In this document: positions 1-64,000 of the stretch, one piece after another
How positions within the stretch are numbered: position 1 is the first letter of the stretch
Layout: every line of letters starts with the position of its first letter
Assembly (NCBI RefSeq): GCF_026000115.1
Contig: NZ_AP026867.1
Span: forward strand, 2,585,716 to 2,649,715
Source of the DNA: Aureispira anguillae
GTDB taxonomy: Bacteria > Bacteroidota > Bacteroidia > Chitinophagales > Saprospiraceae
Direction of reading: 5' to 3'
Length of the DNA: 64,000 nucleotides
The notes under the pieces: generated by a model
What the model was told of the DNA's origin: nothing
What the model saw: only the letters and a program-made list of their open reading frames with translations
Database searches by the model: none
Translations under genes and position numbers: made by a program

Positions 1-61
1 CATGAACGAAGTGAGCTAATAGCTAAACAATTAAAATTAAATAAAGCAAGGGGTTAGTCGA
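1..61 (+). other. possible 3' end of an attC-like site (core GTTAGTC at 55-61)
   Basis: ...ggGTTAGTCgagcacccaat resembles the array-wide ending ccGTTAGGCaccatt; gaacgaagtgag at 4-15 resembles gaacgaagtgaa at 58821-58832 inside the attC-like site at 58801-58894. Confidence 0.25.
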
Positions 62-436
62 GCACCCAATATATGTTACGACAACCCCAAACGTAGCACT
101 CAAAAGCTATTCCAAAGCCACACTAATAAACAAACGAAAGACTATTCATTAAAAAAGTTTTTTTTTAATAAATAGTCTCTTTTTGATGAATTAATACTAT
201 TCTTATATACAAAGATTTGAACGTCACTATCAACCTAAAGGTCTTAGAAAGATTGCTTCACGTAATACTTGCCAACGCCCCTCTTCAAATTTTAATTCAA
301 TATTACATAAAAGCTTCATTTCTTCGCCATTCATTCCACTATGTTTGCGGGTTAAAACACAAACAGCTGTGTTTCCCAACAGGTGAAAATCGTGCCATTC
401 TGCCCAGGTATTAAGCTGCGCTTTCCCCTCTTTAGC

Positions 437-751
437 TTATTTGGCAAAGTGTGTTTTAAATTCTTCTTTATTATAAGTAATCACTTCATTGTTTGGCAGC
501 ACTAAAGTGGTATGAAAATCTTTATGATAAATAGTTTCTAACGCTTCTATATCATAATTGGTAGCTCGATCAATAAGATGCTCCATTGCTTTTTTTACCT
601 CTGCTTCCGAGTGTTCTCTTTTTATATCGTTGTTACAAGCTGTCTTTATCGTTAAAGTTATTAGCATGAATAATGCTTTAAATAGGATCATTGTCTTACT
701 TTGTTTGATCCCCAAAAAGGATTCTAAAAAAGTCTTAGTATCACAAATCAA
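437..751 (-). CDS. small secreted protein, possibly SnoaL/NTF2-like
   Basis: 104-aa ORF with N-terminal hydrophobic signal-like segment; fold assignment by composition and length only. Confidence 0.3.
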   Translation of the reverse strand: MICDTKTFLESFLGIKQSKTMILFKALFMLITLTIKTACNNDIKREHSEAEVKKAMEHLIDRATNYDIEALETIYHKDFHTTLVLPNNEVITYNKEEFKTHFAK

Positions 752-1613
752 TACCGTTTTGATAAGCTAATCTAAAATCCGTTGGGGAGTAATTGGTTTT
801 TTGCTTAAAAAATCGTGAAAGATGGTTGGGTTCCGAAAAATTATACCGATCTGCGATTTCAGAAATTGTCATTGTTGTATGTATCAATTTCATCTTAATC
901 TCAAATAGCAACCGAAGTTTTATAAACGATGTCACTGTTACATTAAATTGTTCTTTAACCACCTTATTTAAGGAAATTCGACTTATTCCAAGAAGGGCTG
1001 TATAATCTTCTACTCTATGGAGTTTATTAATATGTTTTTCTACCAACTGCCTAAAGTGATAAGCAGTATTATCCACTGAAATAGCATTTTTCAGATTATT
1101 TTCTACAGCATACAATCGGTTTAAAGAAATTAATATATAATAGAGCAAAGAACGTATCAAATGGACACTATCTGTTTTTGAATGGATTAGTTCTTCTTTT
1201 ATTTTAGCTAATTTCATAAGATTTTCACTTAGAATAACATCAGAAATTTTTAGACTTAATGGAAATTTTGTTTGGTAAAAATATAAGAATCGAAAGATGA
1301 AGAATTGGTCTGAAAAAAAATCATTCAAAAACTCATCTTGAAAAAGTAATAATTGCCCTTCAAATTGAGCATAATCAACATACCACGAGTAGTGCTGATG
1401 CTTTGATATAAATATCACTGAATTGGATTCTAATTCGATTTTTTTATCATTTAATAGAAGATAACCATTTGCTTTTTTTAGAAAATAGATTTGGAAAAAA
1501 TCAGCAGAAGTTGTCCTATAGTCTAATGCAAAAGGGCAATCCGATTGAAAGTCTATTACATTGAGTAATAAATTAACTCCACAAACCGTTTTATTAAATT
1601 CAATATATTTCAT
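741..1613 (-). CDS. AraC family transcriptional regulator
   Basis: C-terminal HTH_AraC signature (ISEIADRYNFSEPNHLSRFFKQKTNYSPTDFR); N-terminal effector-binding domain. Confidence 0.8.
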   Translation of the reverse strand: MKYIEFNKTVCGVNLLLNVIDFQSDCPFALDYRTTSADFFQIYFLKKANGYLLLNDKKIELESNSVIFISKHQHYSWYVDYAQFEGQLLLFQDEFLNDFFSDQFFIFRFLYFYQTKFPLSLKISDVILSENLMKLAKIKEELIHSKTDSVHLIRSLLYYILISLNRLYAVENNLKNAISVDNTAYHFRQLVEKHINKLHRVEDYTALLGISRISLNKVVKEQFNVTVTSFIKLRLLFEIKMKLIHTTMTISEIADRYNFSEPNHLSRFFKQKTNYSPTDFRLAYQNGIDL

Positions 1614-1628
1614 CCTTTAAAAATTTAA

Positions 1629-2459
1629 TTAGAATCTTAAAATTTCACCATCATTTGGTATCACAATATCTACTTGTTCATTTTTTGCCTTCTCACTTAC
1701 CATCTTACGAGTAGTTTTGCAATGATCTAACGCCTCCATATGAACTGCAATAATTTTTGCTGTTGGTGTAAACTTTGCCAATTCTACAACACTATTTTCA
1801 TCCATTAAGATTTTAGATTCCCCCCAAATTGCTCCTCCTGTATTAGCAATAATAATAGCTGGTTGATGTTCTCTTATTGTCTCCTTAATTTCAGCATCAA
1901 ATAAACAATCGCCAATTATATAAATAGTAGGTTGGCTCTTTGCCTTAAGGATATACCCAGAAACCTGCCCTAAATCTTCTAGCAAAGCATCAGGACCGTG
2001 TTTCCCTTTGGTTCTAATTATTGATGTATTCTTAAACTCCGTTTTTTCATTCACAACTGAATAATTAGAAAAAGGACCTTTTGAGAATACTTCTTTATCT
2101 GTAGGCTGGATAAAAAACGGCAGTTCAGAATTTAAATAATCTTTAGCCCCTTGATCAAAATGATCCAAATGACTATGAGTTAGCAAAACAGCATCAACAT
2201 TGTCAACAATATTTTTAATAGACAATGGTAAATCTACTGTTGGATTTAAATTTTCATTAGGAACAACAAATGACATAAATGATTTTGGAGGTGATAATGA
2301 AGGATCTACCATAAAGATAGTACCATTGTAATCAATTTTTAACGTGGCGTTTCTAATAAGTTGAATGCTAATTTTATTAGAATTTTTGTCTGTTAAAACG
2401 GTGCAAGCTCCCATAAGCATAAAGAATACGACTGTAATTAATAAATATTTGTTTTTCAT
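1629..2459 (-). CDS. secreted MBL-fold metallo-hydrolase
   Basis: signal peptide; HSHLDHFDQG (HxHxDH) motif. Confidence 0.8.
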   Translation of the reverse strand: MKNKYLLITVVFFMLMGACTVLTDKNSNKISIQLIRNATLKIDYNGTIFMVDPSLSPPKSFMSFVVPNENLNPTVDLPLSIKNIVDNVDAVLLTHSHLDHFDQGAKDYLNSELPFFIQPTDKEVFSKGPFSNYSVVNEKTEFKNTSIIRTKGKHGPDALLEDLGQVSGYILKAKSQPTIYIIGDCLFDAEIKETIREHQPAIIIANTGGAIWGESKILMDENSVVELAKFTPTAKIIAVHMEALDHCKTTRKMVSEKAKNEQVDIVIPNDGEILRF

Positions 2460-2919
2460 TTTAGTATTATTTTTAATGCAAAATTGAGGCTATTTAACAT
2501 TTTAAATACTACCATTTGTCGAAAAAAAACTACCATTTTGATAAAGATGGATGAAGTCCCATTGTTAATAGCCTTCCTGTACTGAATAATTGGAGCCATT
2601 CAATTAGCATACCTCCTATTCTCTATGCTTCATTCAAGCTATTGCCCCCCTTAGAATTCACCTTATAACTGTTGATTTAACTCTTTAAAGCCTGCAAATA
2701 ATTCGTGACACAGCTCATAGATTATAGTTTACCCTTTATAAAGTCAAGTTAACCAGTAATCTATTGAATATTGCGGTGCTTTTATTTATAATCTACCTTT
2801 AGACTAAAGAAGTAAATACCAAACCCTAGAATCCACAACCCCAATATAAATAAAGAGTCCAAAACCTAACTGTTTTCAAACAGAGTAGGAATTATTAAAA
2901 ATTTATTAAATTTTATATC

Positions 2920-3300
2920 ATGAAAAAATCGCTTTTAATTGCCTTTTTTAGTCTTTTATTTATTATTCCTTTATTCGCTGCGGAGGCGACTATTACGCTT
3001 AGTGGTGGTCGTAAAATCGTTGTCAATGACCCCAATCGTGATTGTCCTGAAATGAGACGAATGCTTGATAAGAAATATGGGGGTAAATGGGAGTTAGATG
3101 ATTGGGACTGTGATAAGGATGGAATCCATTATCCCAATGGAGGCATTGACCCTAATCCAGGTTCAGATATTATTCTTCAAATTGAATTACTTGAGGGAGA
3201 AGATCCTATACAAATTGAAGCAGAGCTTGCTGAACTGATACATTTTTTGACCAATAGTGGCGAAAATGTTCAAGTGCAATTTATCGTTGTTCATCATTAA
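2920..3300 (+). CDS. secreted hypothetical protein
   Basis: signal peptide (MKKSLLIAFFSLLFIIPLFA); followed by terminator hairpin. Confidence 0.5.
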   Translation: MKKSLLIAFFSLLFIIPLFAAEATITLSGGRKIVVNDPNRDCPEMRRMLDKKYGGKWELDDWDCDKDGIHYPNGGIDPNPGSDIILQIELLEGEDPIQIEAELAELIHFLTNSGENVQVQFIVVHH

Positions 3301-3306
3301 TGTAAT

Positions 3307-3336
3307 CTGTTCCCCAACGTATTGAGTTGGGGAACA
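3307..3336 (+). terminator. rho-independent terminator hairpin
   Basis: gttccccaac-gtattga-gttggggaac stem-loop directly after stop of 2920..3300. Confidence 0.5.
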
Positions 3337-3394
3337 TTTCTAAAAACAATATCAATTTTGCTAAATATAAAAACGCTCTAAAAGCCATCTTCAG

Positions 3395-3560
3395 CAACAC
3401 CAACAAACGATCAAAAAGCAGCCCACGATTAGCTTTGCTGCTAGGTTAGCTAGTGCGCTAGCGCTTATGAGCTCCCTAAGGTCGGTTCGTTATCACTCGT
3501 GAGCCAGCAAGCTGGGTTCTGCGTGGTTACTACCTGAGCCTATGGGTTATCAAAGAACCA
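3395..3560. ncRNA. candidate structured RNA (GC-rich island with multiple stems)
   Basis: locally GC-rich in an AT-rich background; stems agcagc/gctgct, gctag/ctagc, ccagc/gctgg; no ORF; not recognisable as tRNA. Confidence 0.2.
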
Positions 3561-3682
3561 AATTTATCAGACACCGTTTAATGAACAGCCCCCTTTTCTT
3601 TCTTATTCCTAAAGAGAAATAAGTGCCAATTGGCGGTTTTGTAACCATGTAATAATTCCGCATTAAGGAATAAAATAGAATT

Positions 3683-4654
3683 ATGAAATTATTGATGTTA
3701 ATAGTACTTTTTGCGCTTCCTAGTGGTTTGTCGGCTACCATGCAAATACCTGATACTGTAATTTATAAAACTAAAAAGTACACTTTAATTTTAAAAGGCT
3801 CTGCACTCCACTATTCTCCGCTGTGTTTCTATTATCTTCAAAATGATATATCAATGCCTTTCAATGCATGGTCATCTGCGGTAAAAAGAAGGCATATTGC
3901 GACATGGCAAATAATTGATAATAAACTTTTCCTAACCAAAGTAAATACCGTTGAAGGTCCTAAGCCTTTAAAAGACTGTCAAGTCCAATCCATCAGCAGT
4001 TCATTCAATACTCCCAATTTACTTTTTGCGGATTGGTTTAGTGGTATCTTCGCCTTTGGTTTTCATTGCTTTCATGTAAAAGAGGGGAAAATTATCCTTG
4101 ATAAAAAAATGTGTGACAATAATAACTACCTTTTCTTCTCTAGATGCATCATGAAGTTTGATTCTATCTATTCCAATAATCAATTGTATAGATTGACTAC
4201 TGGTTATTACAAAAAAAGTCCAATTTTTGATTACTTTGGTCAAGGTAGTAGTTTCTTAGATTGGCCCTATAACTGGGAAAATAAAAATCTATGTGGGGTA
4301 CCACTCTGTAAATGGAAAATAACAAACGATAGTTTATTTTTGGATGTTTTAAACCTATACACCTCAGAAGGAAAATGGATAAATTTCCTACAAGTGGGAG
4401 CAATAAAAAACATTACAAACCATAGCTTTGCGGACTGGGTTAATGGTGTTTATAGAATAGAAAAAGGCAAGATGGTTAAGGAGATTGTTTATGATGATGT
4501 AGAATGGGAGTTTTTTAAAGTTTCAGAATATCAATACATAAGGATTAAGAAAGGAGTAATCGTAGAATCTTTTGTTGTAGAACCTAACTTTGATATAAAA
4601 AATCCTCCTCCCAATACAGATCCTAAGGGCTTACAAATAATAGCAGATTACTAA
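3683..4654 (+). CDS. secreted hypothetical protein
   Basis: 323-aa ORF with signal peptide. Confidence 0.5.
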   Translation: MKLLMLIVLFALPSGLSATMQIPDTVIYKTKKYTLILKGSALHYSPLCFYYLQNDISMPFNAWSSAVKRRHIATWQIIDNKLFLTKVNTVEGPKPLKDCQVQSISSSFNTPNLLFADWFSGIFAFGFHCFHVKEGKIILDKKMCDNNNYLFFSRCIMKFDSIYSNNQLYRLTTGYYKKSPIFDYFGQGSSFLDWPYNWENKNLCGVPLCKWKITNDSLFLDVLNLYTSEGKWINFLQVGAIKNITNHSFADWVNGVYRIEKGKMVKEIVYDDVEWEFFKVSEYQYIRIKKGVIVESFVVEPNFDIKNPPPNTDPKGLQIIADY

Positions 4655-4825
4655 AAATGAGTTATAAAAAGAGCTTTAAAGCGTCTTCTAGATCTGGGGA
4701 TATAAAAAATTGGGCAGCAAAATCCGACGAATCTTGAGGCTAAAAAGTAAACTTTTTGCCCAGTTGCCCCCAATCACACAGAGAGTGTGCTTTAATTTAT
4801 AAATCAAAGCGACCTGTTTCTATCA

Positions 4826-4905
4826 TTCTATCAATCCGCCTTACCCAAAGCATCGTTCATCAGCTTATTAGAAAGATGCAAATAAACCATGGTTGGCAAA
4901 AGACT
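4826..4905 (-). pseudogene. tyrosine recombinase 3'-end remnant (copy A)
   Basis: minus-strand translation gives ...TMIYLHLSNKLMNDALGK; about 75% nucleotide identity to copies at 5926-6000 and 6880-6950. Confidence 0.5.
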
Positions 4906-4937
4906 AAAAACTTACATTTTCAAATAAAGGCAAAAAA

Positions 4938-5627
4938 TCAATCTTTAATACACCTACAAGAATATCCCTCTGTCTTATCATATCCAGCACGACTTACTCC
5001 TCCTAACCCTGTATTTATATCACGAGCAAATCCAGTCGAAGATGTATGTTCTGTTGCTGTCCAAAAGAAAGCACGATACCCAATTTTATTATATCCAGAA
5101 TAATAATTACCCGCAGGAAATGCATTAAAGCCTAAATCATTAGTTCCATTACCAGCATTAACCCATCCTGTTGTAGATTTCATTCCTGTTCCATGAGTAC
5201 CTCGCCATGAGCCATCAAGAGTAGCGGTATCTACAGCGGACATTCCCAATGTCATTTCTAATTCATTCCATTCAGAATCAGAAGGTAAGTGCCAACCAGA
5301 AGGACAAATACCCTGCACGCCACTTGGACTAGCAGAACTAGAAGTCGAACCATTCATTAGCGTTGCCCAGTCATATAAGCGCCCATAAGTAACGGATGGG
5401 TTACTTGGATTTAGCCATGAACCTGATGCATTGTAGCGTAAGTTTTCCGCCATCCAACATTGATCTCCTATTTTAACTACTGAATACGTTTCTCCATCTC
5501 TAGAATCGGTAATAGTAGAACATGCTCCATTATTTTGAGTTGTTATTGGAGCTTTCTCACAGCCTGTCCATAAAATTACCAGACTGGCTAAAATAAAGGT
5601 TAAAACGGTTAGTTTCTGCATCGTCAA
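4938..5627 (-). CDS. FISUMP-domain (Fibrobacter succinogenes major paralogous domain) lipoprotein
   Basis: lipobox LWTGC; GDQCWMAENLRY, LYDW, CPSGWHLPSDSEW and FFWTAT motifs. Confidence 0.7.
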   Translation of the reverse strand: MTMQKLTVLTFILASLVILWTGCEKAPITTQNNGACSTITDSRDGETYSVVKIGDQCWMAENLRYNASGSWLNPSNPSVTYGRLYDWATLMNGSTSSSASPSGVQGICPSGWHLPSDSEWNELEMTLGMSAVDTATLDGSWRGTHGTGMKSTTGWVNAGNGTNDLGFNAFPAGNYYSGYNKIGYRAFFWTATEHTSSTGFARDINTGLGGVSRAGYDKTEGYSCRCIKD

Positions 5628-5925
5628 TTTTTTTCATTAAAAATTGAGCGCTAAAAAAAGAAAGCAGCTCATTAAGTTATAATATACAACCCAATATATG
5701 ATTTTATCACTAAAAGGAAGAATCAACATAACAGGTATTTACAATCCAAATTGAGATACCTCTGGAAAGACTCTTTCAAGTAATAACTTTACTAGTTAAT
5801 ATTTTTTTACTACAAAAAAGCTCGCTCATTACATAATATCATTTGACTAAAACAAACTAAAAAATCATTTTCGGAGTGGACTTAAAATTAAATATTCCTC
5901 CTAAAGGACTAAATAACAACATCCA

Positions 5926-6120
5926 TCAATAATGAGCGAAAAACAGATGCAAATAAATCATGGTTGTTTCGATCTTAGCATGCTGTAGGATTGCCTTTAA
6001 AATATGAATCGGCACCTTAGCCGCCAAATCCGTTGCAAAGGTATGGCGAGCCACATGGCTTGTTACGGGCTTTAGTATCCCTGCGTCATAGGCAATCTTC
6101 TTTGATTTATGGTTTTTCAC
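5926..6120 (-). pseudogene. tyrosine recombinase (phage-integrase family) C-terminal fragment (copy B)
   Basis: 64-aa ORF with catalytic box II HVARHTFAT...LQHAKIETTMIYLHL; no N-terminal domains. Confidence 0.65.
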
Positions 6121-6185
6121 TATAATATTGTATATTTATCTTGATTTAATCCCCTACAAATCTTGTTCACTAAGCCCCCTTACAA

Positions 6186-6770
6186 ATGACAGATAGAGTC
6201 AATACAATACAGAAAAATGAATTAAACAAACATAAGCTTCATCAAAATGTAATTTCAAGCTTGTCTAACAAATTAGGCATTCCTGATTTAAGAGCACGAA
6301 ATATAACCATTCGAGATGAACGAAATTGGAGGATCAATGAGAAACAAATTGACTATTGTTGGTTAATCAATATATCCCGATCTTTGATTGGATCCTGCTG
6401 GTTATTTTCGATAAAATTCAATGAATGTATTTTTAGGGATATTAAAAATGAAACTGAATTGATCCAAGGAATTTTTACGATTGATAAACAAATTGAAATA
6501 GATAAGTTTTATAGCACTGTACAAGCTAAAAATTTTAAGGATAAAATAAAGGAATTAACTTCTTATGATATGTTTGATGTAAACTCTGGAATTACTTTAG
6601 ATGGCACTGGGTATGAATATTTAATTTTTAGCGTTAATGCTGAAATTAAGATGTCATTAAATAACCCAAATTCTAAAAATTGGAAAGTTTGGGAAGCTGA
6701 AGTATGGAGTATTGGTAAAGAATTAGCACAAAAATCAAAAATAAATAACTTAACAGAAATATTTGTATAA
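6186..6770 (+). CDS. hypothetical protein
   Basis: 194-aa ORF; no recognisable motif. Confidence 0.4.
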   Translation: MTDRVNTIQKNELNKHKLHQNVISSLSNKLGIPDLRARNITIRDERNWRINEKQIDYCWLINISRSLIGSCWLFSIKFNECIFRDIKNETELIQGIFTIDKQIEIDKFYSTVQAKNFKDKIKELTSYDMFDVNSGITLDGTGYEYLIFSVNAEIKMSLNNPNSKNWKVWEAEVWSIGKELAQKSKINNLTEIFV

Positions 6771-6840
6771 AACGATACTCATATTCCTTAATAATTGGAC
6801 AAAAAAGGAGTATTTAGGTAAAAAACTATTCGAACTACCC

Positions 6841-6950
6841 CTTTCCTTATCCCTGTGTCCACCCTACCCAGCGCATCATTCACCAACTTATTAAAAGGGT
6901 GCAAATAAATCATCGTTGCTTCAATCTTAGAATGCTGTAGAATCACCTAA
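6841..6950 (-). pseudogene. tyrosine recombinase 3'-end remnant (copy C), abutting first attC-like site
   Basis: gtgcaaataaatcatcgttgcttcaatcttagaatgctgtag parallels copy B; the translation ends as in copy A. Confidence 0.5.
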
Positions 6951-7011
6951 GGTGTGTATATAGTTATTTATAGCACTTGTATATGTAATTGTGTATACAA
7001 GTAAGTTGTGC
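6948..7011 (+). other. attC-like (or attI-like) site at start of cassette array
   Basis: cctaagGTGTGTATATAG ... gtgtatacaag ... GTTGTGC resembles the attC consensus aacaaaGTGTATAT ... catatacac ... GTTRRRY. Confidence 0.35.
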
Positions 7012-7098
7012 TTCATTGAAACTTTAGTTTTAAGAAAATTTAAATTGTGAATCTCATTTATTAATTTAACGTAGATACTTAAAATCTAAAGTAACATT

Positions 7099-10000
7099 AT
7101 GGAATCCCAAAGCAAATCTTTCGCATCTCCTTCTGAATTTTACAAGCTTAAAAGACCAGAATTTTTCTCTGACTCAAAGATTATCTATGAAGTCCAATTA
7201 ACAAAAGAACATCTAGCGTTAGAATTAGATCAAATCACTATCAATCAAAAGCAAGATGAATTTGAAACATTGTGTAGAAAATTAGCAGAAAAATTAATTG
7301 CTCCGAACTTAATCCCACAAGTTGGTCCTACTGGTGGAGGGGATGGTAAAACTGATTTCGAAACTCATCCCGTATCTCATCAAATTTCAGATAGATGGTT
7401 TGTAACTCAAGAGGGATGGAAAGAAACTGAAAAGTGGGCATTCGCAATTAGCGCAAAAAAAACATGGAAGTCCAAAGCTAAATCAGATATCATAAATATC
7501 TTAAGTACTAAACGTCCATACACTCATATTTTTTTCATGACAAATCAAAAACCGTCAAGTAAAAAAAAGAAAGAAGCTCAAGATTCATTTAAAGAAGAAT
7601 ATGGAATAGAGGTCACCATTCTTGATGGGGTCTGGATAATTGAAAAAATACTACAACATAACTTTATTGATTTGGTAGTAGATGCACTCAATTTATCTAA
7701 AGTTTATAAAGAAAAAAAAGTAATATTAGGTGCTAATGATGACTTAAGAGAAAAACAATTACGTGAATTAGAAGAAAAAATTTCAACTCCTAATAGATAC
7801 TTTGAATATGATTTTCAACGTGTAGAAGATGCGATTGAAGCTGCAATCATATCAAGAATGCTTGAAAAGCCAAGAGATGAAATTGAGGGAAAATTTCTAA
7901 GAGCAAAACGTTTTTGTAAAAAACTAAACAATCCTAAACAATGGCAAAGAATATATTATCAAAGGGCGTGGACATATATTCATTGGTTTGATGATTATGA
8001 AGCTTTCATTGAAGATTATAAACAATTTAAAAAACATATTTCCCTTGCTTGTAATATTTCAAGTATGGAATTATTCTTCAATTTTATAAGCCTTCTAAGA
8101 GGCTTAGAAGTTTCTGATGTTTGCAACTTAAATGAGTTAGGTATCTCATTCAAAGAGGAAAAAGCTGAATTCTTAGAATCTCTATCTAAATTCAACGATA
8201 CAAATAAAATTCCTTGTTCAACAGCGATTGCTCATACTTATAAAAATATCCAAAAATTAATTGATGCAAAAGTAGACGAATCCTCTATATACATAAAAGA
8301 GCTCTCTGAAGTATTAGTACAAGGTTCAAAATATTTAGATTATCCATTTGAGTATTTTACCGATATTTTCACCCTAATTGGCAATATTTTCCCAAATAAT
8401 GAAGAATTTGACAACTTAACAGATATCATAGCACAAATTACTTCAAAACGGCAATCAGACTTAGCAAGTGGAGAAGTTTTTTTAAATCGTGGACTTCAAA
8501 AAATTGAAGCTGAGTTGTTTAAAGAAAGTGTAGTTTTCTTTGGCAAAACCATTGTAAAACTAGCAAAAAAAGAAAGTAACGACTTAATGTATTTTGCTCT
8601 AAGAGGACTAGCAGAAGCTTATTATAGATTGGGTTTACTTTGGGCTGCGAATAACTGCCTTACAGCTTCTCTTTCTTTATCATTCAAATCGTGGTATGAA
8701 AAAGGAGTCATTCATAAAAGGGTATATGATTGTATAACTGCTTTAGCAAAGAATGAGTTAATAATTGGAAGAATTCCTTCTTATTTTTCGTGGCACGAAA
8801 ATCTACAAATTATTAGGAGAGAAATAAATCTTGATGAAATTCCAGCTGAAAAGTCCCCTTATAATATCCTAGACGTTTTTCTTGCAATAAAGCTATTAAA
8901 TACAAGTAATTCAGAAAACAAGTATTTAGCCAGAATCCCAAATCTTTTGGATGAAAAACATTTGTGGTTATCTCAAGATGCTTGTTTATACAAACTCGGT
9001 TATCTGGAAAGGATTAAAGAGAATTTCAAATCGGCAGGAATTAAAGATATGAAACAAATCGATGACTATTTCAGAAATTTAGCTACACAACCTGCTCAGA
9101 AAGAATTATTAAACCCAACGAATTTTCTTGGCGATGAAATCATTTATCTATCATCAATTATTTTAGGTTGTGAATTCAAGATTAAATGCATAAATGATAA
9201 AAGTCTAATTATAACTGTTGAAGCTTTCTTAGCATACTTTGAAACTTTTTTAGCTACTTCTTTAAAAAATGTTGTCCCAGCAACAGAGGAAATCTATCTT
9301 CATTTCAAACGAAATGAAGATTGCGAAATATTAACTTTTTCAAACAAAAACAAATCGAATGAGTATGATATTGAAATAGGGCATGCTACCTTTTCAATGG
9401 AAAATAGAAGTAAGTTATGGGAATTAATGATCAACTTAATATCCGATATACTTGGGCGAAATTTCTTTTTCGATGAAATTGAGAAATATCTTAAAAATCT
9501 CTTTCAAAAAGAAGAAATTTCAGAAAGACTGTCTATTGTGTTTGAGCATATTACATTCACTTATAACACATTAGGAGAGTCCCCTAAAATTCTATTAAAA
9601 GACTGGATTGACATTGAAAAAACAGAAAACTATTCTAATAAAAGAAGTACTCCACTAAATTATAAAACTGACCAAAACAACTCATCTTCAGAGCTTAATA
9701 ACCAAACACTTAATAATTATGGTCATAATAAAAGAAAAGCATATTCATTAATTGACGTCCCTCTTTGGGATGAAGCGGGTTGGATTTCTTTTGGTATTTT
9801 TCAGTATCAAAAGGGTATTGGAATTGCTCTAGGATTTAAAGACGCTAATTATGGAAAAAAGATATTTGATGGATGGATTAATAAAATGGGAACAACTGAT
9901 AAAGAAGAAATTATCAAAATATGTATCATCAAAGGTGTAAATAAGGCTCACCCTCATTGGTATAAAGTTTTAATCACATCTAACATGGTAAAAATGAATC

Positions 10001-10320
10001 ATCCTGATACACAAATATTTACTCTAACATCAAGATATAGAGAGTTTTTCCCTAACACTTCAACAAATCTTGACAACTTAATCATGGCCTATAAGCATAC
10101 GAAGAAATATCTACTATGTCCTGCTGAAACCATCAACAACACAGGTATAAAACCTTTTATTAATTACGGAATAATCAAAACAGAATTAACAATTAAAAAT
10201 GCGTGGGAAATCGGTATTCATGATATAGAAAAAGTCGTTATAAACAAAAAAGACATCCCAATTATTCCCAATAACATAAAAGAACCTCCTATCTTAAGTA
10301 TATTAAACTTAAAAGAATAA
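7099..10320 (+). CDS. large (1073 aa) protein with N-terminal Mrr-like (PD-(D/E)xK) restriction-endonuclease-like domain; candidate defense protein
   Basis: N-terminus FETLCRKLAEKLIAPNLIPQVGPTGGGDGKTDFE matches the Mrr_cat pattern (TgGxGDGGiD); rest alpha-helical, unrecognised. Confidence 0.4.
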   Translation: MESQSKSFASPSEFYKLKRPEFFSDSKIIYEVQLTKEHLALELDQITINQKQDEFETLCRKLAEKLIAPNLIPQVGPTGGGDGKTDFETHPVSHQISDRWFVTQEGWKETEKWAFAISAKKTWKSKAKSDIINILSTKRPYTHIFFMTNQKPSSKKKKEAQDSFKEEYGIEVTILDGVWIIEKILQHNFIDLVVDALNLSKVYKEKKVILGANDDLREKQLRELEEKISTPNRYFEYDFQRVEDAIEAAIISRMLEKPRDEIEGKFLRAKRFCKKLNNPKQWQRIYYQRAWTYIHWFDDYEAFIEDYKQFKKHISLACNISSMELFFNFISLLRGLEVSDVCNLNELGISFKEEKAEFLESLSKFNDTNKIPCSTAIAHTYKNIQKLIDAKVDESSIYIKELSEVLVQGSKYLDYPFEYFTDIFTLIGNIFPNNEEFDNLTDIIAQITSKRQSDLASGEVFLNRGLQKIEAELFKESVVFFGKTIVKLAKKESNDLMYFALRGLAEAYYRLGLLWAANNCLTASLSLSFKSWYEKGVIHKRVYDCITALAKNELIIGRIPSYFSWHENLQIIRREINLDEIPAEKSPYNILDVFLAIKLLNTSNSENKYLARIPNLLDEKHLWLSQDACLYKLGYLERIKENFKSAGIKDMKQIDDYFRNLATQPAQKELLNPTNFLGDEIIYLSSIILGCEFKIKCINDKSLIITVEAFLAYFETFLATSLKNVVPATEEIYLHFKRNEDCEILTFSNKNKSNEYDIEIGHATFSMENRSKLWELMINLISDILGRNFFFDEIEKYLKNLFQKEEISERLSIVFEHITFTYNTLGESPKILLKDWIDIEKTENYSNKRSTPLNYKTDQNNSSSELNNQTLNNYGHNKRKAYSLIDVPLWDEAGWISFGIFQYQKGIGIALGFKDANYGKKIFDGWINKMGTTDKEEIIKICIIKGVNKAHPHWYKVLITSNMVKMNHPDTQIFTLTSRYREFFPNTSTNLDNLIMAYKHTKKYLLCPAETINNTGIKPFINYGIIKTELTIKNAWEIGIHDIEKVVINKKDIPIIPNNIKEPPILSILNLKE

Positions 10321-10327
10321 AAACGAA

Positions 10328-10525
10328 GCACAACAAAGTGTATATTTCCATGACAGATTTCGGGAACAATCTTACAAGAATGAACGCATGAATTACACCG
10401 CAAAATCTGCGATTTTGCCACTAGTCGTAAAACAATTTACTGGCAAAATCGCAGATTTTGCTCAGGGAACAGCTATATTTATATTCGCATGACGCCTGTC
10501 ACGGAATATACACGGGCCGTTGTCC
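10328..10525 (+). other. attC-like site (long class)
   Basis: inverse core GCACAAC 8 bp after the stop; core GTTGTCC (reverse complement GGACAAC); internal palindrome caaaatctgcgattttgcc...ggcaaaatcgcagattttg. Confidence 0.6.
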
Positions 10526-10552
10526 ACCATTAAAAAAGAATAAATCATCGAA

Positions 10553-11140
10553 ATGAATTCCGCAGAACAGATATTTCAATTTTTAAACAAGGTTAGTAGG
10601 TTATCATTTCAATCATGGTCGTCTATGGTTGCGTACGCAATGGAGATTCAATTAAAAAAGGATGACTACTTCGTTAAAGAAGGAGAGGTCTCAAAGGAAA
10701 TAGGTTTCTTAACAAAAGGAATTGTTCGCTCCTACTATATTTCAAAGGAAGGAAAGGAATACAACAAAACGCTATTTGCAGCACCTAATATTATTGGCTC
10801 TTATGTTTCAATAATTACAGGGCAACCCAATCGTTTGCCTCAGCAAGCATTAACGGATTGTACGATTACTAAAATTCCCATGAGCGTTATTGAAAATCTA
10901 TCGAAAGAGCAAATAGAAATTGAGCGATTACGCAGAAAAATAGCAGAAATGTTTTTTGTGCTGAAAGAGAAGAGAGAACTCGAAATGGCTCTTTTGCAGG
11001 CAGAAGAACGATATTTAATTTTTCGGGAAGAATATCCAGGTGTAGAACAATTAATACCTCAATACCACATTGCATCTTACCTTGGTATCAGTGCAACTCA
11101 ACTTAGTCGAATCCGAAAAAAAATGAGCCTCCAATCATAG
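10553..11140 (+). CDS. Crp/Fnr-family transcriptional regulator
   Basis: cNMP-binding-like N-terminal domain; C-terminal HTH (ASYLGISATQLSRIRKK). Confidence 0.65.
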   Translation: MNSAEQIFQFLNKVSRLSFQSWSSMVAYAMEIQLKKDDYFVKEGEVSKEIGFLTKGIVRSYYISKEGKEYNKTLFAAPNIIGSYVSIITGQPNRLPQQALTDCTITKIPMSVIENLSKEQIEIERLRRKIAEMFFVLKEKRELEMALLQAEERYLIFREEYPGVEQLIPQYHIASYLGISATQLSRIRKKMSLQS

Positions 11141-11217
11141 TTCTTTACCTATGTAAATGACATTCATGCTCCAAGACTCTAATTTTGTAGTGTATTTTTT
11201 CACCAAAAAGAGTCATC

Positions 11218-11628
11218 ATGAGAAATAAAGATTTTCCACTTTTCACAGGTTTGTTTATACTGGCTGCCCTATGGAATCTTATAGGAGCAGGATTTGGTTA
11301 TTTCAATACCGAATACACTTTTCAGGGATTGTTTGAAAGAGAACTTAATGACCCGCTATTTTACGAAATATATAGAGGCGCATGGGGCACAACTTTGATG
11401 TTTTTCATTGGATATTTATTAGTTGCCTATAATCCGATTAAACATTCAGGTGTGGCATTAATTGGAGGAATAGGAAAATTGGCTTTTGCAATCGCAGAAC
11501 TACAATTATATCTTTCTGGGCTTGCCAATTCCATAATCTTAATCATCGTAGTTGGCGACTTTACCTTTTGTGCATTATTTGTTTATTACTTTATAAAGTT
11601 CTACACCAACAAAAAAGCAATCATATAA
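11218..11628 (+). CDS. integral membrane protein
   Basis: 136 aa, four predicted TM segments. Confidence 0.5.
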   Translation: MRNKDFPLFTGLFILAALWNLIGAGFGYFNTEYTFQGLFERELNDPLFYEIYRGAWGTTLMFFIGYLLVAYNPIKHSGVALIGGIGKLAFAIAELQLYLSGLANSIILIIVVGDFTFCALFVYYFIKFYTNKKAII

Positions 11629-11640
11629 ACCCCATCAATT

Positions 11641-12225
11641 ATGAAAATAGTAGCATTGCTTATATTCACATTGGTCAGCATAATCAATATTTATGCACAG
11701 GATAAATGGAAACTCGTAAAAAATAAAAATGAAATTAAAGTGTATGTTAGCGAAATTTCGGGTAGTAACTATTATGCATTCAAAGCCGTCATGACTGTAA
11801 AATCAACCGAAGCGGAAATAATTGAAGTCCTTAGGAATGTGAGTAATTACCCTGAGTGGTTTGCATTTACTGCATCCGCAAAATTGATTCAACAAACAAC
11901 GAATGAGCAGATCTTCTTCATGGAAACTGACTATCCTTGGCCATTTTCAAATGAATGTATGAACTATAATATGAGATTTGTGAAAGAGCAAGGTAAAAAC
12001 CAAAAAATTACAATTACTGAAACAGACAAAAAGGTAGATTGTAAATATTCATTAAAAAAAGCAAGTGGCTACATTTTGCTCGAACCAGATAAAGGGAATA
12101 CAAGAATAAGCTACTATTTCCATTCCGAACCTTCACAAAATATTCCATCGTGGCTTATTAACCCAAGGATACATGAAATGCCTTATCAAACTTTTATATC
12201 ATTAAAAGAACAGCTAAATATTTAA
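11641..12225 (+). CDS. secreted SRPBCC/START-like lipid-binding domain protein
   Basis: signal peptide; length and pattern (NYPEWF...) similar to START/Bet v1-like proteins. Confidence 0.35.
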   Translation: MKIVALLIFTLVSIINIYAQDKWKLVKNKNEIKVYVSEISGSNYYAFKAVMTVKSTEAEIIEVLRNVSNYPEWFAFTASAKLIQQTTNEQIFFMETDYPWPFSNECMNYNMRFVKEQGKNQKITITETDKKVDCKYSLKKASGYILLEPDKGNTRISYYFHSEPSQNIPSWLINPRIHEMPYQTFISLKEQLNI

Positions 12226-12229
12226 AAAC

Positions 12230-12685
12230 ATGATTCAGGAAAGTATGCTCTTGTTGTCAAGTCTGTCATTAGGTATATTTTTAGGTGCTCAAGTTACCGA
12301 AGCATTGTTATTTGTACCAAATTGGAAATCTTTAGGGGCTGATGATTTTTTTGACTTTTATAAAAATTATGGCAAGAAAATTCACCATTTTTTTGCACCA
12401 TTGACTATCGCAGCTACTGTACTACCCTTGATTACGGTTGTTTACAGCTTTATACATCAAACTAAGTATCAGGTTTTGTTTGGACTAATGGGATTGTTTA
12501 CATTAGCTTTTTTTTTAACTTATTTTTTGTATTTCAAAGAAGCAAATCAGCGGTTCTTTGATGGAAGTTTACCAAATGAAAAACTCCCAAAGGAATTAAA
12601 AAAATGGGGAAATTGGCACTGGATAAGAGTTTGTTTTGAGTTCATAGCTTTTGGATTATCATTATTCCTATTAATGAAAATTTGA
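12230..12685 (+). CDS. DUF1772-like small membrane protein
   Basis: 151 aa, four TM segments, VPNW motif. Confidence 0.3.
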   Translation: MIQESMLLLSSLSLGIFLGAQVTEALLFVPNWKSLGADDFFDFYKNYGKKIHHFFAPLTIAATVLPLITVVYSFIHQTKYQVLFGLMGLFTLAFFLTYFLYFKEANQRFFDGSLPNEKLPKELKKWGNWHWIRVCFEFIAFGLSLFLLMKI

Positions 12686-12692
12686 AAACGTT

Positions 12693-12752
12693 GTACAACA
12701 ATGTATTGTATCGCACACTAATCTAGCACAATCATATATAATAACGTTGCCA
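12693..12752 (+). other. attC-like site (short class, about 60 bp)
   Basis: GTACAACAATGTA ... taaCGTTGCCAat; closes the four-gene cassette 10553-12685. Confidence 0.5.
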
Positions 12753-12790
12753 ATATAGAACAAAAAATTGTACTAATTTAAACATCTAAA

Positions 12791-13258
12791 ATGACCAATC
12801 TAAAAATTACTAAAGATGGAATCTTAATTAATAGTGTTCTTCTTAGATGGGGAACTAAAAGAGAAATAATCAGAAAGAAATTAAACATTTCATTTAAAGA
12901 AGATGAAAGGATAACTGAATATCGCCCCGATTTTACTCTTGAAGTTTGTCGTGATATGTTTGATGATTTTTTCTTAAATTACGATTATCACTCAAAAACA
13001 CTAAAAGAAATTGAAATTCACCAAAACTGCAAAATTGAAATTCAATTGAATAACTCAATGCATTTTAGTACTGGCGATACCTATACGAATATATTAAAAC
13101 TTCTAAAGAAAGAGTTTTCTCTTAAAAAAATTGAAAAGGAAGAACATCTTATTCCAGAATTAAAAATGGTAATAGCTAGTGATAGAGAAATGGGAGGAGA
13201 TGGAAAAGGTCTTCGCTATTTATATCTTGGGGAAAATATCACTCATCTCCAAAACTAA
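12791..13258 (+). CDS. hypothetical protein
   Basis: 155-aa ORF, no motif recognised. Confidence 0.4.
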   Translation: MTNLKITKDGILINSVLLRWGTKREIIRKKLNISFKEDERITEYRPDFTLEVCRDMFDDFFLNYDYHSKTLKEIEIHQNCKIEIQLNNSMHFSTGDTYTNILKLLKKEFSLKKIEKEEHLIPELKMVIASDREMGGDGKGLRYLYLGENITHLQN

Positions 13259-13268
13259 ATTCTAAAGT

Positions 13269-13502
13269 ATGAAAAGAAGACTTAAAGAAATATTCATACT
13301 TCATGACTACATTGATGAAGAGAAAATTCCTACTCAAAAATATTCTAAAAAAGTATATCGATATTTATGCACTTCTCCAATTATTGCCCTTGAGGGCTTA
13401 GGAAGAAATGCTGCAAGAACAGATGGTATTTGGGCTTGGAGTGATTCCCTCGCTGAACCATATAAAAATGGAAAAAATCTGCTTACTAGAAAAATGCATT
13501 AA
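13269..13502 (+). CDS. hypothetical small protein
   Basis: 77-aa ORF, 10 bp after upstream gene. Confidence 0.35.
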   Translation: MKRRLKEIFILHDYIDEEKIPTQKYSKKVYRYLCTSPIIALEGLGRNAARTDGIWAWSDSLAEPYKNGKNLLTRKMH

Positions 13503-13876
13503 AAATGTTCAAGCACACTTATTTTCATACCCCTTCTGGTTTGCTTTTAAAATTTATATTCTGAGATTCAATCTTAGAAATGAAGTAAATCGTCTTATTG
13601 ATGAAAAAATTGAACAAAGAGAAATAAAAACGGTTGACAACAATTAGTGATCAAAATTCAGTAGGTCAAAAAAATACACCTTTTTGTCTTATTTTTTGTT
13701 GTTCCAACTATTATTATTGGCTATATAATTACGAATCTTATTGAGAACCAATTTGTAAGAATAATCTTGTTGTTCCACAAGAAAAAAGAAATCAAATGCC
13801 CCAACTTATGATGAGATTATGAAGGTAATGGTGAATTTCATGAATAAAAAATTAGAAGAAAATGAAGAAGAGAACA

Positions 13877-13947
13877 CGGTAGCCAACAAAGTGTAAAATG
13901 TTCATGCTGGCTATGTGCCAGCACGCCATTTACACGAGACCGTTACC
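13877..13947 (+). other. attC-like site (short class)
   Basis: ggtaGCCAACAAAGTGTAAaatgttcatgctggctatgtgccagc...acacgagacCGTTACCCat; internal hairpin gctggc/gccagc. Confidence 0.55.
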
Positions 13948-14039
13948 CATCATAAAAAATCATTCATTACTACAAAAACAATATTTTTTTTTGTAATTTA
14001 TACTTTCATGGTTACCTAATCCACCTAAACAAACTGCTT

Positions 14040-14294
14040 ATGCCTACTAATGAAAGTAAAAGTTTTCAAACATTCAAGGACAGAATCCATAACCTACGAC
14101 AACATCTTCAAGTAATTGATGCATCATTAAAAAAAACATCTCAATGGTTAGGAAGTTATACCCCAAAAACTGTCGCTATTGCAACTGCTTTGGGTGTATC
14201 ATCTCAAAATTACAATTATCTCAATAAGCCTATCAGCAGTCATAATAGTATGATTAAATACACCAAGAAAAAAATGCTGAATTTGCCATCATAG
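14040..14294 (+). CDS. hypothetical small protein (first gene of five-gene cassette)
   Basis: 84-aa ORF. Confidence 0.35.
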   Translation: MPTNESKSFQTFKDRIHNLRQHLQVIDASLKKTSQWLGSYTPKTVAIATALGVSSQNYNYLNKPISSHNSMIKYTKKKMLNLPS

Positions 14295-14320
14295 AATTAT
14301 TTAATAACTTTTCAATTTAC

Positions 14321-14788
14321 ATGAAAGGTATTTTAAGAGAGATGTACGATCATGACCCTGAAAAAATAATTCATAAAGCTGCTGGCAAAGAGAGAACTCT
14401 TACTTTCAATGAAATCGCTGCTTCAAATAACCTCGCTGATTTAAAAATAATAATGATTGATAAAATTTTCCGGAGCCTTGAAAACGAGAGATCAACCAAA
14501 AAACTTGTAAAAAAGATAATTAATCACACGGGAATAACTATAGATTCAACAATTCTTACAAATGGATTGATGCATCTCGAAATGCGTCACTTATTTATTC
14601 ATAATGATGGCATCGCTGATTTAGATTTTGTAAATATCTATGGAAATCTATTAGTCAGCCCTATATCTCAAGGAGATAAACTACCCAGAAATTTTTCGCA
14701 AACTACTAGAGGTCTCATTGCTGTTGAGAAGTTAGCAAAAGAAATTGACTCTAAATTAATTACAGCAGGTCATTTACAATCCAGATAA
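14321..14788 (+). CDS. hypothetical protein
   Basis: 155-aa ORF. Confidence 0.4.
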   Translation: MKGILREMYDHDPEKIIHKAAGKERTLTFNEIAASNNLADLKIIMIDKIFRSLENERSTKKLVKKIINHTGITIDSTILTNGLMHLEMRHLFIHNDGIADLDFVNIYGNLLVSPISQGDKLPRNFSQTTRGLIAVEKLAKEIDSKLITAGHLQSR

Positions 14789-14824
14789 ATTAATAAAATC
14801 AAAGCCAACAAAACCACATAATAA

Positions 14825-16198
14825 ATGAGTTTAATAAGACCTAGACTAAATGATTTTCATAATATCCCTATTACCCAAGAAGAAGTCGATTTTGCAATTC
14901 CTTTTTTAGATGAGGATATACCTCTTTATGTTGACCCTTTCTTATTATGGAAATCACCTTCTATGCAAGATAATTCTTTGCACCTCACGATAACAAATAG
15001 TTTTAACAATTTAGGTTACTTAGCTTCTCAGAACAAAGAAAAAGAAGCTCTTGAGATATTAATTAGAGCATCAGAATGCAATGAAGTCGGACTAGGTAAC
15101 TCTAAAACAAAAGTAGGAAAACGTATAGGGAAAAAACTAGCCAGTGATGTATTAGATCAATTTTCTACTATTCCCCAATTAAATAAAAACGGATTTATTC
15201 ACTTTGAAGAAATACAGCTATTAGTTGACAATTTTTCAAAAGACAGGGTAAGTGATATTGCATGTAATTTCATTCAATCATTTCTTGTTGATTTCACAAT
15301 CGAACAAGCTGAAAAACATGGCATTCCTATCGAACAAGTTTTATTAAAAAATATCTATAATACTAAAACTCATTCTTTTCAAGAAGAAAAAACTCATTTA
15401 CCAGTTAACCCAATAACCAAAGAACCTATTCTTCTTGTGCCCAAAAGGTGGTTAAAATATATCCCCTGGATTAATTCAGATGATTACTTCAAAAGTTATT
15501 ATTTAAAGAATATTCATAAAAAGGGGGATGCTATTCTTGACAGAGTAAAGCTTCTAAGCTTTAATAGACACAATTACGATATTGTTCAGGCATATACATC
15601 AATTAAAGAAAAGCATTTTGAAAATTGTAAGAATGATCCTCTATTTTCTCAGATACCCATTACATCTGCAAAAAGAAAAATCTCCACAATTCTAAAACTA
15701 CCAACAGGAAAGACAGATAACGCAGATCGTAAATATGAGGATAATACTTGTCAGTTCTTAACATCCTTAGTTTATCCACATTTAGATTTTGCACAAGAAC
15801 AAAGTAGAACTGAGTCAGGTGTTCAAATCAGAGATTTAATTTTTTACAATAATGCTTCTACCCCATTTTTAAAGGAAATATATAACACTTACGATTGTCG
15901 CCAAATTGTGATGGAACTAAAAAATGTGAAAGAAATTCAACAAAGTCACATTCTTCAACTAAACAGATATTTAAAAGATCAATTTGGACGATTTGGAGTT
16001 ATTATTACAAGAAATCCACCACCTAAAAAGGTTATTAAAAATATAATTGATTTATGGTCAGCCTATAGAAAATGTATTTTGGTTTTGGATGATTCAGATT
16101 TTAAAATGATGACTCAAGTATTTGAAAGTAAACAACGTGACCCAATTGAGGTAATCAAAAAAAAATATATAGAATTTACAAGAGCTTGCCCATCATAA
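14825..16198 (+). CDS. hypothetical protein (457 aa)
   Basis: long ORF, no recognisable catalytic motif. Confidence 0.45.
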   Translation: MSLIRPRLNDFHNIPITQEEVDFAIPFLDEDIPLYVDPFLLWKSPSMQDNSLHLTITNSFNNLGYLASQNKEKEALEILIRASECNEVGLGNSKTKVGKRIGKKLASDVLDQFSTIPQLNKNGFIHFEEIQLLVDNFSKDRVSDIACNFIQSFLVDFTIEQAEKHGIPIEQVLLKNIYNTKTHSFQEEKTHLPVNPITKEPILLVPKRWLKYIPWINSDDYFKSYYLKNIHKKGDAILDRVKLLSFNRHNYDIVQAYTSIKEKHFENCKNDPLFSQIPITSAKRKISTILKLPTGKTDNADRKYEDNTCQFLTSLVYPHLDFAQEQSRTESGVQIRDLIFYNNASTPFLKEIYNTYDCRQIVMELKNVKEIQQSHILQLNRYLKDQFGRFGVIITRNPPPKKVIKNIIDLWSAYRKCILVLDDSDFKMMTQVFESKQRDPIEVIKKKYIEFTRACPS

Positions 16199-16208
16199 AA
16201 TAGAAACA

Positions 16209-16589
16209 ATGAATAAAGAGACTGTTAACAAATTTGAAAAAGTTCAAGGACAGATTGAGGGTTTTTATAAAGAAATTGGAATACTTTCTAAAAAAAATCC
16301 CAACGATGCTGTCAATAAATTTAAACTAAAATTTATAAATCAAATTTTAGTAGAAGCAAATGAATTACTCCAAGGTCTTTATAAACCATTAAAAGACTTT
16401 GATTTTTTTGAAGAAGATGATATCCCTACTAACAGCGATGTCACTATGATTTTTGAACAATACCTTGCTTGTTTAGAAAAACTTAGAAGCGATAACATAA
16501 TACTAGATTTTGGAAACTGGTATTGGATAATTAACGGAAAATCTTCTTCAATCAAAACTTCTGAACCAAAAAAAATTAGAAATAAGTAA
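16209..16589 (+). CDS. hypothetical protein, paralog of the next gene
   Basis: shares KKNPNDAVNKFKLKFINQIL ... PTNSD with 16589..16945 (KKKPDEPLNKFKVKNVNRVL ... PTNSD). Confidence 0.45.
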   Translation: MNKETVNKFEKVQGQIEGFYKEIGILSKKNPNDAVNKFKLKFINQILVEANELLQGLYKPLKDFDFFEEDDIPTNSDVTMIFEQYLACLEKLRSDNIILDFGNWYWIINGKSSSIKTSEPKKIRNK

Positions 16590-16945
16590 TGGCAAAAAAT
16601 GAGAACTTACCAACGAATGCTCAAGTTGAATTATTTAAAATGCTTGATGTTTTATTGAATTCTATTTATTTCGAGATGAAAGAATTTTCAAAGAAAAAAC
16701 CAGATGAACCACTCAATAAATTTAAAGTAAAAAATGTAAATAGAGTTTTAGAACAAATAAAAGATATTCTAAAAGCAGAACCTACAAGTCCATTCCTGGA
16801 TATCCTGAATGAGGATACATTACCAACAAACAGTGACGCCATTTTAGTTATTGGACAATTTAGAGCGTCTATGGCAAGGTTTCAAAAGAAATATGCTGCA
16901 AAATATGGTAAATGGAAAACAAAAGAAAACCCTACAGGAATTTAA
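16589..16945 (+). CDS. hypothetical protein, paralog of previous gene
   Basis: start overlaps upstream stop (ATGA-type coupling). Confidence 0.45.
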   Translation: MAKNENLPTNAQVELFKMLDVLLNSIYFEMKEFSKKKPDEPLNKFKVKNVNRVLEQIKDILKAEPTSPFLDILNEDTLPTNSDAILVIGQFRASMARFQKKYAAKYGKWKTKENPTGI

Positions 16946-17207
16946 TAAAACGGTAGGTAACAATATGCCAATTCCATAAAGTTAAGAGCAAAAGCTGGTC
17001 TGTAATTTGCAGAAAATCTGTTTCTAAAGCTGTCACATTTCAGGCAGGAACAATTTTAGAAGGTGCATACCAAATTTGCTATCTATAGGGATAGCACATT
17101 CCTTAGCTCTAAAATCACATATTTTCTTCCGTATCAGTGTAGGCATCCCAAGAGAAGCAACCGTTAGTTAAGAGAAAAAATATTATATTAGATAAAAACT
17201 AACGAAA

Positions 17208-17501
17208 ATGAAGAGGAGTAAATTTAGCACAGCTCAAAAAGCAAAGATATTAGCAGAGCATGACGGCGGAAAAAGTGTAACGGATTTATGCCGTCAATAC
17301 CAAATTAGTGCAGCTACGTTGTATAAATGGAAAAAGGACTATGAAGATAGTCAAGATGAAGATAAACGAAGAATAAAGGAATTAGAGGCAGAAAATGTTC
17401 GTTTAAAAAAGATGTATGCTAATTTAAGTATCGATCATGAGATACTTCAAGAAGGTTATGCAATGGTAAAAAAGTTCCAAGCCCAAAAGAACAAGAAATG
17501 A
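17208..17501 (+). CDS. IS3-family transposase OrfA (HTH, leucine zipper)
   Basis: MKRSKFSTAQKAKILAEHDGGKSVTDLCRQYQISAATLYKWKK. Confidence 0.9.
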   Translation: MKRSKFSTAQKAKILAEHDGGKSVTDLCRQYQISAATLYKWKKDYEDSQDEDKRRIKELEAENVRLKKMYANLSIDHEILQEGYAMVKKFQAQKNKK

Positions 17502-18334
17502 TATTGGATTGCTTGTCAAAAGAATACAGCATTCGTCGTACTTGTGTTGTTTTGGGCTTACGCCGTCAGACATATTATAGTCGTAAATCAGGTCATCGCC
17601 CAGAAGAAAAGGATGAAGAAATAGTGGATTTACTACATCAGTTAACAAAACGTTTTGTATCATGGGGCTTTTGGAAAATTTATCACTATTTGAGAAATCA
17701 AGGCTATGCCTATAATCATAAGAGAATTTATCGTATATGGTGTATAGAGGGTTTAAATTTACGTTTACCGCCCAAACGCAAGAGGATTTATCGAAAATAT
17801 CAACAACTTTTGGCTCCTAAAGAAGTCAACAAAGGTTGGGCTATGGATTTTCTAAGTGATTGGGTTGTTAGCCCAACTAATCATCGTATACGAATTATCA
17901 ATATTATGGATGAAGGTTCTCGCCGAGCCTTATGGACAGAAGCTCATCATAATATTTCAGCTAAAAAGCTAATAGAGGTTTTGGAGAAAGTGATAGAATA
18001 TCGTGGAAAACCATCTTATATTCGTTGTGACAATGGTCCTGAGTTTATTTCAGAAAAGCTCAAATTGTGGGCAAATAAACATGATATTGAATTGAAATTC
18101 ATCCAACCAGGAAAGCCATCTCAGAATGGTTTGATTGAGCGTTTGAATAAAACATTGAGAGCCGAATGTTTGAACTTATGCTGGTTTCAATCTCTAGAAG
18201 AATTAAATGAAGAAATACAGGTTTGGAGTCAGATTTATAATCTAGAACGACCTCATAAGAACTTAGGTAATATTACCCCAGATTCTTTTGAGATTCTAAA
18301 TCAGAAACTCTACTTTTTAGCGGTTGCTGCTTAG
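17498..18334 (+). CDS. IS3-family transposase OrfB (DDE integrase core)
   Basis: rve-domain motifs WAMDF...D, CDNGPEF, KPSQNGLIERLNKTLRAE. Confidence 0.9.
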   Translation: MILDCLSKEYSIRRTCVVLGLRRQTYYSRKSGHRPEEKDEEIVDLLHQLTKRFVSWGFWKIYHYLRNQGYAYNHKRIYRIWCIEGLNLRLPPKRKRIYRKYQQLLAPKEVNKGWAMDFLSDWVVSPTNHRIRIINIMDEGSRRALWTEAHHNISAKKLIEVLEKVIEYRGKPSYIRCDNGPEFISEKLKLWANKHDIELKFIQPGKPSQNGLIERLNKTLRAECLNLCWFQSLEELNEEIQVWSQIYNLERPHKNLGNITPDSFEILNQKLYFLAVAA

Positions 18335-18560
18335 GGGAAGCCTACATCAGGCACTCGAATTCCAGTTCCATCAATCGCCAATAGTCGGTATCCTTTCCAA
18401 TATTTTATTCCTCGATTGCTTCGATAAAAAAGTTGGCAACTATAAGAAAATAAGTCTTCAAAAAAACAAACCTTAATCTTTGAACGAGCTAAGGCTAATG
18501 CTGTCTTTGTTGGTGGGCACCTTGATCTAAATAGTCTTGAGTGGGAGATTAATTCGGCGT

Positions 18561-18755
18561 TTACACTTTTTTTAAAAGACCTAATATCAATCCTACCGTT
18601 GTTGCAAAATCTAATTTGCGATGTCTTGTAAAATCTTGTTCTGGGCGAATCAAATAGGTCGCCCGTTTTTGGGCTGTTAAACTCGCCAAAATTATAAATA
18701 ATTTTAGCTTCTTTAATTGTGCTGTTAAGCTTAGTAGTTTTTTGTCACGTTTCAT
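18561..18755 (-). pseudogene. N-terminal fragment of IS4/IS5-superfamily transposase
   Basis: 64-aa ORF near-identical to 31565..31759. Confidence 0.6.
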
Positions 18756-19095
18756 CCCCTAAATATATGTTTTTTCTGACTACTTTCCTTAACTTTATGG
18801 CAGTGAACAAGAAATATACGTCAATCCCACATCTTGGGCTAAAGCTAAAGTTCATTCGTATGTAACACTACGCAAAATCGCAGATTTTGCTAGTACTCGA
18901 AGAAAAAATTACTAGCAAAATCTGCGATTTTGCTTTGGGATTAGCTATATTCCTATTCGTATAACTTGTGGCACTGCGTATATCAAGACGTTGTCATCAA
19001 TTCAAAGAAAAATCATTACGCAAATACACTGCGCAGCAACTTTTTAACTTTGAGTCTCAGTAAAAAATCTAATCTAGGACTTAAAAATAAAAACT

Positions 19096-20079
19096 ATGGA
19101 CAGAAGAAAATTTAAAGGCATATCTATATTCTTATTGATTAAAGAACGTATTAAAATTGAACTCAATGAATTTCAAGAAATCATTGAAGAGATATCTAGT
19201 GATTTAGAAAGTAAGAAGGCTAAAATTGAAGCCAGTTATGAAAATCTTGAAGCAAGTGGGTATGAAGATCATTACTCTGATATTCTTATTGATGAGTACC
19301 AAAAATATGATAAAACATTCCCTAAATATACTTTTAACCCTCTTCTGCTATCTATCTATGGTTATTTTGAAAATTGGCTCAGAAAACTTTGTGATATTGA
19401 CTCAAGAAAAGGTTTTTCAAAAATTAAAGTATCGGATTTAGCTGGTAGAAACTATATCGAAAAAAGTAAAACCTATTTTCAAAAAGTTGCTGAAATTGAC
19501 TTGAGTATTCTAAATGAAAAATGGCAGCGAGTAAAAGAAATCCAAAAAATAAGAAATTTAATAGCTCATAATGAATCAAATATCGTCAAAAATAAATCTA
19601 AACCTATACACGAACAACCAACTTATCAAATAATCAATGGAGATGAAAATTTAGCTTTAGACCTCCAAAATGGAGATTTTCATATCATGAATAAAACCTT
19701 TCTACTTGAAGCAATTTCATTAGTTCAAGAATATCTCAACGAGGTAATTGAAAAATTATCAAAGAGAAAAGTTATAGCAAAAAATACCGCTGTGCCATAT
19801 GATATGACTCCATGGGGAGAAGAAAAAACAGAAAGTCTCCTTAAAGATATTATACATTGCTTAAACTTAATTGATGGTTATTACGAAAGAGACGATGAAC
19901 ATCGCTTGGAAGATACATTAGGGAATTTAAAAGGAAACCTTGGCGCCATGGCTTGGAATGGCACTAAAATTTTATCCTTTTTTATGAATGGAAAATGGGA
20001 AACAATAGACAGAGATTACATTGTAAACGAAAGATTATCTGGTCTAAAAAAATTGAAAGATCTTTACAAAAAAAACTGA
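19096..20079 (+). CDS. HEPN-like domain protein (putative abortive-infection type)
   Basis: KIRNLIAHNES fits the HEPN Rx4-6H motif (RNxxxH); alpha-helical 327-aa protein in a single-gene cassette. Confidence 0.3.
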   Translation: MDRRKFKGISIFLLIKERIKIELNEFQEIIEEISSDLESKKAKIEASYENLEASGYEDHYSDILIDEYQKYDKTFPKYTFNPLLLSIYGYFENWLRKLCDIDSRKGFSKIKVSDLAGRNYIEKSKTYFQKVAEIDLSILNEKWQRVKEIQKIRNLIAHNESNIVKNKSKPIHEQPTYQIINGDENLALDLQNGDFHIMNKTFLLEAISLVQEYLNEVIEKLSKRKVIAKNTAVPYDMTPWGEEKTESLLKDIIHCLNLIDGYYERDDEHRLEDTLGNLKGNLGAMAWNGTKILSFFMNGKWETIDRDYIVNERLSGLKKLKDLYKKN

Positions 20080-20272
20080 TAACAACAATCTGCATATAGC
20101 CATCCAGAGCACTCTGTAACGCCCAATTCAGGGGCTTTGTCCAAGCGCAAAATCGCAGATTTTGCCAGTACTCTGAACGAAATTTACTGCCAAAATCTAC
20201 GATTTTGCTTATCTGTAACGCACACTTTTCGTATTTTGCTCTTTCTGCACGGTATATGCAGTAACGTTGGCA
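20078..20272 (+). other. attC-like site (long class)
   Basis: GATAACAACAATCTG ... gcaaaatcgcagattttgcc ... ggcaaaatctacgattttgc ... acGTTGGCAtcaat. Confidence 0.6.
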
Positions 20273-20315
20273 TCAATTAGAAAGGAAATATCGTAAAAAT
20301 GTATCCAAGATTCGT

Positions 20316-20345
20316 GATTTTGTTTAAGTGACTTAGCTATACTTA
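20316..20345 (+). promoter_or_regulatory. candidate Bacteroidetes sigma-A promoter for SDR cassette
   Basis: TAACTTTG (-7 TAnnTTTG) about 50 bp upstream of 20395, with a TTTG element about 20 bp further upstream. Confidence 0.3.
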
Positions 20346-20394
20346 GGTATAACTTTGCAGTATTATTTCAACTAAGAAAAATACAATCAATATC

Positions 20395-21342
20395 ATGGAA
20401 AATAGTATTTCAAATATTCATGGATGGACCCCTAAAAGCATAAAAAGCCTTCAGGGGAAAACTTATGTTATTACAGGAGCTAATGTAGGAATTGGTTACG
20501 AAGCTGCAAAAACCTTTTTAAAAAAGGGAGCAAAAGTAGTAATGCTCAATCGCAATGAGCAAAAAACAAAAAATGCAATTGCTCAATTGAAAAAAGACTT
20601 AGGCTCTAAGATTGATGTTTCTTATATCATAATGGATTTAGAATCTTTGGCTTCTGTCAGAAAAGCCGCTGCTAAAGCTATAGAAAGTATCTCCACATTT
20701 GATGCTTTCATTTGCAATGCGGCAGTCGGGCAATTAGCAAAGCAAGAAATATCTAATGACGGTTTTGAAAAACAATTGGGCATCAATCATTATGGTCATT
20801 TTTTACTCTTAAACCTGATGTTCCAAAAAATCAAAGCGGTCAAAGCCAGGATAGTTCTTGTTGGAAGTAATGGCTATAACATGGGATTGAAGAAAATTCA
20901 ATTCGAGGATATGAATTTTGATAAGAATTACAACCCAATGAGAACTTATTGCCATAGCAAATTAGCTCAAATGATGTTTGCCTATGAATTACAGCGAAAG
21001 ATAAAAGCAAACAATGGAGATACCGAAGTTTACGTCTGTCATCCCGGTGCATCAAAAACTACTATGGGGGTAGAAGAAGGCAATCGAATGACAAAAATTA
21101 TGTTTAAGATTATGGCACTTACTCCCCTTGCTCAATCCGCAGAGGCAGGTTCTCATCCGACAGTAATGTGTGCAACAGAAAATAATTTGAAGCAACTGGC
21201 ATATTATGGACCAACGGGGACGATGAATTTAGTTGGTCCATTAGGAGCATGTACATTGGAAGAACATGTATTGGACAAAGCTTCAGCACAGAAGCTTTGG
21301 GAATTATCAGAAAAAGAAACTAATTGCAGTTGGAAATTCTAA
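20395..21342 (+). CDS. short-chain dehydrogenase/reductase (SDR) family oxidoreductase
   Basis: TGANVGIGYEAA (TGxxxGIG) cofactor motif; YCHSK (YxxxK) catalytic motif. Confidence 0.85.
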   Translation: MENSISNIHGWTPKSIKSLQGKTYVITGANVGIGYEAAKTFLKKGAKVVMLNRNEQKTKNAIAQLKKDLGSKIDVSYIIMDLESLASVRKAAAKAIESISTFDAFICNAAVGQLAKQEISNDGFEKQLGINHYGHFLLLNLMFQKIKAVKARIVLVGSNGYNMGLKKIQFEDMNFDKNYNPMRTYCHSKLAQMMFAYELQRKIKANNGDTEVYVCHPGASKTTMGVEEGNRMTKIMFKIMALTPLAQSAEAGSHPTVMCATENNLKQLAYYGPTGTMNLVGPLGACTLEEHVLDKASAQKLWELSEKETNCSWKF

Positions 21343-21379
21343 TTTAGAAATCATATTTAAATCATCAAAAAAAATAATA

Positions 21380-21769
21380 ATGAAAAACACGGGAATGTGG
21401 ATTTGTAGAATAATATTAGGTTTGGTTGGCATTATCCTTTTAGTACAAGGATTTATGTGGTCGTTTTTACCGGAAAGCAATTTAGCAATAAATGATATTG
21501 TTGCAAATTCAACTTTAGGACTGAACATGATTAAAAGTGATATTGGAGGACCTTTAATGGCTGGAGGGTTAATGTTAATTTTATATGCTATTAAATGGAA
21601 AGAATTTTATTTGCCATTAATGATTTTTGTTTCAGGATACTTAATTGTGCGCATAGTTAGTTTCTTTGCTGATGGGTCACATCCTACCATTATTATGGGA
21701 ATAATATTGGAAGCAGTTGTCCTTGTACTAATTGTAGTATTAAACAATCTTCGTAAAAAGGCTTCATAA
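21380..21769 (+). CDS. small integral membrane protein
   Basis: start taken as MKNTGMW after the SDR stop; four TM segments. Confidence 0.5.
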   Translation: MKNTGMWICRIILGLVGIILLVQGFMWSFLPESNLAINDIVANSTLGLNMIKSDIGGPLMAGGLMLILYAIKWKEFYLPLMIFVSGYLIVRIVSFFADGSHPTIIMGIILEAVVLVLIVVLNNLRKKAS

Positions 21770-21772
21770 AAT

Positions 21773-22687
21773 TTGAATATGCAACACTTCAAAACATTAA
21801 GTGAATTTCTCGCATACATAAAATTTCCTGCACCAGAACACCCCATGTTCAGCATAATATCTACCAAAGATGGAGGCTACCTTCCTTGTCCAAAGGAAAG
21901 CTCTCCGCCTATCAGTAATGAATGTTACTCTATTAGTTTAAAAAAAGTGTTATTAGGAGAGGTTAACTATGGTAGAACTAAATATGATTTCAACAACGGT
22001 GCAATGGTTTTTATGTCCCCAAGGCAAGTCATGCAATGGGATAAAGTTATTATTGACCAAAAAGGATTGGTCATCACATTCCATGAAGATTTTATAAGAG
22101 GCACTATCTTAGAGAGACAAATCAAAAAATACGGTTTCTTTTCCTATACTACTAACGAAGCCCTACACCTTTCACCCAAAGAAGAAAAACTGATTGAATC
22201 CATTTTTGATAATATTGAAATGGAGTATCACAACAATCAGGATAAGTTTAGCAAAGACATTATCATTGCTCAATTGGGAACATTGCTAAAATACGCAGAC
22301 CGCTTTTATGAACGACAATTTATCAACAGGAAAGAACTTTCGGGTAGTCTATTAGAAAAGTTCACCAATGAGATTAGAAGCTATTTTGAATCTGATAAAT
22401 TACAAGAATTAGGTATTCCAACGATAGAAGCATTAGCTGATAGTTTATCTGTTTCTCAACGTTATTTAAGCGACACACTTAAAAAGGAAACAGGAAAAAC
22501 AGCCATAGAACATATTCATTTGTACCTAATTGATGAAGCCAAAAATATTCTATTACAACCAAATAAAACAATTTCACAAATAGCTTATGAATTGGGATTT
22601 GAATACCCTCAATATTTTTCGAGATTGTTTAAGAAAAGAGTAGGAGTTAGCCCTTCACATTACAGAAACAAATTTATGTTGAATTGA
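21773..22687 (+). CDS. AraC family transcriptional regulator
   Basis: C-terminal HTH_AraC (ISQIAYELGFEYPQYFSRLFKKRVGVSPSHYR); paralog of 60897..61832. Confidence 0.8.
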   Translation: MNMQHFKTLSEFLAYIKFPAPEHPMFSIISTKDGGYLPCPKESSPPISNECYSISLKKVLLGEVNYGRTKYDFNNGAMVFMSPRQVMQWDKVIIDQKGLVITFHEDFIRGTILERQIKKYGFFSYTTNEALHLSPKEEKLIESIFDNIEMEYHNNQDKFSKDIIIAQLGTLLKYADRFYERQFINRKELSGSLLEKFTNEIRSYFESDKLQELGIPTIEALADSLSVSQRYLSDTLKKETGKTAIEHIHLYLIDEAKNILLQPNKTISQIAYELGFEYPQYFSRLFKKRVGVSPSHYRNKFMLN

Positions 22688-22699
22688 AAAGAAAACTGA

Positions 22700-22767
22700 T
22701 GCCAACAAAGGCTAAAATGTCAATAGCCTCCATCCGTCGGCTACTGCATTTAGCCGGGCCGTTAGGT
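22700..22767 (+). other. attC-like site (short class)
   Basis: TGCCAACAAAGGCtaaaatgtcaatagcc...ggctactgcatttagccgggcCGTTAGGTggcat; core GTTAGGT, reverse complement ACCTAAC. Confidence 0.55.
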
Positions 22768-23127
22768 GGCATTTTCTCTCCTCTCCTAAAAATATAGTTA
22801 TCTAATTCCCTATTTCAAGAATATTTCCCTATTTTACTTTGATTGTAGTTAATTCATTAGCGAAACTAACGACATTTGAAATTATATTTATTTTACGCAT
22901 AAAACAGTGTTTGTCGATACTTGCGGAGATCCAAAAGGAAACTATAAAATTTAGTGTACTAGAGTCTAAAAAATGCTCTAAAAGTGCTTATTTTAATTTT
23001 TTTAGGTCTTTTTTTACTTTTCTAACACCCTATTTTGTCTCGTATATACCATAAATGCTTACTTATAAATTCTAGTTATCGTTAGAACCGCTGTTAATTC
23101 ACATATTAAATATTTATTTATTACATA

Positions 23128-24408
23128 ATGAATATTGATAAACTTAAAAAGCAAATAGATAAATTCCAAAGTTCGATTAGGTATTATGAAATACTCTTTC
23201 AAAGGGATGGCAATATCACTCCTGATGAACAAGCTTTATTGAATAAATTGAATGAGTCTATAGAAAAAATAAACAATAAAATAAAATCCATTCAAAAGAG
23301 TACTATAGAGAAACTTACGCTCAAATACAATGACTGTAAAAGAAGTTTTAATCTTATAAAAGAAAGCCTTGAAAATTATATTAATGACAATCAGGCATTG
23401 TCTAAAAATATAAACTCATTTGATTCAGATTACACTTCTTATTTTAAAAAGTTTGCTAAAAGCGATTTTCATACACAGAATCAAATAAAAAAGCAGAAAG
23501 AACAAATAAAAAAATGGCAAACAGAAGTCCTAGCTGTTAAAGAAAAACATATTAAGCCCGTTAAAGATCTTTCTAAACAGAAAGCTAATCCTAAAATGAA
23601 ATCTGAAACAAAAAAGATTGCGACCTACAAAGATGTTACAAAATATCAAATTGATGCAATCGTTGATTTGTTTAAAAATGGAAATAATCGAAGCATTGAT
23701 AACAATGCAGCAATTCATCATAATGATGTAAAACAAGGAAATCTAGATGACTGTTATTTTTTAGCTGCTTTAGCGGCTGTTGCTAAAGCAAATCCTAGTT
23801 CTATTAAGAATCTTATCACTCCAAAAAAAGATGGAACTTATGATGTAAAGCTATACATTCGAAAGAAAAAGTTCTTAAACCCTAGTGGATTAAATCCCAT
23901 AATTGTAAATGTTTCAACAGAATTACCTATTTCTAACAAAACTGACAACCCTATTTATGCTAGGCATGGAGACAACGAACTATGGGTTTCCTTAGTTGAA
24001 AAAGCGTTTGCTAAATTAAATGGAACTAAATATGATAGTTCCTATAAAAAAGTAGAATGGGGTCATGGTTATGAAGCTATTGAAAATATAACAGGGCATG
24101 CTGCTTCTCATTTTATTCCAAAGAAAAAGACTAGGGAGGACTTAATTGAAATTATACAAAGTGCATTAATAGACGAACGCCCTATTACTGCTGGAACCAA
24201 ACCAAATAAAAAAAACAATTTCAACTTCAAACTAGATGATAATACAGAACTTGTTCCAGCACATGAATACTACATTATAAACATAAACAATAAAGAAATA
24301 GAACTTCGAAACCCACATGGGAATGACACATATATTGGAGGAAATATATTTACTATTGACATCAGTAATTTTATTAGTTATTTTAGTATAGTTTCTTTAA
24401 ATAGTTAA
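23128..24408 (+). CDS. calpain-like cysteine protease (peptidase C2-like) with N-terminal coiled-coil
   Basis: QGNLDDCYFLAALAA matches the calpain active-site Cys motif QGxLGDCWLLAA; HEYYI with ELRNPHGND parallels calpain GHAYSV and RLRNPWG. Confidence 0.55.
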   Translation: MNIDKLKKQIDKFQSSIRYYEILFQRDGNITPDEQALLNKLNESIEKINNKIKSIQKSTIEKLTLKYNDCKRSFNLIKESLENYINDNQALSKNINSFDSDYTSYFKKFAKSDFHTQNQIKKQKEQIKKWQTEVLAVKEKHIKPVKDLSKQKANPKMKSETKKIATYKDVTKYQIDAIVDLFKNGNNRSIDNNAAIHHNDVKQGNLDDCYFLAALAAVAKANPSSIKNLITPKKDGTYDVKLYIRKKKFLNPSGLNPIIVNVSTELPISNKTDNPIYARHGDNELWVSLVEKAFAKLNGTKYDSSYKKVEWGHGYEAIENITGHAASHFIPKKKTREDLIEIIQSALIDERPITAGTKPNKKNNFNFKLDDNTELVPAHEYYIININNKEIELRNPHGNDTYIGGNIFTIDISNFISYFSIVSLNS

Positions 24409-24411
24409 AGT

Positions 24412-24825
24412 ATGAAAGTATGCCTTTTTATTGTTCATACAGTAGCTATTGTTTATCTATTCTGTGGATGTAGCAATAAAGTGAAACTCAATAAAATTGT
24501 ACAGAAATATAAATTCTGTACAGATACAATTATTACTTTTTACTCAGGAAAAGAGTGGGAAGGATTAAGATTTGTTAATCGTTTTGAATACTATTGGGGA
24601 GAGAATAAGGACTTAAAAGTAAGAGGTCCTATTACATACTATTACAAAAAGCATATTGGAAAAGGAAGTATTATTAAGTTAAATGATACAAAATGGATTA
24701 TATCTAAATTTCAATATCAACGCCATATAGAAATTAGTCGTCCTTTTAAAAAAGGTAGGGCTTATCCTACTCCAGAGTATTATAATGTAAGACTAACTTT
24801 AAAACAAATGTGTACAAATAAATAA
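24412..24825 (+). CDS. lipoprotein, putative partner/inhibitor of upstream protease
   Basis: lipobox LFCGCSNK; starts 4 bp after upstream gene. Confidence 0.45.
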   Translation: MKVCLFIVHTVAIVYLFCGCSNKVKLNKIVQKYKFCTDTIITFYSGKEWEGLRFVNRFEYYWGENKDLKVRGPITYYYKKHIGKGSIIKLNDTKWIISKFQYQRHIEISRPFKKGRAYPTPEYYNVRLTLKQMCTNK

Positions 24826-24830
24826 CGCCA

Positions 24831-25024
24831 CTTAACAAGAAATATACGTCAATCCCACATCTTGGGCTAAAGCTAAAGTTCATTCGTATGTAACACTACG
24901 CAAAATCGCAGATTTTGCTAGTACTCGAAGAAAAAATTACTAGCAAAATCTGCGATTTTGCTTTGGGATTAGCTATATTCCTATTCGTATAACTTGTGGC
25001 ACTGCGTATATCAAGACGTTATAG
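24831..25024 (+). other. attC-like site (long class)
   Basis: CTTAACAAgaaatatacg...gcaaaatcgcagattttgctagtactcgaagaaaaaattactagcaaaatctgcgattttgc...gcgtatatcaagacGTTATAG; near-identical to 18811-18996. Confidence 0.65.
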
Positions 25025-25052
25025 CAAACTATGTATCTTAACGAACATTAAA

Positions 25053-25829
25053 ATGGACGAATTCAATAGAACAGAGGTATTCTACTCAATAGTTAACAAT
25101 GACTATGATAAATTTATGAAAGAGCTTGAATTCTTGACAGATATAAATATGGTTGATATAAACGGAATGTCTTTACTCCATTTCTGTGGTGAATATTCAA
25201 ACCTAAAATTTGCTAAAAATCTAATTGAAAAAGGTATCAACGTTGACCTAAAAGATAATTATGGGAATAATGCTTTATGGAAAGCTACATTTAATTCAAG
25301 AGGAAATTATGAATTGGTCGAATTACTAATTGAAAATGAATCTAACCCAAATTCTAAAAATAATGCCAATAAATCACCATTGGACTTAGCACTTAGTTTT
25401 GGAGACGAAAGACTAATCGGATTGCTTAGCGAACCAGAATATAAATACCATGCAGACTGGGAACAATTGGCTGATTTGTTCAATTACAAAATAGACCGAC
25501 ACGACCAAGATTGGACTTATACAATTTCAGAACCTGAAAGAATCGAGGATTACCTAGATGCTTATACAAATATTGAGAATATAGAAGCAAAATATTCTCT
25601 ACTTGAAATGATAATTCAATCCGTTAATGACCAAACTGACAAAGAATTTGATAAGTATTGGAATCGATTAGTTCCATTTCTTGATATTGATTTCGAATTA
25701 AACAAACCAACTATCTATTATTGGTGTGATTGGATGAATGATAATCTGGAAAACTGTTTCGAGGTTAGTGATAAGATGAGAAAATATTGGATTAGTAAAA
25801 TAAAAGAAAAATGCTATAACAATGTATAA
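25053..25829 (+). CDS. ankyrin-repeat protein
   Basis: start taken as MDEF; ANK repeats GMSLLHFCGEYSNLKFAKNLIEKGINVDLKDNYGNNALWKA. Confidence 0.7.
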   Translation: MDEFNRTEVFYSIVNNDYDKFMKELEFLTDINMVDINGMSLLHFCGEYSNLKFAKNLIEKGINVDLKDNYGNNALWKATFNSRGNYELVELLIENESNPNSKNNANKSPLDLALSFGDERLIGLLSEPEYKYHADWEQLADLFNYKIDRHDQDWTYTISEPERIEDYLDAYTNIENIEAKYSLLEMIIQSVNDQTDKEFDKYWNRLVPFLDIDFELNKPTIYYWCDWMNDNLENCFEVSDKMRKYWISKIKEKCYNNV

Positions 25830-25881
25830 CAAATCACAGCCGCCTATCGGCAGGCTACGCTTGTTATACGAGCCGTTGGCG
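25815..25881 (+). other. attC-like site (short class)
   Basis: stop codon inside ATAACAATGTATAA; ...cagccgcctatcggcaggctacg...agcCGTTGGCGgtcatt. Confidence 0.5.
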
Positions 25882-25953
25882 GTCATTAAAACCCAATCTA
25901 AGGATTTAGAAATTAAACATCTTACTTAATAAAAACAAAAAATAGAAAACAAA

Positions 25954-26925
25954 ATGAGAATAGCTTTTTATGGTTCATCTTCTCCAATTTTTTATGATTA
26001 TTCCAAACCAAATGCACAACTCAGCTCGCAAGGGTTATTGCCCAATCCTATTCTTGATAGTGCATGGGGAACTATGATATTATTTGATGAGCTTTGGTTT
26101 TTAGCTGAAGAACTGTGTCCTAAGAACTTAAAATCATTACCTTATATTAAATTTTTGACTAATGAAATAGATTTCAATCATTTAAAAGATTTGAATACTA
26201 ATGCTATTTGGGAAAACTTAGGAAAAGAAAAACAAAAATATTTTGAGCAAAAGAAATTAAACGAAAGCTTGGGGCAATATCAAGAAGTTGTTGATTCATT
26301 AGGAAGCACATGGGAAATATCTCCAGATCACCACTCAAGAGATTTTCACGTTGGTGATTTAAAATTTATGGGAAGCTCTGTTCAAGCAGAAAATGTTGTA
26401 CAAGATTTAGCTATCGTTGAATTTCTAAAACTTCACCTAAAAAAAGATATTCAACTAATTACTAACTCTTTCACCCAAAATTGGCTCGAAAGCCCTGATT
26501 CCATTTTGTCTCAAACAAAACTAACCGAGTTATTAACGATTGAAGGCATACCTAATTATCTAAATCAGGATGGTCCATATCATGAAATAATTGAAACTTT
26601 AAGAGAAGATCAATATCTTAAAAGGTATAGAGAATGGATAATAGAGCAAAAGATTAACTATAACCTGTCTGAATTAAAAGATGTCAAGGAAGAAATAGAA
26701 AACTCTATAAATAAATTCCAAAGAGAATTAATGCTAAAGTACTTAGATCCTAAATCAACTTATAAAAGTATTGGCAAATCTATTATTGGAGCTGGTTCAA
26801 ACTTAATTATCCCTGGTATTTCTGCAATGGTATCGATAGCAGGTGATGTAAAAGAGGGAATTCAAAAAAAGGATTTAATGTGGCAAGGTTTCATTATTTC
26901 TTCAAAAAACAAACTAAACAGATAA
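25954..26925 (+). CDS. hypothetical protein (323 aa)
   Basis: single-gene cassette. Confidence 0.45.
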   Translation: MRIAFYGSSSPIFYDYSKPNAQLSSQGLLPNPILDSAWGTMILFDELWFLAEELCPKNLKSLPYIKFLTNEIDFNHLKDLNTNAIWENLGKEKQKYFEQKKLNESLGQYQEVVDSLGSTWEISPDHHSRDFHVGDLKFMGSSVQAENVVQDLAIVEFLKLHLKKDIQLITNSFTQNWLESPDSILSQTKLTELLTIEGIPNYLNQDGPYHEIIETLREDQYLKRYREWIIEQKINYNLSELKDVKEEIENSINKFQRELMLKYLDPKSTYKSIGKSIIGAGSNLIIPGISAMVSIAGDVKEGIQKKDLMWQGFIISSKNKLNR

Positions 26926-26933
26926 AAAACGAC

Positions 26934-27131
26934 CGCCAACAATGTGTAACATATGACCATTCTAGGTGTAGGGCTAAAGCTAAAGTCTCGGCGTATGTGA
27001 GACGCCGCAAAATCGTAGATTTTGCTAGTAGCTTGAAGCCAGATTACTAGCAAAGTCTACGATTTTGCTTTGGGATTGGCTATATTCAGTACGCATAGCC
27101 TCTAGCACAGGCATATACACTAGACGTTAGG
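26934..27131 (+). other. attC-like site (long class; near-canonical cores)
   Basis: CGCCAACAATGTGTAacatatg...cgcaaaatcgtagattttgctagt...actagcaaagtctacgattttgc...gcatatacactagacGTTAGGCacaat. Confidence 0.7.
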
Positions 27132-27221
27132 CACAATTTTAAAATCTCTGGCTCAAGATTCAAGAAGTTCTTAGGAAATCAATATATTACTTATCATTAT
27201 ATTTCTTACTAAATCGAAAAA

Positions 27222-28067
27222 ATGGAAGAATTAACGATTATTAGTCTAGAATTAGAAAGTTTAATCGAAAAAATAGAATTCTATAAATCATCAGGAAAAG
27301 TTTTTGATTCATGGGACGTCTATAATCATGTTGACATGCCTAAAAACTTTGAGAGCAAGACTTATGGTCCTCTCTTTACCACATATAATGATATCGTTAG
27401 TCGACTAAAAGGTTATGATAAAAAAACATTTTCAAGCTTAAAAAAACTTAAACTTTCTCCACCTTTACTAAGAGAAGATGTAGATAACAATTATAATCAT
27501 TATGACTACTATCTTTACACTTCTGAGCATTTGATAGAAATTCTTTTTGAAACAAAAAAAGCAAAAAAAATCCTTGATAAATTTCTGAATTCAAAAGAAA
27601 AAATAAGTACTCAGCAAGGAGTTGAATTTGTTGCAGAAGATAGTTTAAATTCGGCTATTATTGGAATAATAAAAGAAGCAAGAAGTTTCATCACATTGAT
27701 AGCACCTTATATCAAATTACACGAAAGAATAAAAGATGCATTACTACTAAAGTTAAAAGTTCCTGCATTATCCTTAGTTGTTGTGTTCGGCAAAAACGAA
27801 CAAGACAAGTCTAAAAGTCTAAGTACATCAGATAAAACTTTTTTAAATAAATTTCCCAAACTAAGCTTGTATTACAAAAACAGATTACACGCTAAATGCT
27901 ATTTCAATGAAAAAGAAGTTTTATTAACCTCTATGAACTTATATGATTATTCTCAAAATAACAATATTGAGTTCGGAGTTTTGATAAAAAAAGAGATAAA
28001 CCCCAGTCTTTATGATGAAGTAATAACTTATTTTAAAGATGTAATAGAGAATAGTATAAAACAATAA
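27222..28067 (+). CDS. PLD/HKD-like domain protein (putative Nuc-family nuclease)
   Basis: C-terminal RLHAKCYFNEKEVLLTSMNL approximates HxK(x)4D(x)6GSxN with D to E and G to T substitutions. Confidence 0.4.
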   Translation: MEELTIISLELESLIEKIEFYKSSGKVFDSWDVYNHVDMPKNFESKTYGPLFTTYNDIVSRLKGYDKKTFSSLKKLKLSPPLLREDVDNNYNHYDYYLYTSEHLIEILFETKKAKKILDKFLNSKEKISTQQGVEFVAEDSLNSAIIGIIKEARSFITLIAPYIKLHERIKDALLLKLKVPALSLVVVFGKNEQDKSKSLSTSDKTFLNKFPKLSLYYKNRLHAKCYFNEKEVLLTSMNLYDYSQNNNIEFGVLIKKEINPSLYDEVITYFKDVIENSIKQ

Positions 28068-28134
28068 AAAATCTCATTAAGCCTATTTTTATTAAATCAT
28101 TCAAAATCAATATCTAAAAAATCCAAATCCATAA

Positions 28135-28920
28135 ATGTTAAGAATAGAAAAAACTCAACTAAATATTAGTGCTTTAATCACAATGTCTTCTGGATTAAAA
28201 AAGCTTCAATCTAACACAATTACAGAAATGATGGATAAAGGAGAAAAAGCAGGACAAGTGATAATTACTAGAGAAAAAAGGGAAAATGAAAAAACAGATC
28301 TGCAATTAAGCCTAGAGTTACTAAATAAACTTTTTTTTAGTCTTGTTGGAGGTCCTCCTAGCCCACTTATTCTAAGTGGCGATGAAGAAAGATATCTCAG
28401 AAATTGTTCTTATGCTTATTACTACTATAAGACTGAAGAAGCCGAAATTTCTCCCCTAGATGTTTTTGGTGTATTTCACAAAACGCATTTCAACACACCA
28501 CCGCCAAATGAGTTACATAAAGAATTTCCAAAGATGCTTTTATCCACTTTCGGTCTAAATCCCGAATTATCTCAAGCATTCAATAAATACCAACAAACAT
28601 CACCAATTGCCTTACCCTCTCCAAAGTCTTTTAATCATGTATTTCAAACACTAAAGACTGAATTCGTCAATAATGAAATAAAATTAGTATTGGAAGCAAC
28701 CAATCTTGAAATGACGAAAAGTATAGACTCCTTATTTGCATTAAAAGATTTGTTATTTTGTTGTGAGTTTGATACAAGTTCAATTCTTGAACATCATGAA
28801 TTTTCAAAAATAAGTGGACAAAAAGACACATATAACTGGGGTGCTAAAAATGGGATAAAGCCATCTATAGAGTTTGATTACGATTACCTGAAAGTAGATG
28901 TAACAAAAAACTGTGCCTAA
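28135..28920 (+). CDS. hypothetical protein (261 aa), co-cassette with PLD-like gene
   Basis: ORF immediately followed by attC inverse core. Confidence 0.4.
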   Translation: MLRIEKTQLNISALITMSSGLKKLQSNTITEMMDKGEKAGQVIITREKRENEKTDLQLSLELLNKLFFSLVGGPPSPLILSGDEERYLRNCSYAYYYYKTEEAEISPLDVFGVFHKTHFNTPPPNELHKEFPKMLLSTFGLNPELSQAFNKYQQTSPIALPSPKSFNHVFQTLKTEFVNNEIKLVLEATNLEMTKSIDSLFALKDLLFCCEFDTSSILEHHEFSKISGQKDTYNWGAKNGIKPSIEFDYDYLKVDVTKNCA

Positions 28921-29135
28921 CAATCTGTCAATTCCATAAAGTTAAGAGCAAAAGCTGGTCTGTAATTTGCGGAAAATCTGTTTCTAAAGCTGTCACATTT
29001 CAGGCAGGAACAATTTTAGAAGGTGCATACCAAATTTGCTATCTATAGGGACAGCATATTCCTGAGCTCTAAAATTACATTTCTTTTTAGAGCTTGATTA
29101 TTAATTGTATTCCAATGCTTTATAAGCTACCTATA

Positions 29136-30105
29136 CTAAAAGGCTGGCTTGTAGTTTTTTTCTGTCATATACCGTTCATTCAATCTCATTTGCTTGCGTG
29201 TTCTTTTTGTTGGTGGTCGTATTCGGACGCTTTCATAATAGCGTTTTATTAGGTTAATCGCAGCTTTAACATATACTCCTTGATGCTCTGAAAGCAACAA
29301 ATCAAACCAATCTTTTTTCACTATAGTAATTGCTATATTTCTATTTATTTGACCCTTCAGTTTTTGTCCATTCAATTCTTTTTCTGCTACATGAATAAAC
29401 ATCGAGCGAATATTGTAAAAGATCAACACCGACCATAAATCCTGTAAAACAAATTGGGCTTTGTAACCTGAAAATACACCTAATTTTAGTTGATTTTTAA
29501 GCTCATCAAAAGCTGTTTCCTCTCCCCACCTTTTAGAATATAAATCTTTAAATTCTTCTCTGCTAAACTTATTCTTATCCAATAAATTCGTTGCTAAAAC
29601 CTCGGTTGTTCCATTCGGTAATTCTACTCGAAGTAACCTTATTTTGAAGGTTGAAAATTTTGGATGCTTATTTTTTAAGCCATACTTATCTCTTGCTGAA
29701 TAATAAGCTCTTTCACCTAACCGAAATTCTACTATGCTATCAGTATCTCCACTTTTTAAAAAATTTTCTACTGCTTTTATTCCCTTTATTTTCATTCTTA
29801 TCAAGCAGGGCTTTCTCGATTTTAAGTGGCGGTCTAATAGTAAACTATCGCAATAATGGCGATCATAGATCATGATTGAGTTGCTAGGAAGAATTTCAAA
29901 TTTTTGATGAAGGGCAACCAACTCTGCTACTGATCTTGGATGTAAATGCACATGATAGAATACTCGATTCAATACATCATGTATCGCTAATATCTTGCAG
30001 GCTGCTATTGCTCCATATTGGTTCTTGTGAACACCTATTAAGCATCTATTTTCTTCCGTATCAGGCACTCGAATTCCAATTCCATCAATCGCCAATAGTT
30101 GGTAT
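29136..30105 (-). pseudogene. IS4/IS5-superfamily DDE transposase, 5' part severed by IS3-B insertion
   Basis: the N-terminal MGYTS residues of the tracked ORF come from the IS3-B terminus; DDE_Tnp_1 YREK signature present. Confidence 0.65.
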
Positions 30106-30141
30106 TGAGGTATTGAGGTGTACCCCATTTATAGGACCAGT

Positions 30142-31050
30142 TTAAGCTGATTTTAAATTTATTAGATATTTTTCTTCCAAAATCTCCTCACAGAAATTTT
30201 GGGAGGTTTTGGAAGGGGAATATCGGTCACAAGGACGTTCATCGTCAATCCCCATGTGTCTTCTTTCCCAGTTATATTTGTTAAAATACTTTTTCATTCC
30301 TGTATGCAATGCACTTCCATCCAAATACTCTCGAATATAAGCATCTTCGTATTTCACAGACCACCATAATCGTTCAATAAACACATTATCGATACAGCGC
30401 CCTTTTCCATCCATGCTAAATTTAATTCCATAATCTTTGGTAACACATTTGACAAATTCTTTTGATGTAAATTGACTTCCTTGATCCGTATTCAAAATCT
30501 CTGGCTTCCCATATCTTTCTATCCCTTCTTCTAATGTATTTTTGCACCATAGGGCATCCATCGTATTCGATATTGACCAAGACACTACAAATCGACTATA
30601 AAGGTCAATGACAGCAGTTAAATATAGAAAACCCTTTGGCATAGGAATATAAGTAATATCCATTGCCCAGACTTGGTTAGGTCGTTCTATTTTTAAGCCT
30701 CTCAGTAGATAAGGAAAAACTTGATGGTCTTCTCCTTTTCCTGGTTTTGACGTCTGTGGTCCTGGTAAAATGGATCGCAAGCCCATTACAGAATAATACA
30801 ATCGATTAATACGCTTTCGATTCACCTTAAAACCTTTATCCGCCGTCAACCATAAATGCATGGCACGAGCTCCTTTATAGGGATGCTTTAGGTAATGTTC
30901 ATCCATTAATCGCATCAACTCCATATTTAATTCGCTCTCTTCTTTTGGTTGATAATAAATACCAGAGCGATGAATACCTATCAACTTGCATTGACGGCGA
31001 ACACTCAAAATTGGGTGATTAGAATTAATATGTTGACGTTTCTCGGACAA
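30142..31050 (-). CDS. IS3-family transposase OrfB
   Basis: rve DDE core (WAMDITYIP, TDQGSQFTS, IERLWWSVKYE). Confidence 0.9.
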   Translation of the reverse strand: MSEKRQHINSNHPILSVRRQCKLIGIHRSGIYYQPKEESELNMELMRLMDEHYLKHPYKGARAMHLWLTADKGFKVNRKRINRLYYSVMGLRSILPGPQTSKPGKGEDHQVFPYLLRGLKIERPNQVWAMDITYIPMPKGFLYLTAVIDLYSRFVVSWSISNTMDALWCKNTLEEGIERYGKPEILNTDQGSQFTSKEFVKCVTKDYGIKFSMDGKGRCIDNVFIERLWWSVKYEDAYIREYLDGSALHTGMKKYFNKYNWERRHMGIDDERPCDRYSPSKTSQNFCEEILEEKYLINLKSA

Positions 31051-31055
31051 GGGCT

Positions 31056-31334
31056 TTATTTCAACACTTTTTTTAAAAAGTCATTCTCGACTTTTAGCTT
31101 ACCTATAGTCTGTAAAAGTTTGTCTTTTTCCTTCTCCTCCTCGGTCTGCTTAGAAGTTGGTTTTTCAAATATGTCTTCTGCTCCTTCCAAAAATTGTTTC
31201 TTCCAAGTACGAATTTGTGTTGGTGCAAGCTCATATTTTTGAGCTAACTCTGATAAAGTAGATTGCTCTTTTAGAGCCTCTAATACTACTTCTGTTTTGA
31301 ACTTTGCTGTGAATTTTCTTTTCTTCATAATCAC
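31056..31334 (-). CDS. IS3-family transposase OrfA
   Basis: HTH then leucine zipper (MKKRKFTAKFKTEVVLEALKEQSTLSELAQKYELAPTQIRTWKK). Confidence 0.9.
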   Translation of the reverse strand: MIMKKRKFTAKFKTEVVLEALKEQSTLSELAQKYELAPTQIRTWKKQFLEGAEDIFEKPTSKQTEEEKEKDKLLQTIGKLKVENDFLKKVLK

Positions 31335-31564
31335 TAATTTAAGCTTTTTTTCCGAACTTAACTAGTGGTCCTATTTTTGGGGTATACCGTAGTATCCTTT
31401 CCAATATTTTATTCCTCGATTGCTTCGATAAAAAAGTTGGCAACTATAAGAAAATAAGTCTTCAAAAAAACAAACCTTAATCTTTAAACGAGCTAAGGCT
31501 AATGCTGTCTTTGTTGGTGGGCATCTTGATCTAAATAGTCTTGAGTGGGAGATTAATTCAGCGT

Positions 31565-31759
31565 TTACACTTTTTTTAAAAGACCTAATATCAATCCTAC
31601 CGTTGTTGCAAAATCTAATTTGTGATGTCTTGTAAAATCTTGTTCTGGGCGAATCAAATAGGTCGCCCGTTTTTGGGCTGTTAAACTCGCTAAAATTATA
31701 AATAATTTTAGCCTCTTTAATTGTGCTGTTAAGCTTAGTAGTTTTTTGTCACGTTTCAT
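31565..31759 (-). pseudogene. N-terminal fragment of the IS4/IS5-superfamily transposase
   Basis: MKRDKKLLSLTAQLKRLKLF...; separated from the transposase body by a stop and by the IS3-B insertion. Confidence 0.55.
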
Positions 31760-31985
31760 CCTCTAAATATATGTTTTTTCTGACTACTTTCCTTAACTTT
31801 ATGGCAGTGAACAATGTGTATGCAGCAATACTAGATTTCGGGCTAAAGCTAAATATTCGTCTTTTGCCTAGCACCGCAAAATCGCAGATTTTGCTCTAAG
31901 GAATAGCTATATTTAAGTTCGCATAGCTTCTAGTTCTGTACATACACGCACGTTAGCTCTCATTAAAAAAAAGAAAAACCCAAAT

Positions 31986-33719
31986 ATGGCAAATACAAAA
32001 ATCAAAGCCTTTTTCAACAGTCGATACTTCGAGATTCCAAAATATCAAAGAGGATACGCTTGGGAAAAGAAGAATATTAGAGAATTGTTTGAAGATATTG
32101 AAGAAGCGATAGAGGTAAAAGCAAGTCACTATATTGGAACAATTGTTCTATCAAAAACGGAAAAAGGAGAAGATGTTTTTTATGTAGTTGACGGACAACA
32201 AAGAATTACAACAACTACAATGATAATCAATGAATTGGTTAAACATTTAGATGCGGACGATTCAAGTTTTTACAAAAGATTTTATATTAATCGAGGAGAA
32301 AGATTTAGATTATTACCATTGGGAAAAGAAAAAGACTTTTTTAAAGAGTTACTAACTAATGGTGAATCTGATTTGATACCCGTAAATAGAAGCCAACGAC
32401 TTCTGATTGAAGCTTACCAAGAAATTCAAGGAAAAGTTTCGCAAATTGTTAAAGAGAAAAGCGCCTTAGATTATCTCGAACAAATAGAAAATTTGCAGAT
32501 AATGGAATTTGTTGAAGATAGCGAAGGTGATGCAATACGAATTTTTCAAACTGTCAACGATAGAGGAAAACCGTTGACAAATATGGAGAAAGCAAAAAGT
32601 CTTTTAGTATATTTTTCAAATCGGTATTTGGTAAGAAAACTTGATAAAGATATTAATGACAAGTTTGGGCAGATGTTTGAAATATATGACCAAATAAAGC
32701 ATGTAGGAACAAAAAATAGTATTGATTTGATTTCAGGGAGATACGGAGAGTTCAATGAAGACAATATAATGCGATACCATTTTGTAACTTTCAGTAATGA
32801 AGATTACGACCCAACAGCAAGTTATGTACTGGGCTTTCTAAAAAGGAAACTTAAAGAGTTCCGAAAAAGCAAAACATCAAAAGAGCAAATAGAGAACTTC
32901 ATCAACTCTTATGTGAATAGTTTACTATCATTTTTTACCTGCCTCAATAAGTTGGTTCAAAAGACGGAAATTAATGAAAAGTACTTTAAAATATTTTCGA
33001 TTTTAGGCTTATCTGCAACCTTATATCCTGTAATTGCAAAATTTGAAGAATTCGGGATTCTCGACACTTCACTTGAAGGAGAAGAACTTGAATCTTATAA
33101 TTTTCTTGATTTAATTGAATTGATTGATGTTAGAGTTTATAAGGTAAGAGGAACTGACCCCAAAGCAGATATTGGCAGGTTTTCATATCAAATAGCCAAT
33201 GAAAAATGGGATAATGCAGATATGGAAAACTGGTTAGTTTGGTTCAACGAGCGTTGGATGCCAGAAGATGAATTTAGAAATAATTTGTACAGCTCAATTT
33301 ATAAAAGAAGTCGAGCTGTATTACCACATATACTTTTAGATTATTCAGAAACTATAAGTGATACTAAATTGACTATCGAAGAATTAAAAGATTTTGTAAA
33401 GAAGAAGGCTTTTAGCATTGAGCATATTTTATCACAGAAACCGAAGTTTACTTTAAAAACACATGGGTTTAAAAGTACGGAAGAATATCTTGAATTTGAG
33501 CATACAATTGGAAACCTAACTTTGCTTGAAAAGTCATTAAATAGTAGTGTCAATAACAAAAATGTTTATGACAAGATAGATTATTATGATAGAAGTATTT
33601 TCAGAATTACCAAAGAGTTGGCAACCGAAATAACTCATAACAATCAATTCAAAAAAGAAGATATTGAAAATCGTACAGAGAAAATGGTTGAATTTCTAAT
33701 TGAAAAATGGTGGTGTTAA
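31986..33719 (+). CDS. GmrSD-like type IV restriction enzyme (DUF262 + DUF1524)
   Basis: N-terminal DUF262 hallmark YVVDGQQRITT; C-terminal DUF1524/HNH-like FSIEHILSQ ... GNLTLLEKSLNSSVNNKN. Confidence 0.7.
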   Translation: MANTKIKAFFNSRYFEIPKYQRGYAWEKKNIRELFEDIEEAIEVKASHYIGTIVLSKTEKGEDVFYVVDGQQRITTTTMIINELVKHLDADDSSFYKRFYINRGERFRLLPLGKEKDFFKELLTNGESDLIPVNRSQRLLIEAYQEIQGKVSQIVKEKSALDYLEQIENLQIMEFVEDSEGDAIRIFQTVNDRGKPLTNMEKAKSLLVYFSNRYLVRKLDKDINDKFGQMFEIYDQIKHVGTKNSIDLISGRYGEFNEDNIMRYHFVTFSNEDYDPTASYVLGFLKRKLKEFRKSKTSKEQIENFINSYVNSLLSFFTCLNKLVQKTEINEKYFKIFSILGLSATLYPVIAKFEEFGILDTSLEGEELESYNFLDLIELIDVRVYKVRGTDPKADIGRFSYQIANEKWDNADMENWLVWFNERWMPEDEFRNNLYSSIYKRSRAVLPHILLDYSETISDTKLTIEELKDFVKKKAFSIEHILSQKPKFTLKTHGFKSTEEYLEFEHTIGNLTLLEKSLNSSVNNKNVYDKIDYYDRSIFRITKELATEITHNNQFKKEDIENRTEKMVEFLIEKWWC

Positions 33720-33729
33720 AATTGAAAAA

Positions 33730-33748
33730 GAAAACGAGACCGTTAGCT
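33730..33748 (+). other. possible degenerate attC remnant (core half only)
   Basis: aaacgagacCGTTAGCTggcat matches the 3' ends of other attC-like sites (cf. 13935-13950). Confidence 0.25.
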
Positions 33749-33769
33749 GGCATATAAAAAACGACACGA

Positions 33770-34315
33770 ATGAATCTAAATGAACTAAATACGACAGAAT
33801 TAATTCAAGCGTATTCTGGAATAATTAAACAGTTAAAAAAACGCAAAGTTATTCGGACTAAAAATCTCTTAGGTGATTTAGGAGAATATTTGGCGATAGA
33901 ACATTTTAATAAAACTGCTGGAATGTCAAATCTTCAAGCTGCTCCAGCAGGAACTCAAAAGATTGATGCAATTAGTAGAAACGGAGACCGATATAGTATT
34001 AAATCTACAACTGGAAATTTAACAGGAGTATTTTACGGACTTGAACCACCAAATTCCGAGAATATTGACAGGCAAAAATTTGAATATGTTCTAATCGTCA
34101 AATTTGACAATGACTATCAACTTGAAAAAATAATTCAACTTGACTGGAATTTGTTTCATAAATATAAACGTTGGCACAAAACAATGAATGCTTGGAATAT
34201 ATCTATTACAAAATCATTGACAGACGAAGCAAAAGTGCTTTACGAAAGAATACCCGAAAAGGCTTACGACATATCTGAAATTAGAAAAACTCACAAACAA
34301 GCATATGAACCCTAG
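33770..34315 (+). CDS. hypothetical protein (181 aa)
   Basis: ORF between GmrSD-like gene and attC. Confidence 0.4.
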   Translation: MNLNELNTTELIQAYSGIIKQLKKRKVIRTKNLLGDLGEYLAIEHFNKTAGMSNLQAAPAGTQKIDAISRNGDRYSIKSTTGNLTGVFYGLEPPNSENIDRQKFEYVLIVKFDNDYQLEKIIQLDWNLFHKYKRWHKTMNAWNISITKSLTDEAKVLYERIPEKAYDISEIRKTHKQAYEP

Positions 34316-34454
34316 ACAGAAGAAGCTGACGAAAAGCTAGAGTTGCTATCTTGTGAAGGCAAAAACATAAAAGAGATGAGTGAGATTTTTGGGAGAAATG
34401 AAGGAGCAATCCGTTCTCGCATAAAAAAGCTCGAACTAAAAGAAAAATACGCCA

Positions 34455-34519
34455 GCTAACAACATGTATAAGTAATGCTCGCTCAACCGCTCGCACTACT
34501 CATACACTCACCGTTAGGC
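34455..34519 (+). other. attC-like site (short class; near-canonical cores)
   Basis: GCTAACAACATGTATAAgtaatgctcgctcaaccgctcgcactactcatacactcacCGTTAGGCaccatt. Confidence 0.65.
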
Positions 34520-34528
34520 ACCATTCAC

Positions 34529-34861
34529 TTAATTAGGGGCTTTTAGGAGTAAAACAAAACATTAGTTTGAAATTATTTAACTTTATAAATAAGTGATATT
34601 TTTTTTAATTTATGGCAAGTATTATTGTTTCTTACTCATAACACTTACTTGGGGAACTCTAATTCGTACCCCGCTTTTAAAGGTTTTGCTTCAAAAGCGG
34701 GGTAATGGCTTCTTTAAGATTCAACAACAGATTATTTCTGATTGTGTGTAGGTATACCTATAAGCTCTTAACAGACTTATATTCAATACTTTTGTTGTAA
34801 AACAAGTATTAGAAGTGCCAAAACAAACACATTTGTTTTACTCCTGAATCTCCCTAATTAA
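34529..34861. repeat. MITE-like element bounded by 30-bp terminal inverted repeats
   Basis: ttaattaggggcttttaggagtaaaacaaa at 34529-34558 and reverse complement of tttgttttactcctgaatctccctaattaa at 34832-34861; internal hairpin ccccgctttt...aaaagcgggg; related solo end at 61967-62000. Confidence 0.4.
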
Positions 34862-34957
34862 AGCTGGAGTTTTCTTCTTATTGGGAACGAATTGTAAATG
34901 TATAATTCATTTAGCATACCTTTGTAAAAGATAATTATTCATTGTTAAATTTACTCA

Positions 34958-35422
34958 TTGATGCCCAAAAAAAATACTAATTCAAAACCTAAACAAGAGA
35001 AAGGAATATTATTGATTTTAATTCTACTTGTCATTTTTGCTAGTGCCTCATTTTGGGAAGCATTAAAGTTAAGTCCAAGAATAAAAACTAAACAGGATTT
35101 AGCAGATTATTATGGCATTACTAGAAAAACATTGAATAAATGGATAACTCATTTCACTACAATCAATTTAGAAGAGTTTAAAAAGATTCGAAAAATTACT
35201 TTTTCAGATTTATCTCAAATATTAAATCAACTAGGGCGTGTAAAAGAAAATTCTCAACCTCTCTCGAAGAAGGAAATAAAAAAACGATGTGAGACATCTG
35301 ACAGGGTACTTAGAGAAAATATTTCTGAAAAATATTGTGGCATATCCCTAGAAACATATAAACAAGTAAACATTTTTCCACCAAATATTTCAAAGAAAAT
35401 TCTTTCTCATATTGGTGTATAA
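34958..35422 (+). CDS. membrane-anchored putative HTH protein
   Basis: N-terminal TM; LADYYGITRKTLNKWI helix-turn-helix-like segment. Confidence 0.3.
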   Translation: MMPKKNTNSKPKQEKGILLILILLVIFASASFWEALKLSPRIKTKQDLADYYGITRKTLNKWITHFTTINLEEFKKIRKITFSDLSQILNQLGRVKENSQPLSKKEIKKRCETSDRVLRENISEKYCGISLETYKQVNIFPPNISKKILSHIGV

Positions 35423-35478
35423 AGCTAATATTAAACTAAAGATTAAAATTTATTCATTAACACTAAACTTTTTAAAGT

Positions 35479-35898
35479 ATGAAAATTGACTTTACAAAAT
35501 TAAAAATTGGAGACCGACTTATTAGAGAAAAAGGTGGCATTTTTTCTAAACACCATGTACTCTATGCTGGGCGAGATTCAATTACAGGGAAACATATTAT
35601 AGCAGAAAATCAAAGAAATTATGGTGTGAGAATTATTTCTCTTGAGCAATTCCTTAAAGAAGGAAAATTAGTTCAAATTGACTATAATAATTTTTCTTAT
35701 CCCCAACAAACAAAAACTACTCTAAGAATAAAAACTCGTTTAGGGAAATCATATGACCTTTTGAAGTATAATTGTGAACAATTTGTAAATGATGTGCTTC
35801 ATGGCATTATAGAAAGTAAACAGGTTCAAAATGCATTGTTTGCTAGTTTTGGGGTATTAGTTCTCTTTATGGTTCTCTTACTCAGCAAACAGCACTAA
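35479..35898 (+). CDS. NlpC/P60-LRAT-like domain protein with C-terminal TM
   Basis: HHVLYAG (His box) and YNCEQFVNDVLHG (Cys box) spacing as in the LRAT/NlpC-P60 superfamily. Confidence 0.4.
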   Translation: MKIDFTKLKIGDRLIREKGGIFSKHHVLYAGRDSITGKHIIAENQRNYGVRIISLEQFLKEGKLVQIDYNNFSYPQQTKTTLRIKTRLGKSYDLLKYNCEQFVNDVLHGIIESKQVQNALFASFGVLVLFMVLLLSKQH

Positions 35899-35911
35899 AA
35901 AATAAAACAAT

Positions 35912-36692
35912 GCCTAATAATGTGTCAATTCCATAAAGTTAAGAGTAAAAGCTGGTCTGTAATTTGCAGAAAATCTGTTTCTAAAGCTGTCACATTTCAG
36001 GCAGGAACAATTTTAGAAGGTGCATACCAAATTTGCTATCTATAGGGATAGCACATTCCTGAGCTCTAAAATCACATATTTTCTTCCGTATCAGGCACTC
36101 GAATTCCAGTTCCATCAATCGCCAATAGTTGGTATCCTTTCCAATATTTTATCCCTCGATTGCTTCGATAAAAAAGTTGGCAACTATAAGAAAATAAGTC
36201 TTCAAAAAAACAAACCTTAATCTTTGAACGAGCTAAGGATAATGCTGTCTTTGTTGGTGGGCATCTTGATCTAAACAGTCTTGAGTGGGAGATTAATTCA
36301 GCGTTTACACTTTTTTTAAAAGACCTATATCAATCCTACCGTTGTTGCAAAATCTAATTTGCGATGTCTTGTAAAATCTTGTTCTGGGCGAATCAAATAG
36401 GTCGCCCGTTTTTGGGCTGTTAAGCTTAGTAGTTTTTTGTCACGTTTCATCCTCTAAATATATGTTTTTTCTGACTACTTCCCTTAACTTTATGGCAGTG
36501 AACAATATGCATATGGTCATGGGGAGTATACAGAACCGCCTAACAGCATCCTCTGCCCCAGAAGTCACAAAATCACAGATTTTGCTAGTGCCTGAAGCTA
36601 AATTACTATCAAAATCTGCGATTTTGCTTGGGGAATAGCTATATTTAGTATCGCATATCTTGTGGCACAGGCATATACACAAACCGTTATGG
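35912..36692 (+). other. attC-like site disrupted by IS4-like deletion derivative
   Basis: GCCTAATAA at 35912-35920; remainder at 36506-36692 (tatgcatatgg ... caaaatcacagattttgctagt ... atcaaaatctgcgattttgc ... gcatatacacaaacCGTTATGGgcaag). Confidence 0.55.
35921..36505 (-). mobile_element. IS4/IS5-superfamily element, internal-deletion derivative (585 bp)
   Basis: same two ends as the full copy; junction ...ttcttccgtatcag|gcactcgaattcc joins the left end to the transposase 5' region. Confidence 0.6.
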
Positions 36693-36775
36693 GCAAGTGG
36701 AATATGACTGGAAATATTCAATCACTTTGAACCTTATGGCAAGAACTGAGTAATACTGGATAAACAATATATTTT

Positions 36776-37276
36776 ATGAGCCTGTCTTTTTATTCAATTT
36801 TGATTTTTTCCATTTTTTGTTTCTCATATTCCATCGATTCAAATTCCTGCGGTGGTGAGTTAAGTGAGAGTTTTGTACAAGACGATTCGCAGAGCTTCGG
36901 TATTAATTTTGAGAACGATACAATTATTGATGAAGCAATGGATGCTCTCAATACAATTCAAATAACTGGAGATGGTGGAATGAAGCTTTATCTAACTTTT
37001 CCTAACATTCACCATAATGAATGTCAAGGAGTAGTGCGTATATCTGAAATTTCACAAGAAGAATTCCGTGACGCCCTTCTTGAGGTAATGGCTGAGAATA
37101 ACCTTACACTGACAGAACATGAGAGATCTAAGATTGCGGCTACTGCTTCGAAGCCAAGGGGCATATACACGGTAAAAACTTGTGGCTCAACAACCGAAGG
37201 TGAAACTCCTCGGCGCAAAGGCACTTGGATAATCATGGCTATTTTTGGTAGAAGTGACCTCCTGATCAATTGGTAA
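36776..37276 (+). CDS. secreted hypothetical protein
   Basis: signal peptide MSLSFYSILIFSIFCFSYS. Confidence 0.5.
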   Translation: MSLSFYSILIFSIFCFSYSIDSNSCGGELSESFVQDDSQSFGINFENDTIIDEAMDALNTIQITGDGGMKLYLTFPNIHHNECQGVVRISEISQEEFRDALLEVMAENNLTLTEHERSKIAATASKPRGIYTVKTCGSTTEGETPRRKGTWIIMAIFGRSDLLINW

Positions 37277-37283
37277 ACCAGCC

Positions 37284-37412
37284 TATAACAACGGCTAAAA
37301 AGCATACGGGTATATGCTGCGTTTCATTAATTATAGTTGGAAAACTATACCTAACTTTAAAAGAAAATCTTGGTTGAAAGTCCGTACGACTTCCTAGCCT
37401 TGAACGTTATCA
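37284..37412 (+). other. attC-like site (intermediate length)
   Basis: CTATAACAACGGC 7 bp after stop ... gcatacgggtatatgc ... tgaaCGTTATCAgtc. Confidence 0.4.
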
Positions 37413-37440
37413 GTCATTAAATTCACCTCCTTACACTTAC

Positions 37441-38430
37441 ATGGATTACAAGAAAAAACTTAGTGAATTAATTGATTCAGGAATAGAGTCAAATGTTAAG
37501 CTTGCTATTCAGCTAAGTAAATCGACAAATACTCCATTAAATGTAAACGAATATGAGGAAATTTTTAATTGGATTTTAGAGTATGGAGAATATGACACAA
37601 TCGAACCAACAACTCGACTTGAAACAAAAATAATTCGATTAATATCTCTAACAAAACTCTGGTGGTCAGTGAAAAATACTACCAAAATACCTGCTAGTAT
37701 TAGAAAAATAAAAAACTTGGAAGTACTACAGCTCTCGGGCTCTAGGCTAAAAACACTTCCTGAGTCATTTGGCGAACTCTCCAATTTAGAATCGATACTT
37801 CTAAATGGAAATCAAATAAAATCATTACCTAAAAGTTTCATTAAATTGTCTAATCTCGAAGAACTTGTACTTAGCTCAAATCAATTAGAAAATTTACCTC
37901 AAAATTGGGCGCAGCTAAAAAAGCTAAAGTCAATTAAAATGCAAAACAATAAGTTCAAAGAATTTCCGAGCGAATTTTTATCATTGCCCAGTTTAGAACT
38001 CTTAGATTTATCCAACAACCCAATTGAGCAATTATCAGATAAAATTTATAAACTATATCCGATTAAAAAATTACGACTAAGTCAAACAAAAATAAATTCG
38101 GTTCCAGCTTCTATTGGTGAACTAATAAATTTAGAGACATTAGATCTAAGCCAAAACTATATTTCTCATATTCCAGATTCGATATGTAATTTAAAAACTC
38201 TTGAAATATTAAACTTATTTAATAACAACCTAAACTCATTACCAGTAAGGTTTGAAAATCTAAATAAACTCCGTGTTCTAAATATAGCTGAAAATAACTT
38301 TGATAACCTACCTCCCCAAATATTCAAATTAAAAAACCTTGAAGTTTTGAATATTACAGGAAATAATATTCCACAACATCAAATCATTCGATTCAAAATA
38401 AAACAACCTAACTGTACTCTCAGAAAATAA
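37441..38430 (+). CDS. leucine-rich repeat (LRR) protein
   Basis: about 12 tandem LxxLxLxxNxL repeats (e.g. LEVLQLSGSRLKTLPESFGELSNLESILLNGNQIKSLP). Confidence 0.8.
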   Translation: MDYKKKLSELIDSGIESNVKLAIQLSKSTNTPLNVNEYEEIFNWILEYGEYDTIEPTTRLETKIIRLISLTKLWWSVKNTTKIPASIRKIKNLEVLQLSGSRLKTLPESFGELSNLESILLNGNQIKSLPKSFIKLSNLEELVLSSNQLENLPQNWAQLKKLKSIKMQNNKFKEFPSEFLSLPSLELLDLSNNPIEQLSDKIYKLYPIKKLRLSQTKINSVPASIGELINLETLDLSQNYISHIPDSICNLKTLEILNLFNNNLNSLPVRFENLNKLRVLNIAENNFDNLPPQIFKLKNLEVLNITGNNIPQHQIIRFKIKQPNCTLRK

Positions 38431-38437
38431 AACGACT

Positions 38438-38629
38438 GATAACAATCTGCAATAGCCATCCAGAGCACTATGTAACACCTAATTCAAGGGTTTTGTCCAA
38501 GCGCAAAATCACAGATTTTGCTAGTGCTTGAAGAAAAAATACTAGCAAAATCTATGCTTTTGCTCTAGGGTTGGTGCCATATTTCTTATCTTACTTCTCC
38601 CCCACATGCATATGCACAAACATTGTGGG
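38438..38629 (+). other. attC-like site (long class), core mutated to ATTGTGG
   Basis: GATAACAATCTGCAATAGCCATCCAGAGCAC (same head as 20078-20110) ... gcaaaatcacagattttgctagt ... actagcaaaatctatgcttttgc ... catatgcacaaacATTGTGGgtaat. Confidence 0.55.
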
Positions 38630-38645
38630 TAATAATAAAAAAACA

Positions 38646-39758
38646 ATGAAATTTAAAACACTAATATATATTCTATTGCTTATATCTTTTCAAAGTTGTA
38701 ATGCTCAAACGAAGAAGCAAACTTTATCAATTATTGTTGATGAAGAAGCGCAACTTTTTTTAGAAGACGATAGATTTAATTCATTATCAATTGCTATTTT
38801 TTATAATGGCGAAAGTTACGTTGAACATTTTGGAGAATTGGATAAAGGGAAAGGTAATAAACCGACCAATAAAACACTTTATGAGATAGCGTCAGTATCT
38901 AAGACAATGACTGGGTATCTTGTGGCTAGTGCAGTTGAAGAAGGTAAATTGAAATTAGATGATGCAGTTTATGATATACTTGGGGATAAGTATAAAAATC
39001 TTGAATATGGTGGAGAACCTGTTCGAATTGAACATTTAATCACGCATACAAGTGGCTTACCTTTAAATGTTCGAGGAGTTTCAGAATTATATCAGAATCC
39101 TAGTTCAAATAATTATCACGAAGCGCAAAGAATATTATCTCAATATTCTAAGGAGGATTTATTGTCTGAAATACAATCCTTAAAATTGACTCAAAAACCT
39201 GGAGAAAATTATGGCTACTCTAATGTTGCACCTAACTTAATCGCCCATATTTTAGAAGTTGTTTTTGACAAAACATTTGAAGAACTCTTGCAGGAAAAAC
39301 TGTTTAATCCTGCAAAAATGCCCAATACTTACATTAACCTTAATGATAAGCAAAAAGGTTTTCTTGCCAATGGATATAACGGAAATAATGAAATGATGCC
39401 CAATTTTAAAGAACCAATACAATTATGGGGAGCAGCAGGTCGCATTAAATCAAATTCTGAAGATTTATTGAATTATATAAAATGGCAACTCAATGAAAAA
39501 AATCCAATAACAAAACTATCGCACAAGAAGTTATTTCACGATGTAGAAAATATTTGGATAGGTTATTATTGGGAAATTATTGATAGTAATGCAGAAAAAC
39601 ACATTGAACATCACGGAGGAATCTATGGAAGTCAAAACTGGATAATGATATTTCCAGAGCAAAATATTGGAATATCTATTATTACAAATTCCAGTTTTCC
39701 TGAGGCTAATCAATTAATTAAGGAAACTACAAAAAAAATTATTAATAGATTGAAATAA
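38646..39758 (+). CDS. class C beta-lactamase-like serine hydrolase (beta-lactamase/PBP4*/esterase family), secreted
   Basis: SVSKT (SxxK) active site, YSN second motif, signal peptide from MKFKTLIYILLL; start about 38646 inferred from frame. Confidence 0.75.
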   Translation: MKFKTLIYILLLISFQSCNAQTKKQTLSIIVDEEAQLFLEDDRFNSLSIAIFYNGESYVEHFGELDKGKGNKPTNKTLYEIASVSKTMTGYLVASAVEEGKLKLDDAVYDILGDKYKNLEYGGEPVRIEHLITHTSGLPLNVRGVSELYQNPSSNNYHEAQRILSQYSKEDLLSEIQSLKLTQKPGENYGYSNVAPNLIAHILEVVFDKTFEELLQEKLFNPAKMPNTYINLNDKQKGFLANGYNGNNEMMPNFKEPIQLWGAAGRIKSNSEDLLNYIKWQLNEKNPITKLSHKKLFHDVENIWIGYYWEIIDSNAEKHIEHHGGIYGSQNWIMIFPEQNIGISIITNSSFPEANQLIKETTKKIINRLK

Positions 39759-39763
39759 ACACT

Positions 39764-39855
39764 ACCCACAATCGAGTAGACGGCTCCGCCCAAAATTGAG
39801 CGGAGTGCACCTCTCACAGCACCGTACATACGGGTCTCGTATACAGCGGTTCAAT
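39764..39855 (+). other. attC-like site
   Basis: ACCCACAATcgagtagacggctccgcccaaaattgagcggagtgcacc ... tacatacgggtctcgtatacagcGGTTCAATaatg; internal hairpin ctccgc/gcggag. Confidence 0.45.
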
Positions 39856-40152
39856 AATGATACCTTAACGATTATAGTACGCTGTTAAACTAAGGTATCC
39901 TCGCATTTTCAACCGTTTTACAGTAATTGTCGTTCCTAGAATCGGGCTTTGAGCTACTGCCCAACCTCCTATTCTAACCCTACTCCATGCCTAAGCCATT
40001 CCCTTTTCTACACCTCATCTTATTCTGTTTTTCTTCCTTCGATCAACCACCTTGCCACTTGCTTCACTTAGAGATGTTACCCTCTCGTGTCTGGGACTTA
40101 CACCCTTTGGGGTTCTTTTCTTTTTGGAAAAGAACTATATTCACCATTCAAG

Positions 40153-40220
40153 GCACACACAAAGGCTAAAATGTTCATAGCGGCTATGCGCCGCTACGCC
40201 ATTTAGCCAGACCGTTCTGC
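40153..40220 (+). other. attC-like site (short class) closing an ORF-less cassette
   Basis: gcacacacaaaggctaaaatgttcatagcggctatgcgccgctacgccatttagccagacCGTTCTGCat; paralogous to sites at 13877 and 22700. Confidence 0.55.
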
Positions 40221-40251
40221 ATTATTACTCAAAAATTTCACCTCAAACCTC

Positions 40252-40938
40252 ATGAATAAAATATTGTCCTTACTATTTATTTTAGCATTCATCAATCTAA
40301 GTTGTAATAATTCAGCGGACAACAATCAACTAAGTCACGATAATGAAAGTAAACCTGATATAGATAAATCAGTTTCAAAGCATTCTGTACCCCTGAAAAA
40401 ATTACTAGCAGATTCGAAAGAAAAATTTCCATTTGAGCATTTAGAAATTGAACCGTTTTCATTCTTCAAGACTTTTAGACTTCATGAAAGTTCTAAAAAT
40501 GCATTTTACATCAAATTAGGTGAAAATGATAAATTTTTCGAAATTGAGATTTATGAGTTAAAAAATAAAGAATGGTTCTTGATTGCTAAAAATGATATAT
40601 TGGAAGCTGATTATTTTCAGTTTGACCTAAAGATTGAAGATTATAATTTTGATGGATTTAAAGATTTTTATATCCAAACTAACGCATCAAATGGGCTAAC
40701 ATTATCTCATGGCTACCTTCTTGTTTATGATAAAGAAAAAAACAGACTCTTGCCACTTCCTTATGGTTTTCTGCACTCAAATATAAGACCAGATAGAAGT
40801 TCAAAAAACGTAAAGTCTGATGAAAAAATTATGTGCAAAGAAGATGGTGATTGGGCTTACTGTGAAAAAACACTAAAATGGGAAAAAGATTCACTCATAG
40901 AAATAAATAAAACTTGTCCATGTACTCCTGAATTGTAA
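40252..40938 (+). CDS. lipoprotein, hypothetical
   Basis: lipobox INLSCNNS. Confidence 0.5.
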   Translation: MNKILSLLFILAFINLSCNNSADNNQLSHDNESKPDIDKSVSKHSVPLKKLLADSKEKFPFEHLEIEPFSFFKTFRLHESSKNAFYIKLGENDKFFEIEIYELKNKEWFLIAKNDILEADYFQFDLKIEDYNFDGFKDFYIQTNASNGLTLSHGYLLVYDKEKNRLLPLPYGFLHSNIRPDRSSKNVKSDEKIMCKEDGDWAYCEKTLKWEKDSLIEINKTCPCTPEL

Positions 40939-40969
40939 ACTAAATATAACTATCCACAACAATACGCAC

Positions 40970-42271
40970 ATGCCAATTAAAATCATATTAACATTGATGT
41001 TTAATAGAATACTACTTCCTATCCTTTTTGCTTTTTCCCCATTCTGTATTCACGCACAAATCAATCAAATTTCGAAAGATTTACATCAAGCGCTAAAAAA
41101 GCAATCATTAGAGCCCATTTCTCAGTACTTCCTAAAAACAGCACAAACTATTAAAGTTTTGAGCTGGCCTGCAAGTCCAAGAACTACTGCACGTGTGGAC
41201 TCTATGAATAAATCATATCAAGATTCACTCATCAGGCAAATCAAAAAACTAAATCTAAACTTAAAAAAGAAAGGATTTAATTTGAAAAAAAGTAAACTCA
41301 TCAAAGTGGAAAGATCACTGGGGGCTTTCGCACAAATGACATTATATCTATCCAACAAAAAGAAAACAGCCACTATTTATATAAGTGTAATGGATTTAAA
41401 TGAAAAGGATTACTTTTTAGAATCTTATCCGTCTACCTCTCCAAAAGAAGGCTCTAATTACTCTTCTTCCACTATGCTTAATAACAAACGTTACTTTCTT
41501 TGGCACCTAAGGAAATCTGAAATAAAAAAAGCTCTAAACATAATAAAAAAAGAAGAGCCCATTGTGTTTAAAGGAAAAACTTATCCTAATTATGGGTGGA
41601 TTGGATTAATCCATGGTATCATAACAGAAGAAGGGAAACGCTATGTATACACTAAAGGTTTTAGAGCTGGAGATGACACCAAAATTGTTATTATCGTTGA
41701 TCTCCTAAAAGGGGAAATTTTCAAAATTGAAAAAGATATTCCTTATAAAGAACCACAAGCAAATCCTTCTGATACGCTTAGTTTAGATGATATATTGAAT
41801 AAAATAGAGATAAACAATGATACATCCCAAGTCAATAAGTTTATATTATTGAGAAAAAAAATTATATCATTTAACACCTTTCTTGACTCACTAAGGATAG
41901 AATTAGTGTCCCAATCTGGAGGATACATTGAAAAAGATGGTCGAAAAATTCCTAAGGGTAAAAAAGATAAAGAAACACCTCATAAAATTTTCATTACGGA
42001 ACGAAAAGGAAATGAATTAAAACAAAAAATACTTCAACTAGAAAAGGATTTCATTAATTTCTTTGACGACTCAAAAATTAAAAACATTGTAAAAAGAGAA
42101 ATAACCATCGGAATTAACGAAAGTGGGCCTAAAGAGAGAGGAAAAACATGGGAGGAATTTACGTTTGGTCATATGCCAATCGCTGCGATATTTCCGATGC
42201 TAAGGAAATTTCAAAATGATGTAAAAACTTCTGAAGCTGTTATCATACAATTACTTCTGAAGGAAAAATGA
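40970..42271 (+). CDS. secreted hypothetical protein (433 aa)
   Basis: signal peptide; same cassette as upstream lipoprotein. Confidence 0.5.
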   Translation: MPIKIILTLMFNRILLPILFAFSPFCIHAQINQISKDLHQALKKQSLEPISQYFLKTAQTIKVLSWPASPRTTARVDSMNKSYQDSLIRQIKKLNLNLKKKGFNLKKSKLIKVERSLGAFAQMTLYLSNKKKTATIYISVMDLNEKDYFLESYPSTSPKEGSNYSSSTMLNNKRYFLWHLRKSEIKKALNIIKKEEPIVFKGKTYPNYGWIGLIHGIITEEGKRYVYTKGFRAGDDTKIVIIVDLLKGEIFKIEKDIPYKEPQANPSDTLSLDDILNKIEINNDTSQVNKFILLRKKIISFNTFLDSLRIELVSQSGGYIEKDGRKIPKGKKDKETPHKIFITERKGNELKQKILQLEKDFINFFDDSKIKNIVKREITIGINESGPKERGKTWEEFTFGHMPIAAIFPMLRKFQNDVKTSEAVIIQLLLKEK

Positions 42272-42276
42272 AAGAG

Positions 42277-42429
42277 GTCATAACAATGTCTATAATCCAT
42301 GCTAGATTTTCGTCGGATGCTCTACAACTCGTGGCATGACTAACACTGCAAAATCTGTGATTTTGCTCAATTGCAACACCATTATTTCGTATTTTACTCT
42401 TCCATACATTATATACAATAATGTTGTCA
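42277..42429 (+). other. attC-like site
   Basis: GTCATAACAATGTCTATAATCCATGC ... ctgcaaaatctgtgattttgc ... tacaataatGTTGTCAacaat. Confidence 0.5.
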
Positions 42430-42545
42430 ACAATTAAAGGTTAACACTCAAAATAGTGACAGAAAATCCATAAAACACCAAAAAAATGTAACAACAAGTT
42501 TCTAAATCCGTTCCATAGCTCTTTAAGTAACTAAAAATATATTAT

Positions 42546-43004
42546 ATGAAAAGAACAGTACAAAGTGCTGTAGTTTGTGGAACCACAATGACAGTGTTAA
42601 ACATTTTAAATCAACTATTTTTCAACCCCAAAGAAAAATTTGATTTCGAAGAATTATTTGAATGTACTTTAATTGGAGCTGGAATTGGGGCTACGGTAGG
42701 AGTTACGATTGATACCGTGGAATATTTATCTAAAAATGATGAAAAATCAGAACTTTCACTTCCTGATAAAGTTTGGAATAAAGGGGACAAAGTTTGGTAT
42801 TTAGATTCTAATGTTTGGAGAAAAGATAAGTATGGAAATACTATTAAATATTCTGAATACGGTAACAGAAAATCCGATTATGGCTGGGAAAAGGACCATT
42901 CAAAACCTAAATCAAAAGGTGGTAAAGATCATCTAAATAATTTCCAACCATTACAATGGAAAGAGAATCTAAAAAAAAGTAATAAATATCCATATAAGAA
43001 ATAA
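42546..43004 (+). CDS. small HNH-endonuclease-motif protein with N-terminal hydrophobic/Gly-zipper region
   Basis: YGWEKDHSKPKSKGGKDHLNNFQPLQWKENLKKSNK fits the HNH pattern WExDHxxPxSxGGxD ... N ... N. Confidence 0.5.
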   Translation: MKRTVQSAVVCGTTMTVLNILNQLFFNPKEKFDFEELFECTLIGAGIGATVGVTIDTVEYLSKNDEKSELSLPDKVWNKGDKVWYLDSNVWRKDKYGNTIKYSEYGNRKSDYGWEKDHSKPKSKGGKDHLNNFQPLQWKENLKKSNKYPYKK

Positions 43005-43022
43005 GTAATTAAATAGATGCTA

Positions 43023-43055
43023 AAGATCTCAGATCAACAATAGATCTGAGATCTT
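43023..43055. terminator. perfect 13-bp-arm palindrome (hairpin) after HNH gene
   Basis: aagatctcagatc-aacaata-gatctgagatctt. Confidence 0.4.
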
Positions 43056-43482
43056 GAAATAGGATACTTAAAAGTTGAAGACACGGAATAGTAAAAACTT
43101 CATGCAATGTATGGACTGCAAGTGAGAAGGACTTTGGTTGATAATTTTGGATTGAAACAAACTATGCAAAACTGAAAATAAAACGCCTAAGCAAATTTTA
43201 TACAACAATGAATTATTGCACGAATACAGAAAACAAAGAGCACCAAGAATTGGCTTACAAAATCTAATTTACAGCATTTAACGAATGCTGGTGGAATTTA
43301 TGGCGAAAGGCTTTGCTGTCGTTCAAAGAAAACTCTCGGTTATGATTTATTTCTCATTCAAAAACAATAGTGCTTTTGATCCAGATTTTCATAAAATTCA
43401 AGCAATTAAACATAATCTGAAATAACAACAACAGCACATGATATGCAATAACGTTGTAGTGCATTCCTAAACAAAGAAAATA

Positions 43483-44310
43483 ATGAAGACAGTTAAAATT
43501 GAAAGGAATATTATCGAGTATCAGGATTTAGGTAAAGGTCAACCAATTATATTCATACACGGTGCGTTCTCAAATGGGAATACTTGGAGAAAGGTAATTC
43601 CTCAGCTTTCAAATAATTATCGTTGCATCATACCAGAATGGCCATTTGGTGGTCATAAGGTACCAATATTAAATGAATTGGACTTCTCTCCTGATGGCAT
43701 TGCAGAATTAATTGCCAAACTTATTACAAAACTTGGACTCCATAACTCCATTATAATTGCCAATGACACAGGTGGTGCTTACGCACAAGTGTTTGCGTCT
43801 AAGTATAATGAAATGATTTCTCATTTGATTTTAAGTAATTGTGAAGGGTTTGAGATATTCCCTCCTAAAAAATTCAAATCTCTATCAACAATGGTTAAAA
43901 TTCCTGGATATATGTGGCTTATGGCAAAACTCTTTAGTTATAAAGCTTCATTAAAGTGGGATATGACATTCGGACTATTGAGTCATAAACTGACAAAAGA
44001 AGATATATCTGAATTGTATGTAAAAAACTTCGTGAAAAATAATTTAATCCGAGAAGATTTCAGGAAAATGGCTGTTCAATGGGATCCACTATATACAGAA
44101 AGAGCAGCTATCAAGTTAGTGGAATTCAATAAACCAGTATTAATTACTTGGGGGAAAGACGATTTCAAATTATTTCCTATGGAGTTAGGAAAAAAGCTAA
44201 AAACCATTTTTCCAAATGTAAAATTCGTAGAAATCGAAAACTCCAAGACTTATGTTCAAGAAGATAACCCTATCGCTCTTGTGGAAAGTATAAACCAATT
44301 TTTAAAATAA
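43483..44310 (+). CDS. alpha/beta hydrolase (haloalkane dehalogenase/epoxide hydrolase-like)
   Basis: HGxxxxxxxW motif (IIFIHGAFSNGNTWRK); nucleophile elbow IIANDTGGAYA with Asp nucleophile. Confidence 0.6.
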   Translation: MKTVKIERNIIEYQDLGKGQPIIFIHGAFSNGNTWRKVIPQLSNNYRCIIPEWPFGGHKVPILNELDFSPDGIAELIAKLITKLGLHNSIIIANDTGGAYAQVFASKYNEMISHLILSNCEGFEIFPPKKFKSLSTMVKIPGYMWLMAKLFSYKASLKWDMTFGLLSHKLTKEDISELYVKNFVKNNLIREDFRKMAVQWDPLYTERAAIKLVEFNKPVLITWGKDDFKLFPMELGKKLKTIFPNVKFVEIENSKTYVQEDNPIALVESINQFLK

Positions 44311-44382
44311 AAAATCTAAAAAATTGTTACTTTTACAGTAAAACAAAACCACTAAATAAAATCAGATTTTTAATCAAAAACC

Positions 44383-45186
44383 ATGAGAGAAATCACACTA
44401 CTTTTCCTTTTGTTTTGTACAATCAATACTACTTTTTCTCAAGTAATTATAAAACAAAAAAAGGATAGATATGCTATTGTTAAGAAAGGTACTAAAGCTA
44501 AAAAGAAAAACTTTGTATATTCCTCAGTAAAAGAAGACTATAATGATTTTTTTCTTGTAAAAGAAAATTCTAAATGGGGACTACTAAATTCTTCGGGCAA
44601 AAAAATAGCTAAATCAATATATGATACAATCTATACATCTGGTTATTGCTACATTGCTAAATTAGAAAACCATTTTGGTGCAATTGATACATCTGGAAAA
44701 AGCGTAATACCTTTTAAATATGAGCAAATACATTGGGCATCTATAAATGGCGATGGAACCGTAAAAAAAGATGGCAAATGGGCTTCACTTGAAGATGGAG
44801 AGTTATTTTTTGAAAAAGAGAAAGTTATCTTTTCATCTCCTCATAAACTTCCTATGTTTAAAAACTGTCCAAGTGCTCCTCAGAATTATAAAGATTTAAA
44901 ATCTTGCGCTGACAAAAAATTACTAGAGTTTATTTATCAAAATATTCACTATCCTAAAAAAGCTATTGCTAAAGGCATTGAGGGAATGGTTGTTATTTCA
45001 TTTACTGTAACAGATAAAGGATACATTAAAAATATAAAAATCCTTAGAGAAATTGGTGGAGGATGTGGTGATGCTGCAAAAGATTTATTTAAGGATCAAG
45101 AACAATGGATTCCTGCTGTTCATGATGGAGAAAATGTTTACTGCAAGTATAATATTCCAATAAGATTCAAGCTCTCAAAAAAATAA
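44383..45186 (+). CDS. secreted WG-repeat protein with TonB C-terminal-like domain
   Basis: signal peptide; KWGLLNSSGKKIAKSIYDTI-type WG repeats; C-terminal YPKKAIAKGIEGMVVISFTVTDKGYIKNIKILREIGGGCGDAAKDLF ... WIPAV resembles TonB_C. Confidence 0.5.
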   Translation: MREITLLFLLFCTINTTFSQVIIKQKKDRYAIVKKGTKAKKKNFVYSSVKEDYNDFFLVKENSKWGLLNSSGKKIAKSIYDTIYTSGYCYIAKLENHFGAIDTSGKSVIPFKYEQIHWASINGDGTVKKDGKWASLEDGELFFEKEKVIFSSPHKLPMFKNCPSAPQNYKDLKSCADKKLLEFIYQNIHYPKKAIAKGIEGMVVISFTVTDKGYIKNIKILREIGGGCGDAAKDLFKDQEQWIPAVHDGENVYCKYNIPIRFKLSKK

Positions 45187-45825
45187 AAACGGCCTCTCTG
45201 ATTTAAATCTTTATGGAAAAGTAAAGTCGATAAAGGAAATCACCTATCATGTAAAAGATGACTCTGGTAAAATTTATAAAGATAGGGTCTATTCTTTTTT
45301 AGAAAAAAACTATTTATCATAGGGGATTAACTAATTTTAATTAGATTGATTTTATATTTTATCTAATCAAGATACCTTTTTCTATGGATGATAACCTATT
45401 AGATTATAATGAAATGGACAAATTGGAAGACCACCTTAATATAGATGGCTACTATTTAGAAGATGTTGTAGAACTGTTGATTGAGAATAACATTGACCAT
45501 AAAGTAAGGGAAATCAGAAGATTAAACGATGATCATGATCATACTAGACTAGGCTTAAAACCTAATGACATCCAATTAGGTGATAAACGCTATGTCATTC
45601 AAGTAGCTAAAAATAAAAAACTAGAGGTTACTGATTTAGTCAAAATCAAAATTGAAGCTCTCGATAACTGTCGAGAAATTAGGAAAGCTTTTTTTCAAGA
45701 ATCAATGGACGATCAAGGCTTGATTGATGTCTTATTGTATTCTGAAGATTGGAATGATGATGACATAGTACGGTATACCCCAAAAATAGGACCACTAGTT
45801 AAGTTCGGAAAAAAAGCTTAAATTA

Positions 45826-46104
45826 GTGATTATGAAGAAAAGAAAATTCACAGCAAAGTTCAAAACAGAAGTAGTATTAGAGGCTCTAAAAGAGCAATCT
45901 ACTTTATCAGAGTTAGCTCAAAAATATGAGCTTGCACCAACACAAATTCGTACTTGGAAGAAACAATTTTTGGAAGGAGCAGAAGACATATTTGAAAAAC
46001 CAACTTCTAAGCAGACCGAGGAGGAGAAGGAAAAAGACAAACTTTTACAGACTATAGGTAAGCTAAAAGTCGAGAATGACTTTTTAAAAAAAGTGTTGAA
46101 ATAA
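45826..46104 (+). CDS. IS3-family transposase OrfA
   Basis: identical to 31056..31334. Confidence 0.9.
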   Translation: MIMKKRKFTAKFKTEVVLEALKEQSTLSELAQKYELAPTQIRTWKKQFLEGAEDIFEKPTSKQTEEEKEKDKLLQTIGKLKVENDFLKKVLK

Positions 46105-46109
46105 AGCCC

Positions 46110-47018
46110 TTGTCCGAGAAACGTCAACATATTAATTCTAATCACCCAATTTTGAGTGTTCGCCGTCAATGCAAGTTGATAGGTATTCATCGCTCTGGTA
46201 TTTATTATCAACCAAAAGAAGAGAGCGAATTAAATATGGAGTTGATGCGATTAATGGATGAACATTACCTAAAGCATCCCTATAAAGGAGCTCGTGCCAT
46301 GCATTTATGGTTGACGGCGGATAAAGGTTTTAAGGTGAATCGAAAGCGTATTAATCGATTGTATTATTCTGTAATGGGCTTGCGATCCATTTTACCAGGA
46401 CCACAGACGTCAAAACCAGGAAAAGGAGAAGACCATCAAGTTTTTCCTTATCTACTGAGAGGCTTAAAAATAGAACGACCTAACCAAGTCTGGGCAATGG
46501 ATATTACTTATATTCCTATGCCAAAGGGTTTTCTATATTTAACTGCTGTCATTGACCTTTATAGTCGATTTGTAGTGTCTTGGTCAATATCGAATACGAT
46601 GGATGCCCTATGGTGCAAAAATACATTAGAAGAAGGGATAGAAAGATATGGGAAGCCAGAGATTTTGAATACGGATCAAGGAAGTCAATTTACATCAAAA
46701 GAATTTGTCAAATGTGTTACCAAAGATTATGGAATTAAATTTAGCATGGATGGAAAAGGGCGCTGTATCGATAATGTGTTTATTGAACGATTATGGTGGT
46801 CTGTGAAATACGAAGATGCTTATATTCGAGAGTATTTGGATGGAAGTGCATTGCATACAGGAATGAAAAAGTATTTTAACAAATATAACTGGGAAAGAAG
46901 ACACATGGGGATTGACGATGAACGTCCTTGTGACCGATATTCCCCTTCCAAAACCTCCCAAAATTTCTGTGAGGAGATTTTGGAAGAAAAATATCTAATA
47001 AATTTAAAATCAGCTTAA
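46110..47018 (+). CDS. IS3-family transposase OrfB
   Basis: identical to 30142..31050. Confidence 0.9.
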   Translation: MSEKRQHINSNHPILSVRRQCKLIGIHRSGIYYQPKEESELNMELMRLMDEHYLKHPYKGARAMHLWLTADKGFKVNRKRINRLYYSVMGLRSILPGPQTSKPGKGEDHQVFPYLLRGLKIERPNQVWAMDITYIPMPKGFLYLTAVIDLYSRFVVSWSISNTMDALWCKNTLEEGIERYGKPEILNTDQGSQFTSKEFVKCVTKDYGIKFSMDGKGRCIDNVFIERLWWSVKYEDAYIREYLDGSALHTGMKKYFNKYNWERRHMGIDDERPCDRYSPSKTSQNFCEEILEEKYLINLKSA

Positions 47019-47330
47019 ACTGGTCCTATAAATGGGGTACACCTCAATAGAAATTGTCCAGCAACTATTAGCCAATAAAAATATTATACTTTCAGAAACA
47101 GAATTAGCTCAATTAAGACTTGAAAAAGGTCCTAAAAAGAAACACTCACCAGAAGATACGAGGAAATGGGCAGCCTTATTAATAATTGGTTTGCCATTGC
47201 TTTATATTTTAATAGTTTTATGGGGATAATTCTTAGAGAAAAAACAAAACAATTGGCGATCAAAATTAGCTGCGCTGATTTTTTAAATTCGGTGGGGCAA
47301 AGAGACCTCTCCATTTTTATCTAGTTAATG

Positions 47331-47978
47331 CTAATAAACTAAATGATCATAAGAATCATAAGGATCATCAATTATAGGTTCCTTTATTTCTTCTTCCTTT
47401 AATTCGGGCATCAAACCAATAGACCATAAAACAAAGAGAATAAATCCATGAAATGCCATTCCATAAACCAAATCAAGGTTGAGGTGTGTTAAACTAAATT
47501 CATAAAGTATTCGATGTGGATCATCATTTAGAGTCATCCCCTCTATGTATCGATGTTCACAAAAGAAAAGTACGGCATTATAAGCATCTATATCCCAGAA
47601 CGGATTGTGTAACAAAAGTATAAGACAAGTAAAAGGAATACTTAAAAATATTCGACGAATCAGAAAGATTAGTGTCAAAAGAAAAGCGGGAAGATACCCA
47701 TAAAATATCATTTGAAAAATATAACAATTGAATGCTTCCGAAGCAGTAAATTCTAAAGCCAAGTCTTGAGAAAAGGGGATATAGTATTTGTTATATCTAT
47801 AAATGTTTAAGGCAAATAATGTGCTCGCCCCAAGTAAAAACAATAAATTACTGGCTCCAAGCAATTTACGAGCAGTTTTGGAATTCAAAAAAATTATTGC
47901 AATGAATAAACATAGGGTTATATAAAAGTAAGCATAGGGATAAGCATATCCTATCCTTACAAAAGAAAATGAGCGCAT
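47331..47978 (-). CDS. integral membrane protein
   Basis: 215 aa, 5-6 TM segments; opposite strand to cassette ORFs. Confidence 0.5.
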   Translation of the reverse strand: MRSFSFVRIGYAYPYAYFYITLCLFIAIIFLNSKTARKLLGASNLLFLLGASTLFALNIYRYNKYYIPFSQDLALEFTASEAFNCYIFQMIFYGYLPAFLLTLIFLIRRIFLSIPFTCLILLLHNPFWDIDAYNAVLFFCEHRYIEGMTLNDDPHRILYEFSLTHLNLDLVYGMAFHGFILFVLWSIGLMPELKEEEIKEPIIDDPYDSYDHLVY

Positions 47979-48209
47979 ATTAGAATAAGGAAATTGTATG
48001 TAATGGACGAGTATTATTCGATAATAAAATAACTAAATATAAATATTTTTATCGTCTAAATAACAACTTCGTATATATTCATCCAGCTCATCGGGAAAAG
48101 AATCATAGATTTGGCTATTTTGTAAAATTAGACTTCGTCCTTTGTTTTGCTTCTCCCCTACACGCATTTAGCGGCAATAAAAAAATGATAAAATGAACCT
48201 TTCTAATTT

Positions 48210-49169
48210 TTGAGTGTATTACGGAAAAACTATAAAATGAAACATACCTTTTTTATATTATTTTCCATGATTACTCAAATGGCAATTGGGCAAAAAATTG
48301 AAAAGATTTATCTCAATGAGAACGATAGCACAACAAACTGTTATTTGACCGTTTCTCCTCAAGAAATCCCATGTAAGGGATACCTATTTCTTATACCAAG
48401 TTTCTATGAATCACCTGAGCACGTAATGGAACAAACGGACTTGCCTATTTTAGCAGCCCAAAAGGGTATCTTAACAATAATACCAACATTTAAAACAGGA
48501 CTTGCATCTTTTGGAATAGATAGCTTAACCCAGCTTTCTCTTAAAGAAATTATAGAAGATGCTCACATTAGATATAACTTGAAAAATTTAAAATTCTATA
48601 TTGGAGGATTTTCAATTGGAGGGAGTTGTGTTGTTAAATTTGCAGAAGATGCTGTAAAAGACAATTATCAACATCAACCTAATGGAATTTTTGTAGTTGA
48701 CCCACCATTAGATTTTATAAGGTTTTATAATTCTTACAAGCGAACTTTGAGAATTGCTCCGAATTCAGGACTTCGAAAAGAAGCCATTTACATGACAGAA
48801 AGGATTGAAAAAGAAATGGGAGGAACGCCCTCTACTAATCTACAAAACTATATAGACAAATCACCTTACTGCTTTACTGACACCAATCAAACAGCCATAA
48901 AACAAATTACGAATATTCCAATCCGATATTATACTGAACCCGAATTAAATTGGAAAATGAAAAAATATGGTAGTAGCGATTTTTCTGATATAAATGGATT
49001 GGATGGTTCTTGTATGATTAATGAATTAGTACTTTTAGGTAACACAAATGCACAATTGATTCTTACAAAAAACAAAGGATATCGAAAACCAAATCATAGG
49101 AAACAGCCTCATTCTTGGAGCATTATAGATGATGAGGAATTAATTCAATGGTTACAAAGTTTGCAATAA
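48210..49169 (+). CDS. secreted alpha/beta-hydrolase (esterase/lipase-like)
   Basis: signal peptide; GFSIGG (GxSxG) nucleophile elbow. Confidence 0.5.
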   Translation: MSVLRKNYKMKHTFFILFSMITQMAIGQKIEKIYLNENDSTTNCYLTVSPQEIPCKGYLFLIPSFYESPEHVMEQTDLPILAAQKGILTIIPTFKTGLASFGIDSLTQLSLKEIIEDAHIRYNLKNLKFYIGGFSIGGSCVVKFAEDAVKDNYQHQPNGIFVVDPPLDFIRFYNSYKRTLRIAPNSGLRKEAIYMTERIEKEMGGTPSTNLQNYIDKSPYCFTDTNQTAIKQITNIPIRYYTEPELNWKMKKYGSSDFSDINGLDGSCMINELVLLGNTNAQLILTKNKGYRKPNHRKQPHSWSIIDDEELIQWLQSLQ

Positions 49170-49239
49170 TCTGAATTTGTCTTACTCTCCAAATAAATCA
49201 TGAGTTCTATAAATAAGGTGAGTATTACTTATTTTAATA

Positions 49240-49345
49240 CTCCGCTGATTAGTTCCCTGTGGTCATGAGCGCTACGCTTAGTTATTCCCTACGGTCATGA
49301 GATAGTTTTTTAGTTCGCTATGCTCATGAGACAGTTAACAAAAAA
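49240..49345. repeat. three imperfect about 30-bp direct repeats
   Basis: tagttccctgtggtcatgagcgctacgct / tagttattccctacggtcatgagatag / tagttcgctatgctcatgagacag. Confidence 0.5.
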
Positions 49346-49393
49346 ACCATTTCATTGATTATCAAGTTGATACAATTTTCTAACGGAGTAATG

Positions 49394-52267
49394 TTATTCT
49401 GAAATAAACCGTTTTGCTAAAACTGTAGTAGAGGGATATTTTAAGAGATTAGCCCAAGGAACTAACAAGTCATATTTTTGATTTTTTGTCTTCTCATTTT
49501 TAAGGTGTAAAAAGACACCTTCTTTTGATAATGAAAAATCTTCATTGATTTCATCAACCCACTTTTCGGGATTCGCACAATCCAATAATAAATCATCTCT
49601 AGCTTGGATAGATTTGACTAATTCATTAAGTAAAATATCACGATTCCCAAAAACATCTAAGATGGATAGTTCTTTTACTTTCTCGTCGATTAACGCATAG
49701 TTTTTCCACTCGTAAATAAGGCGATGGGTAAAGTAGCCTCCATCAAAGCTCATTTCGTCAACCCTCTGACATATTTGATAGGAATAAGCTTTTTGGTTAG
49801 CATATTTAACATCAATTTCTGGTTTTCTAAGTATATCTCCCGACCAAAGGTTAACCCCTTTGGTTGGTTTAAAATCAACGTCATTTACTCTTAATAATTC
49901 AAAGGATAAATGTTCGCCAATTTTAGTATTGGCTAAAGACCTAAATAAAGTTGTATCTCTATGCATTGATTCTAATCTTTTTAAGATTAGTGCTTGTATT
50001 CGATTGTCTGTAAATAGTTTAGGGTTACCTTCCTCATAGGCAATTAATTTTCCTTTTTTGTTGATCAATAGACGAATAAGTTTGCGTCCTAAGTAAAAAC
50101 TAGAAAAATTTTGGTAAGAAGTTGGAGAGATAGCTTTAAGTAGTTTTTTTCCTTCGAAATCTATAATTTGATAATCCGTATCGTTTGTTTTGACCAAGTG
50201 GCTCATCTGCCCCATGTCGCAAAATTCTTGATATTTAGGTTTTATAACCCAATTGAAGTTTTTATCTAGCTTTCCAAACTTTCCTTTATATTTAGCAGAA
50301 TATCCCTTTGGTACTTCATCTAAAACAATATTAGAGATTAGGTTACCTAAAGTATCATAAGGTATATAGCCATTTTTTGTGCGTACAAATAAGCAATTAT
50401 AACTCCACCTTTCATGTTGAAATACGATTTCAGTACCAACTGTATCAAGCACAAGTTTTGAATTGAAAACATCTAAAATACCAATTTTTCCTGTCTTTGT
50501 TCTGATCCTGATTTTATTAGAGGATTTTTGTATTTTAACTATTTTGTCAATAAACTTTTTTGCTTTCCACTGATTATTTTCTTTTGCAAATACTAGGCAT
50601 TCTAAATTATCCCAATGGTTGCAGTTAAGGCACAATAAATTTCCAATTTTTTGAACCTGCTTTTGCTGAATTTTTTTTTGTTTATCCTCTGAACGGACAC
50701 TGAAGGCATAAAGTCTTGGATGGTTGTCTATTTCTAAGATATAAGTCTGAGCATCCTTGTAGGCTATTTTGTAATTCACTCTTGCTAAGGATGGAATAGT
50801 GAAAATATCTATTTTGTTTTCCCTATAAAAAAGTATCATTGGATGATGTGACTGATCCTTAAAATAAAGGTTAGGATATGCTATCTGAGCATCATAAATT
50901 GGATCAATCGTTTCTTCTAAGGATACAAGCCCGTATTTATTGCCCTTTCTTGTTATAAAAATAGTACCACGATTCCTGTAAAAACTGATGTATTCATCAT
51001 AGATCGGAGGGATGGTTTTATTAGGATAGACAAAGCCATACTTGTCGTTTTTCTTTGTTAGGAAAATGAAATCATTCTTTCTCTTGTAAGTAATCAATTT
51101 ATCGTAGGCAACTTCAAGTAAAAATTGATTTTTTTGGGTATCAAAAATACCTAGCTTTTTATTTTGTAATACATGAAAATATCTATTGGAATCAACATAA
51201 TTATAACTAAAGTAAATTGAATCGTATTTGGGTTTTAAGTATTCTGTACCATCCAAAGCGTAAAGCCCCCATTTATTCTCAGGGGTTTTAATCAACAAGT
51301 AGTTGTTTTTGTACCTTAATAAATTGTATTGTTTGAATGCTATCGGGCCAAGAATCGTTTTATTCTCTTCAATTATACTTAATTTTTTATCCGTAAACGT
51401 AAGTCTTCTATTTTTGCCAATACGAATGATTAGATCATATTTGGGAGGTAATATAACCCTTCCATCGCAACCTAGGACACCCTTTTTATTATTTTGTTGG
51501 ATAGAGATTCCATCATTATTATTGCATTTACAGTTGCAGCTATAGCCAGTGTTTCTTCCTATATTGTATGGATAATGAGCTAGTTTTTTTCCTTCGTAAT
51601 TGTATAAAGTAGAAGTGTTGTTTTGATATAAAAAAAAGGCACTTGTATCGTTACAATACCTAAGGTCATCATAGATCAAAGGAATGATTATTTCTCCTTT
51701 TCTATTCATGATGCCTACTTTGTGTACATTATCTTTGTTTTTGGAATAAGTACCAGTTATTGGCCTTGTTCGGAATGCACTATATTTAATTTTTTTTCTA
51801 GGAAGAATTACCTTAAAAGCACTATCAACATAAGTTGTGAATTCATTTTCATGAAGAATAAAAGAAGAAGGAAAATCCCTTTCTATTCCATTATAAATAG
51901 GAGGAAGTTTTTTAGAGCCATCTTGGTTGGATATACCACAAGTTTGGTCTTTATAATATAAAATAAAAACTTGATTTCCATGCCTCCAAAAATCCAACCT
52001 CCCATAGAGAGGAGGCAATATTTCTTTGCCAAAAAGATCTAGTAATCCTTTTCCTTCGTGCCCTAAAGATTCGTAAAAAGTAAGCCCATTAGGAGCAAAG
52101 GTTTTATGTAAAAGAATAAATTGAGGTTTTACAACCCACTCTCCTAAATTGTTTTTAAGACCATAAGTACAAGCTATATTGTCTTTCACAATTTTGAGCT
52201 GACTCAATGCACTAGGAATTAAAAAAATAATGAGGATAAAGGAAAAAAATAATGATTTTAGGCTCAT
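49394..52267 (-). CDS. large secreted WG-repeat (KWG-like) protein
   Basis: signal peptide; more than 10 repeats of the type NKWGLYALDGTEYLKPKYDSI, DKYGFVYPNKTIPPIYDEY, GNKYGLVSLEETIDPIYD. Confidence 0.6.
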   Translation of the reverse strand: MSLKSLFFSFILIIFLIPSALSQLKIVKDNIACTYGLKNNLGEWVVKPQFILLHKTFAPNGLTFYESLGHEGKGLLDLFGKEILPPLYGRLDFWRHGNQVFILYYKDQTCGISNQDGSKKLPPIYNGIERDFPSSFILHENEFTTYVDSAFKVILPRKKIKYSAFRTRPITGTYSKNKDNVHKVGIMNRKGEIIIPLIYDDLRYCNDTSAFFLYQNNTSTLYNYEGKKLAHYPYNIGRNTGYSCNCKCNNNDGISIQQNNKKGVLGCDGRVILPPKYDLIIRIGKNRRLTFTDKKLSIIEENKTILGPIAFKQYNLLRYKNNYLLIKTPENKWGLYALDGTEYLKPKYDSIYFSYNYVDSNRYFHVLQNKKLGIFDTQKNQFLLEVAYDKLITYKRKNDFIFLTKKNDKYGFVYPNKTIPPIYDEYISFYRNRGTIFITRKGNKYGLVSLEETIDPIYDAQIAYPNLYFKDQSHHPMILFYRENKIDIFTIPSLARVNYKIAYKDAQTYILEIDNHPRLYAFSVRSEDKQKKIQQKQVQKIGNLLCLNCNHWDNLECLVFAKENNQWKAKKFIDKIVKIQKSSNKIRIRTKTGKIGILDVFNSKLVLDTVGTEIVFQHERWSYNCLFVRTKNGYIPYDTLGNLISNIVLDEVPKGYSAKYKGKFGKLDKNFNWVIKPKYQEFCDMGQMSHLVKTNDTDYQIIDFEGKKLLKAISPTSYQNFSSFYLGRKLIRLLINKKGKLIAYEEGNPKLFTDNRIQALILKRLESMHRDTTLFRSLANTKIGEHLSFELLRVNDVDFKPTKGVNLWSGDILRKPEIDVKYANQKAYSYQICQRVDEMSFDGGYFTHRLIYEWKNYALIDEKVKELSILDVFGNRDILLNELVKSIQARDDLLLDCANPEKWVDEINEDFSLSKEGVFLHLKNEKTKNQKYDLLVPWANLLKYPSTTVLAKRFISE

Positions 52268-52523
52268 GTTTAATATTGAAGGTGTTTAAAATATTATTAA
52301 AACTTGTACTTCAACCGTAGCATTTCTAGAATCTTTAGCTATTTTTAGTCCCATAATTCCATGCATGAAACAAAAAATAAGCTTTGCTCAAAACACTACT
52401 ATCATTTTATTAATGCTAATTATAAAAAAGGATACAGTTTGATTTTTATGAAACCTTTTTTAGATATAAGACACTCAAGAGTTCGAAAAGTGAATAGATG
52501 CTCCATCAATAAAATTGTCAACT

Positions 52524-52650
52524 GATAACAATAGGTTGATGGTGATAGAGATCATTTTTTGACGAAAACGCCTAAGCTGTAAAATACATGATTTTGCTTG
52601 AGTTTTGAGCTAAATTTCGTACTTTACTTCTTCTCCACTCCATATGTGCA
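52524..52650 (+). other. degenerate attC-like site
   Basis: GATAACAATAGG ... gctgtaaaatacatgattttgc ... catatgtgcaaccatt; core not recognisable. Confidence 0.25.
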
Positions 52651-52696
52651 ACCATTAATCGCCAATTAATATATATAAACCTTGTAAGAAATCTCC

Positions 52697-53374
52697 ATGA
52701 AAAAATTTGATCAATTCTTGACTGAATATCAAAAAACATATCGAGAATATGAAAACTTCAACTTAAAGTATATTGAGGATGAAGAAAAAGGTATCGTTAT
52801 TGACGAAGAAAAAAACTTTACAGAATATCAAAAACTTCAAAAAAATTATACGAAAGCCTACGAAAAATTTCACAACTCATTTCTTCAAGAAATTAAAAAC
52901 CAAAACTTATCCCATGAAGTAGAATTCTCTAAAATTCTAACAAAGACAATCAACTCAAAAAACTGGGAACACTTTTACTTAATTAAAGATATTGCTGTTC
53001 CCTATAATACCTATCAAAGTGAACAATATATTAAAATCATAACTTGGACAATTAGCGAAATATTAGAAAGCTCAGCTCTCAGCATAGAAATTGAAAACGG
53101 TAAATTAGAATGGTCAAAAGGCGCAATGCTTGAAGCATTAATTAATGCTCTAAATCTAAAACTAAATCAAGATTTTATTTCAAAAGCTGTTGGTAAAATT
53201 CTCCAAGTAGTAGATGAAGACAACATTGGAAACTACCACTTACTAAAAAAATGTATTTCTATCCTCTCCTATATAAACAATAAAACTGCACGAAAATATC
53301 TAAAGGCAAAAATTCAACTATCTAACGATGAAGAAATTATCACCCACATAAAAAAAGTACTGGATAAAAAATAA
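52697..53374 (+). CDS. hypothetical protein (225 aa)
   Basis: ORF followed by attC inverse core cgacgacaacaa. Confidence 0.45.
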   Translation: MKKFDQFLTEYQKTYREYENFNLKYIEDEEKGIVIDEEKNFTEYQKLQKNYTKAYEKFHNSFLQEIKNQNLSHEVEFSKILTKTINSKNWEHFYLIKDIAVPYNTYQSEQYIKIITWTISEILESSALSIEIENGKLEWSKGAMLEALINALNLKLNQDFISKAVGKILQVVDEDNIGNYHLLKKCISILSYINNKTARKYLKAKIQLSNDEEIITHIKKVLDKK

Positions 53375-53389
53375 ACCGACGACAACAAC

Positions 53390-53704
53390 GTATCAATTTC
53401 ATCAAATTAAGAGCAAAAGCTGGGCTATAATTTGTAAAAAATCTATTTTTAAAGATATTACATTTTAGGTAGGAACACTTTTAAAAGGAGCATACTAAAT
53501 TTGCTATCTATAGGGACAGCACATTCCTTATCTCTAAAATTACATTCTTATCAAGCAAGGTTTCCTCGATTTTAAGTGGCGGTCTAATAGCAAGCTATCG
53601 CAATAAGGGCCATCATCGTTAAACTCAGTAGTTTTTTGTCACGTTTCACACTCTAAACATATGTTTTTTTTGACTATTCTTCTTAACTTTATGGCAGTGA
53701 ACAA
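53390..53704 (-). mobile_element. IS4/IS5-superfamily element, diverged deletion derivative (315 bp)
   Basis: left end atcaatttcatcaaattaagagcaaaagctggg, an internal piece matching the transposase region at 29806-29880, and right end cttaactttatggcagtgaacaa. Confidence 0.5.
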
Positions 53705-53839
53705 TCTGTATGTCTAAACTTCGTGGCATGACCAACGCTGTAAAATCATAAATTTTGTTTGGAGACAGAGCCAATTAGATTCAGTGCATGGCCTTTTGCA
53801 CAGTTTATATATCTGCAAGCAGAACAAAACGAAAATAAT

Positions 53840-54622
53840 ATGACAAAAATTTATCATCTAAATTGTGTTAAAATTGAGTCGCCAATGGGTTCCGCTATTG
53901 GGCATTGTTTACTCATTCAAGAAAATGAAAAACTTGTATTAATAGACTCAGGAATTGGACTTATGGAGTTCAGAGAACCTGAGAAAAGATTAGGAAAAGA
54001 ATTAATTGCCATTACTGGATTTAAATTTGAAGAACGTTTAACAGCAATACGACAAATTGAAAATTTAGGTCTTAACCCTCAGAATGTAGAGCATATAATT
54101 TGTTCACATCTTGACCCTGATCACATCGGAGGACTTGCAGACTTTCCGAACGCAAAAGTTCACGTCTCAAATGAGGAATATGAAAGTTTTAAAAATGGAA
54201 ATGAAAGATACCTACAACAACAACTTTCTCATAATCCAGATTTAAAACTTTACGAATCAAACGATAAAGAATGGTTCGGTCTTCCTGCTCGAAAAGTTCA
54301 TCTAAACTTACAAATAGAAACATATTTAATCCCTTTGTTTGGTCATACTCATGGACATTGTGGAGTTGCAATAAAAGTAAACAATCAATGGATTTTTTAT
54401 ATTGGAGATGCTTATTATTTGCGTGCTGAATTAGAAGATAAAAATCATCCTGTTGATCAATTAGCAACAATTAGAGCAGTAGATAATAATCTGAGATTAG
54501 AGTCCTTAGATAAAATACGAGAAATTATTAAAAACTTTGGTGACCAAATGGAGTATTTTGGTTATCACGATCCAACTGAATTTACAATAGAAAAGCCAGT
54601 AAGTAGCAATCTGCGTAAGTAA
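53840..54622 (+). CDS. MBL-fold metallo-hydrolase
   Basis: start taken as MTKIYHL; CSHLDPDHIGG (HxHxDH) motif. Confidence 0.75.
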   Translation: MTKIYHLNCVKIESPMGSAIGHCLLIQENEKLVLIDSGIGLMEFREPEKRLGKELIAITGFKFEERLTAIRQIENLGLNPQNVEHIICSHLDPDHIGGLADFPNAKVHVSNEEYESFKNGNERYLQQQLSHNPDLKLYESNDKEWFGLPARKVHLNLQIETYLIPLFGHTHGHCGVAIKVNNQWIFYIGDAYYLRAELEDKNHPVDQLATIRAVDNNLRLESLDKIREIIKNFGDQMEYFGYHDPTEFTIEKPVSSNLRK

Positions 54623-54894
54623 TAATGACTTAAGTGATAAAAAAACCTTCCTATAATCGTTTTCCTCCATTGCTTCTTCCAACATCGTATGCATTAGCGT
54701 TATGATAAAAAAGGAAATTCTGATAAAAAAAAGGAATTTTAAATTGATAAAGAAAAAAGGCGTAGAGGGTAGAATTTCCGTTGGTATATTCCTTATTGGC
54801 AAAAAAGGAAAATGAATAAGTGCTCTGTATAAGTATATCACAAAACGAAAATGTAGCATTATTTTTTCAAATAATTCTAAGGAAAAGAAATAAT

Positions 54895-55066
54895 GCAGCA
54901 AAGTGTACAATTTATATCGTTACTCCATGGATACATATTACAAAATCATAGATTTTGCTGCTGGTTTGAAAACAAGTTTACCATCAAAATCTATGATTTT
55001 GCTCAAGGAAAAACTATATTTAAACTGCATATGGTCTACACTCAGTCTATACACGAATCGTTGTAA
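54895..55066 (+). other. attC-like site (long class)
   Basis: GCAGCAAAGTGTACAA ... cAAAATCATAGATTTTGctgctgg ... catCAAAATCTATGATTTTGctc ... tatacacgaatcGTTGTAAat. Confidence 0.5.
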
Positions 55067-55166
55067 ATAATTAAATAGCTGCAAAAGGTTTCAACTATAT
55101 TAGCCATATTTCATGACGGAGAAATCTAAGGTAATTTTACAGAACTTATTGAAATAAAATTGAAAA

Positions 55167-55511
55167 ATGAATAATTCAGAACTCATATTAGTTAAGGCAA
55201 GACTGAAGATGCGGACATCAAACGATGGAGGACGTAAAACTGGGTTTTTATCTGGATTGAGACCTAATCATGTTTTTGAGTATTATGACGATGGATTTTT
55301 AAGGACCTACATTGGTGATATTCAATTTGAAGGGCAAGAACTAATCATGCCTGGAGAGGAAAAGGAAGTGCTTGTTCGATTCCTTGATCATCCATCCATT
55401 CATGTATATCTTCAGATTGGTCGAAAGTGGTGGATACATGAAGGTGCTAGATGTACAGGTGAAGCAGAAATATTAGAAATAAAATTACCTACAACAATAA
55501 CTAAAAAATAA
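55167..55511 (+). CDS. stand-alone EF-Tu domain 3-like (GTP_EFTU_D3 beta-barrel) protein
   Basis: GGRKTGFLSGLRPNHVFEYYDDG ... IMPGEEKEVLVRFLDHP ... IHEGARCTGEAEILEI aligns with EF-Tu domain III [24 protein letters not shown] ... VMPGDNIKMVVTLIHP ... IREGGRTVGAGVVAKV. Confidence 0.5.
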   Translation: MNNSELILVKARLKMRTSNDGGRKTGFLSGLRPNHVFEYYDDGFLRTYIGDIQFEGQELIMPGEEKEVLVRFLDHPSIHVYLQIGRKWWIHEGARCTGEAEILEIKLPTTITKK

Positions 55512-55585
55512 TAGCTACCCTGTAGAACGGCAGTGTTTTTTAACCGAAACATTAGAGAGCTTTATAAATCTCAAAACTAAACCTA

Positions 55586-56572
55586 ATGAAATTTTTATTA
55601 GTCCTAATAATATTATTTTTCGTTAAATATCCTAAAGCTCAAAACTTCAACATCAACAAGCAATTAGGATATTACCATCATGGGAAAATTGATTTTGGTT
55701 ATGATACACTCATTACCCATCATCTAAAATTTAATGATAAAACTGTTCATTTAATACGATCCTATCCAAATGGAAACAAACATTACGAATTCTATAAATT
55801 TGGAGATACTACATTCGTTTATAAAGAGTACTACGAAACTCCCAAAGTAATTGTAGATAATTTTTGGGGAGAAACTACTTGGGATTTAAAAAAGGAAGGG
55901 TTAGTTTATATCAGTGATTCAACTTTAAATGACACAATTACTCTATTTGACCCCGAAACTTTTGAAGCATTCAAATATCTTGATACATTATTGCTACCTA
56001 TTGGAAAATGGGAATTTTATAATCCTAATGGATCACTGCATCAAACTGCCTACTTCTCCACTAAAGGAAGGACTGGAAAATGGGAGATATACAAAAGAGG
56101 TAAAGCTTTCTCATATCCTCAAATTAATCAAATCATCACTTATAAAAATGATTCTATTTTCAAAGATTCGCTTATTAACCGAGTGTTAGAAAAGAATATT
56201 GAAAAAACAGCAGAGAGCTTAAAAGGAATTTGGATTTTTTATGACCCTAAACATAATGGAGGATATGAAATTGATTCAAACTTTCTGCACATGGTCAAAA
56301 TTGAAGCCATGATGGGAATAGGTGATATTTACCAATTTTTGGATAATCAAAAAATTTATTTCCTAAAAACAGATGTCTATAAGACAGAATACAAAAAAGA
56401 AGAAAAGAAAGGCTTAGTAATAAAAAGACATACTAATATAGTTGATGAACTATGGGAAGAATGGACTCTACTTGATTTTGAAACATTGGAAATAACGTTT
56501 AGAAACGAAATTAGAACCTATAAAATAGGTTACTTATCAGAGAGGGAAATCAGTTTAGAAAAAATAAAATAA
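55586..56572 (+). CDS. secreted MORN/YwqK-like repeat protein
   Basis: signal peptide; repeats of the type GKWEFYNPNGSLHQTAYFSTKGRTGKWEIY. Confidence 0.4.
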   Translation: MKFLLVLIILFFVKYPKAQNFNINKQLGYYHHGKIDFGYDTLITHHLKFNDKTVHLIRSYPNGNKHYEFYKFGDTTFVYKEYYETPKVIVDNFWGETTWDLKKEGLVYISDSTLNDTITLFDPETFEAFKYLDTLLLPIGKWEFYNPNGSLHQTAYFSTKGRTGKWEIYKRGKAFSYPQINQIITYKNDSIFKDSLINRVLEKNIEKTAESLKGIWIFYDPKHNGGYEIDSNFLHMVKIEAMMGIGDIYQFLDNQKIYFLKTDVYKTEYKKEEKKGLVIKRHTNIVDELWEEWTLLDFETLEITFRNEIRTYKIGYLSEREISLEKIK

Positions 56573-56796
56573 ACTTCCTATAGCTATTCAGACCACGATA
56601 AGCTCTTAAATTTAGGGTTTGCGCTCCAACCATAAAATCGTAGGGTTTGCTCTTTGGGAAAGCTTATAGTGTAATGTGCACTATTGTCAGGCAGTTGAAA
56701 ACTCCATAAAAACAGCCTTTAATAGCTATCTAAGCAAGATAGGTTATTCAACAGCCTGACGTTAACGGTAATCTAAAAAAATCAAATTATACAAAA

Positions 56797-58200
56797 CTAC
56801 TTTCGTATGATTTTTTGCCCGATAGAACTGCCTTCATCAGTTGCAATACTCATCACATAGGTTCCTTTTTCAAGGTTTAAATTTTGAAGTGTCACAGCAT
56901 TACGATTAGCATCAATAGCTTGGCTAAATACAACCGTACCCGTTATTGAAGATATTATTAACATAGGATTGGAACCTTTGGTTTTGTACTCTACTTTAAA
57001 TTCATGTTCGAATGGGTTAGGATAGCTCTTGATAATTTCAGAAGTTGCGTCTTTTAAATATTTGGTTTCTTTTCGCTTTCTAAATAAAAACACCAAGCTT
57101 CCTGCTAGTAACACCGCTGCAATCCCTAGTCCTGAATAAGTATACATCCGTTGAGCGACTTCATCTTCCTTTTGCTTGAGATACGATACAACGCTTTCTG
57201 GCAAATTTACTTCTATTTCATTGTTGTCTAAATAAATAGAATCAATATTATATACTAACCTAAAGTCTCTTTGGGCCGTTGAAGAAAGATTTTCAGAGGT
57301 ATATCCAAGTTCGTATATAGAAAGTATTTTTTTAGCAATTTTATCATAAATTTCGCTAAGTGTTTTAGAGGATTTTGTATAATGAAAATCTCCCCCAGTT
57401 TCATTACTCATTTTTGAAAGTGCCTCTTGGTTAGCTTGCCCTAAAGCAACTGTATAAATAGGAACTTCTATTGATTTTGCCAAAGCAATTACGTCTTCAT
57501 TTGTTATGGTTGAGCTATTATCCAATCCATCTGACAAAGCAATAATTACTTTGATACCATCTTCCTCTTTTATATTATCTAATGAAACTTTTACTGCATC
57601 ATAAAACGCTGTTGTTGAGCTTGGTTTCATTTTTGAGATTTGTTTGTTGATAACCTCTCTACTATTTGAAAAATCTATTACTTTATCAACGGTATCTGAA
57701 AAACCAACTACTTGAATGAAGTCTTTTTCAATATCCATGGAGCGTACAAATCCTTTAACAGCATTTTTTGCATTGTCAATAGGACTTGCATAATCCTTTG
57801 GGTAAATCTTTTGTCCATATTTTCCATAGGTTCCTAAAAAATTACCCTCATCATCATAAAGTTGATCTTTATCAATCGCCATAGACCCCGAATGATCTAC
57901 GACCAAACCTATTTTTACGGATTCATTTTCTGATATTCTCTTAAGACAATGTATCGGGCAAGAGCTTGACCCTTCAAAAATTTGGACTTGATTTCTACTT
58001 AAATTCCAAATTGGTTCTCCATCCTTAGTTTCTGCATTAAAAACAATTGAAATTTTCGGAAATTCATCAGGATAAACGCCTATGATATTAAGTGAAGCAG
58101 TATCTTTACTTTGAAGATTTAAATCAATATTTTCTTGAGCTTGACCAGAGAAACATAGAAAGATAATAGATAGTATTACAATAAAAAACTTCGTGTTCAT
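56797..58200 (-). CDS. vWA-domain protein with T9SS C-terminal sorting domain
   Basis: signal peptide; vWA MIDAS motif VVDHSGSM; C-terminal YPNPFEHEFKVEY ... GTYVMSIATDEG typical of the T9SS C-terminal domain. Confidence 0.7.
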   Translation of the reverse strand: MNTKFFIVILSIIFLCFSGQAQENIDLNLQSKDTASLNIIGVYPDEFPKISIVFNAETKDGEPIWNLSRNQVQIFEGSSSCPIHCLKRISENESVKIGLVVDHSGSMAIDKDQLYDDEGNFLGTYGKYGQKIYPKDYASPIDNAKNAVKGFVRSMDIEKDFIQVVGFSDTVDKVIDFSNSREVINKQISKMKPSSTTAFYDAVKVSLDNIKEEDGIKVIIALSDGLDNSSTITNEDVIALAKSIEVPIYTVALGQANQEALSKMSNETGGDFHYTKSSKTLSEIYDKIAKKILSIYELGYTSENLSSTAQRDFRLVYNIDSIYLDNNEIEVNLPESVVSYLKQKEDEVAQRMYTYSGLGIAAVLLAGSLVFLFRKRKETKYLKDATSEIIKSYPNPFEHEFKVEYKTKGSNPMLIISSITGTVVFSQAIDANRNAVTLQNLNLEKGTYVMSIATDEGSSIGQKIIRK

Positions 58201-58406
58201 GTTGAAAGGATTATAGGATTAGATTCAATTAATTACCTAGTACAACCTCATTACCATCAAAATAATTCTAATTTATTGTTTTTATCGGTAAAAAAGTAGT
58301 GCTTTAATCCTATTCTAACCTTAAAACAAACAGGTTTATTAACAATGTAGCACATCCGCTACCGTTAGACTCCATCAACCACTACTCAAAAGAAATGCAC
58401 TAAAAA

Positions 58407-58736
58407 ATGATGAATAAAAAATGGGATTGGTATGAATCAAAATACCATTTAGCTGAGATTATAATTCCTATTTTGGAAGCGTATAAAAAAGAATATAACT
58501 TGGAAGGTAGATCTATTCCTTCTTGGTTATTGGATAAAGAAAAGAAAACTCTAACTAACCATGAAATTGAAAAATTGCAAAAACATTGGAATGAAGAGCT
58601 TGACAAAATGATTCTTGCCTTTAAACAAATATTAAATTATAAAATTAGTTTTGATTCCAATCTTGGATATGATGAAAATAAAATTCAAGATGGTCTAAAT
58701 TTGTTTTCTAAATATTTTATGCATCTTTGGGATTAA
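58407..58736 (+). CDS. hypothetical protein (109 aa)
   Basis: ORF. Confidence 0.4.
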   Translation: MMNKKWDWYESKYHLAEIIIPILEAYKKEYNLEGRSIPSWLLDKEKKTLTNHEIEKLQKHWNEELDKMILAFKQILNYKISFDSNLGYDENKIQDGLNLFSKYFMHLWD

Positions 58737-58800
58737 ATCTAAAAATCTGAGTACAGGACAAACTTAAAGCGCCCCTAACTTACTGGTTCATAAACGAAGT

Positions 58801-58894
58801 GCACAACAAAGTGCTCACTATAAGTATGAACGAAGTGAACGATGTAAACTTGCAGTCAAAGCTACAGGGGCAAAGTATTTAGACAAAGTTGCAC
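58801..58894 (+). other. attC-like site
   Basis: GCACAACAAAGTGCtcactataagtatgaacgaagtgaacgatg ... caaaGTTGCACatt; head identical to that at 10328. Confidence 0.4.
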
Positions 58895-59086
58895 ATTTTA
58901 TAATCTTCTTTTTTCTTTCGATTAATATATGCTATAAGTACCAACAAAATGAAAAACTAATTGGTCGAAAACGACCTCACCAAGTACTCCATAAGAAAAC
59001 TCCTTATCAGGTTTGTCAAGATTTTCAAAGAGCTTTATTTAACCTTAAGCTAAGTTGGTAATACAATAGTAATGATGTTATAGCTA

Positions 59087-59281
59087 ATGAAAATTCTAAT
59101 AAACATATCGATACTTTTCTTTTGCATCTCTTGCAAAAAGATTAAAACTTATGAAGAAATAGATAGTTTTAGCCTAATTACTATTGAAAACCATGGAGAT
59201 GTTCAACGCAAATCTTACTATACTGAGTTTAAATTTAAAAATGATACATTTTCCATATTGCGAACCTCTCCTCTTTTCTAA
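59087..59281 (+). CDS. small lipoprotein
   Basis: lipobox FFCISCKK. Confidence 0.35.
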   Translation: MKILINISILFFCISCKKIKTYEEIDSFSLITIENHGDVQRKSYYTEFKFKNDTFSILRTSPLF

Positions 59282-59528
59282 CTCTTTCTAGTTTAAAAAA
59301 ATCAGAATTCTACAAAAATCAACGTATTAGTAATTGGGGAGTTTTAAATTCAATAATTAGATTCTGTGCATGACTTTTCGCACGCCTTTATTCACTCACG
59401 TTGTACGCAATTAACACCAACACCTTCCAAAATGTATAAACCTTATACAAAAATGTTTAAGTGTAAAGACTAACAGATGAAGTAATTTTGTATTAAAATA
59501 ATTTAACAACGCTTAAAACAGATAGAAT

Positions 59529-60464
59529 ATGAAATTACAAGCAGGAAAAAATAAAGTAACTTTTAAATCCTTTGGAGTAGATTTAGTCGGCAATTTATAT
59601 CTCCCAGAAGGTTTTGAGGAAAACAAAAAATACAAAGCAATCGTTGGTGCAAGTCCATTTCCTCAAGTAAAAGAACAAGTTTTAGCAACTTATGGACCAG
59701 AAATGACTAAAAGAGGGTTTGTCTTTTTAGGATTTGATTATTTAGGAATGGGAGATTCACCCGCATTGCCTGGAGAATTTAAACAATCTAGATATATGTT
59801 TAGGCTTATAGAAAATACATGGGATGCCGTTTCTTATTTAGGAACACTTCCTTTTGTAGATGAGATTTTCGGAATGGGGGTATGTCAAGGTGGTTCTATT
59901 ATTTCATCGGTAGCAGTAACAGACCACAGAATTAAGAAAATTGCTATGGTTTCAGGTATGATGGCTGCAGATGCTTTCCAATGGGCTGATAAAACGGTTG
60001 TAAACCAAATGATTGCTGCTGCAAATGCTTCTAGACAAAAGATTTATGAAACAGGACAACCAGATTATGTTGCTCCTTTCGGACTTGACGATGAACAATC
60101 AAGAGAAGAACATATTGAATTAATAGGTACGCCAATGGCTGGTGAATCTTATGACTACTATGGAAAAGATGGGATTAAAGGACCTAAAGCGGTTGAAAAC
60201 TTTACAAATATGCATATAGGTGACCAAGCAATGGAATCTCTAATTTCTATCGGAGAACATTATGCAGATAAGATTACACAACCTACATTAGTTGTATATG
60301 GTAAAGATGCTCCGACAGCTATTTGCTCAACTGCATTTATTGATAAGCTAACAAATGAACACGAAGTTTTAGCTGTACCTGAGTTTGGGCATGTAGATTT
60401 CTACCACAAACCAGCGGCTGTAAAAGTATCAACGGATGCTGTGGCAGAATTTTTCAATAAATAA
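59529..60464 (+). CDS. alpha/beta hydrolase, dienelactone-hydrolase-like
   Basis: GMGVCQGGS nucleophile elbow with Cys (GxCxG). Confidence 0.5.
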   Translation: MKLQAGKNKVTFKSFGVDLVGNLYLPEGFEENKKYKAIVGASPFPQVKEQVLATYGPEMTKRGFVFLGFDYLGMGDSPALPGEFKQSRYMFRLIENTWDAVSYLGTLPFVDEIFGMGVCQGGSIISSVAVTDHRIKKIAMVSGMMAADAFQWADKTVVNQMIAAANASRQKIYETGQPDYVAPFGLDDEQSREEHIELIGTPMAGESYDYYGKDGIKGPKAVENFTNMHIGDQAMESLISIGEHYADKITQPTLVVYGKDAPTAICSTAFIDKLTNEHEVLAVPEFGHVDFYHKPAAVKVSTDAVAEFFNK

Positions 60465-60525
60465 TCAAATAATGGAGAGTTGAAAAGGGAAAATGTCGTT
60501 TTCAACTTTCCACTTTTAATAAAAA

Positions 60526-60900
60526 ATGAATAAAGAAGAAATAGAAAAATTAGTAAAATCAAAGTACGTTCACCAAATAAGGGCAGGCAGAACGCATAGA
60601 TTCATAGACATTACCATTGTAAGTACAGAAGGTCGTTTTTTTGTTCGCCAGTATAAATTTGGAACCCAAAGCTGGTATGATGCTTTTTTAGCAAATTCTG
60701 ACGGACAAATGAAAATTGGCGATAGCATAATTGATATTGATGGCATGCAACCTATAGATTTAAACGAAATCAATCCAAAAGTAAATAAAGCATATTTTAG
60801 GAAATTCAACATTTTTTATCCACTTATGCGATTAACATATAATAGGGCAAAACATGAAGCATCGACATTAGAACTGATACCAAAAAAATTAAGAGAATGA
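60526..60900 (+). CDS. hypothetical protein (124 aa)
   Basis: ORF whose stop overlaps the start of the AraC gene. Confidence 0.4.
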   Translation: MNKEEIEKLVKSKYVHQIRAGRTHRFIDITIVSTEGRFFVRQYKFGTQSWYDAFLANSDGQMKIGDSIIDIDGMQPIDLNEINPKVNKAYFRKFNIFYPLMRLTYNRAKHEASTLELIPKKLRE

Positions 60901-61832
60901 AAAAGACAAGCTATACATTCAAAAATATTTCAGCGTTCCACAGACAATTTGGACTACCCGAACCCGAAAATCCGCTATTTAGCATTTTGCGTTCTGCACC
61001 AAAAGAACCTGAAGCCAATTCTAACGAACAACCTTTGGATAATGCTATTATGGAAATCACTTGTGAGTACTATGCTATTAGTTTAAAAAACATTATTTCT
61101 GGTGAGATCGTCTATGGTCGTACTAAATACGATTGTAGCAAGGGTTCATTATTATTCACAGCCCCCAGTCAAACTTTGTCTTTTAAGGAGGTGGTCGTAA
61201 GTTCAGACAGTTATCATATCGCTTTTCACAAAGACTATTTGAACGGCAGCTCATTGTTCGAAGCAATTAAGAAGTACAGCTTTTTCAATTATCACGTCAA
61301 TGAAGCGCTTCATTTGTCTCCCAAAGAAGAGGAGTTAATAAAGACAATTTTCAAAAACATAGAAGCCGAATATCAAAACAACCAAGACGAGTTTAGCAAG
61401 AAAATTATTCTTTCACACCTAGAAACTTTGATGCAATATGCCAACCGTTTTTACAAACGTCAATTTTTGAATAGAAAGGAAATAAATAAAGCCTTGTTCA
61501 CTCGTTTCAAAAGCATTTTAGATAACTACTATGGAGAAGGTAAACTAATGACATTAGGAATTCCGTCCGTAGAGTGGTTAGCGAGTCAATTAGGAGTAAG
61601 CCACCGCTATATGAGCGATACCATAAAAACAGAAACAGGAAAAACAGCCATTGACCAAATCAATCTTTATCTGATAGAGCAAGCCAAAAACTTATTATTA
61701 GCTCCAAATGTTTCTATATCTGAAACGGCATATAAATTGGGATTTGAATATCCACAATATTTTTCAAGAATATTTAAAAAGAAAGTAGGTATAAGTCCTA
61801 AAAAGTATATTGAAAATGCACAACTAAATTGA
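60897..61832 (+). CDS. AraC family transcriptional regulator (paralog of 21773..22687)
   Basis: C-terminal HTH_AraC (ISETAYKLGFEYPQYFSRIFKKKVGISPKKY); shared YGRTKYD and EALHLSPKEE blocks. Confidence 0.8.
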   Translation: MKKTSYTFKNISAFHRQFGLPEPENPLFSILRSAPKEPEANSNEQPLDNAIMEITCEYYAISLKNIISGEIVYGRTKYDCSKGSLLFTAPSQTLSFKEVVVSSDSYHIAFHKDYLNGSSLFEAIKKYSFFNYHVNEALHLSPKEEELIKTIFKNIEAEYQNNQDEFSKKIILSHLETLMQYANRFYKRQFLNRKEINKALFTRFKSILDNYYGEGKLMTLGIPSVEWLASQLGVSHRYMSDTIKTETGKTAIDQINLYLIEQAKNLLLAPNVSISETAYKLGFEYPQYFSRIFKKKVGISPKKYIENAQLN

Positions 61833-61844
61833 GTAACAGTGCAC

Positions 61845-61930
61845 ACAATGTATATAAGGTTCGCTTGCAACGCCACAAGAGATCATTCATTCAATCGTAG
61901 AACATTATTTCGCCATCAACATTCATGATT
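61845..61930 (+). other. possible degenerate attC-like site
   Basis: GTGCACACAATGTATATAAGG head fits the consensus; no clear GTTRRRY core. Confidence 0.25.
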
Positions 61931-62237
61931 CTTATACTAAATTAAGCCTTACCTAAAAAGGCTATTTTTGTTTTACTCCTAAATCCCCCTATTTAATCCC
62001 ATATCTAGCAATACAGATATAACAATCACATTCAACTTGCAGAAGTTTTATACCTATTATTTTTCTTTACGAGAAAACTAATATATATTCCATTAAATGA
62101 ATAGAATAATATTGGTACTGAGTTTTTTGAATTAAGTTGCACCAATTCAAATATCAAAAGAACAACACTTTTGAAGTCAAAAAACTTAGATTGGAAAACG
62201 ACAGTAAAAAAACATATTAGCACAAAACAAAACTATT

Positions 62238-62636
62238 ATGAAAAATCAAATGATTAGATCGCTAACGTTTCAAGATGGAAATGCAGAAAATGCAATGAAT
62301 TTTTATGTGGAGTTGTTCGATAATTCTAAAATCATTAAGGTAAGCCGTTGGGGAAAAGGTGCGCCTACTGCTGAGGGAAAAATTATGCAAGCCACATTCG
62401 AATTGGACGGCAATTTATTTATGTGTAGTGATAGCCCTCCAATTCACGATTGGAGTTTTACCCCAGCCGTTTCTAACTACTTAGAGTGTGACAATGAACG
62501 TGAGATTGAAAGATTATTTTCGAAATTATCTGAAAACGGAAAAGTGATGATGGCATTAGATAATTATGGTTTCAGTCAAAAATTTGGATTTATTCAAGAC
62601 CAATTTGGGGTTTCTTGGCAATTGAACTTACATTAA
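62238..62636 (+). CDS. PhnB-like / VOC-superfamily (3-demethylubiquinone-9 3-methyltransferase domain) protein
   Basis: AENAMNFYVELF ... ATFELDGNLFMCSD ... FGFIQDQFGVSWQL pattern typical of PF06983. Confidence 0.55.
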   Translation: MKNQMIRSLTFQDGNAENAMNFYVELFDNSKIIKVSRWGKGAPTAEGKIMQATFELDGNLFMCSDSPPIHDWSFTPAVSNYLECDNEREIERLFSKLSENGKVMMALDNYGFSQKFGFIQDQFGVSWQLNLH

Positions 62637-62896
62637 GGGTGCCCGTTTTTTATGATGTAGGTGTTCCTATTATATTTAGACCTATAAGCCAATTTTTTTC
62701 AAGTTTTAATTAATTGGTCATGCTAGATTTTGGAAGAAATTTTGTGTTAAAACTTTTTCCTGAGTTTGCAAAAGCTGCGACTTAACTTTGATAAACAGCG
62801 AATTAAATAAGCACACATCCATTTCTCCTTGTACAGCATTCCCTATATAACCTTAGGTGTTAAGTGTGATAAGGGTTTTAGATTAAAAACATCACT

Positions 62897-63598
62897 ATGT
62901 ATTTCAAATGTACAAAACATGGAACTCAAGGATTTCAAGAAATGTGTTCTCATCTGTTCAAAAAAATAAAGGACTTAGAATATCCTAAAATCTACACTCT
63001 GCCTATTTGGGATCTAAAAGTTTGTAAAGATTGCTACGAAAAACATGCAATTCATAAACTGGAAGATTTAAAAGATCTATTTTTTTGCGACTTACCTGAA
63101 ATGGAAGTAAGCCAAGCTATAAAAATTGAAAAAAGGACCTACCCTATTTATGAAAAAATTGATCGACAAATTTACTGTCTGGAATGTATTAATGAAGCTA
63201 GGTTACACCAAGCACGAAAAGATGGAAATAAAGAACCTTTTACTCCTTATGAAAAGACTTTAATCTACAAAGACAAACCTAAGATTGATGAACTTAAGGC
63301 TTTACTTAAATCCAAGTTTACATTTAAAAAAGTATGGGTTGATGAATTGGGTTTAGAGTTAAGTTCATGCCTTATTGTCCCAGGTTCAATTAGCTATCCT
63401 CTAAAAGTTATTATCCACCATATTGAAGATCAGTATACCCAAAATAGAATACTAGATACTATAGATAGCTTCCTAAAAAGCAAAAAACTTAAGCAAAGAG
63501 TTGTATTCTTTTACAAAGAATATGTCTTTGAAAGCGGAAATAATGCTTTTCAAAAAGGGAAAGAAGTTTTATTGAGAAAGGAAGAATATCTCGATTAA
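62897..63598 (+). CDS. hypothetical Cys-rich protein (233 aa)
   Basis: CxxH ... CxxC ... CxxC spacing suggests a zinc-binding module. Confidence 0.4.
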   Translation: MYFKCTKHGTQGFQEMCSHLFKKIKDLEYPKIYTLPIWDLKVCKDCYEKHAIHKLEDLKDLFFCDLPEMEVSQAIKIEKRTYPIYEKIDRQIYCLECINEARLHQARKDGNKEPFTPYEKTLIYKDKPKIDELKALLKSKFTFKKVWVDELGLELSSCLIVPGSISYPLKVIIHHIEDQYTQNRILDTIDSFLKSKKLKQRVVFFYKEYVFESGNNAFQKGKEVLLRKEEYLD

Positions 63599-64000
63599 AA
63601 ATAGTAAACACAGAAATTATGGAAACATACCTGTAAAAATACGCATATGCGAGCCCATTTCAAAATCTGCAATCTTGTTTTGAGAATAACTACATTTATT
63701 AGGGTGTGGCTTTGCGCACAAAGTATATGCTAATGTTATCGTTAATCACCCCACCCAACAACCAGTGCATAATTTTAGAAATGGTTCATGTTTTAAGTTG
63801 TTCTAAACTCATTTCTCAATGCTTTGAGTCAAATTCGGAAGACGTTTGGAAGAATCTATCCGCAAAAATTGCAAATTTTGCTATATTAGTTGGCGTAAAT
63901 GAATGGCTTCGCCCTTCTCCTACAATCTGTATATACACATTATCAGTAATTCCCCCCAATTATGAATGAAAAAAAAGTACAATTTTCACTAACAGCAGAA

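What the first reader, a model, noticed from the sequence alone, without database searches (positions are those of the whole stretch)
4826..7011. Three diverged tyrosine-recombinase 3'-end remnants upstream of the array; the last abuts the first attC-like site
Copies A (4826-4905), B (5926-6120, encoding HVARHTFAT...LQHAKIETTMIYLHL) and C (6841-6950) all encode the box II end of a tyrosine recombinase on the minus strand, transcribed away from the cassettes. They share only about 75% identity, so they are old independent relics and not recent duplicates. Copy C runs straight into an attC/attI-like sequence (6948-7011) that opens the first cassette. This is the position and orientation expected for a decayed intI, and would make the array a degenerate integron. 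Copies A and B may mark earlier decayed platforms or serial integration of related elements. The box II motif alone cannot assign them to IntI.
Basis: partly seen in the sequence, partly recalled or inferred. Interest (0 to 1): 0.55.

Follow-up and report, generated by a model that had tools for sequence, protein, structure and literature searches.

The report
Decayed island integrases beside cassette array
The three recombinase scraps are real, but they are worn-out copies of an ordinary tRNA-island/phage-type integrase, not of an integron integrase; intact relatives of this integrase do recur at the far end of the same kind of gene-cassette array, and the short sequence next to the third scrap is a conserved array-entry site.

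Summary
Three minus-strand C-terminal tyrosine-recombinase fragments exist: A 4807-4895, B 5945-6117 and C 6830-6947. No intact recombinase lies in the 64 kb window, which comes from Aureispira anguillae.

The IntI reading is rejected. The fragments are 76-85% identical to intact 387-aa paralogs in the same genome. Those paralogs have the Arm-DNA-bind_5 + Phage_int_SAM_5 + Phage_integrase architecture, lack the IntI extra domain, and score about 50 bits on TIGR02249 against a cutoff of 265.

In 6 of about 16 close relatives the layout is tRNA, then int, then a terminator, then attC sites and cassettes on the opposite strand. The integrase therefore sits at the distal end of its array and converges on it. 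Each fragment here belongs with the cargo on its left, not with the large array on its right.

A and B look like one gene split by a 1049-bp insertion flanked by 22-bp direct repeats.

Site 6953-7009 is not an attC. It is a conserved attI-like element found once, at the proximal array boundary, in three other loci.

Best reading: eroded units from serial integration, abutting a large array of attC sites with no IntI in the window or in any fetched locus. Whether the genome encodes an IntI elsewhere is untested.

The parts
4807..4895 (-). Fragment A: the last 20 codons plus the stop of an Arm-type integrase (4834-4893), followed by 26 nt of the family's terminator left arm (4807-4833).
   Evidence: tblastn. 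blastn to L003 2798-2823 and comparison with relatives.
4874..4895 (.). Direct repeat copy 1 (AGATGCAAATAAACCATGGTTG), covering the T-M-V-Y-L-H-L codons.
   Evidence: Fuzzy search finds it at 4874 and 5945 (1 mismatch), and at 6897 (4 mismatches, inside C).
4896..5944 (-). 1049-bp insertion that splits one integrase gene into B and A. It carries a Fib_succ_major lipoprotein gene (4938-5627, minus strand).
   Evidence: Int tail + repeat on the A side, repeat + int body on the B side. Pfam PF09603, E 8.9e-33.
5945..5966 (.). Direct repeat copy 2.
5945..6117 (-). Fragment B: integrase codons 317-373 (box II H-x-x-R-H and the catalytic Tyr). It is truncated at the 5' end near 6117 and loses homology after YLHL. 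It is annotated in NCBI as a 64-aa 'tyrosine-type recombinase' (ORF 5926-6120).
6186..6770 (+). 194-aa ORF antisense to the integrase fragments, lying 86 nt beyond C's former stop. It occupies the position of the convergent cargo gene seen after intact family members. No Pfam or PADLOC match.
   Evidence: Architecture of relatives.
6830..6947 (-). Fragment C: integrase codons 358-386 (6857-6943) plus a decayed stop/terminator region. It is truncated at the 5' end at 6947/6948.
6953..7009 (+). attI-like site: three TGTATAT-type repeats (6953-6963, 6976-6985, 6989-7000) followed by AAG|TTGTGC. It marks the proximal boundary of the cassette array.
   Evidence: The 20-nt core TGTATATGCAATTGTGTATA (up to 3 mismatches) occurs once each in the window, L005, L091 and L167 within 1.6 Mb. 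It always has the same orientation and lies 39-130 nt upstream of the most proximal cassette ORF. It is the best attC-model hit in 4560-7120, but only 9.8 bits, E 0.59. It does not fold like an attC.
7003..10525 (+). First cassette: 1073-aa ORF (7099-10320) plus the first clear attC (10329-10525).
   Evidence: CM R1 gives 164.8 bits. The bottom strand folds with z = -7.8 and R''/R' paired.
3683..4654 (+). 323-aa ORF convergent on fragment A, ending 180 nt from A's stop. It is the putative leftover cargo of the A/B unit. No attC is detectable between them.

Best explanation
The three pieces are pseudogene remnants of a multi-copy Aureispira family of 387-aa integrases with an arm-binding domain. 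These integrases belong to tRNA-integrating, prophage-like islands. In intact members the order is tRNA, integrase, intrinsic terminator, a cargo slot read on the opposite strand (often filled with integron-type attC cassettes), an attI-like site, and then a repressor/excisionase module.

The window shows the eroded left-hand remains of older units. Fragments B and A are one integrase gene, interrupted at the catalytic-Tyr codons by a 1049-bp insertion with 22-bp direct repeats, and they go with the cargo to the left. Fragment C goes with the 194-aa ORF on its left.

These remains are joined, through a deletion ending at 6947/6948, to the attI-like entry site of a much larger and younger cassette array. 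That array's own integrase and tRNA, if present, should lie beyond the right end of the window.

Shown: the family assignment, the non-IntI status, the architecture of relatives and the conservation of the attI-like site. Inferred: serial accretion followed by deletion, and the location of the array's own integrase.
For: Family identity:
- B is 100% identical to an A. anguillae protein.
- The fragments are 76-85% identical to intact paralogs P0161 and P0165.
- Full-length relatives have Arm-DNA-bind_5 + Phage_int_SAM_5 + Phage_integrase.
- tRNA genes lie just upstream of the integrase in L004, L006-L008, L089/90, L093/94 and L098.

Architecture of relatives:
- attC sites of the same family (58-142 bits) lie on the strand opposite the integrase. 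They start 44-64 nt after the stop in L089/90, L091/92, L093/94, L099 and L167, and 2.5 kb after it in L005. Antisense ORFs lie between them.
- L167 shows a whole unit: tRNA-Leu hot spot, integrase, 2-3 cassettes, attI-like site, HTH repressor-like gene, MerR/HTH_17 excisionase-like gene.
- Convergent cargo directly after the integrase also occurs in members without attC sites (L002, L168, L172).

Partial duplication elsewhere:
- L002 has an intact integrase, a 609-nt single-gene stretch, and then a 59-nt duplicate of the integrase 3' end carrying the original terminator.

A/B junction:
- The 22-nt repeat matches 21/22, with the int tail on one side and the int body on the other.

Assembly:
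- Short-read contigs of the same strain break at 4864-4890. This break is inferred from contig coordinates and would be expected if the integrase 3' end is repeated in the genome.
Against: - No tRNA gene or tRNA-derived attR is detectable in the window.
- No island core genes (repressor/excisionase) lie between the fragments, so large deletions must be assumed.
- The predicted integrase and tRNA at the array's right end could not be checked. The array runs at least 10 kb past the window.
- All three remnants, and the L002 duplicate, retain the last 20-30 codons or so. Random deletion endpoints would rarely give this, so something specific to the integrase 3' end may be at work.
- The origin of the 1049-bp insertion is unexplained. 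It carries no recombinase or IS features, and the flanking integrase sequence does not fold like an attC.
- Only 6 of about 16 distinct close relatives have attC sites next to the integrase.
Confidence: 0.6

Rival explanations
1. Decayed integron integrase. Copy C, and perhaps A and B, are relics of the intI that built the array, sitting divergently next to attI.
For: C is on the strand opposite the cassettes and directly abuts a conserved attI-like site. The C-terminal 80 residues of the family align with IntI1 at about 37% identity, as many tyrosine recombinases do.
Against: Intact relatives and same-genome paralogs have an arm-binding N-terminus. They have 93 rather than 133 residues between box I and box II. 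They score 48-54 bits on TIGR02249 (cutoff 265), matching only profile positions 233-303. C's 3'-terminal 29 codons abut the site, whereas an intI would present its 5' end to attI. Intact family members sit at the other end of arrays.
Confidence: 0.03
2. The integrase 3' end is itself a recombination target. Small single-gene elements, or other islands, insert site-specifically at the Tyr-codon region (TTTATTTGCAT) of resident integrase genes, displacing the old 3' ends. A, C and the L002 duplicate would then be displaced 3' ends, not deletion survivors.
For: The 22-bp direct repeats flanking the 1049-bp insert lie exactly over the TMxYLHL codons. The L002 59-nt duplication starts at the LHL codons and preserves the integrase ORF, and the downstream copy keeps the native terminator. 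The 5' ends of A, C and the L002 copy cluster at codons 358-371 of 387.
Against: There are only two clear cases. C's breakpoint is 9 codons from A's. L026 has a longer fragment (aa 60-108 of the 111-aa query) and L001 an internal deletion. No similarity links the repeat to tRNA attB sequences. No mobilising function lies in the inserts. The sequence has no attC-like fold.
Confidence: 0.2
3. The Arm-type integrase, not an IntI, is the cognate recombinase of these cassette arrays. This would be an IntI-independent integron analogue, and the fragments would be former array recombinases.
For: The physical linkage of this clade to attC sites of one family is recurrent and position-fixed, across loci whose integrases are only 54-84% identical. 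No IntI-like gene is found in the window or in any of about 170 fetched loci, including three arrays whose attI-like end is in view. Complete integrons were rare in Bacteroidetes in RefSeq as of 2022 (PMC9024848).
Against: The attC sites are textbook IntI substrates: R'' RYYYAAC, R' GTTRRRY, an unpaired central spacer and bulged bases. Recognition of such sites is known to depend on the IntI-specific domain, which this family lacks. The integrase is at the wrong end of the array and next to a tRNA, as expected for an island integrase. Many family members have no attC sites nearby. An IntI elsewhere in the genome was not excluded.
Confidence: 0.1

Closest known systems
Bacteroidota arm-binding tyrosine integrases of integrative elements and prophages (Pfam Arm-DNA-bind_5 + Phage_int_SAM_5 + Phage_integrase)
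   Same: Same domain architecture in all full-length relatives. They lie next to tRNA genes, and an excisionase-like and a repressor-like gene sit in the same element.
   Different: In a subset, the cargo slot directly behind the integrase is an integron-type attC cassette array ending in a conserved attI-like site.
Integron integrase IntI (TIGR02249 / PRK15417)
   Same: Tyrosine recombinase with box II and the catalytic Tyr. It lies on the strand opposite the cassettes, and one remnant touches an attI-like site.
   Different: It has no IntI extra domain and does have an arm-binding domain. Scores are far below cutoff. Intact copies are at the distal end of arrays and converge on them.
CALIN (cluster of attC sites lacking an integron integrase), including CALINs in phages and prophages (PMC4889954; PMC9892861)
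   Same: The array here has many attC sites and no intI within the window. The 2023 phage survey reports CALINs in phages, some preceded by an attI site or lying just after a terminator.
   Different: The array is very large (more than 57 kb in the window, and more than 67 kb counting the extension in a contig from another sample), it is in Bacteroidota, and it is recurrently tied to one island-integrase clade.
rAID-1 recombinase-associated arrays of Bacteroidales (Ross et al., bioRxiv 10.1101/471110)
   Same: A tyrosine recombinase next to an array of small accessory genes with repetitive intergenic sequences, in Bacteroidota.
   Different: rAID-1 has an intact XerD-like recombinase at the 5' end, co-directional with the genes. 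Here the integrase is arm-type, convergent and distal, and the repeats are true attC sites.

Membership tests
Integron integrase (IntI) | IntI-specific additional domain (about 35-40 aa) between box I and box II; passes TIGR02249 / PRK15417 | tested here: not met
   The fragments do not cover this region. In same-genome paralogs and close relatives, the box I to box II spacing is 93 aa against 133 in IntI1. TIGR02249 scores are 48-54 bits against a cutoff of 265, and only profile positions 233-303 match. A positive-control IntI1 scores 799 and 509 bits.
Integron integrase (IntI) | No N-terminal arm-type DNA-binding domain | tested here: not met
   Arm-DNA-bind_5 is present (E 1e-14 to 2e-19) in the three full-length relatives tested with Pfam and is precomputed for the hits listed.
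Integron integrase (IntI) | Gene adjacent to attI at the proximal end of the array, with its 5' end facing attI | tested here: not met
   Intact relatives lie at the distal end, with the last attC 44-64 nt after the stop. C meets the attI-like site with a truncated 3'-terminal piece.
Arm-type island/phage integrase (Arm-DNA-bind_5 + SAM_5 + Phage_integrase) | Catalytic C-terminal domain of this clade | tested here: met
   B matches PF00589 at 1.4e-12. A, B and C are 76-85% identical to P0161 and P0165. The profile search returns 380-420-aa proteins.
Arm-type island/phage integrase (Arm-DNA-bind_5 + SAM_5 + Phage_integrase) | Located beside its tRNA attachment site | tested here: not met
   No tRNA in the window and no tRNA-derived repeat in 1-12000. 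The feature is met in relatives.
Integron cassette array / CALIN | Two or more attC sites (R''-L''...L'-R', folded bottom strand), same orientation, one per cassette | tested here: met
   There are 11 long attC sites (77-192 bits) and four textbook short ones at 13882, 22701, 25815 and 34455, plus weaker candidates. All are on the plus strand and intergenic. Folding gives z = -7.8 for the first, and classical shapes for the short ones.
Integron cassette array / CALIN | No intI nearby (this defines CALIN as opposed to a complete integron) | tested here: met
   tblastn with validated IntI1 finds only box II-level hits to the three fragments. The rest of the genome was not examined.
attC site (for 6948-7011) | Imperfect palindrome with R''/R' and L''/L' pairing | tested here: not met
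   There is no R''. The fold is a small internal hairpin only (z = -2.7). The CM gives 9.8 bits, E 0.59, in a 2.5-kb search and nothing at E <= 10 in the whole window.
attI-type site (for 6953-7009) | Unique site at the proximal end of the array, ending in G|TTRRRY, with repeated putative recombinase-binding motifs, conserved between arrays of one lineage | tested here: met
   It occurs once per locus, at the proximal boundary, in the window, L005, L091 and L167. Recombination activity is not testable with these tools.
rAID-1 | Intact XerD-like recombinase 5' of, and co-directional with, the gene array | tested here: not met
   The fragments are on the opposite strand and belong to a different recombinase architecture.

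The most novel reading that the evidence does not exclude
Aureispira (Saprospiraceae) carries a distinct integron-like platform built into tRNA-integrating, prophage-like elements. A conserved attI-like site and an attC cassette slot lie between the element's arm-type integrase and its repressor module, with no IntI in cis. The arrays could then be mobilised as a whole by the island integrase. They might also be serviced by a recombinase other than IntI, either the arm-type integrase itself or an unknown factor. In that case the integrase 3' end fragments would be scars of that platform's turnover.
Probability: 0.15. Interest if true: 0.85.

Novelty: new member of a known kind. Interest (0 to 1): 0.45.

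Why it matters
Taken alone, the remnants are ordinary integrase pseudogenes and do not make the array a 'degenerate integron with a decayed intI'. Following them up gave three useful results.

1. It supplies a rule for reading this locus: the integrase belongs to the cassettes on its 3' side.

2. It identifies a conserved attI-like entry site for a Bacteroidota cassette array.

3. It shows that one clade of island integrases is repeatedly and precisely joined to attC arrays, with no IntI in any fetched locus.

Complete integrons are very rare in Bacteroidota genomes. If no IntI exists in these genomes, how the arrays grow to more than 60 kb becomes an open mechanistic question. If an IntI does exist, these are CALINs carried by tRNA-integrating elements, which is a route for moving whole cassette banks, including defence genes, between strains.

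Tried and rejected
- rAID-1 analogy. I had recalled from memory that rAID-1 arrays contain recombinase-end repeats. The paper describes only a co-directional 5' XerD-like gene and intergenic motifs, so this was rejected.
- tRNA-derived attR near the fragments or at 6948-7098. blastn-short with nine tRNA-plus-leader regions of relatives gave only chance matches.
- Pseudo-attC formed by the integrase 3' end, which would allow IntI insertion at the GTTG in the TTM codons. The three fragment regions do not fold better than shuffles (z = -0.1 to -0.8).
- Decayed attC between ORF 3683-4654 and fragment A. The CM gives 4.4 bits, E 5.6, so there is no evidence for it.
- My own AAC...GTT palindrome heuristic missed the known first attC and was discarded.
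- Synteny in sister strains at the left end. Exact-protein look-ups for ORFs 741-1613, 3683-4654 and 7099-10320 returned only short-read contigs of the same strain. P0001 was not on record.
- The A. anguillae chromosome itself was not among the returned loci in the genome collection, and the NCBI copy was not retrievable.
- Walking to the array's right end was not possible beyond about 10 kb.
- No IntI-like gene was found in any fetched locus.
- Literature searches for Aureispira or Saprospiraceae integrons found nothing relevant.
Full report
SOURCE AND OBSERVATION

The window is 32% G+C. It comes from Aureispira anguillae (Saprospiraceae, Bacteroidota): the 64-aa ORF at 5926-6120 is 100% identical to an NCBI protein of that species, from a 7.58-Mb contig.

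tblastn with family members finds exactly three significant matches in the 64 kb, all on the minus strand:
- A, 4893-4834: TMVYLHLSNKLMNDALGKAD*.
- B, 6114-5944: ...VTSHVARHTFATDLAAKVPIHILKAILQHAKIETTMIYLHL, then the unrelated FFAHY*.
- C, 6943-6857: ILQHSKIEATMIYLHPFNKLVNDALGRVD, with the native stop lost.

On a 387-codon reference these are codons 367-386, 317-373 and 358-386. B alone passes Pfam Phage_integrase (E 1.4e-12). There is no other tyrosine-recombinase signal in the window and no tRNA. Nucleotide identities in the overlaps are 21/22 (A-B), 80% (A-C) and 89% (B-C).

WHAT FAMILY

A profile of the C-terminal pieces retrieves 380-420-aa proteins. Close full-length relatives were found in Saprospiraceae/Aureispira MAGs and in marine metagenomes. 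They are 386-397 aa with Arm-DNA-bind_5 + Phage_int_SAM_5 + Phage_integrase.

A. anguillae itself encodes at least five intact paralogs: P0161, P0165, P0168, P0170 and P0175. The fragments are 76-85% identical to P0161 and P0165.

Against NCBIfam, these proteins score 48-54 bits on the integron-integrase model TIGR02249 (cutoff 265). They match only profile positions 233-303, which is the generic box II end. An IntI1 sequence used as positive control scores 509 and 799 bits. The box I to box II spacing is 93 residues against 133 in IntI1, so the IntI-specific domain is missing. The fragments are therefore not IntI relics.

CONTEXT: THE ARRAY IS A GENUINE attC CASSETTE ARRAY

A palindrome pair GCAAAATCNNNGATTTTGC recurs 19 times, against 0.1 expected. 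It lies inside 139-198-nt imperfect palindromes bounded by xxxAAC...GTTxxxx. A covariance model built from 11 of them also finds textbook 65-67-nt attC sites at 13882, 22701, 25815 and 34455. An example is GCCAAC...GTTAGGT. All are on the plus strand and between plus-strand ORFs.

The first long site (10329-10525) folds as a hairpin with z = -7.8 and R''/R' paired. The short sites adopt the classical R-box / spacer / bulged L-box shape.

The array continues at least 10 kb past the window, judged from a contig of another sample that shares the last window gene. No IntI-like gene is present in the window.

THE UNEXPECTED LINK

Searching the relatives' loci with the same attC model shows that this integrase clade is repeatedly joined to attC sites of this family.
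- In L089/90, L091/92, L093/94, L099 and L167, an attC (58-106 bits) lies on the strand opposite the integrase. It starts 44-64 nt after the stop codon, directly after the integrase terminator hairpin. Antisense ORFs and further attC sites follow.
- L005 has a 142-bit attC 2.5 kb downstream.
- A tRNA gene precedes the integrase in most loci.
- L001, L167 and L168 share one tRNA-Leu hot spot with the same chromosomal neighbours.

L167, from a 181-kb contig, shows a complete small unit: tRNA-Leu region, integrase, 2-3 cassettes, a short conserved site, an HTH repressor-like gene, and then a divergent MerR/HTH_17 excisionase-like gene with further element genes.

Other members carry non-cassette convergent cargo (L002, L168, L172) or phage genes (L173). 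About 6 of 16 distinct close relatives have the attC linkage.

In this family the integrase therefore sits at the distal end of the cassette array and converges on it. This is the opposite of intI.

THE SITE AT 6948-7011

It is not an attC. It has no R'' and no attC-like fold. The model gives only 9.8 bits (E 0.59) in a 2.5-kb search, although that is the top hit there.

However, 6953-7009 matches sequences at the proximal edge of the arrays in L005, L167 and L091. The 20-nt core TGTATATGCAATTGTGTATA (up to 3 mismatches) occurs once in each of these loci and once in the window across 1.6 Mb. It always has the same orientation relative to the cassettes and lies 39-130 nt upstream of the most proximal cassette ORF.

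The site consists of two or three TGTATAT-type repeats, which is the same motif as the L boxes of the attC sites, followed by about 6 nt and GTTRNNN. That is what an attI would look like.

In L005 and L167 the site is preceded by a shared terminator plus an AT-rich stretch. In the window that stretch is replaced by fragment C, about 5 nt from the first repeat.

READING THE LOCUS

Using the family rule that cargo lies 3' of the integrase and is antisense to it:
- Fragment C belongs with ORF 6186-6770, which is plus-strand and ends 86 nt from C's former stop.
- Fragment A belongs with ORF 3683-4654, which is plus-strand and ends 180 nt from A's stop.

A retains 26 nt of the terminator's left arm.

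A and B overlap on a 22-nt direct repeat (4874-4895 and 5945-5966, 21/22 identical). The int tail lies left of the first copy and the int body right of the second. This is the signature of a 1049-bp insertion into one gene at the TMxYLHL codons. The insert carries a Fib_succ_major lipoprotein gene. Two independent truncations would coincide like this only about 2% of the time, by my estimate.

L002 offers a parallel. It has an intact integrase, then 609 nt with one antisense gene, then a 59-nt, 93%-identical duplicate of the integrase 3' end that keeps the native terminator.

The large array to the right of C cannot be C's own. Under the unit model its integrase and tRNA lie beyond the window.

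The simplest history is serial integration of related units, followed by deletions. The last deletion fused C's codon 358 to the edge of the attI-like site.

WEAKNESSES

- No att remnants were found and no island core genes survive here.
- The right end of the array is unseen.
- Only extreme 3' pieces are retained (A, C and the L002 copy begin at codons 358-371). This is hard to explain by random deletion and suggests the integrase 3' end may be a preferred recombination point. It does not fold like an attC.

COMPARISON WITH KNOWN SYSTEMS

- CALINs, including ones in phages, with an attI at their start or just behind a terminator, are documented (PMC4889954, PMC9892861).
- Integrons are reported in Bacteroidota (PMC8618304). 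Complete ones were nearly absent from RefSeq Bacteroidetes in 2022 (PMC9024848).
- rAID-1 arrays have a co-directional 5' XerD-like recombinase and are not comparable.
- I found no paper on Aureispira or Saprospiraceae integrons.

VERDICT

The fragments are ordinary pseudogenes of an island/phage-type integrase. They are a new member of a known kind, and the intI interpretation fails.

The value of the finding lies in what the follow-up showed. There is a conserved attI-like site. One arm-type integrase clade is linked in a fixed position to attC arrays, with no IntI in any locus examined.

I could not test whether an IntI exists elsewhere in these genomes. That single check decides between 'CALINs riding on tRNA islands' and something more novel.

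Noticed in passing
window 10329-64000 (and beyond, L083): The whole right-hand 54 kb is an integron-type cassette array. It has 11 long attC sites (139-198 nt, with paired GCAAAATCNNNGATTTTGC palindromes), four textbook short attC sites and further weak candidates, all on the plus strand. It continues at least 10 kb past the window end, judged from a contig of another sample. No IntI is present in the window.
   Followed up: partly
window 30111-31395 and 45765-47049: Two 1285-bp, 100%-identical inverted copies of an IS (rve/HTH_21 transposase, 302 aa) bracket 14.4 kb of the array. A DDE_Tnp_1 transposase gene sits at 29136-30128. This creates potential for inversion or composite-transposon behaviour inside the array.
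   Followed up: no
window 14825-16198 and 31986-33719: Some cassette genes match anti-phage defence models: PDC-M36A (812 bits, full length) and HEC-06/Orf5/SspE-like. The array may be a defence-gene bank, as reported for sedentary chromosomal integrons.
   Followed up: partly
window 18388-18992 vs 31392-31821, 24829-25020, 36132-36512: Cassette ends with their attC sites are duplicated at 95-99% identity at several positions in the array (repeat families D1, D3, D4). This suggests recent cassette duplication or rearrangement.
   Followed up: no
window 7099-10320: The first cassette encodes a 1073-aa protein with no Pfam or PADLOC match. This is unusually large for a cassette.
   Followed up: partly
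window 4864-4890: Short-read (Logan) contigs of the same strain end and start in a 27-nt overlap inside fragment A (inferred from contig coordinates). This is consistent with the integrase 3' end being a genome-wide repeat; alternatively it could reflect structural heterogeneity at this point.
   Followed up: no
L002 1117-1175 and 1785-1843: In a MAG, an intact family integrase is followed by a 609-nt stretch with one antisense gene (weak GIY-YIG match) and then a 59-nt duplicate of the integrase 3' end with the original terminator. This parallels the B/A split in the window.
   Followed up: partly
L001 4837-5327: At the tRNA-Gly/tRNA-Leu hot spot shared with L167 and L168, the integrase carries an in-frame-looking internal deletion (codons 1-41 joined to 265-387). 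This is another mode of decay in this family.
   Followed up: no
L005 6190-6400 and L167 12940-13165 (reverse strand): Upstream of the attI-like site, these two loci share a terminator plus an AT-rich stretch of about 75 nt (TTTGCYTTTATGTATG...TTTTATAGRATATT). It could hold the promoter that drives the cassettes. In the window it is missing and is replaced by fragment C.
   Followed up: no
L004, L001, L089, L093, L098 (between tRNA and int): Repeated TTGTTACC / TTGGTACC motifs lie upstream of the integrase genes and are likely arm-type binding sites. They differ from the TGTATAT repeats of the attI-like site.
   Followed up: no

What the first reader, a model, noticed from the sequence alone, without database searches (positions are those of the whole stretch)
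6948..64000. More than 55 kb integron-like gene-cassette array with no integrase in the window
At least 25 ORF modules, almost all on the + strand, are each followed by a site with attC architecture. An inverse core RYYYAAC-like sequence overlaps or abuts the stop codon (GCCTAACAATC, GCCAACAATGTGTAA, GCTAACAACATGTATAA). The site ends in GTTRRRY (GTTAGGC three times, plus GTTAGGT, GTTAGCT, GTTGTCC, GTTGGCA). The two cores covary as reverse complements within a site (GCACAAC/GTTGTCC, GCCTAAC/GTTAGCT). Lengths are 60-200 bp with imperfect internal dyad symmetry. The canonical aadA attC begins GCCTAACAATTCG and ends GTTAGAT, so the similarity is direct. Multi-gene cassettes, ORF-less cassettes, cassette-borne regulators and defense and hydrolase cargo all fit a sedentary chromosomal integron or a CALIN. 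Integrons of this size are rarely described in Bacteroidetes.
Basis: partly seen in the sequence, partly recalled or inferred. Interest (0 to 1): 0.85.

Follow-up and report, generated by a model that had tools for sequence, protein, structure and literature searches.

The report
Integron-type gene-cassette array in Aureispira
This stretch of an Aureispira (marine Bacteroidota) chromosome is a real integron-style array of mobile gene cassettes more than 65 kb long. It has no integron integrase next to it, which makes it a large new example of a known kind of element in a phylum where few have been described.

Summary
From about 6.9 kb to the window end, co-oriented ORF modules are followed by attC-like sites. 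About 20 sites are confident and about 7 are weak. The array is clean up to 43.5 kb and decayed beyond.

The sites come in two forms: a ~195-nt long form (12 copies, all on the + strand) and a ~67-nt short form. AAC/GTT is invariant. The L box and a 23-bp central stem show compensatory changes across 57 unique sites from the window and marine metagenomes.

The cores do not covary within a site. Each site's R'' is complementary to the R' of the preceding site (5.4/7 against 2.2/7 by chance, p<1e-5). This is the classic signature of circular cassettes inserted at G|TT. Metagenome arrays (6.1/7) and a class 1 integron control show the same rule.

No IntI is present. Two tyrosine-recombinase remnants at the left edge belong to an arm-binding integrative-element family, not IntI. 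By definition this is a large CALIN, or an integron remnant. Its cargo includes defence and hydrolase genes, and it is parasitised by an attC-targeting IS4-family element.

The cognate recombinase is unknown. I could not scan the whole genome. It is a new member of a known kind.

The parts
5944..6114 (-). Remnant A: 3' end (aa ~334-390 and on to the stop near 5913) of an arm-binding tyrosine integrase. Not IntI.
   Evidence: 77% identical to the intact L147 integrase. Full-length relatives score 42-55 bits on TIGR02249, cut-off 265.
6857..6943 (-). Remnant B: last ~30-60 codons of a second copy of the same integrase family. It is cut at ~6948 and fused to the first site of the array.
   Evidence: (repeat family D15, 82% nt identity to A).
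6945..7011 (+). Proximal site of the array. It contains the 30-nt block TGTATATGTAATTGTGTATACAAGtaaGTT (6978-7007). Its GTT flank GTGCTTC is the exact complement of the R'' of the next site.
   Evidence: the block is an exact match to the degenerate 24-nt search pattern in metagenome contig L147 and is recognisable in L195.
10328..10525 (+). attC, long form (198 nt). It closes cassette 1 (1073-aa ORF at 7099-10320).
   Evidence: (154.9 bits).
12693..12752 (+). attC, short and weakly paired (60 nt). It closes a 4-gene cassette (cNMP-binding, START and others).
   Evidence: The bottom-strand fold is not better than shuffles.
13881..13948 (+). attC, short form (68 nt).
   Evidence: 77.1 bits; z -3.6, one extrahelical T in the L'' arm.
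16955..18996 (+). attC split by IS4-family copy a. Left part 16955-16968, IS 16969-18805, right part 18806-18996. The IS itself carries an IS3-family element with ORFs at 17208-18334.
20080..20272 (+). attC, long form (193 nt). It closes the cassette with the 327-aa ORF.
   Evidence: 151 bits.
22700..22767 (+). attC, short form. It closes a 3-gene cassette (SDR dehydrogenase, DUF4345, AraC regulator).
   Evidence: (75.8 bits). R'' TGATGCC matches the previous R' 7/7.
24830..25024 (+). attC, long form. 99-100% identical to the copy at 18806-18996. It closes the calpain-like peptidase cassette.
   Evidence: (repeat family D3).
25814..25881 (+). attC, short form. It closes the ankyrin-repeat cassette.
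   Evidence: (73.8 bits).
26934..27132 (+). attC, long form (199 nt). Its R'' GACCGCC matches the previous R' 7/7 (10/10 over the wider flank).
   Evidence: 167.7 bits.
28915..31958 (+). attC split by IS4-family copy b. Left part 28915-28928, IS 28929-31809, right part 31810-31958. The IS has its transposase at 29136-30128 (-) and is interrupted by an IS3-family element at 30142-31334 (-).
   Evidence: (NF033592 120.7 bits, cut-off 115).
34454..34519 (+). attC, short form. It closes the defence cassette (GmrSD-type enzyme at 31986-33719 and a methyl-directed restriction enzyme at 33770-34315).
   Evidence: (63.3 bits).
35912..36692 (+). attC split by MITE-like IS4-family copy c. Left part 35912-35925, IS 35926-36500, right part 36501-36692.
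   Evidence: (160.6 bits).
37283..37412 (+). attC, intermediate length (130 nt). It closes the 166-aa ORF cassette.
38437..38628 (+). attC, long form, with R' degenerated to ATT. It closes the LRR-protein cassette. R'' GACTGAT matches the previous R' 7/7.
   Evidence: (147.5 bits).
40153..40220 (+). attC, short form, with the AAC degenerated to CAC.
   Evidence: (76.2 bits).
42279..42429 (+). attC, long form with a single central module (151 nt). It is the last site of the clean part of the array.
   Evidence: 72.3 bits.
45826..47018 (+). IS3-family element (ORFs of 92 and 302 aa). The transposase gives the same Pfam scores as the one at 30142-31050 (-).
52523..52661 (+). Degenerate long-form attC (R' reads ATTAATC).
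   Evidence: 59.9 bits.
53380..53764 (+). attC split by degenerate IS4-family copy d. Left part 53380-53393, IS ~53394-53699, partial right part 53700-53764.
54894..55066 (+). attC, long form (173 nt).
   Evidence: 98.3 bits.
55486..55560 (+). Weak short-form attC (R' reads ATT).
   Evidence: 17.9 bits, E 0.013.
58337..58370 (+). Miniature attC-like site (34 nt). Weak.
58801..59406 (+). R''-L'' half at 58801 and L'-R' half ending at 59406 (15.8 bits), 600 nt apart. This is a disrupted site or an ORF-less cassette.
63660..63746 (+). 3' two-fifths of a long-form attC. The array continues past the window end.
   Evidence: 21.8 bits. Searches show + strand genes for at least 10 kb more and another partial attC near +72.5 kb.

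Best explanation
The region is an integron-type gene-cassette array on the chromosome of Aureispira anguillae or a very close relative. It now has no adjacent integron integrase, so it is a CALIN or a decapitated sedentary chromosomal integron.

Each cassette is one to five + strand ORFs followed by an attC site. As single-stranded DNA, the attC folds into:
- an R box with invariant AAC/GTT;
- a short unpaired spacer;
- a 9-11 bp L box;
- a variable stem-loop, which in the ~195-nt form is a 23-bp stem.

Cassettes were inserted and rearranged as circles by a tyrosine recombinase that cuts at G|TT of the R' core. That is why the bases after each GTT belong to the next cassette and pair with that cassette's own R''.

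Shown here: the site architecture, structural covariation, strand bias, the boundary rule, spread of the attC family in marine metagenomes with different cassettes, and absence of IntI from the window and the next 10 kb.

Inferred: the enzyme is an IntI-type integrase encoded elsewhere or lost, and the array is mostly silent cargo (restriction enzymes, hydrolases, regulators, surface proteins). The array has since been invaded by attC-seeking mobile elements and has decayed distally.
For: - Organism: remnant A matches (98% over 97% of my slightly longer query) an NCBI protein of Aureispira anguillae on a 7.58-Mb contig.
- Sites.
- Boundary rule in the window: 5.4/7 complementary to the preceding site, against 2.2/7 for the null and for same-site pairs. 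None of 100,000 permutations reached the observed value. Individual 7/7 to 10/10 matches are.
- Same rule elsewhere: 23 consecutive attC pairs from independent marine metagenome contigs give 6.1/7, against 2.8 by chance and a maximum of 3.8 in 5000 permutations. Class 1 integron controls also obey it.
- Structure, from 57 unique long-form sites: AAC/GTT invariant in 55-56. The L box is 92.5% paired, with compensatory changes at 8 of 9 pairs, against 10-62% paired in slid controls. The central stem is 94% paired with 92 compensatory cells.
- Bottom-strand folds of the short sites show an L box plus stem-loop, with z-scores of -1.7 to -3.6 and a single extrahelical T in the L'' arm in 3 of 5.
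- The spacer geometry of the long form (5/6 when counted as in class 1 attCs) matches canonical sites.
- Cargo is typical of chromosomal integrons.
- Literature: integrons are rare in Bacteroidetes genomes (PMC9024848), and no paper in the library links Aureispira with integrons.
Against: - No integron integrase was found in the window, in the 10 kb downstream (L123), or in any of 63 metagenome contigs with this attC family.
- The proximal end, where intI and attI should sit, carries a different recombinase remnant.
- The curated attC covariance model could not be run.
- The reciprocal test is weak. My short-form model ranks the catB3 attC first on a class 1 integron, with exact boundaries, but only at 11.3 bits and E 0.19.
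- Extrahelical bases are less regular than in canonical attC.
- Many cassettes are multi-gene and large.
- The distal 20 kb has few recognisable sites.
Confidence: 0.85

Rival explanations
1. It is a cassette system like an integron, but its recombinase is not IntI. On this reading, the Aureispira-expanded 387-aa arm-binding tyrosine integrase family (the source of remnants A and B) inserts the cassettes, and the 30-nt block at 6978-7007 is its attI.
For: - Remnant B is fused to the block.
- The same block lies at the proximal edge of the array in L147 and is recognisable in L195. In all three loci the 7 nt after its GTT pair with the R'' of the first attC: 7/7, 9/9 and 6/7.
- L147 and L195 appear to be the same locus in two strains. 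The left flank is homologous and the integrases are about 89% identical. Yet they hold different cassettes between the block and an intact integrase gene whose terminator starts right after a GTT, 45-47 nt from the stop.
- L191, whose integrase is 59% identical, also has a degenerate long attC 45 nt past its stop.
- No IntI was seen at any array end.
Against: - The family lacks the IntI-specific signature: 42-55 bits against a cut-off of 265.
- It carries an arm-binding domain typical of integrative-element integrases.
- Other members sit beside tRNA fragments or housekeeping genes with excisionase-like genes and no attC.
- A. anguillae has at least 5 intact paralogues, as expected for several integrative elements.
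- The gene is convergent with and distal to the cassettes, unlike any integron.
- Hairpin covariation points to single-strand substrates, which are known only for IntI.
- A simpler reading is that these elements, like the IS4-family IS here, use the G|TT of attC as their attachment site.
Confidence: 0.1
2. The window is the inner part of a complete sedentary chromosomal integron whose intI lies just outside the window.
For: The array runs off the right end and continues for at least 10 kb. Only +/-10 kb could be inspected.
Against: - attC orientation places attI and intI on the left.
- The left edge lies inside the window, at 5.7-7.0 kb. It is followed by ordinary genes (a Fib_succ_major protein, an MBL hydrolase, an AraC regulator) with no intI.
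- The contig available to the left is short and shows none.
Confidence: 0.04
3. The repeats are an ordinary intergenic palindromic repeat or MITE family (REP/BIME-like) unrelated to cassette recombination.
For: - The central 23-bp palindromic module also occurs alone in other genomes: loci L138, L142, L158 and L188 match profile positions 44-141 only.
- The pattern is short enough to hit many unrelated genomes by chance.
Against: - REP or MITE families do not explain flanks that pair with the preceding copy.
- They do not explain the strict single-strand orientation or the placement at ORF 3' ends.
- The identity of two copies ends at the AAC and GTT triplets.
Confidence: 0.01

Closest known systems
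CALIN (cluster of attC sites lacking an integron integrase; Cury et al. 2016, IntegronFinder 2.0, PMC9024848)
   Same: Co-oriented attC sites less than 4 kb apart, each following promoterless ORFs, with no intI nearby. Read in the literature as a degraded integron.
   Different: It is far larger: about 20-27 sites over more than 65 kb, against a mean of about 6 attC per CALIN. It is in Saprospiria, and the attC family is new.
Sedentary chromosomal integrons of Vibrio and Xanthomonas (VCR/XCR arrays)
   Same: Chromosomal and tens of kilobases long. The attC family is homogeneous and long. Cargo is mostly of unknown function, with defence and toxin-like genes. IS elements sit within the array. 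Each cassette's R'' pairs with the preceding R'.
   Different: No intI or attI at the proximal end. Two attC length classes are mixed (about 67 and 195 nt). Many cassettes hold several genes. The host phylum is different.
Class 1 integron cassettes (aacA4, catB3, blaVIM, dfrA1 attC sites)
   Same: RYYYAAC...GTTRRRY ends, a purine-C before the GTT, 5/6-nt spacers, L-box pairing and the cassette-boundary rule.
   Different: No sequence similarity beyond the cores. My short-form model gives only 11.3 bits on the catB3 attC. Extrahelical bases are less regular. A second AAC/ATT triplet lies 10 nt outside each core.
attC-targeting parasites: IS1111-attC elements and group IIC-attC introns
   Same: Mobile elements inserted at a fixed position and in a fixed orientation inside attC sites. 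The control loci L193 and L205 carry such an intron.
   Different: The element here is an IS4-family DDE transposon inserted at AACAATnTGT between R'' and L''. It is not an IS110-family element or an intron.

Membership tests
Integron gene cassettes / attC sites | Inverse core RYYYAAC and core GTTRRRY at the two ends, with conserved AAC and GTT | tested here: met
   AAC and GTT are invariant in 55-56 of 57 unique long-form sites. They are present in all short-form sites except a few degenerate ones.
Integron gene cassettes / attC sites | L''/L' pairing maintained by compensatory change, despite little sequence conservation between sites | tested here: met
   92.5% paired, with 8 of 9 pairs showing double changes, against 10-62% paired in slid controls. 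Same-site duplex energy beats cross-site pairings, p<5e-5.
Integron gene cassettes / attC sites | Each cassette's R'' is complementary to the core bases at the cassette's own start, which are carried by the preceding site (crossover at G|TT) | tested here: met
   Window: 5.4/7 against 2.2/7, p<1e-5. Metagenome arrays: 6.1/7 against 2.8. Class 1 controls obey the same rule.
Integron gene cassettes / attC sites | Extrahelical bases on the '' arm of the folded bottom strand | tested here: inconclusive
   Three of five short sites have one extrahelical T in the L'' arm. By eye, the long form has one extra base between the L box and the next helix. No regular G/T pair like that of aadA7 was seen.
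Integron gene cassettes / attC sites | Variable-length central stem-loop, 57-141 nt in mobile integrons and longer in chromosomal ones | tested here: met
   Lengths are 34-199 nt. The long form has a covarying 23-bp stem.
Integron gene cassettes / attC sites | Sites co-oriented, clustered, and placed at the 3' ends of mostly promoterless ORFs on the same strand | tested here: met
   All 13 long-form hits are on the + strand. R'' lies within 0-12 nt of the stop, or overlaps it, for most cassettes.
Integron gene cassettes / attC sites | Match to the curated attC covariance model used by IntegronFinder | not testable with these tools
   The model is not in Rfam, where the window gave 0 hits at the gathering threshold. 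A substitute from 8 class 1 attC sites was judged too narrow and was not built. The reciprocal test gave a top-ranked but non-significant hit.
Complete integron | An intI gene (tyrosine recombinase with the IntI-specific extra domain) next to the array | tested here: not met
   No IntI-like ORF is in the window or in the fetched flanks. The remnants belong to a family that scores 42-55 bits against the TIGR02249 cut-off of 265.
Complete integron | An attI site and Pc promoter between intI and the first cassette | tested here: inconclusive
   The proximal site at 6945-7011 behaved as the recombination partner of the first cassette. Its 30-nt block recurs at another array edge. However, it adjoins a non-IntI remnant. 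Promoters were not examined.
CALIN | At least 2 attC sites within 4 kb of each other and no intI within 4 kb | tested here: met
   About 20 confident sites are present, and no intI lies in 64 kb plus 10 kb downstream.
Sedentary chromosomal integron | More than 10 attC sites of a homogeneous family on a chromosome, together with a resident intI | tested here: inconclusive
   The size and homogeneity criteria are met. The chromosome is inferred from the 7.58-Mb contig.
REP/MITE-type intergenic repeats | Copies scattered in both orientations, with flanks unrelated to neighbouring copies | tested here: not met
   The copies have a single orientation, and their flanks pair with the preceding copy.

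The most novel reading that the evidence does not exclude
The arrays of this attC family may not be serviced by an IntI at all. Instead, the recombinase could be the Aureispira-specific 387-aa arm-binding tyrosine integrase family whose remnants border this array. Its attachment site would be the direct-repeat block TGTATATGYAATTGTGTATAYAAGnnnG|TT followed by the integrase terminator, and it would serve as the cassette insertion site. That would be an independently evolved integron analogue in Bacteroidota. A weaker version of the idea is that integrative elements of this family use the G|TT of attC as their chromosomal attachment site, which would make them a new class of attC-targeting element.
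Probability: 0.1. Interest if true: 0.9.

Novelty: new member of a known kind. Interest (0 to 1): 0.5.

Why it matters
Integrons are well studied in Proteobacteria but barely documented in Bacteroidota. IntegronFinder 2.0 reported a single complete integron in Bacteroidetes (PMC9024848).

This array matters for several reasons:
- It is more than 65 kb long.
- Its attC family is new, about 195 nt long, and widespread in marine metagenomes with different cassettes.
- It therefore shows that cassette capture operates in marine Saprospiria and stores defence and hydrolase genes there.
- It gives a clean set of about 60 sites for extending attC models to this phylum.
- It raises a testable question: which recombinase moves these cassettes? 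None of the array edges seen here has an intI, and all of them adjoin a different integrase family.

Tried and rejected
- A generic AAC...GTT duplex scan gave as many hits in shuffled sequence as in the window. A loose regex scan was uninformative.
- Rfam has no attC family and gave 0 hits.
- The short-form covariance model R1 cannot reach the 150-200-nt sites. It found almost nothing in related loci.
With only 16 specified bases and a palindromic shape, it returned 120 chance hits in unrelated genomes. As a result, the Aureispira genomes could not be scanned for intI.
- A search with IntI1 returned only class 1 and proteobacterial integrases.
- The viral-contig scan was empty.
- Look-ups of window proteins found only short Logan contigs of the same strain. 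The NCBI record could not be reached.
- I considered that remnants A and B were a decayed IntI, because of the motifs ELVQKYS and DALD. I rejected this on family scores and domain architecture.
- I considered building a covariance model from canonical class 1 attC sites and harvested 8 of them. I dropped it because the L-box registers differ with the extrahelical bases and the set is too narrow to give a fair test.
- There are no tRNA genes and no relevant tandem repeats in the window.

Full report
**Source and layout.**
The window has about 31% G+C throughout. A 64-aa tyrosine-recombinase fragment encoded at 5.9-6.1 kb matches an NCBI protein of Aureispira anguillae that lies on a 7.58-Mb contig; the match is 98% over 97% of my slightly longer query. 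Window proteins also occur on Logan contigs of run DRR408736 and, at 99.3% DNA identity, of SRR35212565-7. The window is therefore chromosomal DNA of A. anguillae or a very close relative (Bacteroidota, Saprospiria). The first 5.6 kb hold ordinary genes: an AraC regulator, an MBL-fold hydrolase and a Fib_succ_major protein. From about 7 kb onward, nearly all ORFs are on the + strand.

Within 0-12 nt of a stop codon, or overlapping it, a site begins RYYYAAC-AAW-GTGTAWA. It ends TATACAC-n4-6-(C)GTTRRRY. There are two length classes.
- Long form, about 195 nt. A profile built from ten copies finds 11 near-full and 2 partial copies, all on the + strand. The only - strand hits are to the palindromic centre.
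- Short form, 66-68 nt. A covariance model of five such sites scores them at 63-77 bits.

Position matrices of the two ends give 16-17 hits at >=12 bits on the + strand, 1 on the - strand and 1.4-1.8 in shuffles. They also pick up sites that were not used for training.

I count about 20 confident sites and about 7 weak ones. They are dense and clean from 6.9 to 43.5 kb. Beyond that they are sparse and degenerate, among IS elements and several - strand genes. A generic AAC...GTT hairpin scan does not beat shuffles, so the signal lies in the family-specific features.

**The decisive test: whose core pairs with whose.**
They do not.
- For 17 ordered sites, the 7 nt 5' of the AAC match the complement of the 7 nt 3' of the same site's GTT at 2.2/7. 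This is exactly the background level (p=0.70).
- They match the complement of the flank of the preceding site's GTT at 5.4/7. None of 100,000 permutations reached this.
- Runs of 7/7 to 10/10 occur, for example GTTGGCGGTC followed later by GACCGCCAAC, and GTTATCAGTC followed by GACTGATAAC.

This is the textbook consequence of cassettes being inserted as circles by a crossover at G|TT. The bases after the GTT belong to the next cassette and pair with that cassette's own R''. Class 1 integron controls fetched here obey the same rule, and I could walk their arrays with it. Two long-form copies (18806-18996 and 24830-25024) are 99-100% identical between their AAC and GTT triplets and diverge immediately outside them.

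**Independent replication.**
A 30-base pattern from the centre of the long form found 63 metagenome contigs. About 40 of these, mostly marine and 30-32% G+C, carry full-length copies at 70-147 bits. The copies lie 0.6-2.8 kb apart on one strand, between unrelated ORFs. In 23 consecutive pairs the preceding-site rule holds at 6.1/7, against 2.8 by chance (maximum 3.8 in 5000 permutations) and 2.6/7 within a site. The family is thus a widespread, recently active cassette system and not a peculiarity of one genome.

**Structure.**
I analysed 57 unique near-full-length long-form sites from the window and metagenomes.
- AAC and GTT are invariant.
- The 9-bp L box is 92.5% paired, with double compensatory changes at 8 of 9 pairs. 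Controls with the partner slid by 1-3 columns give 10-62% paired.
- A 23-bp central stem is 94% paired, with 92 compensatory cells.

In the window, L''/L' duplexes are site-specific: -6.8 against -3.2 kcal/mol, p<5e-5. Bottom-strand folds of the short sites give an L box plus a stem-loop, with z-scores of -1.7 to -3.6. In three of five, a single extrahelical T sits in the L'' arm. One short site (12693) does not fold better than shuffles. Counted as in class 1 sites, the spacers of the long form are 5 and 6 nt, as in blaVIM or aacA4 attC. A purine-C precedes the GTT in both.

The family differs from canonical sites in four ways:
- There is no sequence similarity beyond the cores.
- The extrahelical bases are less regular.
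- The spacer is more asymmetric in the short form.
- A second AAC lies 10 nt upstream of R'', mirrored by ATT 10 nt downstream of R'.

My short-form model ranks the catB3 attC first on a class 1 integron, with exact boundaries and strand, but at only 11.3 bits and E 0.19. The curated attC model could not be run.

**Cargo.**
Cassettes hold one to five ORFs. Identified products are:
- a GmrSD-type enzyme together with a methyl-directed restriction enzyme in one cassette;
- a PLD-like nuclease;
- a class-C-like beta-lactamase-fold protein and an MBL-fold lactonase-like protein, both far below the resistance-gene cut-offs;
- alpha/beta hydrolases;
- an SDR dehydrogenase with an AraC regulator;
- cNMP-binding, START, LRR, ankyrin, calpain-like, TonB_C and VWA/T9SS-tail proteins;
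- many ORFs with no family.

This profile is typical of chromosomal integrons.

**Integrase.**
A six-frame search with IntI1 (my recalled sequence proved 100% identical to a database cluster) finds nothing IntI-like in three places: the window, the 10 kb downstream, and the metagenome loci.

Two fragments on the - strand, A (5944-6114) and B (6857-6943), are the 3' ends of tyrosine recombinases. Their full-length relatives are about 387 aa with Arm-DNA-bind_5, Phage_int_SAM_5 and Phage_integrase domains. These relatives score 42-55 bits on the integron-integrase model, against a cut-off of 265, and match it only over the catalytic C-terminus. The family is expanded in Aureispira, with at least 5 intact paralogues on the A. 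anguillae chromosome. Several members sit beside tRNA fragments or housekeeping genes, with excisionase-like HTH_17 genes and no attC. They are therefore integrative-element integrases.

The orientation of the attC sites puts attI and intI on the left, and nothing of that kind is there. By IntegronFinder's definitions the region is a CALIN, and a very large one. I could not scan the rest of the genome, because the single genome scan was wasted on a pattern that was too short.

**An unresolved association.**
Remnant B is fused to the first site of the array. That site contains a 30-nt block of direct repeats, TGTATATGYAATTGTGTATAYAAGnnnGTT.
- The same block lies at the proximal edge of the array in metagenome contig L147 and is recognisable in L195. 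Each time it is preceded by a decayed integrase 3' end.
- Each time its GTT flank pairs with the R'' of the first cassette: 7/7, 9/9 and 6/7.
- L147 and L195 look like one locus in two strains. The left flank is homologous and the integrases are about 89% identical. They hold different cassettes between the block and an intact integrase whose terminator begins right after a GTT, 45-47 nt from its stop.
- L191 shows a degenerate long attC in the same position.

The conventional reading is that these integrative elements, and miniature derivatives of them, use the G|TT of attC as their attachment site, much as the IS element described below does. The unconventional reading is that this integrase family is the cassette recombinase. 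The evidence available cannot separate the two. I give the unconventional reading about 10%.

**Other invaders.**
An IS4-family element sits inside attC sites four times, always in the same orientation and always at AACAATnTGT between R'' and L''. Its transposase at 29136-30128 scores 120.7 bits on NF033592, against a cut-off of 115. One copy carries the transposase and is itself interrupted by an IS3-family element. One copy is interrupted by a different IS3. Two copies are MITE-like. The flanking 10-mers match 9/10 only for the copy with the transposase, which suggests recombination between copies. A third IS3 copy lies at 45.8-47.0 kb.

**Comparison and novelty.**
In mechanism and architecture this is an integron cassette array. 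It passes the tests for cores, L-box covariation, the boundary rule, orientation and clustering. It fails the 'complete integron' test because there is no intI.

Integrons are recorded for Bacteroidota at phylum level (PMC8618304). They are rare in complete genomes: IntegronFinder 2.0 names one complete integron in Bacteroidetes, in Salinibacter ruber. No paper in the library links Aureispira or Saprospiraceae arrays with integrons. I rate it a new member of a known kind, of moderate interest. It comes with one open question that can be tested directly: which recombinase moves these cassettes?

Noticed in passing
window 16969-18805, 28929-31809, 35926-36500, ~53394-53699: An IS4-family element with ends CAATTCCATAAAGTTAAGAG...CTTAACTTTATGGCAGTG is inserted four times inside attC sites. 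The position (AACAATnTGT, between R'' and L'') and the orientation are the same each time. Only copy b keeps a transposase; the others are MITE-like or disrupted. It looks like an attC-targeting IS of a family other than IS1111.
   Followed up: partly
window 5944-6114 and 6857-6943 (- strand); L147, L195, L191: There are two decayed 3' ends of an Aureispira-expanded arm-binding integrase at the array's left edge. Intact homologues lie 45-47 nt beyond an attC R' end in independent contigs. L147 and L195 share their flanks but hold different cassettes.
   Followed up: partly
window 6978-7007; L147 ~5643-5666 (- strand); L195 ~6673-6696 (- strand): The direct-repeat block TGTATATGYAATTGTGTATAYAAGnnnGTT is conserved at the proximal edge of otherwise different arrays. 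It could be attI-like, or it could be the arm-site end of an integrative element.
   Followed up: partly
window, all clean attC sites (e.g. 10325-10337, 26931-26943; 10519-10535): The cores are extended. A second AAC lies 10 nt upstream of R'' (AAC-G-N6-AAC), and ATT-AAA lies 10 nt downstream of R' (GTT-N6-C-ATT). Class 1 attC sites do not show this.
   Followed up: no
L138, L142, L158, L188 (metagenome contigs, 38-43% G+C): Only the central palindromic module of the long attC (profile positions 44-141) occurs in these other genomes, without the R and L boxes. The long form may have arisen when a separate palindromic repeat was inserted into a short attC.
   Followed up: no
window 18806-18996 and 24830-25024: Two attC copies are 99-100% identical between their AAC and GTT triplets, yet they follow different cassettes. 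This suggests recent duplication or exchange.
   Followed up: partly
window 17208-18334 (+), 30142-31334 (-), 45826-47018 (+): There are three IS3-family elements. The last two encode transposases with identical Pfam scores and lie in opposite orientation, about 15 kb apart. That arrangement could drive inversions.
   Followed up: no
The ORF at 6186-6770 may be a cassette caught between the two integrase remnants. If so, the array's true left edge may be near 5.7 kb.
   Followed up: no
window 31986-34315: One cassette carries a GmrSD-type (type IV) restriction enzyme together with a methyl-directed type II restriction enzyme (PADLOC E-values 1e-46 and 1e-62).
   Followed up: yes
window 3380-3560 and 49230-49330: There are unusually G+C-rich intergenic stretches with repeated units such as TTAGTT(C/A)CCTNNGGTCATGAG. 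I saw them by eye; Tandem Repeats Finder did not report them.
   Followed up: no

What the first reader, a model, noticed from the sequence alone, without database searches (positions are those of the whole stretch)
7099..10320. 1073-aa cassette protein with Mrr-like nuclease N-terminus: candidate single-gene defense system
The first cassette ORF has an N-terminal region FETLCRKLAEKLI...QVGPTGGGDGKTDFE that matches the Mrr catalytic-domain pattern of PD-(D/E)xK restriction endonucleases. About 900 residues of unrecognised helical sequence follow. Large nuclease-fused proteins in integron cassettes are a frequent hiding place for uncharacterised antiphage systems.
Basis: partly seen in the sequence, partly recalled or inferred. 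Interest (0 to 1): 0.55.

Follow-up and report, generated by a model that had tools for sequence, protein, structure and literature searches.

The report
Large uncharacterised integron-cassette protein, probable nuclease
The 1073-residue gene is real and belongs to a large, unnamed protein family that moves between distant bacteria as an unusually big integron cassette; it probably joins a restriction-enzyme-like nuclease to a sensor scaffold and may defend against phages, but neither point is proven.

Summary
The ORF at 7099-10320 (+) is exactly as described. The window is Aureispira anguillae. The protein has no hit in Pfam, NCBIfam, PADLOC or PDB, yet its family holds about 950 clusters at 50% identity, occurs in 241 species genomes from more than 15 phyla, and keeps one architecture. 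That architecture is a conserved N-terminal alpha/beta domain, about 460 aa of TPR-like helices, a middle alpha/beta domain, a linker and a C-terminal alpha/beta domain. It is therefore not '900 helical residues'. The cassette claim is strongly supported: an attC-like hairpin follows the gene, and the unit's first 10 nt are the exact reverse complement of its 3' box. About a dozen homologues in other taxa show the same geometry. No intact integron integrase lies in the window. The Mrr-like reading is plausible but unproven. Motif order, conserved residues (E56, D82, D86, E88, S118-x-K120) and secondary-structure order fit. Pfam Mrr_cat and the Mrr-like SMEK_N give only sub-threshold hits, hhalign against E. 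coli Mrr is not significant, and AlphaFold leaves the motif unmodelled. There is no NTPase and no conserved partner gene. Neighbours are often defence or mobile-element genes. Best reading: a single-gene sensor-plus-nuclease defence candidate.

The parts
5926..6120 (-). Truncated tyrosine-recombinase gene (C-terminal 64 aa, with the box II HxxR and the catalytic Tyr region). Orientation is that expected of an integron integrase, but it is a remnant.
   Evidence: Pfam Phage_integrase E=1.4e-12, profile positions 112-171 of 172; ORF list.
6788..6946 (-). Second, shorter copy of the recombinase 3' end. It shares a 56-nt repeat with 5941-5996 and abuts the site that starts the cassette.
   Evidence: Repeat families D16 and D17; translation ILQHSKIEATMIYLH.
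6943..7014 (+). Upstream recombination site (a short attC-like or attI-like element) ending in the 3' box GTTGTGCTTC at 7005-7014. The cassette begins after the G at 7005.
   Evidence: Sequence; exact complementarity to 10325-10334.
7006..10519 (+). The gene cassette (3514 nt): one ORF plus its attC.
   Evidence: GTTGTGCTTC at 7005 is the reverse complement of GAAGCACAAC at 10325. The same rule holds at three other exact and three one-mismatch junctions in the window.
7099..10320 (+). ORF of 1073 aa; member of a large unannotated family.
7099..7728 (+). N-terminal alpha/beta domain (aa 1-210), the putative Mrr/SMEK-like PD-(D/E)xK nuclease. Candidate catalytic residues are E56, D82, D86, E88, (E111), S118 and K120.
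   Evidence: Conservation; sub-threshold Mrr_cat and SMEK_N hits; secondary-structure order.
7303..7398 (+). Invariant motif PNLIPQVGPTGGGDGKTDxET... (aa 69-100). It is the most conserved part of the family, yet pLDDT is about 30 in the model.
7732..9108 (+). TPR-like helical repeat region (aa 212-670), the presumed sensor or scaffold.
9136..9588 (+). Middle alpha/beta domain (aa 680-830); fold not identified. E708, E715 and R810 are invariant.
9610..9714 (+). Low-complexity, poorly conserved linker (aa 838-872).
   Evidence: pLDDT below 50 at aa 860-868; column identity 0.18.
9721..10317 (+). C-terminal alpha/beta domain (aa 875-1073); fold not identified. H876, W890, W895, D934 and Y955 are conserved.
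10325..10528 (+). attC-like site: 5' box GAAGCACAAC (10325-10334), a bulged stem, two central 19-nt palindromes (10400-10418 and 10443-10461), and 3' box GTTGTCC (10519-10525).
   Evidence: ssDNA folding z=-5.75 for the top strand and -6.28 for the bottom strand; 19 palindrome copies in the window against 0.1 expected; no Rfam family.

Best explanation
The gene encodes a stand-alone, cytoplasmic, four-part protein.

Shown:
- It is an integron-type gene cassette.
- It belongs to a very large, horizontally spread family with a fixed architecture.
- It has no P-loop NTPase and no conserved partner gene.
- Its N-terminal domain is by far the most conserved part and carries a dense set of invariant acidic and basic residues.
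- Its centre is a TPR-like scaffold of the kind that binds peptides or proteins.

Inferred:
- The N-terminal domain is a divergent Mrr/SMEK-like PD-(D/E)xK nuclease. Its motif would be E56 ... D82-x3-D86-x-E88 ... S118-A-K120, an 'SxK' variant carrying a family-specific insertion of about 16-20 residues.
- The TPR region and the two C-terminal alpha/beta domains hold this nuclease inactive until they bind a phage-derived or other foreign ligand.
- The nuclease then cuts DNA, either destroying the invader or killing the infected cell.

In short, it would be a single-gene sensor-plus-effector antiphage system carried in integron arrays, on plasmids and in defence islands.
For: ORF and family. 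There are 953 clusters at 50% identity with E<=1e-30, and all full-length top hits cover profile positions 1-1077.

Cassette. The same geometry is seen around homologues in other taxa.

No partner gene: the largest neighbour family is present in 6 of 85 loci and in at most 3 of 123 nearest ORFs.

Neighbours:
- Wadjet JetABCD.
- HipAB, AbiGi and IS91.
- A NERD-UvrD helicase.
- Type I and III R-M, MmeI, MADS, SoFic, PDC-S02 and AbiEii-type ATPases.
- AbiEii and a NACHT protein on a Nostoc plasmid, and Tn7-like genes in Agrobacterium.
- A GmrSD cassette in the same array.

Nuclease reading:
- E56, D82, D86, E88, S118 and K120 are at least 97% conserved.
- Mrr_cat hits: E=0.028 native, and E=4.9e-4, 0.019 and 0.098 after removing the insertion; the insertion-deleted hits cover profile positions ~4-99 of 115. 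For a family named in advance, E/24736 gives p of about 1e-6 per sequence.
- SMEK_N hits 7 of 75 members and the near-clade consensus. SMEK is described as Mrr-like (bioRxiv 10.1101/2023.06.08.544223).
- The modelled order alpha(52-67) ... beta(113-118)-alpha-beta(143-148)-alpha-beta(171-175)-alpha matches Mrr_cat from the (Q/E/S)xK strand onward.

Sensor reading: TPR hits to Rap, PlcR, LGN and MalT. The effector is more conserved than the rest: column identity 0.57-0.79 against 0.28-0.37.

Literature: integron cassettes are rich in defence systems, including Mrr_cat fusions (bioRxiv 10.1101/2024.07.02.601686).
Against: - No significant hit to any nuclease or defence model.
- All Mrr_cat and SMEK_N hits are below the gathering thresholds, and unrelated models score as well or better: SLT_2 in 27 of 75 members (best E=5.7e-4) and DUF1638 in 19 of 75.
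- The family consensus gives no Mrr_cat hit.
- The family profile does not find E. coli Mrr, and hhalign against a shallow Mrr-clade profile gives P of about 0.2.
- AlphaFold does not build the motif region (pLDDT ~30), so the fold and the catalytic geometry are untested.
- Defence association is qualitative only; no background rate was measured.
- No experiment exists.
Confidence: 0.45

Rival explanations
1. The conserved N-terminal domain is an enzyme or ligand-binding module of another kind. One possibility is a glycine-rich phosphate- or nucleotide-binding loop on a Rossmann-like beta-alpha-beta core. The protein would still be an accessory or conflict protein, but it would not act by cutting DNA.
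For: The GPTGGGD loop is glycine-rich. Hits of similar strength go to non-nuclease models covering the beta-alpha-beta-alpha-beta part: DUF1638 in 19 of 75 members and the PDB chain Dph2 at E=0.023. AlphaFold does not form the expected beta1-beta2 hairpin. hhalign against Mrr is not significant.
Against: There is no Walker A motif. Motif order and spacing fit Mrr_cat block by block. Two independent Mrr-like Pfam models recur in the correct register. An invariant helix-borne Glu, two Asp and SxK form a classical nuclease constellation.
Confidence: 0.2
2. It is a constitutive restriction-type enzyme of the type IV or Mrr kind. It would recognise modified or otherwise foreign DNA directly, with the TPR and C-terminal domains serving DNA recognition or oligomerisation rather than sensing a phage protein.
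For: Mrr-like motifs. No methyltransferase partner is needed, which is typical of type IV enzymes. Another type IV enzyme, GmrSD, is a cassette in the same array.
Against: No recognisable DNA-binding domain (winged helix, SRA or similar) is found in any library. TPR scaffolds usually bind peptides or proteins. The domain order is the reverse of Mrr, whose catalytic domain is C-terminal (sequence; Pfam column).
Confidence: 0.15
3. It is not an immune protein. It would be a cassette-borne accessory protein with another cellular role, such as a scaffold, a regulator, or a factor for maintenance of, or competition between, mobile elements.
For: No hit in PADLOC. Many neighbours are ordinary metabolic or regulatory genes. 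Presence on plasmids next to ParAB or transposition genes would also fit a role in the mobile element itself.
Against: The distribution is patchy and crosses phyla: 241 of about 186,000 species genomes. Defence genes recur nearby. The terminal catalytic-looking domain is strongly conserved while the middle is variable.
Confidence: 0.12

Closest known systems
Mrr-family PD-(D/E)xK nucleases (Pfam Mrr_cat PF04471; the Mrr-like 'SMEK' effector domain of short-Argonaute APAZ proteins, PF21941)
   Same: Same block order: helix with FE, then a glycine-rich G-x-G-D-x-x-D loop, then a hydrophobic strand ending (Q/E/S)-x-K, then a helix, then a strand ending T-(T/N), then 'hLDG..hh..h'. Sub-threshold profile hits fall in the correct register.
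   Different: Scores are below the curated cutoffs. Ser replaces Glu/Gln in the xK motif. There is an extra insertion of about 16-20 residues between the Asp and the SxK strand. The domain is N-terminal and fused to about 860 unrelated residues. The fold is not confirmed.
Avs / AVAST and other STAND-type antiviral NTPases (N-terminal effector, often an Mrr-like nuclease; central P-loop NTPase; C-terminal TPR sensor)
   Same: Overall logic of an N-terminal effector followed by a TPR-like sensor in one polypeptide. It is a single gene found in defence islands. One STAND-TPR structure (6mfv) and MalT domain III are among the fold hits.
   Different: There is no Walker A/B motif or NTPase domain at all (all-helical model). 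Two extra alpha/beta domains sit at the C-terminus. No PADLOC Avs model hits.
Integron gene cassettes that encode antiphage systems (sedentary chromosomal integron 'biobanks', e.g. the Mrr_cat-holin fusion Epona; bioRxiv 10.1101/2024.07.02.601686)
   Same: An attC-bounded, single-ORF cassette lies in a co-oriented array that also carries a GmrSD restriction cassette. It has a nuclease-like domain fused to other modules.
   Different: Those systems are described as small and 'streamlined'. This cassette is 3.5 kb with a 1073-aa protein, sits in a Bacteroidota (Saprospiria) genome, and has attC sites of about 130-200 nt. No intact integrase is in the window.
RRNPP / Rap-PlcR-type and LGN-type TPR receptors
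   Different: Sequence identity is 8-15%. There is no HTH or phosphatase output domain. The similarity is generic to the repeat fold.

Membership tests
Mrr-like PD-(D/E)xK nuclease (Pfam Mrr_cat / SMEK_N) | Profile match at or above the curated Pfam threshold | tested here: not met
   The full-length protein and 38 close members give no hit at E<=10. The best native N-terminal domain scores 15.0 bits (E=0.028). The best insertion-deleted construct scores 20.6 bits against a cutoff of 21. SMEK_N best is E=0.0083, and 14.5-15.2 bits (cutoff 27) for the near-clade consensus.
Mrr-like PD-(D/E)xK nuclease (Pfam Mrr_cat / SMEK_N) | Catalytic signature: acidic residue on helix 1, Asp at the start of strand 2, and (D/E/Q)xK on strand 3, all conserved | tested here: inconclusive
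   E56, D82, D86, E88, S118 and K120 are 97-100% conserved and in the right order. However, Ser occupies the (D/E/Q) position, and the assignment rests on a motif alignment that is not statistically significant.
Mrr-like PD-(D/E)xK nuclease (Pfam Mrr_cat / SMEK_N) | alpha-beta-beta-beta-alpha-beta core fold | tested here: inconclusive
   The model gives alpha(52-67), beta(113-118), alpha, beta(143-148), alpha, beta(171-175), which is consistent. Residues 71-100, where strands 1-2 should be, have pLDDT of about 30. The N-terminal-only model failed (pLDDT 35). Fold searches returned only TPR hits.
Mrr-like PD-(D/E)xK nuclease (Pfam Mrr_cat / SMEK_N) | Metal-dependent nuclease activity | not testable with these tools
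   Needs biochemistry.
Integron gene cassette | attC site 3' of the ORF: imperfect bulged hairpin bounded by inverse core sites ...AAC / GTT... | tested here: met
   10325-10528: GAAGCACAAC ... GTTGTCC. ssDNA folding z=-5.75 and -6.28, with the boxes paired at the base of the stem. At least 11 similar elements are in the window.
Integron gene cassette | The 5' end of the cassette is complementary to the variable part of its own attC 5' box, the signature of attC x attC/attI recombination at G|TT | tested here: met
   There is an exact 10-mer at 7005 and 10325. Three more exact and three one-mismatch junctions occur in the array. By my estimate about 0.1-0.3 exact matches would arise by chance. 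The shuffled control at <=1 mismatch gave a mean of 4.0 against 11 observed.
Integron gene cassette | Adjacent functional platform: an intact intI gene with attI and a Pc promoter | tested here: not met
   Only two truncated tyrosine-recombinase 3' fragments are present (5926-6120 and 6788-6946, minus strand). None of the 20 larger window ORFs scanned encodes an intact integrase. Whether the remnant is IntI-type cannot be told from 64 residues.
Avs / STAND antiviral NTPases | Central P-loop (Walker A/B) NTPase domain | tested here: not met
   The protein has no G/AxxxxGK[ST] motif, and only 3 of 80 members have a chance match beyond residue 200. The region is all-helical TPR in the model.
Any known or candidate defence system in PADLOC-DB v2.0.0 | HMM hit to a system component | tested here: not met
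   0 families at E<=1.
Antiphage defence system (functional class) | Enrichment next to known defence genes or mobile elements, and a patchy horizontally transferred distribution | tested here: inconclusive
   The patchy cross-phylum distribution is met. Many defence and mobile-element neighbours were seen, but no background frequency was measured.
Antiphage defence system (functional class) | Protection against phage on expression | not testable with these tools
   Needs experiment.

The most novel reading that the evidence does not exclude
This is the founding member, so far unnamed, of a large new family of NTPase-less single-chain immune receptors. A divergent Mrr-like nuclease would be held in check by a TPR scaffold and two novel alpha/beta domains. 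The family would spread across phyla as one of the largest recurrent integron cassettes (about 3.5 kb), which contradicts the view that integron-borne defence must be 'streamlined'.
Probability: 0.35. Interest if true: 0.7.

Novelty: new variant of a known kind. Interest (0 to 1): 0.58.

Why it matters
If it is a defence system, it adds a family of about 1,000 sequence clusters to the immune repertoire. The family is present in Bacteroidota, Cyanobacteriota, Acidobacteriota, Pseudomonadota, Bacillota and others, and no current annotation resource (Pfam, NCBIfam, PADLOC, PDB) recognises it. It would show how a TPR sensor can control a nuclease without a STAND NTPase, and it contains two alpha/beta domains of unknown fold. 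It also shows that integrons in Bacteroidota and other little-studied phyla move cassettes of 3.5 kb. Finally, it shows that cassette boundaries explain why such genes so often appear alone on short metagenomic contigs, which is useful for cassette-based gene discovery.

Tried and rejected
- Direct HMM scans of the full protein against Pfam, NCBIfam and PADLOC, and sequence and profile searches of PDB: nothing.
- Pfam on 38 full-length members: only noise.
- N-terminal domain predicted alone: I submitted it without an alignment by mistake. pLDDT was 35, the model is unusable, and both prediction jobs were then spent.
- Family profile against E. coli Mrr by hmmsearch and hhalign, and hhalign against a 121-sequence Mrr-clade alignment: not significant. 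The Mrr alignment was shallow (at least 72% identity, Neff 2), so this is a weak negative.
- Local jackhmmer for Mrr-like ORFs in the fetched loci: one weak hit, not usable.
- One Pfam call on 10 far-clade N-terminal domains missed the members that hit SMEK_N.
- STAND/Avs hypothesis: rejected, no Walker A motif.
- Conserved partner gene or operon: rejected.
- Partial plasmid hits that might have revealed other architectures (H13 N-terminal only, H14 C-terminal only): both are gene remnants.
- The flanking palindromes as a known RNA family: rejected. The only hit is a sub-threshold miRNA-like hairpin.
- A strict 7-nt cassette-rule test across 77 loci was too noisy in AT-rich flanks: 6 observed against 2.2 in the control. 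It was replaced by a structural test: 8 of 76 above the coding-sequence 95th percentile, where about 3.8 are expected.
Full report
**1. The observation**

The ORF is real and sits exactly where stated: 7099..10320 (+), ATG to stop, 1073 aa. It is 100% identical to a hypothetical protein of Aureispira anguillae (Bacteroidota). The first homology search found 505 proteins at E<=0.001. The best 120 are 43-53% identical, cover 98-100% of the query and are 1050-1100 aa long. All are either unnamed or called 'hypothetical', and none has a precomputed Pfam domain.

An exhaustive profile search of 1.84 billion cluster representatives found 953 clusters at E<=1e-30 and 1,871 at E<=1e-10. Every full-length hit among the top 150 spans profile positions ~1-1077.

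In one genome per species, 241 genomes encode a relative. They include:
- Many Bacteroidota, plus Ignavibacteriales, Parachlamydiales, Lentisphaeria, Fusobacteriaceae and Desulfobacterium.
- Acidobacteriota, Cyanobacteriota, Alpha-, Beta- and Gammaproteobacteria, Moorella, Chloroflexus, Planctomycetes and Verrucomicrobia.
- MAGs labelled Peregrinibacteria and Nanohalarchaeota; their binning was not verified.

Two clades are visible, one at about 40-54% and one at about 28-32% identity to the query.

The full-length protein has no hit in Pfam, PADLOC or NCBIfam at E<=1, and none in PDB sequences at E<=10, either alone or as a profile.

**2. Anatomy of the protein**

AlphaFold2 with a 38-sequence alignment gave a confident model, with mean pLDDT 83 and pTM 0.74. 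It shows five parts:
- An N-terminal alpha/beta domain (1-210).
- A helical repeat region (212-670).
- An alpha/beta domain (~680-830).
- A low-confidence, low-complexity linker (~838-872).
- A C-terminal alpha/beta domain (~875-1073).

No Walker A motif exists, so this is not an Avs/STAND NTPase.

Conservation is uneven. Column identity is 0.79 for the motif (residues 69-100) and 0.57 for the N-terminal core. It is 0.35 for the TPR region, 0.28 for the middle domain, 0.18 for the linker and 0.37 for the C-terminal domain.

Across 80 diverse members the N-terminal domain holds a dense set of conserved charged residues: D25, E56, R60, E64, D82, K84, D86, E88, E111, S118, K120, K126, D130, R139 and D176. 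That pattern looks like an active site.

Oddly, the invariant motif (residues 71-100) is the one part that AlphaFold does not model; its pLDDT is about 30.

**3. Is the N-terminus Mrr-like?**

By eye, five blocks align with E. coli Mrr in the right order:

| E. coli Mrr | This protein |
|---|---|
| FE | FE |
| VGGTGDGGIDG | VGPTGGGDGKTDF |
| VYVQAKRW | AFAISAKKTW |
| VFITTSGFT | IFFMTNQKP |
| VLVDGERLVHLM | TILDGVWIIEKI |

This protein has an extra 16-20 residues before the SxK strand (Mrr sequence). The modelled secondary-structure order from that strand onward also fits.

Statistically the picture is weak.
- Isolated N-terminal domains hit Pfam Mrr_cat once natively (E=0.028).
- After removing 16 insertion residues, 3 of 5 constructs hit. 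The best gives E=4.9e-4 and 20.6 bits against a cutoff of 21, covering profile positions 6-99 of 115.
- Across 75 native domains, SMEK_N hit 7 (best E=0.0083) and Mrr_cat hit 1. The unrelated SLT_2 hit 27 and DUF1638 hit 19, with comparable E-values.
- The near-clade consensus hit SMEK_N (E=0.02-0.03), aligning residues ~109-184 to profile positions 62-139 of 140. It did not hit Mrr_cat.

SMEK is the 'Mrr-like' effector of some short-Argonaute systems (PMC10810196; bioRxiv 10.1101/2023.06.08.544223). Both recurring nuclease models therefore belong to one group.

Because the Mrr hypothesis was stated before any search, the per-model p-value (E divided by 24,736) is about 1e-6 for the native hit. 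That is meaningful even after allowing for the roughly 85 related sequences tried.

On the other side:
- The family profile does not find E. coli Mrr.
- hhalign against a shallow Mrr-clade alignment gives P of about 0.2. In its permissive alignment mode it recovers part of the by-eye register: FE, the glycine-rich GD...D motif (offset by one residue), FITTS/FITNQ and VLVDG/ILDG. The (Q/S)AK strand is left unaligned or misaligned.
- The PDB profile search gives only a spurious Dph2 hit.

My estimate is about 0.6-0.65 that this is a divergent Mrr-like PD-(D/E)xK domain with an SxK variant. From my own knowledge, SxK variants are known in Cfr10I/NgoMIV-type enzymes; this was not tested here.

**4. 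The cassette**

A 19-nt palindrome, GCAAAATCNNNGATTTTGC, occurs 19 times in the window against 0.1 expected. All copies are on the + strand and intergenic, and they are usually paired.

Each pair sits inside a 130-200-nt element with a common layout: AAAAAC-N7-AAC-AA(T)GTGTATAT ... ATATACAC-N-GTT-N7.

The element after this gene (10325-10528) folds as one long bulged hairpin in either strand (z=-5.75 and -6.28). Its AAC and GTT boxes pair at the base. No Rfam family matches.

The diagnostic integron rule holds. GTTGTGCTTC at 7005 is the exact reverse complement of GAAGCACAAC at 10325. Three other junctions are exact (20266/22697, 27126/28912, 38622/39763), and three more have one mismatch.

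The gene is therefore a 3514-nt attC-bounded cassette within a co-oriented array.

The array also holds a GmrSD type IV restriction cassette, a calpain-like protease, IS copies and a possible multi-gene cassette.

No intact integron integrase is in the window. Two truncated tyrosine-recombinase 3' ends lie immediately upstream, in the expected divergent orientation. This end of the array is therefore degenerate, or the functional intI lies elsewhere in the genome.

**5. The cassette travels**

Homologues in unrelated taxa show the same geometry:
- Matching boxes lie upstream and downstream in L009 (Peregrinibacteria MAG), L008 (Marinifilaceae), L015 (Bacteroidales), and L016/L022 (Ignavibacteriales and an unclassified MAG).
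- AAC...GTT-bounded hairpins start 10-20 nt after the stop in Prolixibacter, Saccharicrinis, Tenacibaculum, Polaribacter and Flavobacterium.
- The 5' boxes are shared between taxa: accgcacAAC, aaatggtAAC, aaacacAAC and tgcatatAAC.

In a blind structural test, 8 of 76 downstream regions exceeded the 95th percentile of coding-sequence controls, where about 3.8 are expected. About a dozen look convincing by eye, and all are from the near clade.

This explains why 35 of the 120 best homologues sit on contigs under 4 kb, which is roughly the cassette length. Assemblies break at cassette boundaries.

The far clade instead occurs on plasmids, several of them conjugative, and next to transposons.

**6. 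Context and function**

No neighbouring gene is conserved. The largest neighbour family is in 6 of 85 loci, and no family occurs in more than 3 of 123 nearest ORFs.

Neighbours often belong to defence systems or mobile elements:
- Wadjet.
- HipAB, AbiGi and IS91.
- A NERD-UvrD helicase.
- Type I and III R-M, MmeI, MADS, SoFic, PDC-S02 and AbiEii-type ATPases.
- SAVED and Fic proteins.
- AbiEii and a NACHT protein.
- Tn7-like genes.

I could not compute an enrichment statistic.

One 11.6-kb record labelled 'Bacteriophage sp.' carries a 28%-identical copy; this was not examined further.

The literature shows that integron cassettes are rich in antiphage systems, including Mrr_cat fusions. It stresses their small size, and this 3.5-kb cassette is an outlier in that respect.

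**7. Verdict**

Best reading (confidence about 0.45): a single-gene sensor-plus-effector defence candidate. A divergent Mrr/SMEK-like nuclease at the N-terminus would be controlled by a TPR scaffold and two unidentified alpha/beta domains.

- Shown: the gene, the family, the architecture, the cassette, and the absence of both an NTPase and a partner gene.
- Inferred: nuclease chemistry, sensing, and a defence role.

In terms of what it works like, the nearest analogues are Avs-type effector-sensor proteins and nuclease-fusion integron cassettes. It is not a member of any named family tested here.

Novelty: a new variant of a known kind. Interest is moderate to fairly high. The reasons are the size and complete lack of annotation of the family, the unmodelled invariant motif, and the spread of an unusually large integron cassette across phyla.

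Noticed in passing
window 6900-55100: Most of the window is an integron-like cassette array. It has at least 11 attC-like elements of 130-200 nt, each built around paired 19-nt palindromes (GCAAAATCNNNGATTTTGC), all on the + strand. Start-to-end box complementarity is exact at 4 junctions. This is in a Saprospiria (Bacteroidota) genome; no paper in the searched library mentions Aureispira together with integrons.
   Followed up: partly
window 5926-6120 and 6788-6946 (minus strand): Two truncated copies of the 3' end of a tyrosine-recombinase gene share a 56-nt repeat and flank a 194-aa ORF of unknown function (6186-6770). This may be a decayed or rearranged integron integrase. No intact integrase is in the window.
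   Followed up: partly
window 31986-33719: A complete GmrSD type IV restriction endonuclease (GmrSD_N E=1e-38, GmrSD_C E=2e-21) sits directly after an attC-like element. It is a known defence gene carried as a cassette in the same array.
   Followed up: no
window 17498-18334, 29136-31050; repeats at 18388, 31392, 36132: IS transposase genes (rve and DDE_Tnp_1) are inserted within the array. They are accompanied by 300-nt and 100-200-nt repeats that recur three or four times.
   Followed up: no
window 18801-18992 and 24829-25020: Two attC-like elements are 99% identical over 192 nt, which suggests recent duplication or recombination within the array.
   Followed up: no
window 10520-13640: The unit after the gene may be a multi-gene cassette: a cNMP-binding regulator, a START-domain protein, an anthrone-oxygenase-like protein and others. 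Its start box GTTGTCCACC matches GGTTGACAAC at 13632 with one mismatch. That would be unusual for an integron cassette.
   Followed up: no
protein residues 71-100 (window 7309-7398): The invariant motif of the family (PQVGPTGGGDGKTD...) is the only long stretch that AlphaFold leaves unmodelled, with pLDDT about 30 in a model averaging 83. It may be a mobile catalytic or regulatory loop, or it may reflect the shallow, low-diversity alignment.
   Followed up: partly
homologue contigs; loci L009, L013, L015, L016: 35 of the 120 closest homologues lie on contigs of 3.2-4.0 kb that hold nothing but the gene. This includes an isolate genome (Saccharicrinis aurantiacus, 3831-nt contig). Contig length is about the cassette length, so assemblies appear to break at attC sites.
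   Followed up: partly
window 14825-16198 and 23128-24408: Other cassette-array ORFs have suggestive domains: a weak PD-(D/E)XK (PDDEXK_3, E=6e-4) hit in a 457-aa protein, and a calpain-family cysteine protease (E=1e-25).
   Followed up: no
L005 11338-13041; L089 10447-11826; L091 10392-11699: Several homologues are followed on the same strand by a 430-570-aa ORF, annotated as hypothetical or as a protein kinase. Clustering found no homology among such neighbours, so no partner was inferred. A very divergent shared partner was not excluded.
   Followed up: partly
phage record MT836254.1 (hit H15): An unannotated 11.6-kb 'Bacteriophage sp.' contig from human faeces encodes a 28%-identical full-length homologue. 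Whether it is really viral was not checked.
   Followed up: no
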